A stretch of 64,000 bases of DNA from Oopsacas minuta (lineage: Eukaryota > Animalia > Porifera). The notes under the pieces were generated by a model that worked only from the letters and a program-made list of their open reading frames with translations, made no database searches and had not been told where the DNA came from. The stretch lies in contig JAKMXF010000031.1 in assembly GCA_024704765.1 (NCBI GenBank), positions 6,666 through 70,665 of the forward strand. The letters run 5' to 3'. Each line of letters starts with the position of its first letter. Position 1 is the stretch's first letter. Positions 1-64,000 of the stretch are shown here, in pieces. Position numbers and translations under genes: made by a program.

Positions 1-18
1 TATATTGAATGTCTAATA

Positions 19-325
19 TCGTGGAACCTGCATAATCCGACACCTCTGTAATCCGGAATGTCGCTAAACCATCATTATTTATTTTCACGGATAGTTTTTG
101 TATAGAAAACAACCTCAATAACCCGGAACCTCGCTACTCCGTAATCCAACAATTTAATGATGATCAAGTACTATAAATTCAACCTCTATAAACCGACGAT
201 TTTGCGATTTAGCTTTCATTTATCTGAGGTGTACATATTTCAACAAATGTAGGATTATGGAGGGTACTCGATAATCCGACATTTTCTTCGTTCTTAACAA
301 GTGTCGGATTATGCAGGTACCACTG
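19..325. mobile_element. pogo/Tigger-like MITE
   Basis: TIRs gtggaacctgcataatccgacac (21-43) and gtgtcggattatgcaggtaccactg (301-325), followed by TA; no coding capacity. Confidence 0.7.
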
Positions 326-480
326 TATGTCTACAAAGTAATGGAATAAAATTATGATAAATTATAATAATATCTCTAAAGAATATGAGAAGAGAGTGAG
401 AAGATCAAGAGAGGTGCAGCTACCGCATCATAACCACTGTTCTTCTTATATGGTAGCTGCACCTCAATAGAAAGGATAGA

Positions 481-500
481 GGAGTGGAGTGGAGTGGAGT
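481..500 (+). repeat. (GGAGT)4 microsatellite
   Basis: Direct reading of the sequence. Confidence 0.8.
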
Positions 501-511
501 GAGGAGAGAAA

Positions 512-775
512 GGAGGTGTGACGCATTGGTTATGTGAGCAAAGAGGAGTTTGCAAAGCTAGAGTTCACACCAAAGGGATGGTGATAGTCAAGCGCACGAA
601 TGAGCACTCCTGTGCTTTCCTCTTCATGCCTGCCTTCGCTTCACAACAGCCCGCTGCCTGCTCGTCAGGACCATGGGAGTGCTCATTCGTGCGCTTGACT
701 ATCACCATCCCTTAGGGTATGAACTCTAGCTTTGCAAACTCCTCTTTGCTCACACAACCAATGCGTCACATCTCC
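512..775. repeat. Local inverted duplication (~100-bp arms 512-610 and 676-775, ~65-bp loop) of FLYWCH-coding sequence
   Basis: The peptide HWLCEQRGVCKARVHT is encoded on both strands; the arms are near-identical reverse complements. Confidence 0.9.
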
Positions 776-877
776 AACTCTCCTCTGTACTCCAAATAAA
801 TATCCACACTCGTAGAGCTTGTTTCCTCTTCTTTGTGACTTGATCAGCCTCGTTGGCTGATCAAGAGGTTCCGCCAT
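683..877 (-). pseudogene. FLYWCH zinc-finger fragment (MULE-transposase type)
   Basis: KSQRRGNKLYECGYLF...HWLCEQRGVCKARVHT matches the FLYWCH pattern; truncated. Confidence 0.7.
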
Positions 878-2856
878 TAAGGATTGTCAAATTTCAAATA
901 CACAATGTTATAAGTAATATTGAGAAAACGAATCTGAGTTTGAACTAGATCATTTTCTATTTATGTCCGAGGATTGCAAATATCACAGGTGATCACATCC
1001 AGTTTACTACATTCCTCTTTACCAAATATAGCCCTAAGAGTATTTACATCGTGTGTGCTTACTTACTTTAGCAATCTTTTGAATTCATATCGTTAGTGGA
1101 TCCCATTGGAATGGATGTAATCTAAAATTAGGATTATCTATCCAATTTAAAGACTTGTCCGTTTGCAGAAATAATTATTAGAAAATCGATTAATTATGTG
1201 TCCTTAGAATAAAATTATTACTTAATTAATATCATATCAAATTGACCAATCAAATATGGTCCGAATTGTCCGGTGCGAATTGTCGGTATCCGAATACGCT
1301 ATTAGGGTGGGTAGATATCCTAAAAGCCATCCATTCCATTTGTTAAATAACTAAAATCACCGCCTGTCCCGACAAATAACATTTAGTGAATTATTGGAAT
1401 TATATTATCCTACAAAAATCCATTTTAGCAAGGAAAGACAAAATTGAGTTTTACTAATCTTTTAGACAATTAATTATGTTAAAATTGAATTAAATGTTCA
1501 CCAAAAGGTGTGAAAATAAGATTAATCATATGATTAATCAGTGTATATATATTTAATAGAATGTATTAACCAATAGTATTACAGTCTCCATCAATACAAA
1601 TATTTGGAAATGCTAGAATATCCCAGAATAAAACCACAGAAAATATTGGAATCATAGAATAATCTAGAATATTGAATACAGATTCCAAATTCTACTAAAA
1701 TCACATATATTTAAAAGTGAGTAGTGCATGCGCTACTCACTTTGAAATAACTCTAAAATCAATGTATGGTGTTCAGGAGTATGTTATTGTTAGGGAGTTC
1801 AACTTCTTAAGTTCGAATTGCAAATATATTTCGAATTTAGAAATTTTAGTCTCTAAGAACGACCCAATTCATAAGTGGCCCGTCCACCTGGTGGGCCCGA
1901 AGGCTATAGCCTACTTTGCCTAATGGTAAATCCGGCACTGGGTTCAGTCAGATCAATATTAGTCATTTCACACCTTAGGAAAATATTTAGAATTGTTATA
2001 CACCAAAAATGAAATACAGTAGACTCCACCGGTTAATCCGGTCAAAATGGCATGACACTGTTCAAGACTATAGAATAATGCTAGAGCAATACTGAGTAAA
2101 TAGGAAATAGAAATAACAAACAATTAGACAAACATTCTAATAGTAATACTGCTCTTACTTATAGCTAACGTAAGCCTAGTAACAGACATTACTAAAGACA
2201 CCTTGTGAGGTATACTAATTAGCTCATAACAGTACCGTGTTCGTGTATGACTTTATGTCAATTTACTTATCCTAATACATCATACATCCTTAGTAATTAC
2301 TGATATACTGAAGATAACGGTTATAACACGAAGATAACACGAAAAGAACAGTGTTAGGTTATTATGGGAGCTAAATCGTATCAGTATTCCTCAATTTCCT
2401 TAACAAAACTAGCTTAAATAATAATAATCTTGAATATATCTCAGATATAAAGTTTCATTGACAACTATGTGAATTTTAGGCACATAGTGCGGGGTATATC
2501 CCGTCGCATAGCAACCAAAAGCATTAAGAATATTTCATAATTAAGTCAACCAGTAGGACTGTTTGCGTGTCAGAATTGCTGTCTGTATTACTGGTACCAT
2601 GGATATTCATAATTCAAGTCAGAATTAGTTCACCGACAAAACTTACTCAATAGCGTAATACAATTAACCACTACTCACACCACCTCAAACTAACACATGT
2701 CTATATAACTGCTAGCAAGTTAAGCATCATATTTAAACACATAGTAGCATAAATATAAAAAGGAAATAATCTGTGTTGTAAATAATGGAAATAATAAATA
2801 TACTAATGTTCAGGTAAACAAGTTCTGAGTAAAGAGTAAACAAAATACAAATACAG

Positions 2857-4321
2857 CTATAATGCTGGTAACAATTCTATTTTAATTAGAAGAGTTATGC
2901 TGTCTTCTTTACAATATTTAGCTTCTAATATTTCAAAGTCTAAAATTAATAAAGGAATTCCAAAACCTTCATTTCTTAGCTGAGTAGGTCTCTTGAATTT
3001 ATTAGGAGATTTCTCCAAATCTTCCTTAGTTACTTGATTAGTGATTTCATAATTATTATTACTGTTAATGTGATTGAGTAGAATTAACGTATATTTGTAT
3101 CTGATAGGCCAGTGTAGTTTATCATCATAACCTCCTTTCATAATACAAATGGAAACACCTACTACACCTGAATTAAACCAATTCCATTCAATATTTCCCT
3201 GACACTTGTATAAACCTACATAGAATGGATCACTGAAAGTATCCTCTTTGTTTTCTATCTTCTGTTTAACACCTTTAATCTTCCATTCCAATTGTCCTGC
3301 AGATAGAGGTAGAGGTGTATAAGAATAGAGTACTTCTATAATTGATTTCAGTTCTGAATCCTTCTCAGTAATTTGTTTCTCTAAATTCTCGATTTTGGTA
3401 TTTGCTGTAGTCAGCTCTTTGGTTTTACTTTCACTTTCATTTTCCAAGATTGAAATCTTCTCAGTTGTTTGAATTCGTTTCAGTTTCATATCAGTCTCTA
3501 ATAATCTGAAGTGAATATGAATGAATTCTCTTTCATGAAGATCCATCTCTTTCCTCTCCATCTCCTCTCTGCATCCATACTCCCAATACGGACACTCTAC
3601 TTTCTGTAGAGGACACACGTCAGCTAGATGGACAGGAACATCTCTCCTCTTCAATTGTCTGGTCCCTTCGTATCCTTCCTTCACACATCTATTAGGACAA
3701 AGAACTGGAAAGTGTTCACAGTACTCCAAATGAGGATCCATTTCACAGGCCTTTACTTTATTCACACAGAATTTACACACAAGTTCTCTTAAGGGACACG
3801 AGTCTCTCTGATGTTCTGGAATTAGTCTCTTCTCTAGTTTCATTGCTTTCCCCTTCCTCTCTCCTTCCGCACAGACACAACCCAGAGGACACAGTACAGG
3901 AAAGAACTCACATTCCTCCAGGTGGTGTATTGCTGTACTCACTGTGTCACTCCATTCACACCCTCTCTTCTTTAGAGGACAACTAATCTACAAAGAAATA
4001 ACTCATCTATAAACACAAAAAACACTTGTAAAATAACAACAAATCAACTACCATTTTATCGGAGACAATTTCACGATTCATCTTTACTGGTTGCCATGCT
4101 ACACCCTCAGGAATGCAAACACCACACCTCAATTCTCCTTCACAGATACAAGCATCTCTTAACATTCCTTTACAACTGCTACATAACAATAGTTTCAGTT
4201 CCAGTTTGTTTGATAAGTTTTCTACCAACAAATCAACCCTCCATCCTCTGTAACTACCATCCTCTGTCTTTATGTACACCAAGTCCTCTCTCCCTTCTGA
4301 GTCTGTTAACTTCTCTGCCAT
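2857..4321 (-). CDS. TRAF-like protein (degenerate RING, TRAF zinc fingers, coiled coil, MATH domain); exons 4321-4052 and 3987-2857
   Basis: A 64-bp GT-AG intron joins the two ORFs in frame (DKM|ISCPLKKRGCEW); repeated CPLxxVxCP..C Zn fingers; MATH motifs WKIKGVKQK, SDPFYVG, LHWP, GFG. Confidence 0.9.
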
Positions 4322-6341
4322 TATACAATATACAAATCAAATACTGAGTAGGAATACTTTGTTTAATTCTTAATAGATAGAACATGTACATACTATAGCT
4401 ATCAGTTACAAACAAGACTCTTGTCCTGCTAATTACTAAGTAACAGCTGATATACTAATACTAATACAGTGGATGCTGAGTATACGGACATCGAGTTTAT
4501 ATGATAACTTAAAAGAGTCAACAATATATTACATTTTCTAATATTTACATAAACAAATACTATTATGACGTCATCATATGACATCTACAAAATACACTAA
4601 ATATGTACAAACTAGATTCAAGCGATATACCAAATAAGGAAATAATGTATTATTAGATTTTAGGCGCTAACAAAGGTTAATTAGATTACAAATATTAACT
4701 AATTGGTTCCTATTTTGAAAATTATTCAAATGCCAATCTATTAAACCTGTAACTAAGTTAGTGAATATAATTACTGTAATTAGAAATTATATTACCGCTT
4801 ATAGTGAGTAGTTCAAATGGTAAGAAATACATGGAAATACATTATTGAGTAATTACATAAACGTTTCCCTAATTAGATTATGTGTAATTAATGAATAATT
4901 TGTGGTTAGTGTAATGCTATTATTAGAAATGTAAATGGTTGATAAGTTTATGTTCAATAGTAAATAAAAGAGAATTCAGTGGACACCCGAAGGATGCCAA
5001 CCGCGAACATAAAGTGTTCGCTTACCGCGCAACGCAAGTAAGCGTAGCTTGCTTATATTTAATAGAATGAATTGACCAATAGAATTACAGTCTCTATCAA
5101 TACAAATACATTACTGTACTAATTAAATTACAATCACTTCATCAGAACTAATTTTATGCATTTATGTTGCAGTTTATGGACGTGCTTGGTGTGCACGTGT
5201 GCACACTGGTGTATGGCCATGCCATAATACAATGTTCTCTTCTGGTTCTTTATTAAATAATATAATTAGCGATACAATAGTTCTAATTATAGTGATACAA
5301 ATATATTTAATTATAGGATATATATCTAAACTTTCCATAACAATTGAGTAATATGCGGAATTAGATTTTCAGTAATATGCAGAATTAGATTTCTATCCAG
5401 CTCGGAACCTCAATCTAGTACTAGGGAAAAGTACGTAATTATCTTTGTATTCTGACTTGTTTGTTCAGTTATAGCGATAGCAGAAACAGAGTTTAAGGTT
5501 TGTTTGATTTGTATCTATTTAGTAATAAATGTCTTTGATTAATTGTTCCATAATTGTTCAGTTCGTAAATGGTCAACATTCTATTATAGTAATCTGGGAT
5601 TTTCTTCTCACAGAAATTTACCATAATTCTTTTACTGAACACTTCAAAACCATTGTCATGCATGTACTTGTGTCCACATTTATTACTAATTTACAAGGCT
5701 GAAATCGATTGAACCGAATATCAGTATTATGAATAGCAGCCCAACCGGTTACTGATTTTCGGTTTGCAACAGAATATTGAACTATTCTCCAAATACAGTA
5801 TTATTCGGTTGCAAACTTGCTAATTAATTTGTGTCTAAAATTTGTTCCCATCCATTCTAATTCAATCCATATTTGGACAAGACGTACACTCGGATAGTAC
5901 TGAAAATATTTTTTCCCTAGGTGTACTGTTTTCCCCGAGTTCCACTTTTCGTAATTACCCTAGCAAATTGTTTTGAACAAACTATTAAGACTACTTACTA
6001 CACTACTACATGGATGGCCTAGTAACTAGAACATCTTATATGAACTAGATATGAACTAGACTCTATTTCGTATTTAGTTACGTTACAACGGTTAACTCCG
6101 TACCATTACCACATAATAATTCCAAATTGTCCAATACACTAAATTATTTATAATCTGCTTGACTACTCGTGTAGCGAAGTGTCTGTATTATCCAATTTAA
6201 AATAATTTTTGAGACTGAGCAAGAAATCTTTATTTTATTCTAATTATAAACTAATGATTTGGCAATTTGAAAGTTCTAACAAATATTAAGTGATGACTTG
6301 TGTTATACGTAATGACTATTCTCTCTGCTACTAGTAGTATG

Positions 6342-6519
6342 TTATGCGAACTTGTTAAAACGAGTGTGACCCTTCTGGTATTTAGTGTTGCAACTTCTAC
6401 CTGATTTCTTGCAAGGGTACCTTAGTGTTTTACAGTGCTTACATCTACATGCTGAATCACTGAGGCCCAGAGAAGCATTTTGCATTGCTCCCGTTTGACT
6501 AACTATAGAAGTATGGCAT
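6342..6519 (-). mobile_element. Cys-rich tail resembling the C-terminus of Ginger/KRBA2-type integrase-like transposases
   Basis: SACRCKHCKTLRYPCKKSGRSCNTK resembles the CxC..CxTxRCxCxKxGxxC motif; weak, from memory. Confidence 0.35.
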
Positions 6520-7424
6520 TCATAATTATTATTACTGTTAATGTGATTGAGTAGAATTAACGTATATTTGTATCTGATAGGCCAGTGTAGTTTATCATCA
6601 TAACCTCCTTTCATAATACAAATGGAAACACCTGCATTCCACCGATTCCATAGAATATTTCCCTGACACTTGTATAATCCTACATAGAATGGATCACTGT
6701 AAGTATAATCATAGTTTTGTATCTTCTGTTTAACACCTTTAATCTTCCATTCCAATTGTCCTGTAGATAGAGGTAGAGGTGTATAAGAATAGAGTACTTC
6801 TATAATTAATTTCAGTTCTGAATCCTTCTCAGTAAAGTTTTTCTCAAAATAATCGATTTTGGTATTTTCGGTTTCCAGTTTCTCTTCCACATGTTCAAAT
6901 TTTGATAGCTCTTTTAATTTACTTTTATTTTCTAAGAATGTTATTCTCCCAGTTGCTTTATCCAATTTTTGAGATGTTTGAATTTGTTTCAGTTTCATAT
7001 CAGTCATGGATAATCTGTAGTGAATATGCATGAATGTTCTCTTTCATGAAGATGCATCTCTTTCCTCTCCGTCTCCCTCAACATCCATGGTCCCAATAAG
7101 GGCACTCTACTTTCTGTAGAGGACAGTCATTAGATAGATGGACAGGAACATCTCCCCTCTTTATTTGTCTGGCCCCATCCTCTCTTTCTATTATCCATCC
7201 ATTCGGATAAGAATGGAAAATGCTCACAGTCCTCCGAATGAAGATTCATCCCACAGGTCTTCACTGTATTCACACAAAATTCATACACAAGTTCTCAAAG
7301 GGACACGAGTCTCTCTGGTATTCTGGAATCAGTCTCTTCTCTAGTTTGATGACTTTCCCTTTCCTCTCTCCTTCTAGACAGACACAACCCAGAGGACATA
7401 GTACAGGAAAGAACTCACATTCAT
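6520..7424 (-). pseudogene. Truncated, frameshifted TRAF-like paralogue
   Basis: Closely similar to 3047-3915 at DNA level; 5' end cut by a MITE at ~7432; MATH domain cut after INSNNNYE. Confidence 0.85.
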
Positions 7425-7431
7425 TTGCCTT

Positions 7432-7693
7432 ATACGTTTAATCTACAATTTTAGTGACGTAACTTCTATTAGGCTAATTTCTGTAATAAATATTTTGCAT
7501 TAAACAGAAGTTCTGGAATTGTTAATGAATAATCTCAGTATTGTTAACCATATCCTGTAATACTTGATAATAATGTGACTTATACAAGTCTATCAATGTT
7601 AAAATCTAATATTTCGAGGTTAACATAGACGCATAATACTTTCAAATAGATCACATATCCCGTATTATGCGTTATACGCGTATTATGCAATTT
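7432..7693. mobile_element. Copy of dispersed MITE family (core gtgacgtaacttctattaggctaatttctg)
   Basis: Same sequence recurs at ~12010-12560 (inverted), 24488-24804 and ~26380-26600. Confidence 0.75.
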
Positions 7694-8738
7694 AGAGATA
7701 TACTAAGCATCTCATGTAATTGAGTAGAGTTTTGCTGCTATAAATTAAGGAAGAGAACTTTCTGAATGCCCAAAGTATAATACGGGAAGTAAGTTTCCAG
7801 CTTAATATCACACTTCTTGTGCGAATGTGACATCATCTATGATTATCTGGTAATCCAATTCGTATACATAGTATGTATGTACGTGTTTACTAAATGCTAA
7901 TACATGTAGACACACCTTCATATTGCTCACTAATGTACAGTATAATTCCACGTGTATTATTCTAATAGATTTATATAATTAACCTTCAAACCGTAATTCC
8001 CGTTAACTAATAAGATATCATCCGGGAAAGATACCAAATCTTACTACATTTTTATAATAATATCCCAGATATTCTATTAACAGGTATGGCAATAAGTCAA
8101 TAATAGAGTATTCAGTCAGGGTTCCGTCGGTATGGAGTTAGGTATCATTTTCTTGCAATGGGAATTCCCATATAAGAATACCTATTTATTCTCCGTACTA
8201 ATCCGTGTGTATTCTCTTGAGATGAATTCCTGCATCCAGGGTTGCCACTGAAATGGGAATTCCTACAGAAACCCTGTGAGAATGGGAATTGAAATTCTCC
8301 TGATTTAGTACAAGAAATAAAGAAATGTTTTTGTATTTAAACTTTTAATGATAATAATCGTAAGAATATTAACAGGATCCTCTGTACCAGTACTGAAGCT
8401 GATAATTGTTGATTTTGTGAATGATAGTCACTATTAGTAGTGAAGAGATCTAATATGGATTAATGTCCAGTCAGACTGTGGTTGTTAGCTAATTCAAGAA
8501 AATTGACGAGAAATTGCAAATCTAAGTCGATAAATCGCAGGCCTATGAAATTTGATGACTGCAGACGAATAACCTCAATCCTAGTCTAGCTGTGACGAGT
8601 AATTGTATAGCAAATTTTGATAAATAAATATCTAAAATCATCGAGAAATATCAAAGCTATTATTACACAGAATGAACAAATAATTAGTTATTGAGCTAAG
8701 TAACTCAACTTCACTACTGGGATGTAGTTAGAGTTGTA

Positions 8739-11700
8739 TTACTGACTGTTCGTAACCGCTGTATCTTCTGAAGTAGTTTGTTTGGACTCTTGAATCTCTT
8801 GCCAGTGCTGATCAGATATCTTGTATATACCTTGTACTTGCTCTTGTAGTTCTAAAGTTATCTAAGGAAATGGACAGATAGGTTAGATAAATAGTAGGTT
8901 TATGAACAGGAATAAAGTATTATTCCCTTTTGGAGGATATTTCAGGAATTCACATTAATATTACAATGTAAGCTGCTTAACCGGGACAGCTCGGGAGTCA
9001 ATGATTTGTCCCGATTAACCGATTATGATTGAGTTAAGTATTCAAAACTGGCTTTTCATGGCCTCATAACCAGAAATATCTTATAGTTTAAACAATAAAG
9101 CACGGACATACTCTGCAACCCATGCAAAACGTTTGGATATCCAACTGTCTGGTCATTATTGAGGGAATTATACAAGGTGGAATAGCCAATGGAACCTGAG
9201 GCGAGTGAGCAAAGTAAATAATCTTAGACTAGCAAATGGTAATTGGATCGGTGTTGTATGTTTGTAGATAATATTCAACTTCATAGAGTTAAAATAACAA
9301 TTATACAATGACTCTGAATAATATACAAACGGTTAATCGGGATAAGAAATCCCGAATAACCGATTCGATGTCCCTAGCATCAGACGATTTTTCTATGTAA
9401 AAAATCTGTTCCCAATCATTGTCCTGATTAAGCTGCTTCCATTGCAGTAGGTTATATGATAAATACAAGAGAGATTACATATGAGAAACTTGAAATAAGA
9501 AATTATAATTCAGAGTACACTACACCCTCACTAATCCGAACAGTTAGGCTCCAATCTCAAAATATTTCGTTCGGATTAGTGAAATACACTGAAACTTTAC
9601 TATAGGAATAGGAGGACTTAGTTGCCCCTAGATAGCCGTTTAGAGCAAGCCTGTATATATATTTTGAGATTTGGCTAATTTGTTTACTTTATATAAAAAC
9701 AACAATAAATTTACATATGATTAATCCAAAAGTGTGAAAATCAGATTCAGCATGTTCGATATACACTCCCTGGCCAAAAGTATTGGAACTCTTTGCCACA
9801 ATTGACACATGGCACAAATATGTATTTACTTTAGTTGCATAGGCTGAAGATAACTTTAAACGTCTATGAACTACTTTAGATAATTACTTTTATCATTACA
9901 ATCGCCTTTTCTGTTATATTTTCAGACTATTCAGTACTTATATTCTCGCAATGTGCCATATGCCACAGGTGTCATTAATGGTATGGTGTTCCAATACTTT
10001 TGGCCAGGGAGTGTATTCAGTGAAGTTTTATTGAGTTCTATTTACTTCCTTGATAAACAAGATAAATACATAGTTATGCGACAATTTCAAAATTGCATAC
10101 CGTAAATCCTTTCTGTGACAACGGACAAACAAACAGACAGACAGACAGACAGACAACAATTGAGATTTAATAATATAGATTCGGAGTACTTGCATATGAA
10201 AATGCTGCAAGCATATACAATAAGGTCATTTTGAACATTTTCCAAAGGTTGTCCAGCACCTGTTCACGTAGCGATGGTCTACTGAACTAGGTTAGTTGCT
10301 AGAGCAAGTCTCTTTCTAAATAGAATTACGTAGATTTCGTTACAGTCAACTCCCGTGACATCGAACACGGATATATCCAAATAACCGCTGATATATTGAA
10401 CTTCTCATATGCTAAATGACTGATGGCGACCCAAAGAGCTTGACAAAGATGTAGGACACGTAAACTCCGTAGTACACTAGTATATAATGTAACAATATTT
10501 GTAGATAATGGTAAACTTACTTGAGAAGTTAATATAGCATACCATTGCTGATTCTGCTGACTAATAGACTCAATCAGAAGCTTAAAGGCAATAAACTCAT
10601 CATATTCATCATCTACATCTACTAACGTCTCGTAGTCACTTTCTAGCTCTGTCTTATCGAGAGTGTCTGTGTCATGGTCTGAACTATCAGAGCTATACTC
10701 TTCCTCTCCTCCTGCGTGCTTTAATAAACGTCGGAATTCCTTAAAATCATCCTCGTCGTCAAGGACGTCCTCTCCATCACTCACAATAGGTTTCCTGGCT
10801 ACATCTTCATCAGAGTTTAGTCCAGATCCTGACGTGTTAGAGGTCTTAGCTTCTTCTTCTTCTTCTTCGTTTTTCTCATACGCCTTAATCAGCTGATTCA
10901 GGATTGATACCATATTAGGTATAATTATAGGCGCCAAATTCTGAAAACATTCAAGCTGAATAGCAGTCCCAGACTGAAGGAGAGAGCATAACGCTAGAAT
11001 AGATATCTTTCTGTCGTGAATACCCTCCAGATCATCAGGATTCTCAATCCATCTAGACAATAGTTGTGACGTCACGCTCTCATCACAATTCGGGAACCTA
11101 GTGTTCTCCACAAGTTGTAGCACTATATCTGGAGAGGTGAAAAAGGCTGCTATCACTACCATGAAGCACTGAGACCTCAGCTCAGGTGTCTCTGTACTCT
11201 GAGTTAGCTTACACATGACTGGAGTTAGTATAGCTGGTAACCACGCATCAACTTTACCTTTAAGATTCAATACAATTATCTCCAACATTTTACAAGCATG
11301 CTGCTGTGAGTTCTCTTCATCAGATCTCTCCAGCACTCCACTACACATGTCTATAATACATTCCATGTATTTAGCATTAGATAGGAAGGTATCTTCATCT
11401 ACTGATACGTAGTTATACAGACTAGGCATAATACTGGGGAAATAGTCAAATGCATCTCTCTTGAAACACTCGTATATCAGGAATAATACATCCCACATTC
11501 CAGGACTAATCTGATCATCTGTTAGCTTCTCAATTATTAGGAACACCTCCTCGTATAGATCCAGTAGCCCTGTCTTCAATAGATATACCATTAGCTTTCC
11601 TATACACTGCTCTAGCTGTGATAACAATGTGAGGTTGTCAGACATAGCAGTCAGTAAGGAGAGGATAGAATTAAGTATCCCCATAGCTACCAGAGATTTT

Positions 11701-14700
11701 GAGAATTCACCTTCATCTAGAGGCATTTCAGGGGGAGTACTAGTTATCTGTACATCTGGAGAGTCAGTATTGATGTCGTACATCTCAGAGAATGTTCCTA
11801 CCAGACTGGAGCACAGATCAACTGCAATCCCTGATATGTCTTCGCCTATGTTATACAATAAAATTATATAGCTCGTATAATGAGAGAATTACTTCCTACT
11901 GTAACGAAATATTCAAAGATGACGTCATGTCCACCCAAAATCGCCCTAGTTTCGCCTATGAACTAGCGTACGTAGATTTCTTTTAGTAATAAAGCTATGA
12001 TATCAAACTAAGTTATATAATACGCGTATAACGCATAATACGTTAAATGTGATCTATTTTGAAAGTATTATCCTTCTAGGTTAACCTGAAATATGAGATT
12101 TTGACACTGTTGGACTTGTATAAGTCACTTTATTATCAAGTATGATATAATCAATTACTTATTTATTGCACAGCTGTACAGATCAGCTTTTCTATCTTCG
12201 AGGAAAGGATATTTTTTCGGATTAATGAAAGTCCCCTTTGTGAATGGAGTATGGTGTTTTGTATTGCAAAAAAAACTTTACTATACTATAACTCAGCTAT
12301 ATAAGGAATATCATTATTCAAGTCACTCCAAATCCAAATATACACAATACATCATGCATAAGCAACATTATTATCAAGTATGATATAGTTTGGTTAACAA
12401 TGCTGAGATTTCTCATTAACAATTCTGAACTACTGTTTTGATGCAAAGTATTTATTGCAGAAATTAGCCTAACAGAAGTTACGTCATCAAAATTGTAGAT
12501 TGAACGTATATGTAATACAAATTATACGAAATATGTCTTCATTGAAAGACGTATTACACAACTTAGCTATCATAAAAGTTTGATCAAAACTCCCAAACAA
12601 GTAAAGATATATTTGCATAGTATTGTGAAGCTATATTAACACTAATCTATGACTCAATAACCACAAAACACAGAAAAATACACAGACACATTATATGCAA
12701 GCTAGATTTAAATATTTAAATCTGTCTAGACAACTCTATAAGCTAGTTACAAGACAATGGGATATGGATGGCTAGATAGGTCCAAAAATTCACCAACCAA
12801 TATCAACTGGTAAAAATTGGTCAGGTCCAGTTTTGGCTGAGTAAAACTGGTCGGGGGACCAAATTTGGACAATAGGGATAATTATTGGTCCCGGACCAGT
12901 TTTGGCGTGACACTACTGGCTACCTCTTTGTGAGTAGACAACGCCTATAGGTTAAACAAATTATGAAGAGGAATACAGCAGTATGATTGTATTAGAGAAG
13001 GTTTAAAGAGGAATCTACACTATAACTAGTAATAAGAAATGACAGATTCAGACATCGGTTCAATCCATTTCAATGGTGCAATTAGGGATCGACCGGAGCT
13101 CCGATCGATCCCTTGTTCCTCAAGTACAACCTAAGAGCTGTTGGATTTGGCTCATTCAAATTACTTCAACCACCTCCTGACGAAGTTCTTCCTAATCAAC
13201 ACGTCGAGGAAATTGATGATGATAGTGAAGATTTGATATATGCAAGGTTAAGATAGATTATAGAAATGACATACGTATATATTTTGATTTAGAATCTCGC
13301 ATTTAAATTTCTTGGTTCCAAACCTATGATGTTTTGCTTTAGAAATAACTCTTAGCATAATATTTCATTAAACACCCCGGCTGGCCAAGGGCCGGGTTCT
13401 CAACTTTTTGACGGGGCGGTCGATCCCTAAGTGCTATTCCAAGCTTAGGTCCTCAGGACTTAGGACTCACCCCATGCTTTCAGCGTCTGTTTAGTACATA
13501 TACACATAATGCTGAATGAAATACTCACCGTATATACGTATAATATCCCTAAGAGCATCTGCTATATCATCATTCTCTGTCTCTTTAATAAGCACGAGTA
13601 ATTCCCGAAGCAGAGAGCCTACGAATGGTTTAATAAAGTTTACACTCTCTTCATGTTCGTCAAACAGACTCAGTAGACCTATAGCAGCTTCTACACGTAC
13701 AGGAAGCTCTGTCTCATTCATCAGACATCCAATCAGTCCCTGTATAGCTTGTTGGAGGTTAGGAGTAGAGAGATGGAGTTTGTCGAAATTGTGGAACATC
13801 CAGCAAGCTCTAGCTCTAAGATATGCGGTGGAGGATGTGAATAGCGGATGTACAAATCTCACGAATAGTCCTTCTATCTCCTACAACCATAACAGTTAGC
13901 TGGATTAGGTAAGATATTGACAAGAATGCGACAATATTTCAAAATATTCGAGACACGAATTGATGAGTGTATATAATAACGCTTCCCAACATTTTCACAT
14001 GTGGACACCCCATACACATTACTTTGGTGTGAACATAGCACGAACTTTTCAAGTTTGTGGGTCAAACTTATTGGGCTCATCGCGACACTGGGAGACAAGA
14101 CCAACACCCTGCATGACACCCAGGTGATGAATCATCCCTGTAGCAGACATTAATTAAAGGAGTCTGTCTATATATATACAAACCTGCCTGAGAGATTTCT
14201 GCTCATATATAGCCTCGGATGCACAAGATATAACATGCAAAGCTCCATCAGTTCTCTGAGCATTCCATTCATCACCTTGTGCAGCTAGGACTCTCATACA
14301 GTGCTCTAATACCATATTAAGCATACCTCTCCTCTTCTTCATACACTCCTGTAGCAGAGACTCGGCTGCACTAACAGGAGACAGGAAGTCATCAAATATA
14401 TCAAATCTAATCCTTATGTACTCAGATGGATCTTGATCCCACATCTCTTGGTCACGTTGTGAGTGACACATCAAAGGAAAGACAAGAGCCAAGAAGAGAG
14501 CCTCGAAATTTGGTTTGATTAGTTTCCATGATACAGAATGACTGATGGAGTAAGCGAGGTAAGATAGAGATGTCTGTAGGGTGTTATCTGTCATAGTACA
14601 GCCCTTAACGTGTAGATCTAATTGCTGTAAAAGTAATGATACTACTTTCTCTGAGTAATGCTGAGTGAAGAACTTCTTGAATCTGACATGTTTCTTATCA

Positions 14701-17700
14701 TCAGTATCAAAATATTTCTTATCAGTATCAAAATATTTAACAATAAGCTGATAGAGGGTCTTTAATGCCCACTTCTTACACTTCCACCACTGAGCACTAG
14801 CTCGTGATTCTTCCGTTAGTGTCGCGTCTATTTCAGGTAGACCCTTGCCTATTACACACATCCAATAAGGGAACCATTGATGTAGGACATGGTCCTGGAA
14901 TATGGATAATGGTAGATGACAGTTCACGACATAGAATATAGACTTTAATACATAATGCTGTATGTAGTAAGATAGCTCATCCTCTTGATTCACTAGAGTA
15001 CGACAGCGCTGGTATAACAGAGGTAGGAGAGTTTGTATTAAACCTATATGATATATGATATTAGCACAGCTCCTTAGGGAGATTACCTAATGGCATAAAC
15101 GTACGTCAGTAAGCACTGCAGTGAGAACTCTAGCAGCCTATTTGCATGATAATTAGTACATATATACATTCTGTCAAAGATTTTGCAACTGAAACTTTTC
15201 AAACCTTATTGGTGATTAAGTAATCATATTTTCATTTTCACAATATTCTATAAGGAAAATTAAAAACATGCTAGAGATTAAATTCAATTAGTTGTTAGAG
15301 GTACACATTGATAGTAAATATTCTACGTATTTCATTCTGTACAATATTTCTTTAAATAAGTTTGTAATCTCGAATTATCCAATACTAGCCGCTTCACTTA
15401 CTTGCTCTGCAAACACCTGTGTTTGTATCTAACGCCGCACTTTGTGCCTCGAATGTTTTCATAAAATATACTAATATTAACAAATAAGGATTGAAAGAAT
15501 TCTGAATCAGAGCACCCGATTACACTGAATAATTCCATTAAGGTTAAGAAGCCAGGGATATCTGACTTGGGTCTAGCACACTTGCGTACAGTATGTTATT
15601 ATTTGTTGAATTCAAACAAATTCATATATATATTTAATGATTAGGCCATGTAAAATAAAATACTTGTTTCTCATCCATTTTCTTCTGCGAAATAAGGGCG
15701 GGGGGCGGCATTTTATTTTTATTTTTTGCATAGCGTCATTTTACTAATTTATTTAAACTATCTCGTTAATACGAATTTCTGATAAGACTAACAATATTCG
15801 TACATAATCAGGTCCCCACAACCGTACTTCAATGGATATTACTCCGGTTTATGAGCTCCAGAAAGGCGAATAAATTTTAACCGTACGGTCCATTGGTGTT
15901 CGTATTATGCTTACACTGTATATGGGAAAACGCGATTAATCTATAATTGTATATAATAATAATGATAAAAATAATAATAATAAAAATTTAGTGCACACCC
16001 CAGGGCTGATTTTGCCATGCAGGGAGGGGTATTTAGGCCTGACTCGGACAGGTTTGAGTCTTGGTCAAAAATTCTGTTCTCTTTAGTTGCAAATATCACT
16101 ATCTTATCGGGGCCAATGCCAGAGTCGTAGAATAGAAAATTCCTGTTAGAAAATGTCTTGATGTTGTCAGCGTCTAATTGAAGTTCTTCAAGAGATACTG
16201 GATTAGGTGGAGCAATACGTTGCCTTTTATACATCATTTTCAGGGCGTGTTGATTTGGAAGCAGAGGCTTCGCAGATTCAGACAATAAACTGGTCATCTC
16301 TCCTATCGCAACGTGTGGATTGTCATTAGTTTCTCTCCCTCGCTTCCTCATTAAATCTTTCATGACTGTTACCTCATCTTTACCGTATTCCTGTGGATGA
16401 GAATGTTCCTCACACCGCCACTCCTTTTTGATAGCTCCCCGATGGAAAATATACAATATCCGTCGTGGGATAATTTGTTAGTCCCCTTTGAAGATTTGAC
16501 TATTTGGAATGAAGTATCGCGATTAGCAGACATTAGATACTTGGTGATAAAATATTCAGCTCATCCAATGCATTTTATAGATCCCGAAATAATTTTGTAA
16601 TTAATTAGAGTTTATTTATCTGTGAAACCTTTAATTAACTTATCAAACATACATTACATTGTACACAACTGTGAACTATAAACCTTGTACGCAAGTGTGA
16701 TGTACACAAGTGTGCGGCTCCCATTTTGTCAAGTTTTATTGATGTGTCTAAGGATTATTGCAAGGTAATCAATAATACCATATCAAAATGTATCTTCAGG
16801 GTATATACGATATGTTTGCAATGTTATTGGCCATAACATTAATGCAGGGGTTCTTAACCTTTTTTGAAGTGAAAGACCCCCTATAAAGATCTGGTGAAAG
16901 CTATGGACCCCTGTCCAGAAACTGTACAAAACTAAATAAGGCGTTAAGTTGACACAATATTATTATTCACACGCATGACAAATCTGAAGAAAAACTAAGG
17001 TGTTTTGAATTACTAGTTAATTAGTATATTAGTAGAATGCGTATGATTGAGAATTAGTATCTTATGATAATTGCGAGAAAAAATATTTCTCATATAAAAA
17101 GAATGCAAAGTTTGCAAAGTACATGAAACTCCTTTTCTGCTCGACGGTATGGACCCGCTGAAGGACACCTACGGACCCCTTGGGGTCCATTGACCCCAGG
17201 TTAAGAAACCCTGCATTAAAGGCTGTCAAGTTATAAGTGAATATTAGCAGAAATGTGTCATCTATGGTTACTACTATAACCCTAGAGCGGGGCGCATGCA
17301 TTGGTTCTACTCGGAAAATTGGCGTTAGTTCTACTTTTTCAATGTGTAGGCATTAGTTCTACTCGGAAGATTGGCAGTGCTACTATTAATTAATCCAACA
17401 AAAGTCCATCCAAACACAAAACTAGCATGGACTCTACATCTCCGCCCCTAGGTAGCTTAATAACGAGTACAAATGAAAACTCCCAGACCAATAAGGTAGT
17501 GAACAAAATTTCTAATCCCCTCCCAATGGTACGGGTTTATAATTTATACAATAAAATGCCCTATCACGTCCTCGTTTTTTATAAATCCATTTTCTATATC
17601 GATCTATCGACAACATAGCTAAAATAAATTCGATCTATCACAACGTCTGAATTCGACTAAAGCCAACACACGGAATACGACCTAATGCAGCGCCCAAATG

Positions 17701-20375
17701 GACACATTGAAAAAGTAGAACTAACGTCTACAAAAGACAATTAGAACTAATGACTACTAGAGTACTAGAACTAATGCCGCGTTCCCCTCTAGAACATGAG
17801 AACTGTATTATGGCAATTTTTGATATTTTGTATGAAAATTCTTTGGATTATTTGGTGTTAATTCTAGAGTCTACGAAGTGATATGTGTATATATTCATTG
17901 ATCATTTGACTGAGAAAAAATGGCGCATTTTTCACAACATAATTCCGTTTTAACCAATCAGATGACGTCATTTCGACCTGGGACTCTAGTTTGTATTAAT
18001 TATTAACTAACAATAATACATTTATTCGGGACAAAATGCACCAATTTTGTATTATCGTTAATAATAGTATTGCCTATCAATATTAATGTACTTCAAGTAA
18101 TCCATGGTTCTGAATGGTAGTATGACCTTATATAACGATGAGGGGTGCATGCTTTAGTTAGAATTTTAAGGTTGTCATTAGTTAGAATTTTCTGAATTGT
18201 AACAAGTTAGAATGAATTTTTAGTCGATTCTAACTTGTTACAATTCAAAAAATTCTAACTAAAGCAGCGCCCCCAACGATGCTCACTACACAGGTTTCTC
18301 AAAATCTCATGTACTATGATCGATTGATTTCAACCTAGAGTTAAGTTCATACACCTGTACGTTACATATGTAATAATAATATGAATACCTTACTATAGGA
18401 AATTAACTCGAATTGGAGCTGAACACTTTCAAATACATGAAATTATCGCGATTGAGAGGGAGAACATTTGTGTATACACTATTTTATGCGGATAAATATT
18501 AAGAAAATTATTCAATTATCTAAACATATAAAGAAATAATTCCAGTCCACTTGATAGACATGGTATCCTCTCAAACCAGTCACGCATCGGAAAACATGTA
18601 ATTTGGGAGTTTGCCCATCCATTGTATAAATTGCAGGAAATAATGTCATGGAGCGTTAATTTCCTATAGTAAGGTATTCTCAATTAACAAACCTAAGAAT
18701 TCTCCTCTATTATCATCAGCTTTGAATTGATACTTCCTTCCAATCTGATACAATGCTAGAGCAGCTCCTCTCCACTGGGGCACTGAGTCTGTTTCTAAAT
18801 ATCCTCTCAATTTCAGGACTAAATCAGGCCATACCTGAGGGAAATCAGACCTTGATATCAGCTCTAGACAGTAACAAAGAGGTCTACGTGTGTTGTTATC
18901 CTCTGTCAGGACAAGAGAGTCTATGATACCCGATCGAATAATGTTCTTATCTTCTACAGATATAATATACTCAAGACAGTCTGTATCTTTATCTGACTTA
19001 TCTCTCCATAGACGACCTAATGAATAGAATACATATGTACACTCATTTCCTGTCATATAGAATACTGAGTAGAGTAACCTCCGGTTATAACGAAGTTATG
19101 TATTAATTGGTTATAACCGGAAAGCTATTGAATTTCACTCAGTTATAACATAGTCCTCTCAAAACAAAGCCAGTTACAAAAACTTCCACTAATATTAATC
19201 TAATAACAGTTATGGTTATTAAGATCTAGTGCTTTGAAGATAAGATTCAGTTTCAATTCAATTATAGTTACAGTCAAAGCATACCTAACCACAGACTATG
19301 AACTAATCAAACTTGCGTTAAATACGTAACGCAACTTTCCTCACCTCCCTGACACTATTTGACTGTTTTGTAACAAAAAGAATAGAGATGTCACACATTT
19401 AAACAGTACCCTAAGGAAGTGGCTATAATTAAAGAAGCGGGGATTGATGAAATGAGAAAAGACTAACAACTAATACTCACTATGGACAAGTAGATGGCTA
19501 TATTTTCGAATACAGTCGAATTCTATTAACGGGGAGGGGTCTTACTTTAGAGATAATTATGCCTCATATTTACCTCTATAAGTGTATAAGTATATAAGTG
19601 AAGCATTTTTAAGATAAATTCGGACCATGGATAGTAGATTTCGTATTTATGCTTGGATGTTATTCTGTCATTTTGATGCTGGATTGGAGGAAAGGGTATA
19701 TCTAAGTGCTTGGTGGGAATCTAAATTGCCAGTCGGCAGCCATGAAGGACACAAAATGCCGATAGTGAGATTCAAATTAGTAAAGGATCAATATGCTAAC
19801 GTCCAAATAAACCCCTGATTAAAGGGAAGATTCAACATAACTTAAAGCCAGAGATCCGCCATCCATGGTTAAAATATAATTAGCGAGCGAGCGAGACTAT
19901 TCTCTGTTCAGGCAGTACAGGCTAAACACATTGTTTGATGTGTGTTTGTCGTAAAGAGCCATAACCACACCGACATAAACGGGTCGTCCTAAGAGACCTA
20001 TGTTCGGGAAATTTTGTATTTCGGTCTATATTGGAGTTATTAGGTAAGTGTTATATTTGACTATTTGGGTCAAAACAACTGTTCCCATAATATATACAAT
20101 AGAATTCACTTAGTAGGAGACTAAATAGTTAACGAGAGGTAATGTATATTAAGCTATAACATACCAATAGTATTCTTGAGGTATACAGATGCTGACTGTC
20201 TTATATGAGGAGGTATATCAATACTCATATCTACAGCTATACGTAGCAGGAGAGGACAGAACCCTGTCTGGAATGAAGTCTCTTCTAAAAACCTCTCAGC
20301 TATGTTCCTCTCATTATCTTCCAACTGTACTGTCTTACTGAGAGCTGAAACTAACACTTCTAATGGAGATGACAT
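8739..20375 (-). CDS. IPO7: Importin-7/8 family karyopherin, 1047 aa; exons 20375-20165, 19016-18693, 14992-14184, 13880-13529, 11845-10521, 8861-8739
   Basis: All five introns are GT-AG and phases sum to an open 3144-nt frame; IBN_N motif IRQSASVYLKN, WWKCKKWAL, DPSEYIR, LRARACW, EGIHDRK and acidic C-terminal loop; IPO7 vs IPO8 not resolvable. Confidence 0.92.
8964..9444. mobile_element. pogo/Tigger-like MITE in importin intron
   Basis: Imperfect TIRs caatgtaagctgcttaaccgggac / gtcctgattaagctgcttccattg; TA on the left. Confidence 0.55.
9620..10179 (-). mobile_element. Non-autonomous Helitron-like repeat
   Basis: Starts A|TCTATATTATTAAA followed by a (GTCT)n/(GTTT)n tract, as in known non-autonomous Helitrons; homologous copy at 30573 and fragments at ~38660 and ~39060-39150. 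Confidence 0.55.
9764..10013. mobile_element. Tc1/mariner-type MITE nested in the Helitron-like repeat
   Basis: Perfect 26-bp TIR cactccctggccaaaagtattggaac with TA on both sides; the 30573 copy lacks this insert. Confidence 0.9.
13083..13430. mobile_element. hAT-like MITE
   Basis: TIR tagggatcgacc / ggtcgatcccta; degenerate 8-bp TSD ggtgcaat/agtgctat. Confidence 0.65.
15990..16560 (-). pseudogene. FLYWCH-MULE transposase remnant in importin intron 2
   Basis: KSSKGTNKLSHDGY..., EWRCEEHSHP, PPNPVSLEEL, FLFYDSGIGPDKIVIFAT; frameshifted and truncated before the DDE core. Confidence 0.7.
16845..17213. mobile_element. hAT-type MITE
   Basis: TIR caggggttcttaacc / ggttaagaaaccctg; 8-bp TSD cattaatg/cattaaag. 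Confidence 0.8.
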
Positions 20376-21589
20376 TCCTTTGCTGTATAGCTGTTGCTAT
20401 AGAATATGCTAGAGTATTTGTTATAGAAGTTACAACACGCCGTATTACATGATAACAACTTTTGTATACATTTGCTTACAGTTTTGAAAATAGAAAAGAT
20501 ATTAGTGATATTAATTATCCAAGTTTGTTGCATAGTCAAAGAGGCATACAAGAGGGTGGTGATAGATAATTATTCAGTCTTGTAGTGGTATTCCTGCCCC
20601 TGTTTATCAGGGAAAAATGTATACATAATAGTTATGGAAGATTCTATTGTGTTAGTAATATACTAACCTCAGTGCCAGTGCTTCACCGCGGTTAAAATAG
20701 TGTTGTGATGTCATATACAATTGAATATATTTCAGAGCTTCCATTAATTACCATTCAAGGACACAGGATCAATTCTCATAGCCACTATCAATAAATGGAG
20801 AAATGATTGGTGTCATGTACTTTGAGTAATTATTGCACTATCATTACAGGCCTAATTCATATATGAACTCAAATGCATTGGTTTGTATGGGGGGAGATCT
20901 GAAAGATCAGAGATCTTCTGATACACTAATCCGATCTCTTAAAATGCCATATTCAGGGTGCTAGATTAACTCAGATAGGCGTGAGGCTATTAACACTGAC
21001 AGGTCAATACTTAAATCTCGAATTCAAGCAAAACTATCACTAAGATATTACTAGCGAGCTTAATATAAACGTTCTCCTATTGTGAACCTAGTGTAGTAGT
21101 CCCAACAAAATCATTCTCATAGCATTTGGATTGAATGAAGTCTCGTACTATGAATAAGATCTTTAGTCCCGTGAGGTGACCCAATAAGCTACCCTGACTG
21201 TAACTCATTTGAGAAAATATTCATCTCTATACAATCTCGAAAGTCAAAAGCTTCATGAATTTCATTTGGTCTACTATAATGCTACCTATACCAGACACCG
21301 TCTAAGCCACATCAATACAGAGGAATACACTCATAGCGAACTAATTCGGACATTTATTCGCTATAAGCGTGAAACAGAAATAAATTGTGAGATATCTCAA
21401 TTCAGAAATATAACTCAAATATTTGTGTAAAGTAGCCATGAGCGGGGAATTATTTGGTAAATTCTTTCGAATATTCAAGTTTTGTGCTAAATTAGGACAA
21501 AATCAATTGGAACTATGATTAATTGGAACTATGATTAATTGAATTTTTGGGTTTCTGAGAAGAAATTATATTTTGCAAAAATAGCTGAA

Positions 21590-21730
21590 ATAACAATCGT
21601 TGGAGGAAGTGAGTCTACACTTTCAAAATCTCTGGTTAGAGGACATTTACATTTGAAAGTTTAAATGAGGAATGGGGATTAGCAGGAGATCCGACGGCAC
21701 GAGCTCTCCCCCCTTATAGATGTTATCCTG
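21590..21730 (+). repeat. Copy of the long-TIR repeat also at 22910-23030 (direct) and 23100-23230 (inverted)
   Basis: Shared core ggaggaagtga...acatttgaaag..aaatg.ggaatgggg.ttag.aggagatcc.acggcac. Confidence 0.7.
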
Positions 21731-21979
21731 TAATAGCCGTAAATTCGCTATATCCGTGTTCCACTGTAACATACTGGAATCTCGATAATACGAACATAAT
21801 CGAGGGTTAAACATTGTCAGCTTTATCCGGAGTAATACCAATTGATTTACTATTGTAGGGAACTGATGATATGTAAAGTGTTCTTATTAGCGACGTTCCA
21901 ATATGTGAATAATAACTCTCATTTACCTACAAAAATCGTATAATAAACACAGTAATAAATACAAAAACTGATTGGAATT

Positions 21980-22582
21980 TTATTTTTTCCAAAAATACGG
22001 ATCTAAATTCATTTGAGTTTGAAACTTTTCAATCCAGCTCTTGACAACATGAGAAGGAATGTATTGCTCTGTAGTTAATGGGTTAATAGCAGCTGGTTGT
22101 ATTTCATATGACAACGCATGGTTGACAAAGGAATCCATCATCTTAGAAACAAACTGTGTTTGAAAATCTACTGTAACAGCTTCCGATTTCTTGTCTGGTA
22201 CTTTCTCTACGATAGACATCAGCTGTTCTACTGATATTCCGATTAAAACACTCGTGTTTGATATATTATGAGATAGTGCTGAGAACATTCCTGGATTACC
22301 ACCCGTAGCAACCAGATCCCGCCTAGATAAACGGAATATCGCAGAGGGTTTCTCATTAGAAATGCATCCCATGTACTCCCATAGAGGATCAGGTTGGTCT
22401 TGTGAGGGCCAGCCTATGTGTATTGATCCTCCGTAACCATCAGGGAATGGTACTGCTCCTGTCATGAATACACACAAATGGTTCACAGTACTTACAGAGT
22501 CTAGCTGCATTACATATACTGTATCAGATACTTGGGAGATTTCTGTGTTAGGGAGACGTCCTGCTACCAGGTAGCCGAACAT
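21980..22582 (-). CDS. HIKESHI: Hikeshi (OPI10 family) Hsp70 nuclear import carrier, single exon, 200 aa
   Basis: MFGYLVAGRL, NHLCVFMTGAVPFPDGYGGSIH, ISNEKPSAIF and C-terminal DPYFWK match the family. Confidence 0.92.
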   Translation of the reverse strand: MFGYLVAGRLPNTEISQVSDTVYVMQLDSVSTVNHLCVFMTGAVPFPDGYGGSIHIGWPSQDQPDPLWEYMGCISNEKPSAIFRLSRRDLVATGGNPGMFSALSHNISNTSVLIGISVEQLMSIVEKVPDKKSEAVTVDFQTQFVSKMMDSFVNHALSYEIQPAAINPLTTEQYIPSHVVKSWIEKFQTQMNLDPYFWKK

Positions 22583-22909
22583 TATTGAATAGTAATTAGC
22601 TAATATTAGGAGTAATCAGAAGGAAACTGTTACAAATATCTCAATCTGGAAGTGAGATTCGTTGGAATCATACAATATACTAGAAGTGATCTATGAAAAG
22701 ACTAAGAATTCGGCAGCATGTAAATGTAAACCCGAAATCGTGAGAGTTGAGGGCTCAGCTGTTAGTTGGGAACTCAGCTGACTAGAGAACGAATGATTCC
22801 AGTAAGTGCTTTACTCAATGTAACTCCGCTACAATGTACACAGAGTAACAAATATAGGAAATAGAGATTACTGTTCTCTGTCTAGCATATGCATCAATTA
22901 TCTCTATAA

Positions 22910-23230
22910 CAGTCATCGGAGGAAGTGACTTTACATCTTCAAAAATCTCTGGTTACATTTGAAAGTATAAATGGGGAATGGGGGTTAGTAGGAGATCCTA
23001 CGGCACTACCTCCCCCACTTCTAAAGGGTATACTCTAGTAAGTATTAACTATTAAGCAAGTTCTCCTGTGTGCTATAAACGGATTGAATATACAATAGAG
23101 CATCATAAGTGGGGGAGGTCGTGCCGGCGAATCTCCTGATAACTCCCCATTCCCCATTTATAATTTAAATGTAATTGTCCTTGAACGAGATATATTTGAA
23201 TCAAATGTATAGCCACTTGCTCCAACGACC
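22910..23230. mobile_element. Foldback/MITE-like element with ~120-bp imperfect TIRs
   Basis: 22910-23030 is the reverse complement of 23100-23230. Confidence 0.55.
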
Positions 23231-23869
23231 CTCTTTTCATTAATATTTGATTATTATATCATGCCCTAAGGGTGTTGGTTGGATATACAAATTGTAAGAA
23301 ATTCCCTTCAGAGAAACACAAACTTTTCTATTCATTATAGCGATAATTACGTAGTTTTTTCAAGTTTTGTTATTCAAGAAAATTTATCGCAGAATTCCCC
23401 ACTTTTAGAGGTAAATTCAATGGTTTGAGGGATAATTATCTCTAAAGTATGCCCAATCCCCAGGTTCGTTTCTATGGAAATGAATGAATGAATGAAGATG
23501 GACCAAGATTGCCCAAATTAAAGCGATTACAGCGCACTCATATGATTAATCATACTTTAACACTTACTCTTTAATAATATTATAATATTACTAAATATAT
23601 ATACAGCGTGTTCTTATTAAATTGATATATAATACATGTGATAGATAAGTTACAACAAATCAAAAATACTCAGAAGTATTATCTAATAATTCATAATACA
23701 AACTCAAATTACATAGAACGTGATGCATTCCAATTGAGCTGGTGATGATCTCGTGTTGTTACGAGCCATCACAAGCTATGTAGACGGAACGATTATAATC
23801 ATGAGGCTCAATAAAGGATATATATAAGGCAGGAAATTTGAAGGCATATCAAAGTCAATATTCGTTGCT

Positions 23870-26800
23870 ATGCAGTCCATTTTACTTCTTTCATTATGCG
23901 TACTGGCAATGGCCAATGCATTCTCCTTTAATGTCAACATAGCCTTAGATGTAAACGTGGTTGATGTATGGGCAGAATGGAAACAGACACACGAGAAGGA
24001 ATACGATACAATCGTGGAGGAAGAGATAAGGAAAGCAATCTGGATGGATAACCTCGTCTATATACAAACGTTCAATAGTGAGGAGCATTCCTATAAGCTG
24101 GGACTCAATCAGTTCTCTGATTATGTGAGTTTTCTATATTTACCATTTTAACAGTGTTAGGTGATATAATATTTAAGAGTTTGGTAACCAGAAACTTAGG
24201 TTACTGATTAGAAATTCTATTATTAAAATCTTAAGTTGTATAATACGCATAAAATACACGAATTACTAAAATATATTCTTTAACAGATTTTATACCTTGA
24301 TTGCCTTATTGTTCTACTTACATTAACCTACTATTGCGCTTCGCTTGTTCGCGTTGCGCTGCTTGCTAACACTCTGTGTTCGCATGGGGCTGGCAATTCG
24401 TGCTTCGAATTAAACTTGATAGTGTGAAAATCGGAATCAGTAGGCTCGATTACCCCTATTTGTTTGTTTACATTTCTTATATTATACCTAAGTTGTATAA
24501 TACGTCTTTCAAATAAGACGTATTACGTAAAATACGTATTATACGTTCAATCTATAATTTTGGTGACGTAACTTCTATTAGGCTAATTTCTGCAATAAAT
24601 ATTTTGCATTAAAACAGAAGTTCTGGAATTGTTAATGAGAAATCTCAGTATAGTTAACCAAATATATGACAATTGATAATAAAGTGGCTTATAGAAGTCT
24701 ATCAATGTCAAAATCTAATATTTCGAGGTTAACCTAGACGTATAATACGTCAAAATAGATCACGTATACCGTATTATGCGTTATACGTGTATTATACAAC
24801 TGAGTATTATATACACAGATCGTTTCGTGTACAAACAAGCAAACTAACACACAAACACACAACAATTGAGTTTTAATCAAGGGTTCCACCGAATTTTACC
24901 AGTATTCGGTTAGGCCGCTATTCATGAAGTACTGATATTCGGTTTGATCGGTTTCAACCTTGGTTTGAATAATGTAGATTTGTTTTCAGAAATCAGAAAT
25001 CTTTACTTAATACTTCTAATAGTATTTATTACAAAATATTGCTAAGAATTGTTAGCACACAAAAATCTAAGTCGCTAGTTAGTAATACATTATTTCTATA
25101 TTTCTAATTGGAAACATCAGACATATAATCTCTAGCATCATATATATATATATATATAGTTCCTTATAGCCAGGGCTGTCGAGAGGGGGGGTAATTACCA
25201 CAGGGCCCGAGAAACTCTGTCTGTGAAGGTATGCATGGGCTTTATTGGCTGCATTAAGTAGACAAGTAAAGGGGAAATAAAGACATCGCTGGGCAGAGTA
25301 ATACCTTTGTTATTTAATCCTTCCTAGAAACCCAGTCCTGACTTACTTTGTATCAATTATAATTTTTTTCCATAACTAACTCAGTTTACGGGATACGATC
25401 CAAACGGCAGTCACGCGTAGATAGGCTAATAACCTTTTTGTGTAATTTTTGATATATACATATAATACGAATGCGATAGTTTGCGTTTAGTTTATTCACT
25501 TCACGATAACGGAACAAAATATCAGAGGGGGCCCACACGCGCTCTCGCCGGCCCCTGCTTATTGCTATATTCACAATTGTATTAAATACATTAAGTTTAG
25601 GAAATCTTAAGATTAGTAATTATTTTCCTAAGAGTATATTCACTACGCTATAGATACATGGACCTTACATAACAGGAAAAGTCCAATAAATTACTTGAAT
25701 TATCTGTTTTTGTGCTAGATTTGTAACAATAACCTGAAAACACACCTGATTGAGAATTTTCTTATCTTGTCCTTTCTTAATGACATCACAAAATTCATAA
25801 ATACCCGCAATATACACTAAACTCTCATTTTAATGAAGTGAGTGTTTCCCTCAAATTAGTAAGTAATCGCTGTTACTCCGAAATTCTGGATATGAGGAAA
25901 TAGAACCCGGGTACTTCGTTAGAACGAGAGTTTCCTGCAATATTAGACACTACTCAATTAAATGAAACTACCTAAACTGAAACCGAAACTGAATTGTCTT
26001 GAAATCAATTAATACATTACTTAACAAGTGTATAATGTGTAATATCCTCTGTAGACTAATAAGGAGTTTCAGGAGATATTCTTAGGATACGATTACGAAC
26101 AGAGTCTGGTGAGAAGGAATGCTACTCTACATAAAGTGGATTCCTCAGTCGAAATAGCTGATAGCATGGATTGGAGGGGAAAGGGAGCTGTTACAGGTGT
26201 TAAGGACCAGGTGAGTAATGGTCAGGGATTTGAGTATATAATAAGATGGAAGCTATGGGAGGAATAATTAGGGATAAAATATTGTTTATCGTGTTGTGTA
26301 AATTTGGATTATGTGATTTGAGAGTGACGAATACAACAGCTTGGTTCACATCTGAGTTGTTGAATACGTCTTTCAATGAAAACATATTTCGTATAATATG
26401 TCTTATACGTTCAGTCTACAATTTGGTGACGTAACTTCTATTAGGCTAATTTCTGCGATAAATATTTTGCATCCAAACAATAATTCTCGAATTATTAATT
26501 ATAAATCTCAGCATAGTTAACCAAATTATGTAATCTTGATAATAATGTGACTTATAAAAGTCTAACAATCTCAAAATCTGATATTTCGAGATTAACCTTG
26601 ATATTCAGGCAGATCTAGTATAGCTAATAATTATCACCCAGCTGTTGTTGTTGAAATAATATACGTAATTATTATATTTTAGAGATAACATACGTTACGT
26701 GTGATAATTTAATTAACACGAATGTATATGTGTATATGTGTGTGTAGGGACAATGTGGGTCATGCTGGTCATTCAGTGCTACTGGCAGTCTAGAGGGACA

Positions 26801-27713
26801 ATACTTCCTAAAAACTGGAAAGTTGATTTCATTTTCTGAACAGCAATTGTGCGACTGCTCAACTGGATATGGGAACCATGGATGTAAAGGAGGTCTCATG
26901 GATAATGCCTTCAGATATTGGGAAAAGTATTACGAAGAGTCAGAGGATAACTACCCTTACAGAGCAAAGGTATATCAAATATTTTCATTGATAATATAAC
27001 ATATTGTTTGTTTGTATACACCTCCAGTTGGGACTCCATTTCCGAACAGCGACATCGTTACGGAGATGCACATAAGGGTCAATGCCCCTTGGCTCAAATT
27101 GGGAAATATAAGAATACTCTTAGAGTATTAGTCAAATTAGTTATCATTACAGGTTTGTGTTTATAATATGAGAACAGTTTTTCATAAAATTGTTCCCACA
27201 TCCAAATCTGTATAAATGAAGTGTTTTCATAATCAACACCCACACTTAACTACATACCGGTTATATGAGTATTATGTCCAGTTCATGACCACTATATTAT
27301 CACTGAATTACATTCAATAGCTTAATAATATTAATGGTTTAACTGGTTAGGATGGAATGTGTCAGTACGACGAGAGTAAGGGAATAACAGAAGACAGCAC
27401 TTACAGGGATATACCTAGAGGAAGTGAACAAGGGCTAATGGATGCAATAGCAAAGGTGGGTCCTATCTCAGTAGCAATGGATGCAGGCCATAGATCATTT
27501 CAATCTTACCATAGTGGAGTTTATTCAGAGCGAGCCTGCTCATCTTTTAAACTGGACCATGGAGTACTAGCCGTGGGATACGATTCTACTGGAGGTTACT
27601 GGATAATTAAGAACAGCTGGGGCACAAGATGGGGCATGGAGGGATACTTCGAGATCGCCATGGCTGATAATATGTGTGGGATTTGCACACAAGCAAGCTA
27701 CCCAATAATATAA
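23870..27713 (+). CDS. CTSL: Cathepsin L-like cysteine protease, 331 aa; exons 23870-24124, 26055-26210, 26748-26969, 27351-27713
   Basis: Three phase-0 GT-AG introns; signal peptide, ERFNIN-like and GNFD-like prodomain motifs, catalytic [20 protein letters not shown]. Confidence 0.93.
24488..24804. mobile_element. Best-preserved copy of the dispersed MITE family
   Basis: Terminal inverted sequence ctaagttgtataatacg / gtattatacaactgag; same core as 7432. Confidence 0.7.
25171..25557. mobile_element. hAT-type MITE in cathepsin L intron 1
   Basis: cagggc...gcccctg termini; 8-bp TSD cttatagc/cttattgc. Confidence 0.7.
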
Positions 27714-28823
27714 CAGTAGAACTATGGATAGTGTGTATTCTCGACTAGCGAGATTCTATCTTTCAGCATGTATAAGATATTTTAACATAAATTTTGTGTA
27801 AACTTTCGATATAGTTTAGGATTGATTAAATGTTCTTCTTACTAATAAACATAAATACAGTAGTACTGTGGGAAATATGTGACTGGCTATAGTCAGTGTA
27901 TCTCACAGCAACGGACAGCAGTAAACTGCCAAAGTACTGTTACCAATACAGCTGTGATGATTTTTGGATTCGCTCCACTATTCCTAACATAATAATAATG
28001 TAGAGATTTCGGGATTAACATTTTAGTACAGCTGAGTTCCTATAGAGAGATGCCCTAATGGAATGGATGATGTGAGACGTCTATACGTCTGTGGGAATGT
28101 AATGATACGATTTACACAGTTTGGGTAGGAGACTGCATCTCGGGCATGGCTCTCGACACAAGTACAGTCGGGATTTGATCCATCTTCCAATTTAACCAAT
28201 ATTCCATTATTACTTAAATATATATCAAACTCCTTACTAAGGGGTCTCCAGATTTTGGTTTAGTATGCGCCGTGAATCTTTTCCTCGAATAAATATACTT
28301 AAAAATTTACAGATTTCCAAATACAGGCAAAAACCTTTGAGAATGGCTTGGGTAGTCAGTGCTACCTCTAAGGAATCCCGGATATCTCACAGATTATTTC
28401 TTCTTCAAACCAAACCCCAGAAATGAAATATATTGAATGCTTCACCAAGTAATACATAGTGTATAATACCTTACTAGAATTCCCTAATTGAAGTGGCCTC
28501 TAGGTTGAATTTATAGGGTCAATATGTTGGTGTACAAAAAACTCCTATCACAGGAGATTCTCTGCAACTATTACAATAGTAATCGATTGGAATCAAATTC
28601 AACCTTTGCTTTAATCATAAACATAAAGGGAAATACTCAAAAGTAATCAACTCCAGGTCTGTTCATGACAGGGTCAGGGATATTAAACAGGACTAACTAT
28701 CGCCACCAGTATAACCAGCAACAATCACCAATTACAAGATTGATAAATAATGATAACTAATATATACATGAATCTACTAATAGACACTAGAATAAGCAAA
28801 TAGTTATGACTACTGTTAGTCTG

Positions 28824-31800
28824 TTACTGATCTCCTGGATCAACTTCTCCAGGTGGGCCTATAAACAAACAACAAATAAACAATCAGTACGACGTATCAT
28901 CTGTAGCAAAAGATCTCTCAGATTTGGTACATTTCAATATACTTTTAAGGAAATTTTGTGAGAAGAGATGTCTCGCTTATAGAATAGAAATCAATTGAGT
29001 GTCTAAGGCCACAGTTAATGAGAAACTTGTTTCAGCTACACGTTAGATACACCTGAACAAACATTCTGGCGGGCTACTCATTATTTTGTGAGATATCAGC
29101 TGGGAAATTAGTTCATTGACTTCATTTAACAATAATATTAAAATCAATAAAGTCAAGTTTGCTATGAGAACTGTCTAGACTATGAATAAGATACTTCTAT
29201 TGTACTCTAGCCGGTTTATACAACTTGTATTTAAATACATTGAGTAAAATGGTGAAATAATGACAATAATGACAATANNNNNNNNNNNNNNNNNNNNNNN
29301 NNNNNNNNNNNNNNNNNNNNNNNNNNNNNNNNNNNNNNNNNNNNNNNNNNNNNNNNNNNNNNNNNNNNNNNNNNNNNNNNNNNNNNNNNNNNNNNNNNNN
29401 NNNNNNNNNNNNNNNNNNNNNNNNNNNNNNNNNNNNNNNNNNNNNNNNNNNNNNNNNNNNNNNNNNNNNNNNNNNNNNNNNNNNNNNNNNNNNNNNNNNN
29501 NNNNNNNNNNNNNNNNNNNNNNNNNNNNNNNNNNNNNNNNNNNNNNAATAATGACAATAATGACAATACCAGTAAGGTAGCCAAATCAGATGTGGGTGGT
29601 GGAGCTGAAACATGTTTCCAACTAACAGTGGACTAACAATTGAAAATCAGTGAAAATTGGAAATACAAAAGTAAAGCAATTCTTAAGTATAAATAGAGGA
29701 AATATTTTGAGGAATAATGACCTGTAAAACTGAGATTTTCTGTGAGTTATCGTCGAGTAGACATAACTACCCAAAAGCTAATCAATGAATGATACAGTAG
29801 GCACTCGAAGAGTGACTTCAACTGACAGGAAATACTTAACACAGATTCCATCAAACTTATCAAGAACATAAGACAAAAAGTGTATTCTTATTCTTCCATA
29901 CAGCTTGATTATATATTTTATATTACGATATGGAAGTCTAATATCTTTTGCATAGACTTATATTACACGAAGTGTATGGGCCCGTAGGCTGTAGCAGCGC
30001 TGCATTCGTCTGGATAATACCCTGCTTAGCACCGCGTTCATTCCATTATGGTATCTCACTGACTGTTCAAACAATACAAAGAGGTAATTAGATTAGGTTA
30101 CTCACCATCCTGCATATCAGATGTCCATAGAGTTAGGTTATCTCTTAACAGCTGCATTATCAGAGTAGAATCTTTGTAGGAATCTTCATTCAGACTGTCT
30201 AGCTCTGCGATTGCATCATCAAAAGCGCCCTTGGCAAGTTCGCATGCTTTGGTTTGATCATCATGGATTTCGTAGTTGAACACTGAGTAGTTAAGAGCTA
30301 GTCTATGAGAAGAAAAGGTGTTGAGTACATTTATAATATTTGGTGCTGAACAATGATTACTTACCCAAGTCGGATTGGGTGAGTGGATGGAAGACCCTGT
30401 AATTCACTGTCTACGTTCACTCCATTTACTGCCAGAGTTAGAGCTTCTTTGTATGCTTCATGGGCACGGTGAGCAACTTCTTTACGCGGTTTATCTAGTT
30501 TATATTCCGCCATGTAGCGGCAGTAATCTCCTTTCCTACACACATAGGTAACTAATCCAACAAATTACATAATCTATATTATTAAATCTCAATTGTTATA
30601 TGTATGTTTGTCCGTTGTCAAGGAAAGATTTATGGTATGCAATTTTGAAATCGTTGCATAACTATGTGTTTATCGTGTTTATTAAGGAAGAAAATAAAAT
30701 TCAATAAAACTTCACCAAATATATCGAATATGCTGAATCCGATTTTCACACTTTTGGATTAATCACAAGTGAGTTTATTGTTGTTTGTATGAATTAAAGT
30801 AAACAAATTTCAATATTGTTGTAGAATCATACTTTCAAAGACTATCCTGGGGTAATCGAGTATACTGAGTCTGAATATTGTAAACAACATTAATATTATT
30901 AAAACTACAATTGTTGTTATTGCGTTGAATACTTCGAGGTATATTGCGCCGAGTTCATCGCGAAGCGACGAGTCTAAGGCTCATGATGTAGAAATCAGTT
31001 TGTATGTACTCGTTTTGGAGAAAAGATGTACTTTTCGCCGAAACGAATTTCTTTCATTCTATTAATTATATAAAAAACATATTTGGATAAGATGAACTTC
31101 AGTTAGTACAAATTATTGTTGCCAGGGCGGTAGACCGTCGACACTGGGGGAGGAATAAACTAAATAATTAGTGAAGCAGGTTTGCAATTAAATGAATAGA
31201 TACCGTAGCTAGAAGTTACTACTGTATTCTCACTAGAATATCCGATCTGCCAAATATTGAATCGGATGAATGAGTGAGAATACAGTAGTTGATGAGGTTA
31301 ATGTATATACAAATCCACTTGTATAATTCGATACTATTTTCATCTTCCAACGAGTGCCGGATTATGCAGTTTTCACTGTCCACTGTAAGCACAACATTTC
31401 TAANNNNNNNNNNNNNNNNNNNNNNNNNNNNNNNNNNNNNNNNNNNNNNNNNNNNNNNNNNNNNNNNNNNNNNNNNNNNNNNNNNNNNNNNNNNNNNNNN
31501 NNNNNNNNNNNNNNNNNNNNNNNNNNNNNNNNNNNNNNNNNNNNNNNNNNNNNNNNNNNNNNNNNNNNNNNNNNNNNNNNNNNNNNNNNNNNNNNNNNNN
31601 NNNNNNNNNNNNNNNNNNNNNNNNNNNNNNNNNNNNNNNNNNNNNNNNNNNNNNNNNNNNNNNNNNNNNNNNNNNNNNNNNNNNNNNNNNNNNNNNNNNN
31701 NNNNNNNNNNNNNNNNNNNNNNNNNNNNNNNNNNNNNNNNNNNNNNNNNNNNNNNNNNNNNNNNNNNNNNNNNNNNNNNNNNNNNNNNNNNNNNNNNNNN

Positions 31801-33137
31801 NNNNNNNNNNNNNNNNNNNNNNNNNNNNNNNNNNNNNNNNNNNNNNNNNNNNNNNNNNNNNNNNNNNNNNNNNNNNNNNNNNNNNNNNNNNNNNNNNNNN
31901 NNNNNNNNNNNNNNNNNNNNNNNNNNNNNNNNNNNNNNNNNNNNNNNNNNNNNNNNNNNNNNNNNNNNNNNNNNNNNNNNNNNNNNNNNNNNNNNNNNNN
32001 NNNNNNNNNNNNNNNNNNNNNNNNNNNNNNNNNNNNNNNNNNNNNNNNNNNNNNNNNNNNNNNNNNNNNNNNNNNNNNNNNNNNNNNNNNNNNNNNNNNN
32101 NNNNNNNNNNNNNNNNNNNNNNNNNNNNNNNNNNNNNNNNNNNNNNNNNNNNNNNNNNNNNNNNNNNNNNNNNNNNNNNNNNNNNNNNNNNNNNNNNNNN
32201 NNNNNNNNNNNNNNNNNNNNNNNNNNNNNNNNNNNNNNNNNNNNNNNNNNNNNNNNNNNNNNNNNNNNNNNNNNNNNNNNNNNNNNNNNNNNNNNNNNNN
32301 NNNNNNNNNNNNNNNNNNNNNCTTCTACAGTAATACCATATGCAGAATTTCCGAAACATACCGTACACTGTTACTCTGCCGCGGACGGACGGAATGACTT
32401 AACACATCGTTAATGGCAAAAGGACATTTCCCTAGAAGCTGTACTAATTGTCATATACAGGAACCATGGAGATATTATAAGGGTTATTCGGAGCACTCGG
32501 CCCCTAAGGCTCCCTATATCAAATATTCATACGAATAAATCAGTAAATAGAGGAAAGACTGATAGCAATATTCTTTCCGATCACTGTTTATAAATGGTTG
32601 CTCTAGTTATGGCATAGGGAAAGATCCGAAATATAAATTCGTCAAAAATGGTACGCCAAGAGGAGCTACTAGATAATCCATAGTCCGGCACGGTTATTTT
32701 AGACTAAAGATATAAGATACATGGGGCATCCACCTCTAGAGAAGACATAGCGTTGGTAGAGAAAGCGATCGGGTTGTATAGTGTACACATATTTCTAAGT
32801 TAACTAACTTTGAGTATTTCAACTTTTTTCTCGTTTCGTGGCTCTCGACCCAATTCTTTCTGCTCAATAGAGCTTATTATTCTCCAGGATGTTCTCCTAC
32901 TACCGATCACATTCTTGTAGGCAACTGAGAGCAGATTCCTCTCTTCTGTCAACAGGACTTGTCCATGTTTGTGTTTCAGTTTGAGAAAGTCTTCCATTGA
33001 CTGAACCATTTCTAGATCGTATTCATAAATAATACCATAAAGATAACCAATAATGCTTACTTACCGTCATATCTCTCTGCTTGCTCAGCAAGTTTAGCAG
33101 CGAACACTTTAGGACTGAATTCCTTATTCTCAGACAT
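28824..33137 (-). CDS. 14-3-3 protein; visible exons 33137-33065, 33011-32809, 30535-30365, 30302-30106, 28858-28824; one internal exon missing, probably in the gap 31404-32321
   Basis: [67 protein letters not shown]; GT-AG sites in compatible phases. Confidence 0.9.
29278..29546. other. Assembly gap flanked by (ATGACAATA)n 9-bp tandem repeat
   Basis: Run of N with the same 9-mer on both sides; probably an unresolved minisatellite. Confidence 0.9.
30573..30980 (+). mobile_element. Non-autonomous Helitron-like repeat (second copy)
   Basis: A|TCTATATTATTAAATCTC start shared with 10179; GC-rich cgcgaagcgacgagtctaag near the approximate end. Confidence 0.55.
31404..32321. other. Assembly gap
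   Basis: Run of N. Confidence 1.
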
Positions 33138-33401
33138 GTAACTAGAGTATTCGTTTTGTAACTAGACTTATTCAATCCTATTTATTGAATAGAAAGCTTT
33201 CTCTTGACGTCCTTAGCAACCATAGCAACTGTATTATAACTAGTAGAATTACGTAAACCCAATTTAGATCTCTAATGGTAGTATAGTGATTGATAATTGA
33301 TACTCTTATACTGACTGATTGGGAGATATTACTGTACAGATTCCCACTATTCATATTGGTAATGAGATATATTACACTGAACACAAAGATTGTTTTACTT
33401 A

Positions 33402-35320
33402 ATGGCAACTCGACACGGAGCGCTTGGTGAATCTGATAATAGTGAGGGCGACTTGGCTGATTATACAGAACGCCTCGAGCATTATTATGTAGCTAATTAG
33501 ATTGAATCGGCAGAAAAGTGAAGAGCTATATTACTAAGCTGTTGCGGTCCATAGACTTTTCAACTTGTGAAGATCTTGCTTGCTCCAGAAAAACCATACG
33601 GCGAGATAGTACAATTGGTAGGCACTCATCTTAATCCTAAACCTTCGATAATAGTGCAGAGGATATTTGACTTAGTGAACTTGAATCTTTGGATACTTAT
33701 ATGGCTGAGCTGAAAAGACTTTCAGAAAATTGTGGATTTGGCGAAACGCTGCAGGACATGTTACGTGATCGTCTGGTATGTGATATAAAGATGCAGGTGT
33801 CCAGAGCAGGTTACTTTCTGAATCTGAGTTTACGTATAAGAAGGGATACGACATTCACTGGGTGTGGAATCCGCAGAACGGAACGCGAAGAATCTTCAAT
33901 CCCAGAAGAAGGAAGAACATCTAACAATGAAAACCTAGGCTCAGGCCATGCCTTCGTCATGAATTCTTCAGCTCGATAACACACAACCCTACGTGGTCAG
34001 AGAGGTTTGTGTTATAGATGAGCTGGAAGGCATCAATCGAAGGGCTGCAGTTTTAAAGAGGCGACGTGTTACAATTGTAATATACGGGATCATTTAGCTA
34101 AAGTTTGCCAAAGCAAATCGGGGTCAGATTCTACCAGAGGGTATTTTAAGCTCCGATGATCGGAAAAATGTGAAGCTATAAATGATTTTGTGTAGTAACA
34201 AAATGCAAAATGTGAAGTATAAAAAAATGTGTTTGAACTTTACATGTCAAAGGACATTCAGATTTTGTAACTTTCACTTCAAATGAAGATATCGTTAGGG
34301 ATGTTCATCGTTGCATTGCACCTGATGTAGATCTTGCCTCAGTAGCTGATCAATATGATGATATCGTTAAATTTGAGTTTCCAGAAAGAACCTCAAAGAA
34401 GGTTTTATGTCATCTTTGTTCAATCAAAACTGGGGATTTTTATGAAATTTCTATACTATTAAGTCGCATTTTGGTATGTAAACCTCATTCGGCGGATTGT
34501 GAGAGGTTAATTTCTGCTTATAATAAACTTAAAACTCAAGAAAGATCTTCTCTATCTCGAAGTACGATCAGTGATTATTTATACGTCATATCAATATGCC
34601 TGAATTGAGTAATTTTAATCCAAGACCAGCAGTGTATATTGGATTAATGAAGTGGAACATAGAAAAAGAGATTCATTGAAAGCAGGAGATCAAAAATGGT
34701 ACAAAAATGTACTCGAACATAGTCTAACTGACACAAATTTAGATACTATCACTTCAGATAGGACCATTAAGAGATTATTCTAGATTTCTTAAACTTGTAG
34801 CTGGACATGTTACTATTTTATAGAATAATACATCAATAACACGATTCCTATACTACATGGTTAGATAAAAGAGGTGGATAGTATAATTATGGGACCTAAT
34901 CGCTCGGGGACCTAATTTACTCGTACTATTTTGGAGATGTGAAGTTATAAAAAATCGTTAAAATAACCCCTGGATTCTACTTATGCGCCTGGCCGCCTGC
35001 TCGTCTGAGAAATATTCATAACTTAGGCCATGACAATGAAAACGCCAATCACGCGCCTGAATATAGCATTAGATATATAACATTAGAGATCTAGTGTGTA
35101 GGCTTAGGTTTAGGGTATCTAACTAACAATGGAAATCTATACAGGACCAAATACACTAGACTAAGAACCTATACAGGGGAGACTATCAAAGTTATAGGTG
35201 AAATGGAGGTTGAGCTAACGCTAGACAGTCAATAAGAAAAGCTTTTCCTGGTTAATCGTGGATGGCGATGGACCGAGCCTATTGGGGAGAGACAGGTTAA
35301 GGAAACTGAGAATCAATTAG
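33402..35320 (+). mobile_element. Degenerate Ty3/Gypsy gag-protease remnant
   Basis: YTERLEHYYVAN, LKRLSENCGFGETLQDMLRDRLVC, CCHC-like knuckle (CYNCNIRDHLAKVC), LRTYTGETIKVIG, PSLLGRD; many stops. Confidence 0.8.
34160..35030 (+). mobile_element. hAT transposase 3' remnant inserted in the Gypsy remnant
   Basis: LLSRILVCKPHSADCERLISAYNKLKTQERSSL is a hAT C-terminal dimerisation-domain motif; boundaries approximate. Confidence 0.75.
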
Positions 35321-35932
35321 TGTCAACTGAACCAAATTTATTATTAGTCTCATTTACTGAATGTATTTATACAAGTTATACGTTAATTATTCAGGTGTCA
35401 AGTGGTGAAATAGAAAGTTTCTGTAATATCGCAATACGTATTATTCTAGAACATTCCTCTCTGCTGCACTGATGACAGGATCATATTAGTTAGTATTTAT
35501 AATAACTCTTGGATTAGGCTTCAGAGTATTCTTAGATTATACCTGTAATTGTAGATTCATAAGATTCCCACTACTGATACATTATACTTTACTATTCCCT
35601 TGAATGTTATGTCATCTTCAGTTACCTAACAACCATAATACACAAGAGTTATTTAACTCTTCTCACCTGTCAGTCAATTTGTAATTTTGCGGAATGATTA
35701 TTTAATCCCAGATTTGTACTACCGTAATTATGAATATACAAAGAGTGAAATATGATAATTTAATTACTAACAAATATGTAAACACAACAATTGAATTAAT
35801 ATATATCTATTACACTATCAATAAAACTAGTACAAATAATATCAAAGTTATTATTAACAACTATTCCTCTAGGATGATTACATTTAATTTTGTGTATCAG
35901 CTGTCCATCTTTAGTAAATGGACAGCTGATAC

Positions 35933-36397
35933 TAGCTTAGAGAGACCTGCCCTCTCTTGGACAGCATTCATGGGGTTGAGTCTCAGGAGAGGCTGTAGTA
36001 TTCCCAGTTCTTGTTCGTAGTCCCTCTTTCCCAATGACAGAAGCATAGGAACTGTTTTGCATTGCAATCCGACTGCATTACTCACTGACTCTGGTAAACT
36101 ACTGCTCCACCTCTACCCACGCCTGAAGAGCCTCTGGAGATGATAACAGGAATTGTGTGTCCTCTCTTTCCACAAATGAGATTGAGGCCTGTAGTCTAGC
36201 TAGTCTCCCTTCTGGTGCCTCACACACTCCTAGAGAAGAGGGGATCTCTTTTGTATCCGGGGACTTAGTTTCCCTAAAGGAACTGACTATCCACCAGAGA
36301 GAGGATTTCCCCTTGAGTGATTTCTTGCGGGAGCGGGACATGTAGAGCTTGGGAGCTCCTGGCACCAATTCTGTCCTCTCAAAGAGGGACTCATCCA
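35933..36397 (-). pseudogene. Liprin-alpha-like SAM1 exon fragment (third copy)
   Basis: Direct homologue of 44570-45041; WVEVE...CKTVPMLLSLGKRDYEQELGILQPLLRL. Confidence 0.7.
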
Positions 36398-36549
36398 CTA
36401 TATGTCAGTTATCAGATATTGTGGTAGCGGTTATTTACAGTTGTGTTCGCCTAATAGCAATATTGCTCAATTTGTAAGTTACTTTTAGCCCCTAAGTGAG
36501 TATTTCTTGTATATTTTGTTCCTCTAATAGCAAGTTAGCTTATTAGTTA

Positions 36550-36730
36550 CCAAATTCCATTCAAAATGCGACTTCTTATTACTCAAACACCACTCCTTAT
36601 TTCAGAGGTAGCATTCTCTGGTAGACCTAGAGCTACCGCTTTTATAGCATAGCAATCCTCTGTTACTGTTCCTGTAGACTTCAAGTACTTCCAAACTTCT
36701 CAAATGCATCCACCTTCACAACCCATATAG
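36550..36730 (-). pseudogene. Papain-family (cathepsin B-like) exon fragment
   Basis: MGCEGGCI*EVWKYLKSTGTVTEDCY resembles GCxGG..AWxY..xGxVxxxCYPY; short and has stops. Confidence 0.35.
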
Positions 36731-36759
36731 TATATAGAATAAGATATTCACATACTTGC

Positions 36760-37860
36760 TGATTAGCCTCCCAAGATTCATGGATTATCACAGAATTTTC
36801 ATACAAATCAAAGGAAGAAATTGATTTTTCCAAATAATTGTTTCAAATTGCTATTTAAAGATGGAAACTTGGAAATACCGAAATTTAGCAAAGAGATTAT
36901 ACAAATAGGTTTGCCAGTGATTAACTGTCACATTTTGCTAGTTTGTATACTGCCTTCATCTCCCTATAATACTTCTGATTTCCTTCTAGAATCCTTAAAT
37001 TCAACGTCAACATACTAGACGAATGGAAACGATTGTTGTGCCAGGAGATTAATTATTGTTGTTTGATTTTGGACCATTTCAGGCAGTAACTGGAGTACGT
37101 TCCCAATAGATACCAAATTCTCTTTGATCTCTCAAAAGTTCTAACTTATCATCCTCTTTTGCAATAAGAATAGACTTTGTATCATTAATGTCAATGGACG
37201 TTACCAACTATGATGATGTCCTTTCCTACTAACTGCTGGTACTTCACCATCAAATGGGACTGAAGGACTAATTGGCATTTCACTACTTTCGACCAGGATA
37301 AAAGGAAGTGGAGATATTGTATGGGCAATACGATTTAGTGCTAGAATTCTCATGTTTCACTCATCTACTGAGTCTATTCCCTGTCTCACAGTAGAGACTG
37401 TACCTAGTATATTCTTGTTGGCTAGGCCTATGCCCACCATAGCTTGTTCCCTCTCCCATCTGCATTTTTCCAACAGCAGCTCCTTCATTACTACGTAGCA
37501 CTTTTCTATACGGCCCTGCACACAATTTCTCTATCTCTATCCTGTAGCAATTGGTGTGAAGGATCCAGTGATGAGATAGCTCAGAATCAATAGTTCTGAG
37601 CTCTTCGTGCTCTTTGAAGCCATCCAATCCTAAGTCTGTCTGTACAAACTGGTTAGCAGAGGGAGTGAAGGTAGGATGTTGAATGGAAGAGGAACTAGGT
37701 GGATCTTGCAGCTTCTGTACCTTCAATGATGGATAGTAAGAACTGGTCGGAGCACTACCCGAGGCGCTTGATTTGGGTGTGGTGTAGGGTTGGGAGGGAG
37801 ACTCGGGAGTATCTGAGTCTGAATATTTGCGTTTACGAGTTGATTTGAGACTAGTGTTGC
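36760..37860 (-). pseudogene. Degraded coding sequence of an unidentified protein
   Basis: Long protein-like frames (HHWILHTNCY..., ILALNRIAHTISPLPFILVE, EFGIYWERTP) broken by stops and frameshifts; family not recognised. Confidence 0.45.
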
Positions 37861-37893
37861 TAGGGGTGGGGGTAACGTCATGTGATGCATTAA

Positions 37894-37980
37894 GTTCTCC
37901 TCACACCAGTCTAAAGTAGATGTGGTATAGCCCCAGTGTCCCTTGATGTGGTATTTATCCGTCCATACATTAGGAGCCAT
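37894..37980 (-). pseudogene. Alkaline ceramidase (ACER3-like) N-terminal fragment
   Basis: MAPNVWTDKYHIKGHWGYTTSTLDWCEEN matches the family motif WGxxTSTLDWCEEN, then similarity stops abruptly. Confidence 0.8.
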
Positions 37981-38388
37981 TATTAGGAATCCTAGATCTA
38001 AACAAGGAGATAAAAATAAAAAAATAGTTAATGAAGGGAATGAAGAACTATAGGTGCTATAGTACACTAGTAAACAAAAATAAAACATAAATAAGATTAC
38101 ATGCAATGTAGAGATGTCAACAAATGAAATGCTATAATATATAGGAATTAGTTAGTGATAGAATGCTAAACTAACCAATAAATAAGAATCTGCTGTATTG
38201 AACCTGAACCTACGGAGTCCACTAAGTGATGATTAAAGTAATCTTGTGGTAAGTATAAGTTAATCGGGTCAAAACGGAGCTTCGAAGTTACAAATCAAGA
38301 AAACTGTTGAAAGGATTTAATAGACTATAGAGTATTAAGAAAAGGAAATAATCTGTGTAAGATAGAAATAATGGAAATAATCAATATA

Positions 38389-38577
38389 CTAATGTTCAGG
38401 TACGGGAATTTTTGAGTTGTCTGTGATTATCATATTGCTTATACCATTCTTTTTGATGTAATTAGCTTTCTGACCCTCCCCTCCAGTCATGTGTATTTCC
38501 TGTATATGTATAGCAGCATATATCATCTCCTGCATGTCTAACACCTTATAAAGTTCGGTATGGACTCCTCCTCCTGA
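38389..38577 (-). other. Orphan terminal-exon-like ORF ending in a copy of the TRAF 3' flank
   Basis: Polypyrimidine-CAG acceptor before GGGVHTELYK...; 38341-38401 matches 2760-2817. Confidence 0.3.
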
Positions 38578-39563
38578 AAACATAAACAAAATAATAACGA
38601 ATATAATTGTAACGAAAATAAACTATACCATCAGCTGCGCGACAGCTTAGTGCCTCAGGTTAGAAAACAATAAATTCATATATGATTAATCCAAAAGTGT
38701 AAAAATCGAATACAGCATATGCGTTATAATTAGAACGTCATGATGACGTAATAATTCCATGATAAGTTAGCTTTTGGTCAGAATCATGACATCAGGACAT
38801 GTGGCACCTTGAGGAGTACCTCTGTTTCAAAAATTTCAAACTTCTATCAACTATATTTGCTGAGCAGTGTTGAATAATGTGATTTTTGAAAATCAAAAAG
38901 GTGACAATTAACTCACAGTTTTGGTCATAGGTCTGAATTTTCCTTCAAATACTCGAAATGGTCCGAGGCAGGACCAAAGTACCCCCCCTGTATACCAAAA
39001 ATCAGCCCTCGAGGTTCTCCAGGTTTTTCAATCAATTCTGGACATACTAACATATATATGCACACTACCCTGTGTAGCCGTTTAGAGCAAGCCTGTATTT
39101 ACATTTTGAAATTTGGCCAATTTGTTTACTTTATATTCATAAAAACAACAATATGATTTCTCTTCGTAAGATCATCTGTTGTATGTTGCTAATGGTATCA
39201 GAAACACAAAGAATATTCCATTATTTCCTAATTAGTTATGATTTCTAGTCTATTGTGTAAACATTTAGATATTAAGCGTATCAAACAATACAAATACTTT
39301 TTCAAGTCAATTGAAGGATAATATTCGTAGAATCAATCTAGATACAACATTCATACATTCTAGCAAACCATAAAACATATCTTTGAAATATCAAAATATT
39401 GTTACTTAGTAAACCATAACATTAAAATTCAAATCTTGTATAAGATTAACCTTGCTCAGTTTAGCAGCGCCAAATACTCAATTTGGACGGTAACGACAGA
39501 TAAAGGTTGAGAAACGCTGGAGGGTTTATCTCACTATTTGAATGACCATTTAATAAACAGAAC

Positions 39564-40432
39564 TTACCGCTTCGCTAGTGAAGTGGGTGGGCTGTCACCG
39601 GGATGCTTCCGCTTGCGGCAAGCGCGATCCGTTGGCGGTGGAGGAGGAGGAGGAGTTGGAATCGGGATCTAGTAAAGAAAATAAAATAAAACTCGTCCGT
39701 AATAGGATGTATACATTCACACATTCTGGTGTACTCACTCTTGGTGGTGGAGCAGTAGTTGCTAGATAGAACAAAAGTTGTACTCGAAGGGAGTCGCATA
39801 CCATTCGAGACCTATCTAGTTCCTCCTTCAATACTTTCTCACATTTTAATAGAGCTTGCTTCTCATCCTCCAGTTGTTTCCTCCTAGTCTCCTCCATTTG
39901 AGCATTATTCTCTATTTGCTTCTTCAAATTGTGATTAGCTCTAGTGAGTTTCTTGATCTGATCACGTAGATAACTTGTTAGTTTATCATTCTCTACCTGT
40001 AACATCTTATATAATATTTCAAACATTGAATAATTGGAGAACAATTGTACTGGAGTTTCATGCAAATTAATAATTGGAGAAATTCCTATTTACAATTTGT
40101 ATATTATTCCTATTTAAGTCACATTGAAGTGTCTTAAACTATTTTAATTATTCTTAGACAATTCGTTAGTGGATTTTGGGAAAATTTTAACGCAGAATAT
40201 AATGAAGGGATTATCAATGATCAGTAAGATAGATGAAACTAACTTTCTTAGAATCTTCAATTGGGATAATTTTCTGAGTTTCATCCGTTCTTACCAACGT
40301 TCTACTGTTTATGATCTTTGGTTAAGTCAGCTTATCCACTCCCTCTTTCTCCTTCTCCTTCTCCTTCTTCTCGAAGAATTCTTTCAATAGCTCTTCTTTC
40401 TCACAGTCAATAGCAAGCTTTATTTCGGGCAT
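39564..40432 (-). pseudogene. Left-arm copy of the 3-exon coiled-coil/Pro-rich gene
   Basis: Same splice sites as 62996-63864 but AAA>TAA in exon 1 (KLT*). Confidence 0.65.
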
Positions 40433-41746
40433 TTTCGTTCCTCACGTAGAATGTGTTTTAATTATTCAGGAAAACAAGACAATAGTTCAATAAAAATAGG
40501 GAAGAAATAGAAATTAATAAAAATTAGATAATTTTTAATAAATTATAAATGAGAATTTCCAAACTTATGGGTGTATAAAAATTGAAATTATCATAGATTG
40601 TGAATATGCGAAGTATTTGGAAAATTGATATTATCCATTGGCTATGTACGGTATCGGCTCCTCTAAATGTATCAATTTTTCTTTTCACTTCTTTTATACC
40701 TATATTTACCCACATATGATGAAAACTGGAACTTATACGTCTTGCCGTTGGTTTGATATTAAACATAGTATTACGATTTGGGAGCATATCTAATTGAAGA
40801 GCATTGACGAAATGTCGGAGCATAAAGAAAGAAATATTTCGAATATTAAAATTGAATCAAAGAAATTGTAATGTTCTAAACTTGAATGGATAAAGTTACT
40901 AATCATATTTATTACTTTGATTGGTGAGAAGACCGCTGACAGGCTAATGGCAGTTCAAAGAGAGTTTGAAGTATCTCAAGGATCGGATTTCTTTGGAGTG
41001 GAATAATTAAAATTTACAGTGAATAATACAAACTCTATGAACAACAAATACACATGCAATGTGATTATAACTATCCTATTTTATCATATCGTTTGAAAAT
41101 GCCAAAAATGGAAAGAAAAATTGATAAACACCCATTCAAATGTACAAACCACTGTTTCTCAATATTCTTTGGGCCAAATAGCTCCCTTAAACACTTCCGG
41201 TGGGCGAAGAAACGCCCCCAGCGTGAGAAAACTGGTATAAACCAATAAATACCAAGTTAGAGTATTAAATGATATAATTAGTTCAACAACAGCAGAATCC
41301 ATAGAAATAACTAATACAAAATAAATAGCAATGATTGTATCTATTGTATCAGTACGGAGATTAGAAATATACAATTCAAAATATTACAAAGCTTTAGAGA
41401 AATAAGTTTAGTGCAAAATACAAATAATATACAAATGAGGGCTGACCTATAGCTATCGGATATTTACATAGTTTCAAGCAAAATACACTCCTTTGAGAAT
41501 CTCATCGTGTATCTGTACTAGTTTAAACAGGTTTAAAGTTCTCCGCTCATCGTTTGCAAACTCAATACTAATAAAGAGATATATTAATATATTTGCGAGA
41601 TAATAGTCACCATTAAAATGCATTGGGTATAACATTTGTAACACTTTCTCAGAGATGAACCAAGATTTCTCATAAATAATTAGAATAATTCCGAGTTCAA
41701 CAACTTTATATGAATATGCTAAGGTTGAATATTATGAATAACTTAC

Positions 41747-43192
41747 CCATGTTCATCTCTCTCCATCAAATGGTATCTAGCTCTGAAAGCAACTAATGCG
41801 CGTAATAAGCAGGAGCTGGAATAGATACAGATCTGGTACACCCTACATATGTATGAAATAATTGGTAAGTAAGAGATTGTATCTCATCAGCTGTAAAGTT
41901 GTTCTCATCCCATAATACGTGGCAATGAGATGGATGAGATGTTCTCTATAAGAACAATATTCAATTGAATTATTGGTTGAATATACATTGATCGAAGGTC
42001 TAATAGAAACAGTAGGACAGCGGTCCCAAACATTTTCACCCGTGGACTCATATACCATTTTAACACATGCTGTGGACCTCTTCACAGAAACCACTGAGAT
42101 CCTGTGGGCCCTTGTTGTCATCTGACCCGCGGCATTAAGAATTTCTAGCAATCAAAATCAATAAGATCGCTAAAACATAATCCAACCATATAACTTAATA
42201 CAAAACTTATATACGTATTACAAAATATGTGTAAAATAGCTCCAAAAATAAGAACTTACAAATATTTACATATAACGCTAGTGTATCCATAAATGAAGCA
42301 AATTATAATCTACAAATTGCAACTACAGATGCCATAAATAATTAATATTACTTTCCTATATACATACCTGAATACCTGAATGACTACACAGATAGAAATC
42401 AATTCTGTTGGATGAGTAATACCTACATCTACTGTAGTACCAGCTGGGATGTTACCAGATTTACCACATTGATCTTCCTCCTCTGAACAGAACAGATGGT
42501 GTGGTGTCTCTTCTGGACTGTAACGAATGTAATGCCAGGCTTGTAGTCAGCTTCTAAGATATTACCAAAGATTCTCTTACGGCTCTCCATTCTTGATTCA
42601 ATACCTGTGACGTAAATAGACTCATTACATTATAACTATCATACCTTCAACCCTCTCAGAATCTTGCAATTCACAAGAAATTTGGGAAAGATTTGCAATT
42701 TTCGTACCTGATTCCCCAAATAATCGCCCAAAATGCTTTTCATGAAGAATTTTGAAAATCCGGGAAATGATTATAGAGGTTGATAAGAATGTAAAATATA
42801 AAAGTAGTTGAATTGAATACTGAACATATTTAGTTTGCATCTTTGGATATCCCAAAAGATATTACAGTCAGTATTCCATCCAGAAATATTGGCAAGGGGG
42901 AGAAGTACCTAGGGTCCAATCAAATATTCCATTGTTATTGTATATAGTATATTCTTATAGTTAAACTGCGATAACAACATAGCATGACTGTACTGACCTG
43001 TTGAACTTGTCCTTCACTGACTCCATCCCGAAAGAATATAATCCTCTGAGGCTTAAACCTGGCAGATTTGTAGAATTAAATCAATAGATCTCGGACCATA
43101 GCAGCTAACTCTGTTATTATCTCTTGTCTGTGTTGCTGTACAAGGACTGAAGCACTGTAAGGACTAGGATGAGCGTCCATACTTTCAACTAA
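41747..43192 (-). pseudogene. Argonaute (AGO clade) PIWI-domain fragment, three exons: 43192-42998, 42604-42368, 41945-41747
   Basis: [76 protein letters not shown]; GT-AG sites retained; stops and frameshifts. Confidence 0.93.
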
Positions 43193-43299
43193 CTAACAAT
43201 ACAAGAAAGAGTGTAAATAGCGAATTGAAATGTTATAACGGGTATTCGGACTCAGCCACTTCTGACTTGTTGAATATTGGAGAGAATAATACAGGTAGC

Positions 43300-43650
43300 A
43301 GTGGATACCGGTAGTAGTGGATACCGGTAACAATGGATACTGGTCGCAGTGGATACAGGTAACAGTGGATACAGGTAGCAGTGGATACTGGTAACACTGG
43401 ATACTGATAGCAGTGGATACAGGTAACAGTGGATACTGGTAGCAGTGGATACAGGTAACAGTGGATACTGGTAGCAGTGGATACAGGTAACAATGGAAAC
43501 AGGTAGCAGTGGATACTGATAGCAGTGGATACAGTTAACAGTGGATACTGGTAGCAGTGGATACAGGTAACAATGGAAACAGGTAGCAGTGGATACTGGT
43601 AACACTGGATACTGATAGCAGTGGATACAGGTAACAGTGGATACAGGTAC
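43300..43650 (+). repeat. 16-bp minisatellite, about 22 units (agtggatac + aggtaac/tggtagc variants)
   Basis: Direct reading; variant unit aatggaaac recurs 80 bp apart. Confidence 0.95.
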
Positions 43651-43940
43651 CAGGGGCATCTATTGTATGCTAGTTATAAGAACCATGGATATGCACTAAT
43701 TGAATAATGATGTCCGCCACAATGCTACACATGTTCTCACCTATACACGATTTGTAAAGACGGAAACTAAGAAAGCAAAGTTAGGGAAAAATACAAATAA
43801 AATGTTTGTATTTAGCAAAGTAGTATTCAACAAATCACTTCATTTATATATACAAAAGCTAGCAATATAATTTGACAGGGTTAGTCTTATCGCAGTCTTA
43901 TCGCCCCTCCTAGGGCTAAGGAGTATGGGAGTCGGGATTC

Positions 43941-45041
43941 TCAGGCTCTTGAAGACATTCTTGGACTCACTGCGTCGCTTTTCCGCCTGAATAGAGCAAA
44001 GTTCCTCTTCTTTGCTTTCTTGTCAGAATTCGAAGAATCCTGTTGAGACATTAAATCGTCAAGTAACGCCTTACGTAGTTTCCTAGCAACCGAATCATTC
44101 TGAGGAATTTGTAGAGTACTAACAATTTTATGATAATCATATGAGTTATCAAAATATAGGACAGCTCCGTGTGAGACCTCTAAACTCAATGTTACCACTG
44201 TAACCACCCAGACCAATGGAATGTAACCATAAGGAAATCTGTCCATTGGACCTAAGGGTAGATCTGTCCTGTCTGTGAATGATTGTCTCTGCTTGTTTTA
44301 TAGAATATTCCTCTCATTGTTGTTGGAACTCTTAACCATTCCTAAACTAGTCCTTAGTTCCTTCTTGGACAGATGTTCTAGCACCCTTCCGTCTACACAG
44401 CATTGTCTAGAAATAATAGGAAGGTAAATAACAACAAATACACGTGTTAACTAACGAGTAAATAACAACAAACCTGAAAATATTGCTGTACTGAGTTAGA
44501 CCTAGTGAAGGCAGCCAATGAGAAGCTATCCATTCGTGGTTAACAGCCCTGTAGGTGGGGTAGAGACAAGGGGTACTAGCTTAGAGAGACCTGCCCTATC
44601 TTGGACAGCATTCATGGGGTTGAGTCTCAGGAGAGGCTGTAGTATTCCCAGTTCTTGTTCGTAGTCCCTCTTTCCCATTGACAGGAGCATAGGAACTATT
44701 TTGCATTGCAAACTGACTGCATCTCCCACTGACTGCGGTAAACTACTGCTCCACCTCTACCCACGCCTGAAGAGCCCAGGAGACCATACACAGGAATTGT
44801 GTGTTCTCTCTTTCCACAAATGAGATTGAGGCCTGTAGTCTAGCTAGTCACCCTTCTGGCGCCTCACACACACCTACAGAAGAGGGGATCTCTTTTGTAT
44901 CCGGGGACTTAGTTTCCCTAAAGGAACTGACTATCCGTCGGATAGAGCATTTCCTCTTGAGTGATTTCTTGCGGAAGCGGGACATGTAGAGCTTGGGAGC
45001 TACTGGCTCCAATTCTGTCCTCTCAAAGAGGGACTCATCCA
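43941..45041 (-). pseudogene. Liprin-alpha-like triple-SAM C-terminal region (two exons)
   Basis: NHEWIASHWLPSLGL, VDGRVLEHLSKKELR, HGAVLYFDNSYDY...LQIPQND; frameshifted. Confidence 0.8.
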
Positions 45042-45354
45042 CTATATGTCAGTTATCAGATATTGTGGTAGCGGGTATTTACAGTTGTGTTCGCCTAATA
45101 GCAATATTGCTCAATTTGTAAGTTACTTTTAGCCCCTAAGTGAGTATTTCTTGTATATTTTGTTCCTCTAATAGCAAGTTAGCTTATTAGCTTTCAAATT
45201 CCATTCAAAATGCGACTTCTTATTACTCAAACACCACAGATAATGCATATTGATTAAACTGTGCTTTATAGTGTATTCAAACAATATACTAAAGTAGTAT
45301 TACGAATGGAAATATCAAAGAGTTCAAATGTTCATTGAAATTTTTGTGATCGGG

Positions 45355-45669
45355 TTATCGGTCCTGTAGATTGCTTAGGTGTTTGTGTGATTTGGAATTT
45401 ACATTTCTACAACAATCAGGCATTGGTACAATATTCTTGGAGCGGATAGATCCTTGCCTAATTAAAGCATCTAAATTATCTTTCCCTTCAACCATCACCA
45501 TGTACCTCTCAACTCTCCCAACAGAATTGTGTTTTCCCAATTTCAATTTGGTTCTCTTGGGAGTCTTTGGAGGAGATGAAAAGGTAACCTCCTTAATACT
45601 ATAATTCCGAAACTTCCCTTTCCCTCTGAGCGAAGACGTAAATGCTCTCATCCCAGTTTCCTTTCCCAA
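45355..45669 (-). pseudogene. 3' half of the ORF at 58014-58619
   Basis: Near-identical peptide RTFTSSLRGKGKFRNY...; 5' half absent in this arm. Confidence 0.6.
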
Positions 45670-46355
45670 TTAACTTCCAGAAAGCGGAAGCATGCTTGTG
45701 ACACCCCCCCCCACTCACCAACAAAGCACTCCATGTGTCTACGTCCCTATATATTGTCGTTGAGAGCCAGTTTCCTTTCGATTACATGTATATTAAGATA
45801 AATATCCCGAAAAGACAACAAACTTCTATTTGTAAATTAGTATTATATTGTAAATACCAATTCTGCTAACGTCATCACTAAATCCCGCCTAAACAACTCA
45901 ACCACAAATTTATGAACCTCAACGATGTCACAAAGGATCCCCGTACCCAATAAATGATTCTGGTTGAAACCTGAAACCGTACTTGTAGCTACGGTCCTGT
46001 AGTTTAATAAGTATAGTTTGTCTATAAATGCCAAATACACACTGGCCTTCTCGAGAACATATCTGCCGTATAGTAAGTAGGCTATTGTATCTTCCTCTAG
46101 CGAAGTTAAGATCAAAAATAAGAGAGGGAAGTTTCTAAGCGGGGATAGTTGAATACTAGCGCAACGCTTGCTAGTACGCTGTACGACAGCTTAATGCTTC
46201 GCGTTAACCTATGTATTGATTAAACAGCTAAAGCTTATAGAGTTATTGGTCGCGTAGCGACCAATAACTCGAGCCAATAATATACCCATCTGACTTAGCC
46301 CATGATATACTCATTATTACGCAATCAACAGAATAGTGAAATGTAAGTAATCAAT

Positions 46356-46694
46356 TCAGTGATAATTGGGATACAGCTGTTTATAGTCCTTTATGTGATT
46401 TTCTCTTGTATCCTGGCTACAACAACCTGTAGCAATCAGGCGTTGAGCCATTTCCCTAACCCGCAAATCATTCAGGCTCCTAAACTCCCTGATACTTGTA
46501 TCACTTACAACCCGCCGATGTAGCAGCTGTCTCATCCTCAACAGTTTCTGGCGTCTTCTAACTGCTAACATGCGCCTTCTCTCAGCCTCTCTGCGCATTC
46601 GTGTTATGGCTCGAAACCGACGCTGTATTAGTATAATCGGCATAATCCTGGGTGAGTTCTGTGCCAATAATTGTCCAGAAGGAATAGGGGCCAT
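46356..46694 (-). CDS. Arg-rich small protein of unknown function, 112 aa
   Basis: ATG-initiated ORF, open in both arms (partner 56360-56734). Confidence 0.4.
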   Translation of the reverse strand: MAPIPSGQLLAQNSPRIMPIILIQRRFRAITRMRREAERRRMLAVRRRQKLLRMRQLLHRRVVSDTSIREFRSLNDLRVREMAQRLIATGCCSQDTRENHIKDYKQLYPNYH

Positions 46695-47308
46695 CTTTTT
46701 GTCAAAGTACAGTCAATTCAATAATATCTAATTCAGCAATAACTAATCACATAAAACCATATATTAAATAGTACTTAGCCCATGCGCTACTAGCATACTA
46801 TAGGCAGATGAAACTAAAGTGAACTACTGACACGTGTTGATATGTAATTTGGCTTCTGGGTCAGATATTTTTTAAGTGCTGGACCACACAGTGGGCTATA
46901 ATTGCGAATTATTAGTATTAGGGTTTACGCGTTCAATTTTAGAGATAGGTTTATAAAATACATTATTACTGTATAGTAAGTCGACTATTGTGGTTCTTTT
47001 GTTGATTTCAATTTTGTTCTATCACATCAGGTTTTCAATATATGACGTAATCTTAATTACCATATACAGTAATACAGAAATCTAGATATACACTGAACTG
47101 AGAATTATTAAAAGAAATAGAATATGAATATATTATGGCTATGGTAACTGAAGAATAACTAACATACGAATATCTTACTGATGAATTAATTTATTTAACT
47201 GCTGGACCAGTTTGCATTATATTCAAATATTTGTGCGTCACTTATATTATTTCACTTCTTTGAGTGCCTAAGTTTTATCCGAATTGTTCCACTTTTTTCT
47301 AAATAGCC

Positions 47309-49154
47309 ATGCCTAGAATGACAAATGCGAATGCTCGGGAGAAGCTTTCTTCCACTCTAAAGCAGTTCCGTTCCATTACGGGAGAGAGTATTGGGGTCGT
47401 ATTTACGTGGAGAGGAAAGTTAGCTACAATGGGGACTGAGAATTTCCAAAATTTGATCCATTCTCTGAAGAATGAATTTTGTGGGTCAATAGTTGGTTCA
47501 CATCGTGAGACAGACACTGAGAAGTTCAATCAAGACAAAGAAATCATCGATCAGTTAGATGGAGATTTAGAGAGCTACAGTGTCCCAACGCTTCGAAGAC
47601 TAGTGTCATGGATCACTAAACGCTCAGTTGGTGAGTTTATTTTATTGACAGATATGAATACTTGACTAAGCGATTATGTGTGAATATTCTAGATTATGTT
47701 AAGCCAAACTTATCCTGAATTGCTGACACAACGATGATACATTTTAGACATTCGTTTGAATTCTATGCGAAGATACCATTCTTCATACTCGCCTTAGCTT
47801 AATGCTGTGATTAAACATTACATTTTAGGAAAGAATGTGTCCTTCTGGAATGACGCATCTCTTGTACCTTCATTCTGGCCGAGAGATGTGGAATATAAGA
47901 ATATTAAACATTCCAACAAAAAGACTCTATGTCGGATTATTCGAGGTTATAGGAGGAATGACAACCTAGAGGAACCTGTTAATGGCGTCCGAGACAGATC
48001 TCCCCATATTAGCCCTCAGAAGACTCCTCGCGTTGTTCCCAAGAAATTTAAGAAAAGTCCCGAGAAGAAAAATAAATTCGAACACCATCCAGTTATGACA
48101 CCGATCACTTCTCTTCCACATTCCTCTTCCTATATTCCAGTTTCTGATGTCGACTCTAGTTATAGTGAAGGTTTCCTTCCAGGGTTCCGACAGTTTGAAC
48201 ACTCAACTGATGATGTAATTGTTCCTACTACTACACCTAGTTTAGTATCTCAGTTAGGTATAACACCTTTGCAACCCATCTTTGAATTTTCACCGATACT
48301 TAACCAGAAGGACCGAGATCAATCATTGTTAGAATTGTCCACTAAGAATACATTCCTCACTGACACGTGTATGAACACCTTTTCTGTAAGTTAAAATGTG
48401 ATAAATACAAGTTAATTGCGTTCAATTTTCACATATTCATAGGAACTCCTGAAGAATGTGTATCCTCATGTGCAGGGTCTCCGGGACACGATTCTCTCTA
48501 AGGTGTTATATAGGTGCCATGCTTACTATGTACGAGTTTTGTAACACGAATTATTTTAATGTATCTTCTTTAGAACAGACAATTTGTCAGAGCTCCTCGT
48601 CCCAGCATGCAAATTCACCATGATGGAGGACTCCATTGGGTATGTTCCAGTGTCGATGTTGAGGGCAATGTTACGGTGTATGATTCCCTGGCAACTGATA
48701 GAACGAGTGAGGAGCTGGATATACAACTGGCTCTGCTATATGGACGTAGTGCTGGTAAGATGACAGTAACATTTGCCCCTATTCAACAACAGAGGTGGTG
48801 CGGACTGCAGATTATTCGCGGCAGCAGTTTGTCTTGCAATAGCGAACGGTGATGATCCACAACATATTCGCTGGAAGCAAAATAGGATGAGATCGTACCT
48901 CAGTGATTGCTTCAAAACTGAGACTTGATAGCAAGCAGTTATGGACTAAGATACTCACTTCTTCCAGGTCAGAATTTAAGATTGAGTTGAGGTGTCTCTG
49001 TAACCTGCCAGAATTTGCCTCGAGTAACATGATTGAGTGCTCGAAATGTCGCCAGTGGTTTCATAAACCATGTGTAGGACTAATCGATGACAGCAATGAT
49101 GTTGAGTGTTTTTCCTGTCCTCAATGCAGCCCTCATCGATCTTCATTACCATAA
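47309..49154 (+). pseudogene. NRF1/Ewg-like DNA-binding domain + Ulp1-like (C48) peptidase + PHD finger; exons 47309-47630, 47829-48385, 48443-48502, 48574-~49154
   Basis: In-frame GT-AG joins; KLSSTLKQF..TG, TLRRLVSW..K.SVG....W.....PSFWPRDV; QIHH...HWV...VYDSL, QQQ/GGADC; CLC...MIECSKCRQWFHKPCV..CPQC; frameshift ~48790 and stops ~48925. Confidence 0.72.
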
Positions 49155-49272
49155 TAAATCCAATATCAGTATGTACTCATTATCCCATTTAGTAAGGACA
49201 CACATACACTCTAGTGCAATTATGATCTCATTGATCTCTATGTATTACAAAAATACTCACTACATGTATATA

Positions 49273-51995
49273 CTATTTGCCTAATGTTTTGGGCTTATTG
49301 CTTATGTTATTAAGACACGCTAGGAAATATCTTGTGGTGTAAAAGACGTTTTCAAGACGCATGTATGCGATCTGAGTGGCAATTCTTCGAAGTGAAGAGA
49401 ACAACTGTTCACAAACTTGTGAATTAATTTTCTTCATCTCTTCTGTTTTAATATTTCTCAATGAGTAGGATGAACTACACTTGTGATTTGTTGAATGAAA
49501 TCTATCGATGAGAAAAGTTGTATCCATAAATACCTTGGGATCTCTATAAAGAACAAAATGCGAATCATGATACTCCTATAACAAACGGTGCATTATTCCT
49601 AATTATATTCGTAGAACAATTTCGAATCTGCGAACTCAAAACGTATGTAATATACCTTTTCATGCAAGTCTTGTGTAAGTTGCAAGCGTTATCATAGATA
49701 ATAACCTTTGGCTGTACTTTGAACAATTATCCGCCAGCTCAACACTTTCATTCTGGTAAATTGGTATCCTAAGAAGTATTAAATAGTTTTAGCTGAACTA
49801 TGACAGAATGAAATTACTTACTTGTAGTGTTTAGTGAAAGCTGGGAAGTAGTTGTAGTGCTCATCACTTTTGGGACAGAATTCAACTATTTTTTGAGAAG
49901 GTTTTCTGGACAAACCATCAATTTGGATGAATATTCTCTTCAGCAGTGAGGCAATCATTGGATGTAACGTAACGTTTCCATCTATGTCTACTGATGTATG
50001 TATTGAATTGATCAGGTATTCAAGTGTGTGCATTTTAGTGTATATAATGTTTAGGGTTTCTTCATTGGCTGATCCTCCCTGAGACAGATGTACTAAAGCT
50101 TTCTCTCTTGTGAATTCAGTAGAGATAATTGAACAATCCTGTCATCGCGTCAGTACGACAAAGAAGCTGTATACTCTTTCTAGTTCTCTCATATCCTTCG
50201 GTTATTGACACCCAATGATATAATTAGAAGAATTGAAGATTATGTAAGCACAAAATTCCTTGTTATTCAATTTTTCTAGCAATTCATCAAATCTATCCTC
50301 TTGAAGGCCTTGCAAACTATACTCTAAGAGTGCATTTCGAAGATCTACATCATGAATGAATACCCTCTCAGATGTATCAATCATGGGATACTTCTGCTCG
50401 TAATCAACTGCTTCTTCCACTTCAGGTAAGGATCTCATTATTCCCATGGCAATTCCATCTATAACAACTATTTTAGGCTCCAGCTTGCACTGAGAGCAAG
50501 TGTAGTGTGACGAATAATCGAGGTCAACCAATCTCAAATACGAGTTCCAAGCAAGATGTACTACGTGATACTTGAAGCTACCTTTTCTTCCCATTCGTTG
50601 CAGTTTCTGATTTTTGGCACTATTAAAATTGAGAATTTCGCCATTATGTAATATGAGAATTTGACCCAAGTTTTATAATATACTAACCTCAAGTACCCAT
50701 ATGGAGTGTTCCTTGACATCGTCATGAGTTCACTGTAATCGCATAATAGGCTGTAATGAATGAAGTATTTGTTGTTAACATTCAGTAGTAACATATTCTG
50801 TCCTTCGTAAACAGCTTGACACTTGCAAGAGCCATCACAGATAGAGCTGTACACTACAAAATGCATATGATTTGGATAATAAAATATAATTTTTCCTGTA
50901 ACGCTTTAGCAATAAATGTAGGTACGTACTACCTTTGTTTTGGTTGAGTCTAATCACGTCATTTTTTGTGTATATAACAATTCCAGTGTTTTCTAGTTTA
51001 AGCTGGTCTTCTCTGTTGAATTCGTAGCCGTTCTTACAGTACTTTTGTTCAGGAATCAACATTTTTGGTAACTGGATACCTTCACGAAGCTGCTGGTCGT
51101 AACTTGAACTAAGCGCTTCATCAAGAATAAATGGAATTGGAGCAGAGGTCACTACATTGTATTCAATCTTTCGTTGACTTTTTATTGAAGGTTGATCAGT
51201 CATTGCGAGGATATTTTGGAGCTTTGTTTGTTGCTTACATTTCCCGAGACAAGAATTACAGGAGCAACCACCAATAGTTCTCAAGGTAAAGTTATGAAGG
51301 GTGTCAAGCACTAGGATAGATATATTCGTTGGACTGATTAAGTAATACATCATCTCTTCAAACACATTGGCCTCACAAACTTTCAAGCACATAATCTGTG
51401 AACATTGGACGAATGCTTGATAGTGAAGACAATAATCATTGTTACAACAAGAGCAAACTTGAAGATTAGTATCAATGACGAGGCTCGTTTTCTTGAAACC
51501 CAGTTTTCCTACAGATGTGATATGCAATATAATTATTAATAAACAGAATTGTCTTTGCTAATATGCTCTCCTACAGCATTAAACAATTAACTGGGTTGTA
51601 AACAAATTTCATACCAATTGTAATAACAAATACCTTGTGAATGTTCGTAATCTGGTATTATGGTGTATTTACTGTTCTCTAATAGGAACAGTTTAGATTC
51701 CTCTACTAAGATCCTAAACATACTGATCTAAAGTAGATAGTTTAATATCACTGACTTCTGCGAAGTACTCATCATGAACACGATAACCTAGGACATTGGT
51801 AACAAGAGATATAATTATAGAACTTAAATAGACAATACCTTGTGATACATTGAATTCTGCATTGATTAGCGGATCTTCGGATAGAATTACGTTATTAACA
51901 TCATCAGTCAGAGAAAGAATAGTGTCTTCTTCAGTCTTTCGCTTCTTTTTGTTACAATTGAGCGATATCGTTGAGTAGATTATGTTATCTGCCAT
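49273..51995 (-). pseudogene. KDZ-family (HMGXB3/Zisupton-like) transposase, multi-exon, degraded
   Basis: SWIM-like CSCC..YCLH, CxC region, YTCSQCKLEPKIVVIDG, PKVIIYDNACNLH, FLIDRFHSTNHKC, INSQVCEQLFSSL; stops and frameshifts. Confidence 0.82.
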
Positions 51996-52312
51996 TAACT
52001 CAGCCGGAAGTTTTACTTAGGAATTACAATAGCTATTTATACAGAAGTAACCTTTCAAAGAAATTCCAATTGCCATTGTGGTTACATGGTTGCGCATATG
52101 ACAACTGGTATGATTTGTGGTTAAAATTATCTAATCTTCAAAACCACTATGTATATACTCTACACCCCACTATTTATTATATATGTGCATGGGTACTAGT
52201 AGCGCATGCGCTAGGTACTTTTTAATACCTCCCGTACAAATTCTTGGAGGGGGTAGATCCTTGCCTAATTACAGTATGTAAATTATCATCCCATCACAAA
52301 TTAAAGGAACAG

Positions 52313-52315
<3 letters not shown>

Positions 52316-52375
<60 letters not shown>

Positions 52376-52398
52376 TATTATTATTATTATTATTATTA
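52316..52398 (+). repeat. (TTA)n microsatellite
   Basis: Direct reading. Confidence 0.97.
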
Positions 52399-52431
52399 GA
52401 GTATTTATTGTATTGATATCGTAATGTAGTA

Positions 52432-54552
52432 CAGTAAACATTGGATTTAATGACACTCGTTTGGGCAGGCAAAAAAGGTCGCTATATCCGATTTGTCGCT
52501 ATATCCGAGGAAGCTTTATATATGCATTATATACCGGATGACACCCATATTTATTCGTGTTATACGATGTAGTATACTATGTTGTTGTATTATCGTCATA
52601 ATAATGTCATGAATATGATTAGTTTGACTTGAAAAAGCTAGTTATTGAGGCCTGCTGCAATCGACTCAGCTGACTTTCAGCCAAGAAGTTTTGAAGTTCG
52701 CTGACAGACTGAATCTGTTTCTCTGAGCATGGGAGGGTGCGCAAGAACTTCATAACGGTGTCAAGGCATGAGACAACAGTGTCGAATTACGGAACATGGA
52801 TATTGGGGGGATATTCATTGTCGTCATTTTCGATATCAACATCGTCATCACTTGGAGGGTGCAGACTATTAAGGATATCGTCAATTTCGAGACCATTTGC
52901 ACCAGGTCCAATTGCAACACCATCATCCAGAGCAACAAAGTCCTCAAATGATAAGCCATCCGAAACAAGCCCTGCTTCTTCAGCACTGCTCCAAATTGAT
53001 GTGTCAGGTGCTGAGGTTTCTTCAGTGGCAGGTAAATCCTTGAACCCAACATGCTGATAGCAATGCTTGATGGTTGTGGGGGTGACATTATCCCAGGACA
53101 TTTTTAGCCAGTCCAAGGCCTGGAGCAAGTCAAGCTTGAACCCCGTTTCAGAATCAACTGCCAATAAACGCTTCCTAACAAGAAACCGGCGGTAGTGGTG
53201 CTTGAGGTTCTTGATTATACCTGCGTCCATGGGCTGAGTCATAGACGCTGTGTTGGGTGGGAGAAAGAAAAGCTTGATATGGGACAAGTTAAGGTTCGGA
53301 TGACCTGAGAAGTTGTCAAGAATCATGGCGATTTTCCTGTCGTCAAATCTCATAGAATTGTTCAACTTCCTTAGCCATTTCTCAAAAATCTCACTTGTCA
53401 TCCATGCGGTTCGATTGGCATCATACTCCACTGGAAGATTCAGGACGCCTCGGAAACAGTGGGGGCGCTTACTCTTTCCAATAACGAGTTGCGGAAACCT
53501 CTCCCCAAGCGCACTAGCTGCTACCAATACAGTGAGGCGTTCCTTGGAGCGCTTGCCTCCTTTGCACAAGTCTCCTCGGAAAGACAAAGTTCTGTCTGGT
53601 GTCATCTTCCAGAATAGCCCAGTCTCATCAGCATTGAAAATATCCTTGTCTTCAAACTCTTCTCTGATCAGTTTCAGCTGCGTTGATATCCAGTTGTCAG
53701 CACCAGCGTGATCTGCTGATTGGCTCTCACCCGAGATTTGACGGCTGGTGATGTTATGGCGCTTCTTCCAACGATCTATCCAGTTCAGATCAAGGAACAC
53801 AGGTTCGAGGTAGCCAGGCACATTTCGTACTTTCAGTTTCTCCGCGATGCATATCGCCTTTTCTAGAAGAAAGGGACAGGTGACTGACTCATCTGGAGCT
53901 GTGCTCTTCAAACAACGAAACCACTCAAGCAGTGCAGTGTCGATCTCCGGGTATCGAGACAGCTTTGTGCTCTTCGAATCAAGATTTGATGCACTTGCGA
54001 TGGAAGTTTCAATCATCGCCCGATCTTTCAAGAAGCCGGCTAGGGTCCCATGTGAAATGCCATGTTTCTGCTCCAAGAATGGTCGCTTAGCTCCTGCATC
54101 AAGCTCCTTCAAAATTTTGTATTTTTCAGCAAAAGAAAAGCGCTTCCTTTTGCCAAGTCCGCTCGAATCCATGACGATTAAATTTTAACATTACATTGTA
54201 CGTACAATAGCTTTTAATAAGCGTTTTCGTAAAAAGCCAGGTGCTGTTGATTCAATAGGAGATTTAATTGTTTTATAATTTAAATCAATTATTAAACCCT
54301 TAATAATTCACTAATTAGTACACTTTTCTTAAGTCCACAGTATAGACAACCCAAAAGTCGTAATATCCAATTGGATTTGCATAGAGCAGGCATAGAAAAT
54401 ATGTCGCTAAATTCAATGTGTCGTTATCTGACAGGTCGTTATACCCGAGGTATGGTGTGTGCAGAATAATGCTGCGAGATTCTGGCAAGCAAAATGAGTC
54501 GTTATAAGCGATTTGTCGTTAAAGCCGATGTCGTTAAATCCAATGTTTACTG
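52432..54552 (-). mobile_element. Full-length Tigger/pogo DNA transposon (2121 bp)
   Basis: TIR cagtaaacattggatttaatgaca / tgtcgttaaatccaatgtttactg with TA on both sides; encloses an intact transposase. Confidence 0.93.
52787..54172 (-). CDS. Tigger/pogo transposase (CENP-B HTH + DDE_1), 461 aa
   Basis: Uninterrupted ORF; WIDRWKKRH, FNADETGLFW, ILDNFSGH, QPMDAGII (DD-D triad). Confidence 0.95.
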   Translation of the reverse strand: MDSSGLGKRKRFSFAEKYKILKELDAGAKRPFLEQKHGISHGTLAGFLKDRAMIETSIASASNLDSKSTKLSRYPEIDTALLEWFRCLKSTAPDESVTCPFLLEKAICIAEKLKVRNVPGYLEPVFLDLNWIDRWKKRHNITSRQISGESQSADHAGADNWISTQLKLIREEFEDKDIFNADETGLFWKMTPDRTLSFRGDLCKGGKRSKERLTVLVAASALGERFPQLVIGKSKRPHCFRGVLNLPVEYDANRTAWMTSEIFEKWLRKLNNSMRFDDRKIAMILDNFSGHPNLNLSHIKLFFLPPNTASMTQPMDAGIIKNLKHHYRRFLVRKRLLAVDSETGFKLDLLQALDWLKMSWDNVTPTTIKHCYQHVGFKDLPATEETSAPDTSIWSSAEEAGLVSDGLSFEDFVALDDGVAIGPGANGLEIDDILNSLHPPSDDDVDIENDDNEYPPNIHVP

Positions 54553-54554
54553 TA

Positions 54555-55080
54555 TTACGAATATTACTATCAAATAGTTCAAGTGTTCATTTAATTCTAC
54601 GTGAACGAGTTATCGGTACTTACAAACTATTCAATAGAACTCGCGAAAGTTCGTGAAGTATTCCAACTCTATGGCTCGGAAGAATTCTGTTCCCATTTAA
54701 CACTAGGTCTAACTGAAAATGCGAACGAGTCCTTACACAATGTCATTTGGAACTTCTGTCCAAAGGCAAATACCTTTCTCCTCAAAGTGTGCGTATTAGC
54801 ACTGCAATTTTGCTGTAACAATCTTCAATGAAGGAGAACTAAGCATTTTCGGATTTATGCGGGAGCTGAAACTTTGTCCTTCGTATACTTCATTCCGGTC
54901 TGTTGTCAAAAGGGAACATGTAAAGGAACAACACCGAACCTACATTCGGAAGGCAAATGTTCATAGGGGAGCAAGACGTCTAAACTAAACAAGGCTCCGG
55001 CGAGAAACAGGACTTCTCCGAAAGAAAGGTGGACCCAGCTATAAATCTAGCGCTTTAGGATCTGAGACCCGGTGAAAACC
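54555..55080 (+). pseudogene. C-terminal remnant of a Mutator-like (TQNxNES-type) DDE transposase
   Basis: GLTENANESLHNVIWNFCPK, then frameshifted FNEGELSIFGFMREL. Confidence 0.65.
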
Positions 55081-56359
55081 TACAAGAACACCCTGTTCAC
55101 GTGCAAGAACTAGAAGAACTTCCAGGACAAGAATATCTTCCAAAGGGAAGAAAGTCTGTCAGACGATCCCAAATTCTTTTACCTCAAATTCAGAATCTGA
55201 CTTTTCAATAAAAGACAGCGGTAGTGAAGTTAGTCATGTGATTCTTTGTGATATATGCCTCCTTACACACCCTCCGACACAAAGACAACAAGTTATTTCA
55301 ATTTGCTCCAGGGTGAAGTGGCTCACATGCATATCCTGTAAGAAATCATTCCACCAGAGATGCACAGAACTTGACAGGGGAGCTGTATCTAATTCTTCGG
55401 GGAATACACAGTGATAAACCAAATATTGGCATTTTATTTTTTTGGCCGCATGACGGAAATATTCCTGAATTTTGGTTTTTCACTTGATAATCTCCACGAC
55501 ATACTCATGTTTATCATGGAGTTATCACACCTTATGATTTGCTCAAAACATTAGGTGGTGTATTAAGCGATTGGCAGCTTAAGGAGTATTGAGATATTCT
55601 TATCCTATGTGTTAATACAGAACTTTAACCCTATTGAGATATCTTTTGATTTATCGATCGTAATTGGTTTATATGACTTTACAAGAGGAGAAACTTTGTT
55701 TATAATCTTTATGATTGTATTTTTGAAAATTGGTAATTCTATGTGACTACAGGCCGCCTATACCTGTAACATTGTATATATTTTTTCTAGGACTTTTCCC
55801 AGTGGTAATTTAATAATATTTTAGTAATGAATAATTCATTCCACTGCAATAGTTTAGTAGAATAAGGGGTTAGCAGGCTAAAGTCAAAAATACATACTTT
55901 GAATTTTATTTGCAGTTTTCAGTAGGGTCCGGACAAAGTTATCAATTTCTTGATTTTATACAAGGATTAATCAATCAATCAGTAATTATTCTTCAAATGA
56001 TTAGCAATGCTACAATACTTTAAGTTGATATACAATCACTCTCTGAAAGTTTGAAGTCATTGTGACATATACTTCATCATGGAAAAGTCGTTAAATTTTG
56101 ATAAAGTTAGTTTTGAGAAAATCATGTTTGAAGTTAAAATATTGCTTTATTTGAAATTCGATGCTTTGTCGGGTTTTAAAAGCTATTATTATTGATTGCG
56201 ACACATTTGAGATTACGGTTGTAACAATTCCACCACTGATGCATGAATGACATATCTTTCTACTCATAATACTAACGTATTCACATCAATATGGGTTTTA
56301 TGTGATTAGTTATTGCTGAATTAGATATTATTGAATTTGACTGTTCTCTGAACAAAAAG

Positions 56360-56734
56360 ATGCCCCCCATTCCTTCTGGACAATTCTTGGCACAGAACCC
56401 ACCCAGGATTATGCCGATTATACTGATACAGCGTAGGGTTCGAGCAATAGCACGAATGCGCAGAGAAGCTGAGAGAAGGCGCATGTTAGCAGTCAGAAGA
56501 CGCCAGAAACATTTGAGGATGAGACAGCTTGTACATCAGCGGATTTTGCTTGATACAAGTATCAGGGAGTTCAGGAGTCTCAATAATTTACGCGTTCGTG
56601 AGATGACTCAACGCCTGATTGGTACAGGGTGTTGTAGCCAGGATACACGAGAAAATCACATTAAGGACTACAAAGAGCTCTATCCCAATCATCATCGAAT
56701 TGGTTGCTTCTATTTTCACTATCCTGTTTATTGA
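56360..56734 (+). CDS. Arg-rich small protein of unknown function, 124 aa
   Basis: Paralogue of 46356-46694; frame preserved over 112 codons. Confidence 0.4.
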   Translation: MPPIPSGQFLAQNPPRIMPIILIQRRVRAIARMRREAERRRMLAVRRRQKHLRMRQLVHQRILLDTSIREFRSLNNLRVREMTQRLIGTGCCSQDTRENHIKDYKELYPNHHRIGCFYFHYPVY

Positions 56735-58013
56735 GTAATAATGGGTATATATTATTGCTCTTTTTGTGATACATTAGAGTTTGATATATAATTAATATGG
56801 TGTTTCGTCCCGGCAATGAACTCTTCAGTTTATTTGAATTTATTTGTATATTCGAAGTTTATAACTCAATAGTTTCACGAGTGTGAAATCAGCAGCGAAT
56901 TCCAGCAGTGAAATATGAGCACAACTTAACAATAATTCTGTCAATCCTCGATCAAAACATTCACCTGAATTTGGTTAGTACCTTTGTCTAGAGCGGTGCT
57001 TTTTCTAACATTCAATAAATAATCACTATTGCACCTCTCTTGCCACAATGACGTTTCAAAATTTTAATACAAAATCTCCATAGGGAATATTCAGTCACAG
57101 TAGGGGAGGTAGTTCTTCAAAGAGCAGGGGTTTGATGCACAATCAGTTTTATGTGCTACTTTGGACACATTTTGAACGTGTTTACGAGCGTATAACTCAT
57201 CCAGTTTGAATCGATGACCTATTTTAGTTTCGGTATTCGTAATCAACTAAAGATTTTGTGTCGTATGAGTGGTTATTCGAATATTTTTGGGAATATAATA
57301 AGAAGTACCAATAAGTTTTGACAAACATGGTTCCCCGAATCCACTACAAATTGGTCCAGTGGGACCATTTTGACAATTATCCATGGTATCGAATAAAAAT
57401 GGTCCCCCTCTCACTTTTGAGGAATTCTCAAATATTTCTCAGCGTTTAAATGACTTCAAACTTGAGGATCTAATCTATAAAGTGAGTTACTCAGATTATC
57501 ATCTGTCTTAGAAAAGGGCAACTATTTATACGAATTGATTATATTAATTGAAGAGCATGTAGAGATACTTTTCACGATCTCTACTCTGTCAGAATATTGC
57601 CCTCCTTTAATTTGTTCATTCGTAGAGTCGCCATACCCAGGAAGTCACGTTTTCCCATTTACACTTCCAAAGTAACTTTATTGCATCTTTGACAGTTCTC
57701 CATCATATGAATAGGTAGTAAATAATTAGAGCTCCATCTTGAAACTTTTTGAATTAAATATTTTGGATTTTGTTCGGCAAACCCTGAGAGTTGATACATT
57801 GAAGTAATATAGATATCAACCATACTATGTAGTGCTATGAATAACTACGTAGACTATTTGGATATGTAATTTTAAATAATTCTTCTCATTATGCGATAGA
57901 ACTGAGATTACACCTACCTCTTCACACAATTACATACGTACTATCTAAGTATAGGTGTTATTAGAGCGATACTGTATTCTAGACACAAACTAGTAAAAAA
58001 TTGACAAAATGAA

Positions 58014-58619
58014 TTGAATATAGATTTGCTAGTGTTAATGAAACCAGCCTCACGACAAGAACGACTAAGGTTTGTTGCTAATGCACACCATGATCTAACA
58101 GTGATGGGAGAGAGACATATGAAAGATCTGGAGCAGGACTTCATGTCTCTCATTCAAGATTTTGAAGACAAAATGACTCGATTGAAGTTGACTCTACACA
58201 AGGAGTTCCTCACAATACGAATGGATGGGCTCCACTCGCTGGGGAATGCACTCCCAGAAATAGTGGATGTTTGGGAGAGGAATCGAAAGGAAAATGAGAT
58301 GAGAACATTTACGTCTTCGCTCAGAGGGAAAGGGAAGTTTCGGAATTACAACATCAAGGAGGTTGCCTTTTCATCTCCTCTAAAGACTCCCAAGAGAGCC
58401 AAAGTGAAATTGGGAAAACGCAATTCTGTTGGGAGAGTTGAGAGGTACATGGTGATGGTTGAGGGGAAAGATAATTTAGATGCTTTAATTAGGCAAGGAT
58501 CTATCCGCTCCAAGAATATTGTACCAATGCCTGATTCTTGTAGAAATGTGAATTCCAAAATCACACAAACACCTAAGCAATCTACAGGACCGATAACCCG
58601 ATCACAAAAATTTCAATGA
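58014..58619 (+). CDS. Unknown protein with helical N-terminus, weakly Borealin-like
   Basis: 201-codon open frame; start codon uncertain; RHMKDLEQDFMSLIQDFEDKMTRLKLTLHKEFLTIRMD loosely resembles the Borealin/Nbl1 N-terminal helix. Confidence 0.4.
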   Translation: MNIDLLVLMKPASRQERLRFVANAHHDLTVMGERHMKDLEQDFMSLIQDFEDKMTRLKLTLHKEFLTIRMDGLHSLGNALPEIVDVWERNRKENEMRTFTSSLRGKGKFRNYNIKEVAFSSPLKTPKRAKVKLGKRNSVGRVERYMVMVEGKDNLDALIRQGSIRSKNIVPMPDSCRNVNSKITQTPKQSTGPITRSQKFQ

Positions 58620-58909
58620 ACATTTGAACTCTTTGATATTTCCATTCGTAATACTACTTTAGTATATTGTTTGAATACACTATAAAGCACAGTGTAATCA
58701 ATATGCATTATCTGTGGTGTTTGAGTAATAAGAAGTCGCATTTTGAATGGAATTTGCTAACTAATAAGCTAACTTGCTATTAGAGGAACAAAATATACAA
58801 GAAATACTCACTTAGGGGCTACAAGTAACTTACAAATTGAGCAATATTGCTATTAGGCGAACACTACTGTAAATAACCGCTACCACAATATCTGATAACT
58901 GACATATAG

Positions 58910-60051
58910 TGGATGAGTCCCTCTTTGAGAGGACAGAATTGGAGCCAGGAGCTCCCAAGCTCTACATGTCCCGCTTCCGCAAGAAATCACTCAAGAGGAA
59001 ATCCTCTACCCGACAGATAGTCAGTCCTTAGGGCAACTAAGTCCCCGGATACAAAAGAGACCCCTCTTCTCTAGGAGTGTGTGAGGCGCCAGAAGGGTGA
59101 CTAGCTAGACTACAGGCCGCAATCTCATTTGTGAAATGTGAGAACACACGATTCCTGTTATGGTCTCCAGAGGTTCTTCACATGGGGGTGGAGGTGGAGC
59201 AGGGGTTTCCCGGAGTCAGTGGGAGATGCAGTCAGATTGCAATTGGAAACAGTTCCTATGCTCCTGTCAATGGACAAGAGGGACTACGAACAAGAACTGG
59301 GAATACTACAACCTCTTCTGAGACTCAAACTCGTAAATGCTGTCCAAGAGCAGGCAGCTCTCTCTAAAGCTAGTACCCCTTGTCCCTACTCCACCTACAG
59401 TGCTGTTAACCACGAATGGATAGCTTCTCATTGGCTGCCTTCTCTAGGTCTAACTCAGTACAGCAATATTTTCAGGTTTGTTGTTATTTACTTGTTAGTT
59501 TACACGTGTATTTGTTGTTATTTATTTTCCTATTATTTCTAGACAATGCTGTGTAGACGGAAGGGTACTAAAACATCTGTCCAAGAAGGAACTAAGGACC
59601 AGTTTAGACATGGTTAAGAGTTCTCATAGGAATAGTCTCCAGTAGGGAATGTTTGCTCTCCGTTCCCTCAACTCTGAGAGGAATATTCTAGAAAACAAGC
59701 AGAGACAATCATTCACAGATAGGACAGATCTACCCTTCTGGTCCAATAGGCAGATTTCCTTATGGCTACATTCCATTGGTCTGGGTGGTTACACTGGTAA
59801 CATTGAGTCCAGAGGTCTCACACGGAGCTGTCCTATATTTTGATAACTCATATGATTATCATACAATGGCTAATGCTCTACAAATTCCTCAGAATGATTC
59901 GGTTGCTTGGAAACTACTTAAGGCGTCACTTAACGATTTAATGTCTCAACAGGATTCTTCGAATTTTGACAAGAAAGCAAAGAGGAAGAGCTTTGCTATA
60001 TTTAGGCGGAAGAACGACGCAGTGAGTCCAAGAATGTCTTCAAGAGCCTGA
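58910..60051 (+). pseudogene. Liprin-alpha-like triple-SAM region; exons 58910-59475 and 59543-60051
   Basis: AVNHEWIASHWLPSLGLTQYSNIF, FWSNRQISLWLHSIGLGGY, HGAVLYFDNSYDY; frameshifts. Confidence 0.8.
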
Positions 60052-60462
60052 GAGTCCCGACTCTCATACGCCCTAGCTCTAGGAGGGGCGATAAGACTCG
60101 ATAAGACTTACTCGGTCAAATTATATTGCTAGCTTTTATATAATTAAATGAAGTGATTTCTTGTATAATAATTTTGTAAATTCAAGCATTTTATTTTGTA
60201 TTTTTCCCTAACTTTCTTTTCTTAGTTTCCGTCTTTACAAATCGTGTATAGGTGAGAACATGTGTAGCATTGTGGCGGACATCATTATTCAATTAATACA
60301 TATCCATGGTTCTTATAGCTGGCATATATAGATGCCCCTGGTACCTGTATCCACTGCTACCTGTATTATTCTCTCCAATATTCAACAAGTCAGAAGTGGC
60401 TGAGTCCGAATACCCGTTATAACATTTCAATTCGCTATTTACACTCTTTCTTGTATTGTTAG

Positions 60463-61704
60463 TTGGTTGGAAGTATGGACGCTCATCCTAGTCCTTACAG
60501 TGCTTCAGTCCGTGTATAGCAACACAGACAAGAGACAATAGCAGAGCTAGTGCTGTGGTCAGAGATCTATTGATTTAATTCTACAAATCTGCCAGGATAA
60601 GCCTCAGAGGATTATATTCTTTCGGGATGGAGTCAGTGAAAGACAATTTCAACAGGTCAGTACAGTCATGCTATGTTGTTATCGCAGTTTAACTATAAGA
60701 ATATACTATATACAATAACAATGGAATATTTGATTGGACCCTAGGTACTTCTCCCCCTTGTCAAAATTTCTGGATGGAATACTGACTGCAATATCTTTTG
60801 GGATATCCAAAGATGCAAACTAAATATGTTCAGTATTCGATTCAACTACTTTTATATTTTACATTCTTATCAACCTCTATAATCATTTCCCGGAATTTCA
60901 AAAATTCTTCATGAAAAGCATTTTGGGCGATTATTTGGGGAATCAGGTACGAAAATTGCAAATATTTCCCAAATTTCTTGTGAATTGCAAGCTTCAAAGA
61001 GGGTGGAAAGTATGATAGTTATGATGTAATGTGTATATTTACGTCACAGATATTGAATCAAGAATGGAGAGCAGTAAGAGAAGCTTGTAGTAAACTAGAA
61101 GCTGACTACAAGCCTGGAATTACATTCGTTATCGTCCAGAAGAGACACCACACCCATTTGTTCTGTTGAGAGGAGGAAGATCAATGTGGTAAATCTGGTA
61201 ACACTCCAGCTATGTATATAAGTTTTGTATTAAGTTATATGATTGGATTATAATTTAGCGATCTTATTGATTTTAATAGGTAAAAAATTCCTAGTGCAGC
61301 GGGTCCGTGGATCATTTGGTAGTACTCAGATGACAGCAGGGGTCCACAGGATCTCAAAGGTTTCTGTGAAGAGGTCCACAGCATGTGTTGAAATGGCATA
61401 TGGGTCCACGGGTGAAAATGTTTGGGACCGCTGTCCTACTGTTTCAATTGGACCTTCGATCAATTTATATTCAACCGATAATTCAATTGAATGTTGTTCT
61501 TATAGGGAACATCTCATCCATCTCATTGCCACGTATTATGGGATGAAAACAACTTTACAGCTGATGAGATACAATCTCTTACTTACCAATTATGTCATAC
61601 ATATGTAGGGTGTACCAGATCTGTATCTATTCCAGCTCCTGCTTATTACGCGCATTAGTTGCTTTCAGAGCTAGATACCATTTGATGGAGAGAGATGAAC
61701 ATGG
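60463..61704 (+). pseudogene. Argonaute PIWI-domain fragment; exons 60463-60655, 61050-~61211 (3' deleted), 61506-61704
   Basis: [71 protein letters not shown]. Confidence 0.93.
61297..61433. mobile_element. hAT-type MITE in the captured AGO intron
   Basis: cagcgggtcc...gggaccgctg termini; 8-bp TSD tcctagtg/tcctactg; a truncated copy is in the left arm (~42018-42135). Confidence 0.75.
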
Positions 61705-62995
61705 GTAAGTTATTCATAATATTCAACCTTAGCATATTCATATAAAGTTGTTGAACTCGGAATTATTCTAATTATTTATGAGAAATCTTGGTTCATCTCT
61801 GAGAAAGTGTTACAAATGTTATACCCAATGCATTTTAATGGTGACTATTGTCTCGCAAATATATTAATATATCTCTTTATTAGTATTGAGTTTGCAAACG
61901 ATGAGCGGAGAACTTTAAACCTGTTTAAACTAGTACAGATACACGATGAGATTCTCAAAGGAGTGTATATTGCTTGAAACTATGTAAATATCCGATAGCT
62001 ATAGGTCAGCCCTCATTTGTATATTATTTGTAGTTTGCACTAAACTTATTTCTCTAAAGCTTTGTAATATTTTGAATTGTATATTTCTAATCTCCGTACT
62101 GATACAATAGATATAATCATTGCTATTTATTTTGTATTAGTTATTTCTATGGATTCTGCTGTTGTTGAACTAATTATATCATTTAATACTCTAACTTGGT
62201 ATTTATTGGTTTATACCAGTTTTCTCACGCTGGGGGCGTTTCTTCGTCCACCGGAAGTGTTTAAGGGAGCTATTTGTCCCAAAAAATATTGAGCAATAGT
62301 GGTTTGTACATTTGAATGGGTGTTTATCGATTTTTCTTTCCATTTTTGGCATTTTCAAACGATATGATATAATAGGATAGTTATAATCACATTGCATGTG
62401 TATTTGTTGTTCATAGAGTTTGTATTATTCACTGTAAATTTTAATTATTCCACTCCAAAGAAATCCGATCCTTGAGATACTTCAAACTCTCTTTGAACTG
62501 CCATTAGCCTGTCAGCGGTCTTCTCACCAATCAAAGTAATAAATATGATTAGTAACTTTATCCATTCAAGTTTGAAACATTACAATTTTGAAACTCGAAA
62601 TATTTCTTCCTTTATGCTCCGACATTTCGTCAATGCTCTTCAATTAGATATGCTCCCAAATCGTAATACTATGTTTAATATGAAACCAACGGCAAGACGT
62701 ATAAGTTCCAGTTTTCATCATGTGTGGGTAAATACAGGTATAAAAGAAGTGAAAAGAAAAATTGATACATTTAGAGGAGCCGATACCGTACATAGCCAAT
62801 GGATAATATCAATTTTCCAAATACTTCGCATATTCACAATCTATAACAATTTCAATTTTTATACACCCATAAGTTTGGAAATTCTCATTTATAATTTATT
62901 CAAAATTATCTAATTATTATTAATTTCTATTTCTTCCCTAGTTTTATTGAACTATTGTCTTGTTTTCCTGAATAATTAAAACACATTCTACGAAA

Positions 62996-63864
62996 ATGCC
63001 CGAAATAAAGCTTGCTATTGACTGCGAGAAAGAAGAGCTATTGAAAGAATTCTTCGAGAAGAAGGAGAAGGAGAAGGAGAAAGAGAGAGTGGATAAACTG
63101 ACTAAACCAAAGATTATACACAGTAAAACGTTGGTAAGAACGGATGAAACTCAGAAAATTATCCCAATTGAAGATTCTAAGAAAGTTAGTTTCATCTATC
63201 TTACTGATCATTGATAATCCCTTCATTATATTCTGCGTTGAAATTTTCCCAAAATCCACTAACGAATTGTCTAAGAATAATTAAAATAGTTTAAGACACT
63301 TCAATGTGACTTAAATAGGAATAATATACAAATTGTAAATAGGAATTTCTCCAATTATTAATTTGCATGAAACTCCAGTACAATTGTTCTCCAATTATTC
63401 AATGTTTGAAATATTATATAAGATGTTACAGGTAGAGAATGATAAACTAACAAGTTATCTACGTGAACAGATCAAGAAACTCACTAAAGATAATCACAAT
63501 TTGAAGAAACAAATAGAGGAGAATACTACAATAGAAGAGACTAGGAGGAAAAAGCTGGAGGTTGAAAAGCAAGCTCTATTGAAATGTGAGAAGGTATTGA
63601 AGGAGGAACTAGATAGGTCTCGAATGGTATGCGACTCCCTTCGAGTACAACTCCTGTTCTATCTAGCAACTACTGCTCTACCACCAAGAGTGAGTACACC
63701 AGAATGTGTGAATGTATACATGCTATTACGGACGAGTTTTATTTTATTTTCTTTACTAGATCCCGATTCCAACTCCTCCTCCCCCTCCACCGCCAACGGA
63801 TCGCGCTTGCCGCAAGCGGAAGCATCCCGGCGACAGCCCCCCCACTTCACTAGCGAAGCGGTAA
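62996..63864 (+). CDS. Predicted 3-exon, 186-aa coiled-coil protein with poly-Pro tract and basic NLS-like tail; exons 62996-63184, 63423-63689, 63760-63864
   Basis: Exons of 189/267/105 nt with two phase-0 GT-AG introns give MPEIKL...SKK|MLQVEND...PPR|IPIPTPPPPPPPTDRACRKRKHPGDSPPTSLAKR*; ATTAAA about 10 nt after the stop. Confidence 0.65.
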
Positions 63865-64000
63865 GTTCTGTTTATTAAATATTTGGAGTGTCGTTTATTG
63901 TAAAAGAACGCAAAGCTTCAGAGAATCATAGAAATAGTGCATTTTGAATTGGTGACTTAATCACAGTATGTTTGATTGAATTACTAACTATACAGTGCAA

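Follow-up and report, generated by a model that had tools for sequence, protein, structure and literature searches.

The stretch analysed, a window of 64 kb (64,000 nucleotides) from Oopsacas minuta contig JAKMXF010000031.1 that closes at the contig end, carries two arms in inverted orientation: a left arm at 39548-46762, with its genes on the minus strand, and a right arm at 56289-63880, on the plus strand and 120 bp short of the contig end. The contig was identified through an exact match of the Hikeshi gene to contig 31 of GCA_024704765.1. Eighteen colinear inverted blocks, far above chance, merged into five BLAST blocks: 39548-42217 against 63880-61211 (95.3% identity), 42442-43313 against 61211-60342 (94.7%), 43625-44329 against 60366-59662 (91.4%), 44326-45665 against 59623-58285 (93.9%) and 46305-46762 against 56750-56289 (88.1%). 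About 6.1 kb were aligned at ~94% identity, which bears out the inverted arms, diverged by substitutions and indels, that a sequence-only reading had described; the ~24-kb mirror structure appears real. By global alignment the outer 2.7 kb of the arms were 97-99% identical and the inner parts 89-93%, and deletions distinguish left from right in the Borealin portion.

The same reading had both arms ending at the same base, which holds here (39548 and 63880), but family copies elsewhere continue past that end. On the left, the repeat unit does not stop with the arm but runs on outward for 3.6 kb (35930-39547, minus strand), 97-99% identical to contigs 97 and 113. This extension contains the last exon of gene model P0004, a scrap of a ceramidase first exon (a weak match), a Ser/Pro-rich ORF and the liprin piece of the next unit; a 341-aa model is annotated there. 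The right flank (63881-64000), which spans the 120 bp to the contig end, differs from the left flank and had no match within the window or the compared loci. At site 63901 in this flank, 4-11 read contigs were found per run, with a summed depth of ~14,000-80,000 (high-copy).

Gene fragments in the arms

An Arg-rich orphan ORF was located at 56360-56734 in the right arm (plus strand, 124 aa) and at 46356-46694 in the left (minus strand, 112 aa). Comparison of the two gave a dN/dS of 0.20, with 21.5 synonymous versus 18.5 non-synonymous differences (binomial P=3e-5), and a third intact copy was present on contig 113. No relative of this ORF was found among 1.84 billion representatives, and no Pfam family was matched.

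The Borealin piece was copied at the DNA level. In the right arm it lies at 56824-58737 (plus strand) and comprises upstream intergenic DNA and nearly the whole single-exon gene, and is 87-91% identical in nucleotides to the genuine locus (L001, 7154-10689), which is bordered by a DEAH helicase gene on one side and by the next gene on the other. The match to the parent includes ~2.8 kb of intergenic DNA upstream of Borealin, and the dN/dS of the right-arm copy against the parent was 0.47. Borealin remnants were found in the left arm at 45214-46287 (genes on the minus strand). The Borealin-like ORF there, earlier described as partial, does retain its C-terminal part only, and is full in the right arm.

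The tandem unit starts at a liprin-alpha piece, made up of 3' exons and introns from the SAM domains to the stop codon (58714-60077, plus strand), with a left copy at 43914-45237 and a third, partial copy beyond the left arm at 35930-36593; its exons matched SAM_1 (E=7.5e-8) and liprin-alpha-3 (E=2.6e-4). A 200-bp segment follows (60079-60276; left equivalent 43716-43913), whose orientation in both arms is opposite to that on contigs 97 and 113. A 16-bp VNTR has 22.8 copies in the left arm (43289-43653) and a short remnant in the right (60293-60366).

Argonaute PIWI exons with their introns span 60551-61705 on the plus strand (exons at 60551-60715, 60984-61166 and 61506-61705), and the left copy lies within 41474-43192. 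The exons matched human AGO2 residues 758-807 (E=5e-25) and the Pfam Piwi family; introns are retained in the Argonaute and liprin pieces alike. A 1-bp frameshift in the Argonaute exons is common to both arms, and its extra T was present in all read contigs. Of the four assembled copies, the two arms alone carry a 1-kb segment (61411-62421, plus strand; left copy 41030-42040, 97-99.6% identity), which had the lowest read depth, with 1-2 contigs per variant site.

A three-exon coiled-coil orphan gene is found at 62996-63864 in the right arm (P0003, 183 aa, plus strand); its left counterpart (P0004, 38546-40432) splices out of the arm, with a GTAAGT donor 20 bp inside the arm end. Composite gene models are annotated here, joining SAM with Piwi and the Arg-rich ORF with SAM. 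At least six unrelated sources are represented within ~11 kb (Borealin, liprin-alpha, Argonaute, the weakly matched ceramidase, the coiled-coil orphan and the Arg-rich orphan). All of the pieces earlier listed as cargo of each arm were recovered, in one orientation. This uniform orientation is not predicted by plain ectopic repair, and speaks against the origin favoured below.

Transposons in the spacer and sequence at the arm ends

The arms are separated by a spacer of 9.5 kb, which the sequence-only reading took to be made of DNA transposons. This applies to 7.6 kb, consisting of two complete DNA transposons, but the remaining 1.9 kb is not clearly transposon. A complete KDZ-type element lies at 46764-52224 (minus strand), with TTAA on both sides and 32-bp TIRs (46762-46793 and 52196-52227). 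Its transposase is split and lies on the minus strand; the plus strand carries an accessory gene that encodes a PHD finger. One KDZ exon scored 22.5 bits against the Pfam KDZ cut-off of 26.6, a weak match; for the copy on contig 113, the spliced model has a precomputed KDZ match at E<=1e-5. Within the window, the KDZ TIR (24 nt, <=3 mismatches) was found only at 46770 and 52219.

The other complete element is of pogo/Tigger type (52432-54552, minus strand), with a TA duplication, TIRs at 52426-52455 and 54529-54558, and an intact transposase ORF of 461 aa at 52787-54172 (DDE_1, E=2.4e-40; HTH_Tnp_Tc5). Its perfect 19-nt ends were found in the window only at 52432 and 54552. KDZ and pogo are secondary, self-contained insertions, since each has its own TIRs and target duplication and these TIRs are missing at the arm ends.

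Between the two elements lies a remnant (52225-52431) with a scrap of Borealin coding sequence (52233-52296) and a (TTA)28 repeat (52315-52398). A further remnant, between pogo and the right arm (54553-56288), is single copy among the compared loci and contains a second scrap of Borealin at 54553-54620 and, on the plus strand at 55076-55411, a weakly PHD-like stretch; no inverted homology to the opposite end of the spacer was found in it. The homology between the arms breaks at ...AAAACC(C)ATAT, <=5 bp from the KDZ TTAA/TIR. For the right arm, such an end so close to the KDZ site has a rough chance of 0.5-1% under passive insertion, which counts against the favoured view.

At the outer arm ends, a motif search across the window detected no KDZ or pogo TIR. 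The absence of an outer TSD, already noted by the sequence-only reading, was confirmed: neither a direct repeat nor TTAA was found between the left flank (...GAATGACC) and the right flank (ATTTGGAG...), of which only 120 bp exist. Contigs 97 and 113 read on past 39548 into left-flank sequence at 97-99% identity.

Copies of the repeat unit on other contigs and in the reads

Contig 97 contains two direct copies of the repeat unit and no KDZ, and contig 113 (L007) three direct copies. On contig 113 the junction between arm and KDZ is identical to that of the window, in a direct arrangement; KDZ was copied along with its junction and flanks, and the KDZ copies are 96-98% alike. The unit junction ...GAAATAAGGA/GTGGTGT... 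is identical at three places, in the window (36593), on contig 97 and on contig 113, and the head-to-tail period is 8.3-8.6 kb. Head-to-tail copies with one identical junction are the pattern left by segmental or tandem duplication, as in a macrosatellite-like family; copying at the DNA level and more than two copies in the reads were likewise found. A second mosaic, L002, holds Borealin, a 5' piece of the DEAH helicase and arm pieces in a different order.

The left arm is colinear with contig 113 at 96-99%, extending past both arm ends. The outer halves of the two arms are sister copies, sharing the Argonaute frameshift, the 200-bp inversion and the 1-kb segment missing from the other copies. 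Over their inner half the picture changes: the left arm is 94-96% identical to the copy on contig 113 and 89-92% to the right arm, which means that the two arms of the window are not plain sisters from end to end. This closer kinship of the inner left arm with contig 113 is a point against the favoured view.

The assembly is one hybrid SPAdes assembly of pooled adults, built from Illumina and corrected PacBio CLR reads (PMC10280926), and the read runs derive from that sample too and are hence not independent of the assembly. Between 1,400 and 3,800 short read contigs per run were recovered on 58001-64000, with up to 38 distinct read contigs at each variant site, and the deletion joints 60550>61052 and 61420>62481 were present in the reads and in contig 97. 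Summed depth at 58600-61400 and 62400-63800 was 10-50x that of the arms-only part, depth here not being equivalent to copy number. The arms are members of a many-copy family. Their long-range linkage comes from the single hybrid assembly, with the right arm at a contig end, which likewise tells against the favoured view.

Origin of the inverted pair

The locus is probably an inverted pair inside an amplified segmental-duplication mosaic in Oopsacas minuta that was later hit by transposons. DNA copies of host loci would have been stitched into a patchwork of single orientation, with introns and intergenic DNA kept, from the Borealin locus, the liprin-alpha 3' end, the VNTR, the last Argonaute PIWI exons, the coiled-coil orphan, the ceramidase scrap and the Arg-rich ORF. 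This unit, of ~8.3-8.6 kb, would then have multiplied in head-to-tail order and reached several contigs; the probable route is recombination, unequal or ectopic, or the repair of breaks on non-allelic templates. One local duplication may have been inverted, giving the present pair, and the KDZ-type transposon and later pogo would have inserted between the copies as passengers rather than as the engine. Gene conversion between copies may keep the outer halves at 97-99% and the inner parts at 88-92%. We infer both the duplication or repair mechanism and the order of these events, as well as the gene conversion.

The sequence-only reading had proposed either a giant composite element whose TIRs are laden with cargo, possibly moved by the KDZ enzyme, or two inverted copies of a gene-capturing element. 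A single Pack-like transposon with 7-kb cargo arms as TIRs and mobilised by KDZ is barely credible: the transposon-rich core between inverted arms and the host gene fragments as cargo would suit it, but the flanking TSD and KDZ or pogo TIRs at the outer ends were not found, other family copies continue through the outer end, KDZ is delimited by its own TIRs and TTAA, and copies exist both without KDZ (contig 97) and with KDZ in a direct array (contig 113). Arm copies elsewhere that are unassociated with KDZ cores are what the sequence-only reading itself had named as refuting its proposal. Pack-MULEs and other Pack-type elements also hold intron-bearing host fragments between inverted repeats beside DNA transposons; they differ in having the TIRs of an autonomous family on the outside, a TSD and constant ends, and each of these was looked for here and none was found. 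From the second proposal, an inverted repeated unit with host exons stands, but a capturing element is not supported: the unit has no transposon ends, and its copies lie in head-to-tail order with one identical junction. An origin at the left KDZ end, in which a break or aberrant transposition made the inverted copy and KDZ does not move the palindrome, as in Ac/Ds alternative transposition or fold-back repair primed beside the element, is quite improbable. It is favoured by arm homology stopping <=5 bp from the KDZ TTAA/TIR and by KDZ being already in place when the contig 113 copy arose. Yet the inner end of the right arm adjoins spacer without a KDZ end, KDZ, flanked by TTAA at either end, looks like a plain insertion, and the inner parts of the arms are the most diverged (88%, dS 0.36) against 96-98% for the KDZ copies, which suggests that the pair predates them.

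An improbable alternative is that the patchwork is the cargo of a mobile or rolling-circle entity (Helitron-like, or a reinserted circle concatemer) that gave rise to the arrays and the inverted pair. Helitron gene capture in maize and bats produces chains of co-oriented fragments, and the intron-bearing, co-oriented fragments of several genes in many copies are alike here; head-to-tail copies with a single identical junction would fit a concatemer, and several contigs carry copies. However, a search in the window at the unit junction AAGGA/GTGGTG and at the arm ends (...ATAT and ATTTAATAAAC...) found no Helitron ends, that is, no TC...CTRR, hairpin or A/T target, and the window has no RepHel ORF, although a larger element with its ends beyond the window would escape this search; long flanks and a co-copied transposon are common to the copies, and other mosaics hold the pieces in another order. 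It is rather unlikely that the inverted linkage is a false join of two real, paralogous family members, made in one of the multi-copy transposons (KDZ or pogo) or in repeated sequence close to where the contig stops. Such a join would be eased by the many near-identical family copies, the contig stopping 120 bp past the right arm, the short contigs 97 and 113 made of the same family, KDZ being present at least twice, the use of a hybrid de Bruijn graph on DNA of several adults, and the many sites where the letter of the window occurs in zero read contigs. Against it, 32322-64000 contains no N, and the inner 2 kb of the right arm are unique, as is the junction of this arm with the single-copy 1.7-kb spacer. 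The derived characters shared by the arms and missing from other assembled copies (frameshift, inversion and 1-kb segment) are also predicted for neighbours arising by local duplication, not by random misjoining. A missed-adapter fold-back is excluded, as it would yield identical arms and no spacer, and a haplotype misjoin appears unlikely because the flanks of both arms differ at both ends.

As part of a duplicated mosaic, the locus can be compared with several known systems. The human Y palindromes P1-P8 are reportedly ampliconic, with arm-to-arm gene conversion. Here too, kb-scale arms with gene copies enclose a non-repeated spacer, the uneven identity suggests exchange, and a small ORF (dN/dS 0.20) is conserved between the arms; the arms in Oopsacas differ in being 88-99% identical and indel-rich, in carrying mostly truncated pieces and in belonging to a larger dispersed, tandem family. 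By analogy, the mosaic resembles the tinkering loci of Drosophila, kb-scale regions that gather dispersed duplicated fragments of unrelated genes, carry flanking non-coding DNA of the parents, are dense in transposons, and have their fragments exchanged, re-duplicated and re-transcribed (Weisman 2026, bioRxiv 10.64898/2026.08.09.743762). At least six unrelated sources are likewise concentrated here, parental non-coding DNA is kept for Borealin, transposons are dense around, the same pieces recur in L002 and on contigs 97 and 113, and the composite SAM+Piwi and Arg-rich+SAM models exist as annotated gene predictions. The differences are a glass sponge host, the co-orientation of all fragments, and an ~8.5-kb patchwork amplified head to tail to some ten copies or more, one pair of them inverted.

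The Stellate/Su(Ste) repeats and endo-siRNA loci of Drosophila and Mu killer of maize are comparators for hairpin RNA. Amplified chimeric units of host genes, a co-copied transposon and an inverted layout able to form dsRNA if transcribed liken the locus to Stellate/Su(Ste) and Mu killer; the locus, known from DNA, has far longer arms and a 9.5-kb spacer. It is very improbable, but conceivable from this layout, that the inverted pair is transcribed through into a hairpin with a stem several kb long, and that small RNAs produced from it would target three genes of the sponge itself, Argonaute, liprin-alpha and Borealin. If true, these amplified, dead gene pieces would act as an RNA-silencing regulator aimed at the host's own genes, in an animal lineage that was among the earliest to branch off.

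Assembly background and the two inverted arms

Window positions were obtained by subtracting 6665 from positions in the record JAKMXF010000031.1, and because of this offset window base 64000 is the end of the contig; the right arm ends 120 bp short of it. The assembly is a hybrid, in which Illumina and Canu-corrected PacBio CLR reads were assembled with SPAdes and then processed with SSPACE, Pilon and GapFiller, and the DNA came from several pooled adults (PMC10280926). The O. minuta genome is compact, at about 61 Mb. N runs in the window are found at 29278-29546 and 31404-32321, and 32322-64000 is N-free. Outside the arms, a TRAF/MATH gene is tandemly duplicated at 3046-3915 and 6519-7422 (85-92% identity), and fragments of a 14-3-3 gene are duplicated near 28.8-33.1 kb, adjoining both N gaps. 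A short interspersed repeat of ~200-260 bp (85-89%) was detected in both orientations at 7423-7695, 12000-12578, 24476-24812 and 26352-26598, with copies in or near the importin-11 and cathepsin genes.

The inverted arms proposed in the sequence-only reading were recovered as 18 colinear inverted blocks and, by BLAST, as five blocks (39548-46762 against 63880-56289), with ~6.1 kb aligned at ~94%. Identity is 89.8% in the innermost 400 bp, 91-93% in the liprin part and 97-99% in the outer 2.7 kb; the Borealin region gives no real arm-to-arm alignment, the arms differing there by deletions. All of the co-oriented cargo described from the sequence was found, on one strand per arm: an Arg-rich ORF of 112-124 aa (56360-56734 (+) and 46356-46694 (-), and 5414-5752 of contig 113, another O. 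minuta contig), a Borealin-like ORF (full in the right arm, C-terminal part in the left), liprin-alpha SAM exons in both arms (SAM_1 E=7.5e-8; liprin-alpha-3 E=2.6e-4), Argonaute PIWI exons in both arms (E=5e-25 to human AGO2 758-807; Pfam Piwi) and a 3-exon coiled-coil gene, whose right copy bears the annotation P0003 and whose left copy bears P0004. A haplotype misjoin was rejected from the sequence, since the arms have unrelated flanks at both their inner and outer ends, and a missed-adapter fold-back artefact was ruled out by the 6% arm divergence with indels and the 9.5-kb unique spacer.

Spacer transposons and arm ends

Two DNA transposons occupy most of the spacer. A KDZ-type element at 46764-52224 has 32-bp TIRs with TTAA on both sides; its KDZ domain match is weak for single exons (22.5 bits), and the spliced model from a second copy matches clearly. 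It also holds a convergent accessory gene at 47309-49154 (+), whose annotated 405-aa product has a faint Nrf1-type DNA-binding match, and a PHD finger (E=3.8e-6) at 48903-49154, just downstream of that model. A pogo element at 52432-54552 is flanked on each side by TA, has 30-bp TIRs and encodes an intact transposase of 461 aa (DDE_1 E=2.4e-40). In the other 1.9 kb there are (TTA)28, a weak PHD-like stretch and, oriented as in the left arm, two small scraps of Borealin. With both transposons conceptually removed, no inverted homology that could mark a hidden palindrome centre was found in the spacer. Within 52200-58199, 6-15% of exact 31-mers are present in runs of at least 7 other organisms and in several marine metagenomes. 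The pogo element is probably their source; a transposon shared very recently, close relatives, or the presence of sponge DNA in the samples could account for this.

The TIR sequences of both transposons are confined to their own element ends in a search of the window, and neither KDZ nor pogo ends were found at the arm termini. As the sequence-only reading had noted, there is no outer TSD; at either arm's ends, inverted termini are also lacking. From the GTAAGT donor of the coiled-coil exon it is 20 bp to the outer arm end, which the left-arm model P0004 crosses by splicing to an exon at 38546. The 120-bp flank of the right arm differs from the left flank and is high-copy in the reads; it may be a further repeat or an insertion where the assembler stopped. 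The outer arm ends are not element ends.

A many-copy family built from host loci

Logan contigs from four runs of the assembly's own sample, which are short and not independent of the assembly, were placed on 58001-64000 at a likeness of at least 85%. This gave 1,400-3,800 contigs per run, with up to 38 different read contigs at one variant site, and this variety, depth aside, indicates many diverged family copies. Summed read depth, which does not equal copy number, is 10-50x higher over 58600-61400 and 62400-63800 than over 61800-62400. Several deletion joints were seen in the reads over 58001-64000, among them 60550>61052 and 61420>62481, variants that are present in contig 97. At many sites in this stretch all read contigs differ from the window letter (e.g. 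58198, 59720, 63901); this reflects either the loss of copy-specific variants during contig building or a stretch of consensus or mis-polished family sequence in the assembled contig.

A search with a liprin ORF led to two more loci, contig 97 (25 kb) and contig 113 (21.6 kb). The former holds two direct copies ~8.3 kb apart, without a KDZ element, and the latter three direct copies. Contig 113 is colinear with window 35930-50772 at 96-99%, through the left flank and the entire left arm, across the arm/KDZ junction and over 4 kb of the KDZ element, which is truncated there and joined to another copy in direct orientation. Contig 97 passes through 39548 at 96-97%. The junction ...GAAATAAGGA|GTGGTGT(T/G)TGAG... 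is identical in the window (36593), contig 97 and contig 113, and therefore right-arm 58714-63880 together with the counterpart of 39547-36594 makes up the real repeat unit, 8.3-8.6 kb in all. A third liprin piece, which is truncated, terminates at a junction with unrelated DNA; the short perfect fold-back at this end (35894-35935; TCAGCTGTCCAT...ATGGACAGCTGA) has the appearance of a templated insertion where a break was repaired.

The Borealin-like ORF, used as query, retrieved two O. minuta proteins, P0001 and P0002. P0001, the true Borealin locus, lies in an ordinary neighbourhood (kinesin, DEAH helicase, Borealin, ribosomal protein P, ankyrin). Sequence of this locus is present in the right arm at 87-91% identity (locus positions 7154-7629, 8540-8899 and 9597-10689), from just past the helicase gene through intergenic DNA nearly to the Borealin end. 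Different parts (7934-8443 and 10235-10689) are retained in the left arm, and therefore a ~3.5-kb ancestral copy was whittled differently in each arm. Introns are retained in the Argonaute and liprin pieces. In a second mosaic (JAKMXF010000295.1 5825-11505) the order is different: two directly joined arm pieces precede the Borealin copy P0002 (58% identical at the protein level), which is followed by a long (TTA)n tract and then by the 5' end of the DEAH helicase gene, the neighbour of the true Borealin gene. The arms are DNA-level patchworks of host loci.

Origin of the inverted pair and fate of its pieces

We consider it probable that the arms are an inverted pair within an amplified segmental-duplication mosaic, in which the KDZ and pogo elements are later passengers. 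Over its outer half, each arm has its closest relative in the other. Both carry a 1-kb segment (97-99.6%) that the other two assembled copies lack, both have a 200-bp inversion, and both have a 1-bp frameshift in the final Argonaute exon, at a site where the extra T is present in all read contigs. Over the liprin part, the left arm resembles contig 113 (94-96%) more closely than it does the right arm (89-92%). The nearest relative thus differs by part, so that the family history is reticulate, and gene conversion or recombination among family members is the simplest inference. The derived characters common to both arms speak for a local inverted duplication that made them true neighbours, and against random members joined by the assembler; a misjoin between paralogous copies is given a small chance.

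Arm-to-arm homology breaks off at ...AAAACC(C)ATAT, no more than 5 bp from the KDZ TTAA, and with one TTAA per ~100-200 bp the chance of the KDZ element landing at the homology stop is about 0.5-1%. Neither this coincidence nor the uniform orientation of the fragments is predicted by the segmental-duplication account. We rate an unrecognised mobile or rolling-circle carrier slightly below the misjoin; an inverted copy caused by a break at the KDZ end, to which the position of the homology stop points, is rated slightly lower again. Least of all do we credit the giant composite Pack-like element, possibly mobilised by the KDZ enzyme, that had been suggested from the palindromic layout: the arms have no element ends or TSD, and contigs 97 and 113 continue past the outer end. 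The tempting claim of a new class of giant cargo-laden transposon is thereby removed as unsupported.

Three copies of the Arg-rich ORF, one in each arm and one in contig 113, are intact. Between right and left arm, dS is 0.36 and dN 0.074 (dN/dS 0.20), with 21.5 of 40 changes synonymous (binomial P=3e-5); the orphan ORF is kept intact and under constraint in the three copies. An exhaustive search of 1.84 billion cluster representatives returned only the ORF itself. Nothing significant was found in Pfam for it or the 3-exon gene, Atlas gave only sub-threshold IQ-motif-like leads, and the coiled-coil exon had no match in a PDB sequence search. In the annotation, the left Arg-rich copy supplies the first exon of a 213-aa model, which runs on into liprin SAM exons. 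The Borealin copy is relaxed (dN/dS 0.47 against its parent), the coiled-coil exon has a dN/dS of 0.53 with few changes, and the Argonaute piece is truncated and frameshifted. No RNA run holding the arm was found; run X3 has a few GT..AG joints at 85% likeness, which may come from this locus or from the parent genes.

For users of the assembly, the locus is a spot where contigs break and where gene models, the 'SAM+Piwi' protein among them, probably fuse dead fragments into chimeras. Its closest described counterpart is the Drosophila tinkering locus, a region in which dispersed gene fragments are gathered with parental flanking DNA, probably via ectopic recombination at transposons (Weisman 2026, bioRxiv 10.64898/2026.08.09.743762). 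Unlike those loci as described, the O. minuta mosaic itself became the amplified unit, a patchwork of DNA-level gene fragments in many copies that are tandem, dispersed and once inverted. The Arg-rich ORF is a candidate for a young gene that originated within a region of this kind. Fragment-gathering, recombining regions have been known only recently, from Drosophila, and the sponge case would suggest that the process is widespread in animals.

Follow-up and report, generated by a model that had tools for sequence, protein, structure and literature searches.

The Argonaute (AGO) stretches near the end of one contig of the glass sponge Oopsacas minuta are probably, at a rough probability of 0.7, non-functional passengers in a mosaic of gene fragments that has been segmentally duplicated and is decaying neutrally. 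The window, by which is meant the whole 64,000-nucleotide stretch of DNA that was analysed, is the final 64 kb of contig JAKMXF010000031.1 (70,665 nt) in assembly GCA_024704765.1, the accession series of which is given in PMC10280926. Window coordinates are used unless another locus is named; adding 6665 converts them to contig coordinates, and window position 64000 is the contig end. The mosaic carries at least five passenger fragments, of which AGO is one, with nothing to suggest that it is being preserved, and the AGO feature as it stands is most likely an ordinary decaying pseudogene fragment.

The preliminary description placed the AGO exons in an inverted repeat, and this repeat is real. 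Comparison of the window with itself gives two paired blocks of 88-95% identity, one joining 39548-45665 to 63880-58285 (91-95% identity) and the other joining 46305-46762 to 56750-56289 (88% identity). The left arm is a mosaic cassette (W_L) at 39548-46762, delimited by self-BLAST and repeat finding, with its sense strand on the reverse strand of the window, and the right arm is a second cassette (W_R) at 56289-63880 on the forward strand, delimited by self-BLAST. The two cassettes are head-to-head, with 17-19 kb between their AGO parts, and the right arm is broken at 63880 by a different repeat, stopping 120 nt short of the contig end. A third, direct copy of 665 bp (W_3), found in the same self-comparison, lies at 35930-36593. 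Over the AGO part, the two arms agree at 95.8% and are separated by eight internal indels, among them the loss of 225 nt from the right arm and of 22 nt from the left. A replaced segment measures 1.5 kb in one arm versus 0.64 kb in the other.

The loop between the arms consists of two transposons and a unique spacer of approximately 1.9 kb, amounting altogether to 9.5 kb of unique sequence. A KDZ-type transposon with 32-nt TIRs occupies 46762-52227 (strand not given), with no target-site duplication seen at this element, and a pogo/Tigger-type transposon with 30-nt TIRs occupies 52426-54558 on the reverse strand and carries an intact 461-aa DDE_1 ORF (52787-54172; Pfam). Both are separate elements with TIRs of their own in the spacer, not the owners of the arms. 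Homology of the left arm ends within about 4 nt of the left end of KDZ, and this junction may be a rearrangement breakpoint. The idea that KDZ merely inserted into a longer palindrome is rejected, as arm homology does not restart past the element, and so is derivation of the cassette from KDZ, as the KDZ ends are unlike the cassette borders. Rfam returned no known RNA family between 35 and 64 kb of the window.

Each arm carries four AGO exons (E1-E4). In the left arm, where all are on the reverse strand, E1 (43192-42998; six-frame reading and Pfam Piwi) includes the glutamate-finger motif QQHRQEII and the RDG motif, and is interrupted by a TAA stop at 43078-43076 (reading LLI*FYK), the piece past the stop still matching Pfam Piwi at 1.3e-7. 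E2 (about 42604-42368; six-frame reading and Pfam Piwi) has lesions of its own (an insertion of 2 nt and two 1-nt deletions). E3 (41945-41746; Pfam Piwi and PDB phmmer) ends in YYAH, past which a 1-nt deletion creates a -1 shift into a 17-residue stretch, followed by a GT donor. E4, the last exon (41567-41474), ends in GVYFA and the natural stop; it matches, at 78% of nucleotides, the corresponding final exon in an intact AGO gene (locus L005, discussed below), and the E4 ORF was not recognised by PDB phmmer. In the right arm, on the forward strand, E1 (60463-60655) has the same TAA stop as its left counterpart in addition to a private stop (V*QHR) and two private 1-nt deletions. The right E2 (61050-61211) has lost its end to the 225-nt deletion, which corresponds to left-arm positions 42218-42442 and takes intron sequence as well. 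E3 (61506-61705) carries the 1-nt deletion past YYAH as in the left arm, and E4 (61884-61977) was located by nucleotide alignment.

Pfam Piwi matches E1, E2 and E3 exon by exon, the best being E3 (E=5e-20). In PDB phmmer searches, E3 is about 85% identical to residues 759-810 of human AGO2/AGO3 (E ~1e-22), as opposed to E ~1e-5 for PIWI-clade proteins, and the AGO-clade assignment therefore holds. Protein searches, like the majority call described below, were run exon by exon. When an 855-aa AGO was used in tblastn, matches in the window started only at about residue 607; thus, the fragment is without the N, PAZ and MID domains and the first catalytic Asp. Of the properties of a functional AGO gene, an AGO-type PIWI domain is present, but the upstream domains and an open reading frame are not; in both arms, E1 is interrupted by a stop, and E2 and E3 are frameshifted. 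A word search with a 121-aa ORF spanning AGO intron 2 and E3 found no match, nor did exact look-ups of two arm ORFs.

Much of what had been read from the letters of the window in the preliminary description agrees with these results. AGO-clade exons with their introns and the RDG and YYAH motifs are present in both arms, as evidenced by Pfam Piwi, PDB and six-frame reading, and base-by-base alignment confirms that the LLI*FYK stop and the post-YYAH frameshift are common to both. The same shared stop and 1-nt deletion uphold the proposal that inactivation preceded duplication of the arms. A protein role, there judged unlikely, is indeed very unlikely, given the shared stop, the frameshifts and the absence of everything upstream of about residue 607. 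The count of three exons was incomplete: all three are present, but E4 had been missed in both arms.

The AGO exons are only one part of a unit of more than 10 kb, made up of borealin-like, liprin-alpha SAM, 16-nt VNTR, AGO 3' exon, tail, ceramidase-like and cathepsin-B pieces. The VNTR, identified by repeat finding at 43225-43736 in the left arm (approximately 23 or more units), has collapsed to about 1.5 units in the right arm (60342-60366); it adjoins the intron upstream of AGO E1, and is also found in the L002 and L003 copies introduced below. The liprin-alpha SAM-region fragment lies at 44526-45237 on the reverse strand in the left arm (Pfam SAM_1) and, as its counterpart, at 58714-59542 on the forward strand in the right, its identity being supported by a PDB match to liprin-alpha-2 (E=1.6e-14). 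The borealin-like fragment is represented in the right arm by an annotated 193-aa ORF (58038-58616, forward strand), 79% identical to a 234-aa O. minuta protein named "Borealin N-terminal domain-containing" in UniRef, and in the left arm by a remnant (45355-45669, reverse strand).

Beyond the left arm, the unit continues on the reverse strand through 35930-39670, with the tail, a ceramidase-like stretch (a weak Pfam Ceramidase match), a cathepsin-B piece at 36591-36728 (by its match to L005) and the liprin piece of the next unit at 35930-36593. From 39670 down to 35930, the window is collinear with L002 226-3705 at 96-98% identity, and the left arm thus continues into the start of a second tandem unit. 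Taken from 35930 to 46762, the unit measures 10.8 kb.

Copies of the mosaic are not confined to the window. At least six, W_L and W_R included, are found on four contigs; since about 140 kb of the 61-Mb genome was covered, both this number and the proportion of inverted pairs are minimum values. Contig 97 carries two tandem copies (L002a and L002b) with a period of 7.33-7.38 kb, contig 55 carries one copy interrupted by a Tc3-like insertion (L003), and contig 302 carries a solitary 1.1-kb AGO piece extending from intron 1 to intron 3 (L004), which was reached by the E3 search and is annotated as a 157-aa "argonaute-2". The right-arm borealin-like ORF has four Oopsacas paralogues, one of them the protein with the Borealin name, and the loci of two of the four (L002 and L003) carry the string from the borealin-like piece through liprin SAM exons, VNTR and AGO exons to the tail. 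The order and orientation of the fragments are the same in L002, L003 and the window copies, with copy identities of 84-98%. Multi-kilobase collinear blocks on different contigs, tandem units included, are found here as in segmental duplications.

Relationships among the copies change along the unit. In the AGO-to-tail stretch, the window arms group as sisters at 97.5%, and L002a pairs in the same way with L002b (98%). Identity between the arms rises to an exceptional 98-99% in the outer portion of this stretch, which could represent gene conversion or a constraint on pairing. In the borealin/liprin part, W_R is nearest to L002b (94.8%, versus 93.1% to W_L), and W_3 is 98.5% identical to L002a. 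These changing relationships indicate copy exchange or complex duplication as opposed to a single, simple fold-back at the locus.

The order of the lesions was read from an alignment of six copies (W_L, W_R, L002a, L002b, L003 and L004). The E1 TAA is common to W_L, W_R and L003, with its site deleted in the other three, whereas the 1-nt deletion past YYAH is found only in W_L and W_R; L002a, L002b and L004 are in frame at this position (YYAHLVAFR). The E1 stop is older than the copy family, and the post-YYAH frameshift is private to the window pair. A TGA in E2 is common to W_R, L002b and L003 and absent in W_L, L002a and L004, and the conserved Tyr codon of GTS.PSH(Y)H is kept by L004 alone. 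Losses of AGO sequence also differ from copy to copy: one third of E2 in W_R, 43% of E1 in L002a, nearly all of E1 in L002b, all of E3 and E4 in L003, and all of E1 and most of E4 in L004. Between the arms, identity is 93.8% in E1 versus 96.4% in intron 1, and 91.2% in both E2 and intron 2. The AGO exons are no better kept than the introns, and there is no exon constraint between the arms. A majority call of the copies leaves E2, E3 and E4 open as far as the natural stop, the sole stop being in E1, and the founder was thus a young, nearly intact 3' fragment.

The gene from which the fragment came is a separate question. The search of representative proteins with E3 reached P0009, which is a further pseudogene copy, and P0006, which is an intact AGO from a contig in ENA, and a parent AGO of O. 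minuta was not among the matches of this exhaustive representative search. The intact gene is at L005, within ENA assembly ERZ25069837 on a eukaryotic contig 1.69 Mb long, and is matched by the 855-aa AGO from residue 12 in tblastn. Over the last four exons, L005 and the fragment have the same exon boundaries and 78-83% exon identity, with unrelated introns. The longest perfect match between the arms and the L005 AGO is 23 nt, with one such match. Between the majority call and L005, pS is 0.69 and pN 0.042 (ratio 0.06), and the differences are almost all synonymous; since a truncated fragment is not selected for AGO function, this divergence arose between two functional genes. L005 as the donor is rejected on the basis of the pS of 0.69, and the gene is instead an orthologue or paralogue. 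A word search found no Oopsacas protein matching the cathepsin neighbour of L005, and L005 is therefore probably from another organism. By these substitution patterns, a closer functional donor AGO presumably exists, or existed, in Oopsacas. Pieces of the L005 cathepsin gene flank cassette copies, which hints, as a lead only, that the mosaic may have begun as a copy of an AGO-cathepsin neighbourhood.

The sequence of events most consistent with these observations would begin at a functional Oopsacas Argonaute gene, whose last four exons were copied at the DNA level together with their introns, the 5' part being absent. This copy would have been joined to liprin-alpha, borealin-like, cathepsin B and ceramidase-like pieces, and would have gained one nonsense mutation. 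The resulting unit of more than 10 kb would then have been multiplied together with its neighbours by segmental duplication, giving tandem and dispersed copies and, in the window, one inverted pair. This pair would first have had a spacer of about 1.9 kb, with the KDZ and pogo elements inserting later, and after multiplication every copy would have decayed independently. On such a reading, the AGO stretches would have no selected function, and dsRNA from the locus, if any, would be a by-product.

An alternative origin for the copies is transposition, with the mosaic being the cargo of a non-autonomous, Pack-type DNA transposon. Several intron-bearing gene fragments in a single orientation make up the mosaic, and intron-bearing fragments of multiple genes in one orientation are typical of Pack-MULE, Helitron and CACTA cargo. 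A perfect 17-nt inverted pair (L003 9883 and 16060) encloses the cassette in L003, the same transposon-like terminus occurs once in the left arm (45754-45770, forward strand) and once in L002b, and at L003 16506-16545 a pair of these termini meets head-to-head around TTAA. However, W_L, L002b and L003 remain homologous outward of the 5' terminus, meaning that the copied unit exceeds any TIR-bounded element, and between-contig homology runs 3.7 kb past the 3' side. The second terminus is absent from the window, the arrays are tandem, and neither a target-site duplication nor unrelated flanks were seen at the copies examined. The shared flanks, the absence of target-site duplications and the kilobases of outer homology make segmental duplication better supported than transposition, which is an unlikely account of the family, although transposons may have moved part of the unit; the transposon ends possibly acted as duplication breakpoints. 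Capture of AGO into both arms by a transposon, as had been suggested, fits poorly with a family that is also tandem or solitary and with KDZ and pogo elements that are separate and in the spacer. The very existence of the right arm might also be doubted, as a mis-joined haplotype or a long-read fold-back chimera, given that it stops 120 nt from the contig end, and that fold-back chimeras of long reads can create false palindromes at contig ends. Yet the arms differ by 2-12% and in several structures, namely the VNTR (about 23 versus 1.5 units), the 225-nt deletion, the 22-nt indel and the replaced segment (1.5 kb versus 0.64 kb), and over part of its length the right arm resembles the left arm less than it does a copy from a different contig. 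With so many structural differences, and with 9.5 kb of unique sequence bearing two transposons between the arms, an assembly artefact is the least probable explanation of all; a missed-adapter palindrome is rejected by the same unique loop and arm differences.

Two further explanations grant the duplication of the mosaic and concern the RNA that it might produce. The more striking holds that a transcript through both arms would fold into a hairpin, that Dicer would make siRNAs from its AGO part, and that these would lower host AGO mRNA and relieve the silencing of the transposons at the locus. The arms are inverted with high complementarity, as in hairpin loci, and pairing between their AGO parts would include 24 perfect runs of 21 bp or more, up to 255 bp. 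About 54-62% of the exon 21-mers of each arm equal the founder sequence, a figure biased upward by the entry of both arms into the majority call, so that a close parent could be hit. There are gene models on both window cassettes in the deposited annotation, and a weak hint of expression comes from L003, where a 91-aa Piwi model survived the RNA-seq coverage filter; the authors of the O. minuta genome retained gene models of less than 100 aa only with such coverage. The coverage could equally be explained by reads from parent AGO mRNA. Against the proposal, complementarity is not focused on AGO but spans the whole arm of more than 7 kb, including four other gene fragments; exons are kept no better than introns, with the right arm lacking 225 nt of E2 and intron; and no inverted arrangement was seen in the remaining four copies, which are tandem or solitary. 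Since the cassettes are head-to-head, read-through from the KDZ and pogo elements in the loop, which do not own the arms, would give sense RNA on both sides; by the geometry of the locus, the hairpin would need an external transcript of more than 21 kb crossing two transposons. No perfect match beyond the 23 nt noted above joins the arms to L005, the sole intact AGO reached. An anti-silencing role for an AGO hairpin is thus physically possible, but unsupported and not refuted by the sequence, and a feedback loop or anti-silencing device directed against AGO mRNA, whether by siRNAs from the inverted pair or by antisense transcription of any copy, appears improbable. A milder version, in which this repeat-rich region feeds the siRNA or piRNA pathway and yields unselected AGO-matching small RNAs with little or no effect on AGO, is less strained, although still unlikely. 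Inverted or multi-copy repeats by active transposons are the usual substrates of these pathways (for instance, Drosophila hpRNA loci and piRNA clusters, and pseudogene pairs of mouse oocytes), and the repeats here, both inverted and multi-copy, adjoin active-looking transposons; the large distance between the AGO parts counts against it. A literature search found no small-RNA studies of Oopsacas. Neutral duplication and decay of the mosaic is accordingly preferred to each of these readings.

Several known systems share features with the locus. In Drosophila, hpRNA loci are inverted repeats giving endo-siRNAs against a parent gene, and mouse oocyte pseudogene pairs reportedly do the same, in work attributed to Tam and to Watanabe in 2008. 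The likeness to such loci lies in a dead host-gene copy that occurs twice in inverted orientation, with long stretches of near-perfect complementarity. In O. minuta, however, pairing covers an entire 7-kb mosaic of unrelated fragments, the AGO parts are 17-19 kb apart, other copies of the mosaic are not inverted, and the target would be the silencing machinery itself. In maize, Mu killer consists of part of a transposon duplicated in inverted orientation and silences that transposon, and the inverted duplication of a partial gene could likewise make a hairpin RNA here; the idea in O. minuta is the reverse, that of silencing the silencer. With Pack-MULE, Helitron and CACTA elements, the family shares a multi-copy chimeric string and a TIR-like pair around one copy, but here homology passes the candidate termini, the search for target-site duplications gave none, and the copies are in tandem arrays with periods of 7-10 kb. 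Mosaic segmental duplications and macrosatellite-like arrays of pseudogene fragments are known, an example being the pericentromeric mosaics of primates. As in those, multi-kilobase collinear blocks of gene fragments, 88-98% identical, are found on several contigs of O. minuta, with tandem, dispersed and inverted copies, copy-specific deletions and signs of exchange; the differences are the setting, which here is a compact 61-Mb sponge genome, and the coincidence of breakpoints with DNA-transposon ends in at least one place.

The main practical value of the AGO fragments is as a warning for the annotation of O. minuta, where the deposited gene set includes chimeric "SAM + Piwi" and short "argonaute-2" proteins on copies of the mosaic that could inflate Argonaute counts. 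If small RNAs from the AGO part acted on a functional Argonaute, the locus would be a striking one that targets the silencing machinery. Beyond the AGO fragments, the family documents a compact early-animal genome being reshaped by segmental duplication and transposons, with a patchwork in which intron-bearing pieces of at least five host genes have been copied in tandem, dispersed and inverted.

The KDZ-type transposon in the loop between the two inverted cassette arms ends at window positions 46762 and 52227, and the inner limit of the right arm lies at 56289. Homology in the left arm stops no more than about 4 nucleotides from the terminal repeat of the element at 46762, with no resumption beyond its far side, and no target-site duplication is visible at either end of the element in the window. 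The junction between the element and the left arm may represent a rearrangement breakpoint that was mediated by the transposon end. At the opposite extreme, the final 144 nucleotides of the contig, just past the right arm (63857-64000), recur twice in the contig 55 copy of the cassette, L003 (8214-8357 and 18412-18555, 95-97% identity), and the contig therefore terminates in repeated DNA; the right cassette may extend past the end of the assembly. Two runs of N in an AT-rich stretch of the window, 29278-29546 (269 nucleotides) and 31404-32321 (918 nucleotides), are assembly gaps that lie far from the arms.

The inner end of each arm carries an arginine-rich ORF of 112 or 124 amino acids (46356-46694, minus strand; 56360-56734, plus strand) that is uninterrupted in both arms, which share a nucleotide identity of 88% here, and that is also matched by positions 9180-9349 of the contig 97 locus, L002; a Pfam search of this ORF returned no match. 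The adjacent segment of the right arm (56750-58285) is 1.5 kb in length, as opposed to 0.64 kb in the left arm, L002b and L003. Since the full N-terminal part of a borealin-like ORF is present in the longer version, this version may represent the older state. A transposon-like terminus recurs at window 45754-45770, in L002 (9864-9878), and in L003 (6306-6320, 9883-9899, 16044-16060 and 16506-16545), where the last site consists of two copies placed head-to-head about TTAA, creating a perfect 38-nucleotide palindrome. Other repeats in the window include tandem TRAF/MATH-like ORFs (3046-3915 and 6519-7422, 83% identity), and several short dispersed repeats at 7.4, 12.0-12.5, 24.5 and 26.4 kb.

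The solitary Argonaute copy on contig 302 (L004, 10866-11045) may have branched first, because it retains the conserved tyrosine codon (SHYH) that is cysteine in every other copy, and has YYAH in frame. An intact, intron-rich AGO-clade gene is found on ctg28095 of ENA ERZ25069837 (L005, 3900-13500), a 1.69-Mb eukaryotic contig within a metagenome-type assembly, probably from a relative of Oopsacas. This region includes a downstream cathepsin-B gene in the same orientation, and the Oopsacas mosaic contains pieces of both genes.

Protein-coding models have been deposited on the dead copies at window 59258-61169 (plus strand) and 42787-44246 (minus strand), L002 3588-6328 and 12019-13388, L003 11570-12600, and L004 10001-11524. 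Their annotated products, namely a chimeric SAM + Piwi protein (265 amino acids), Piwi models of 368, 417, 233 and 91 amino acids, and a 157-amino-acid 'Protein argonaute-2', are likely to be annotation artefacts, and such models would falsely raise Argonaute counts.
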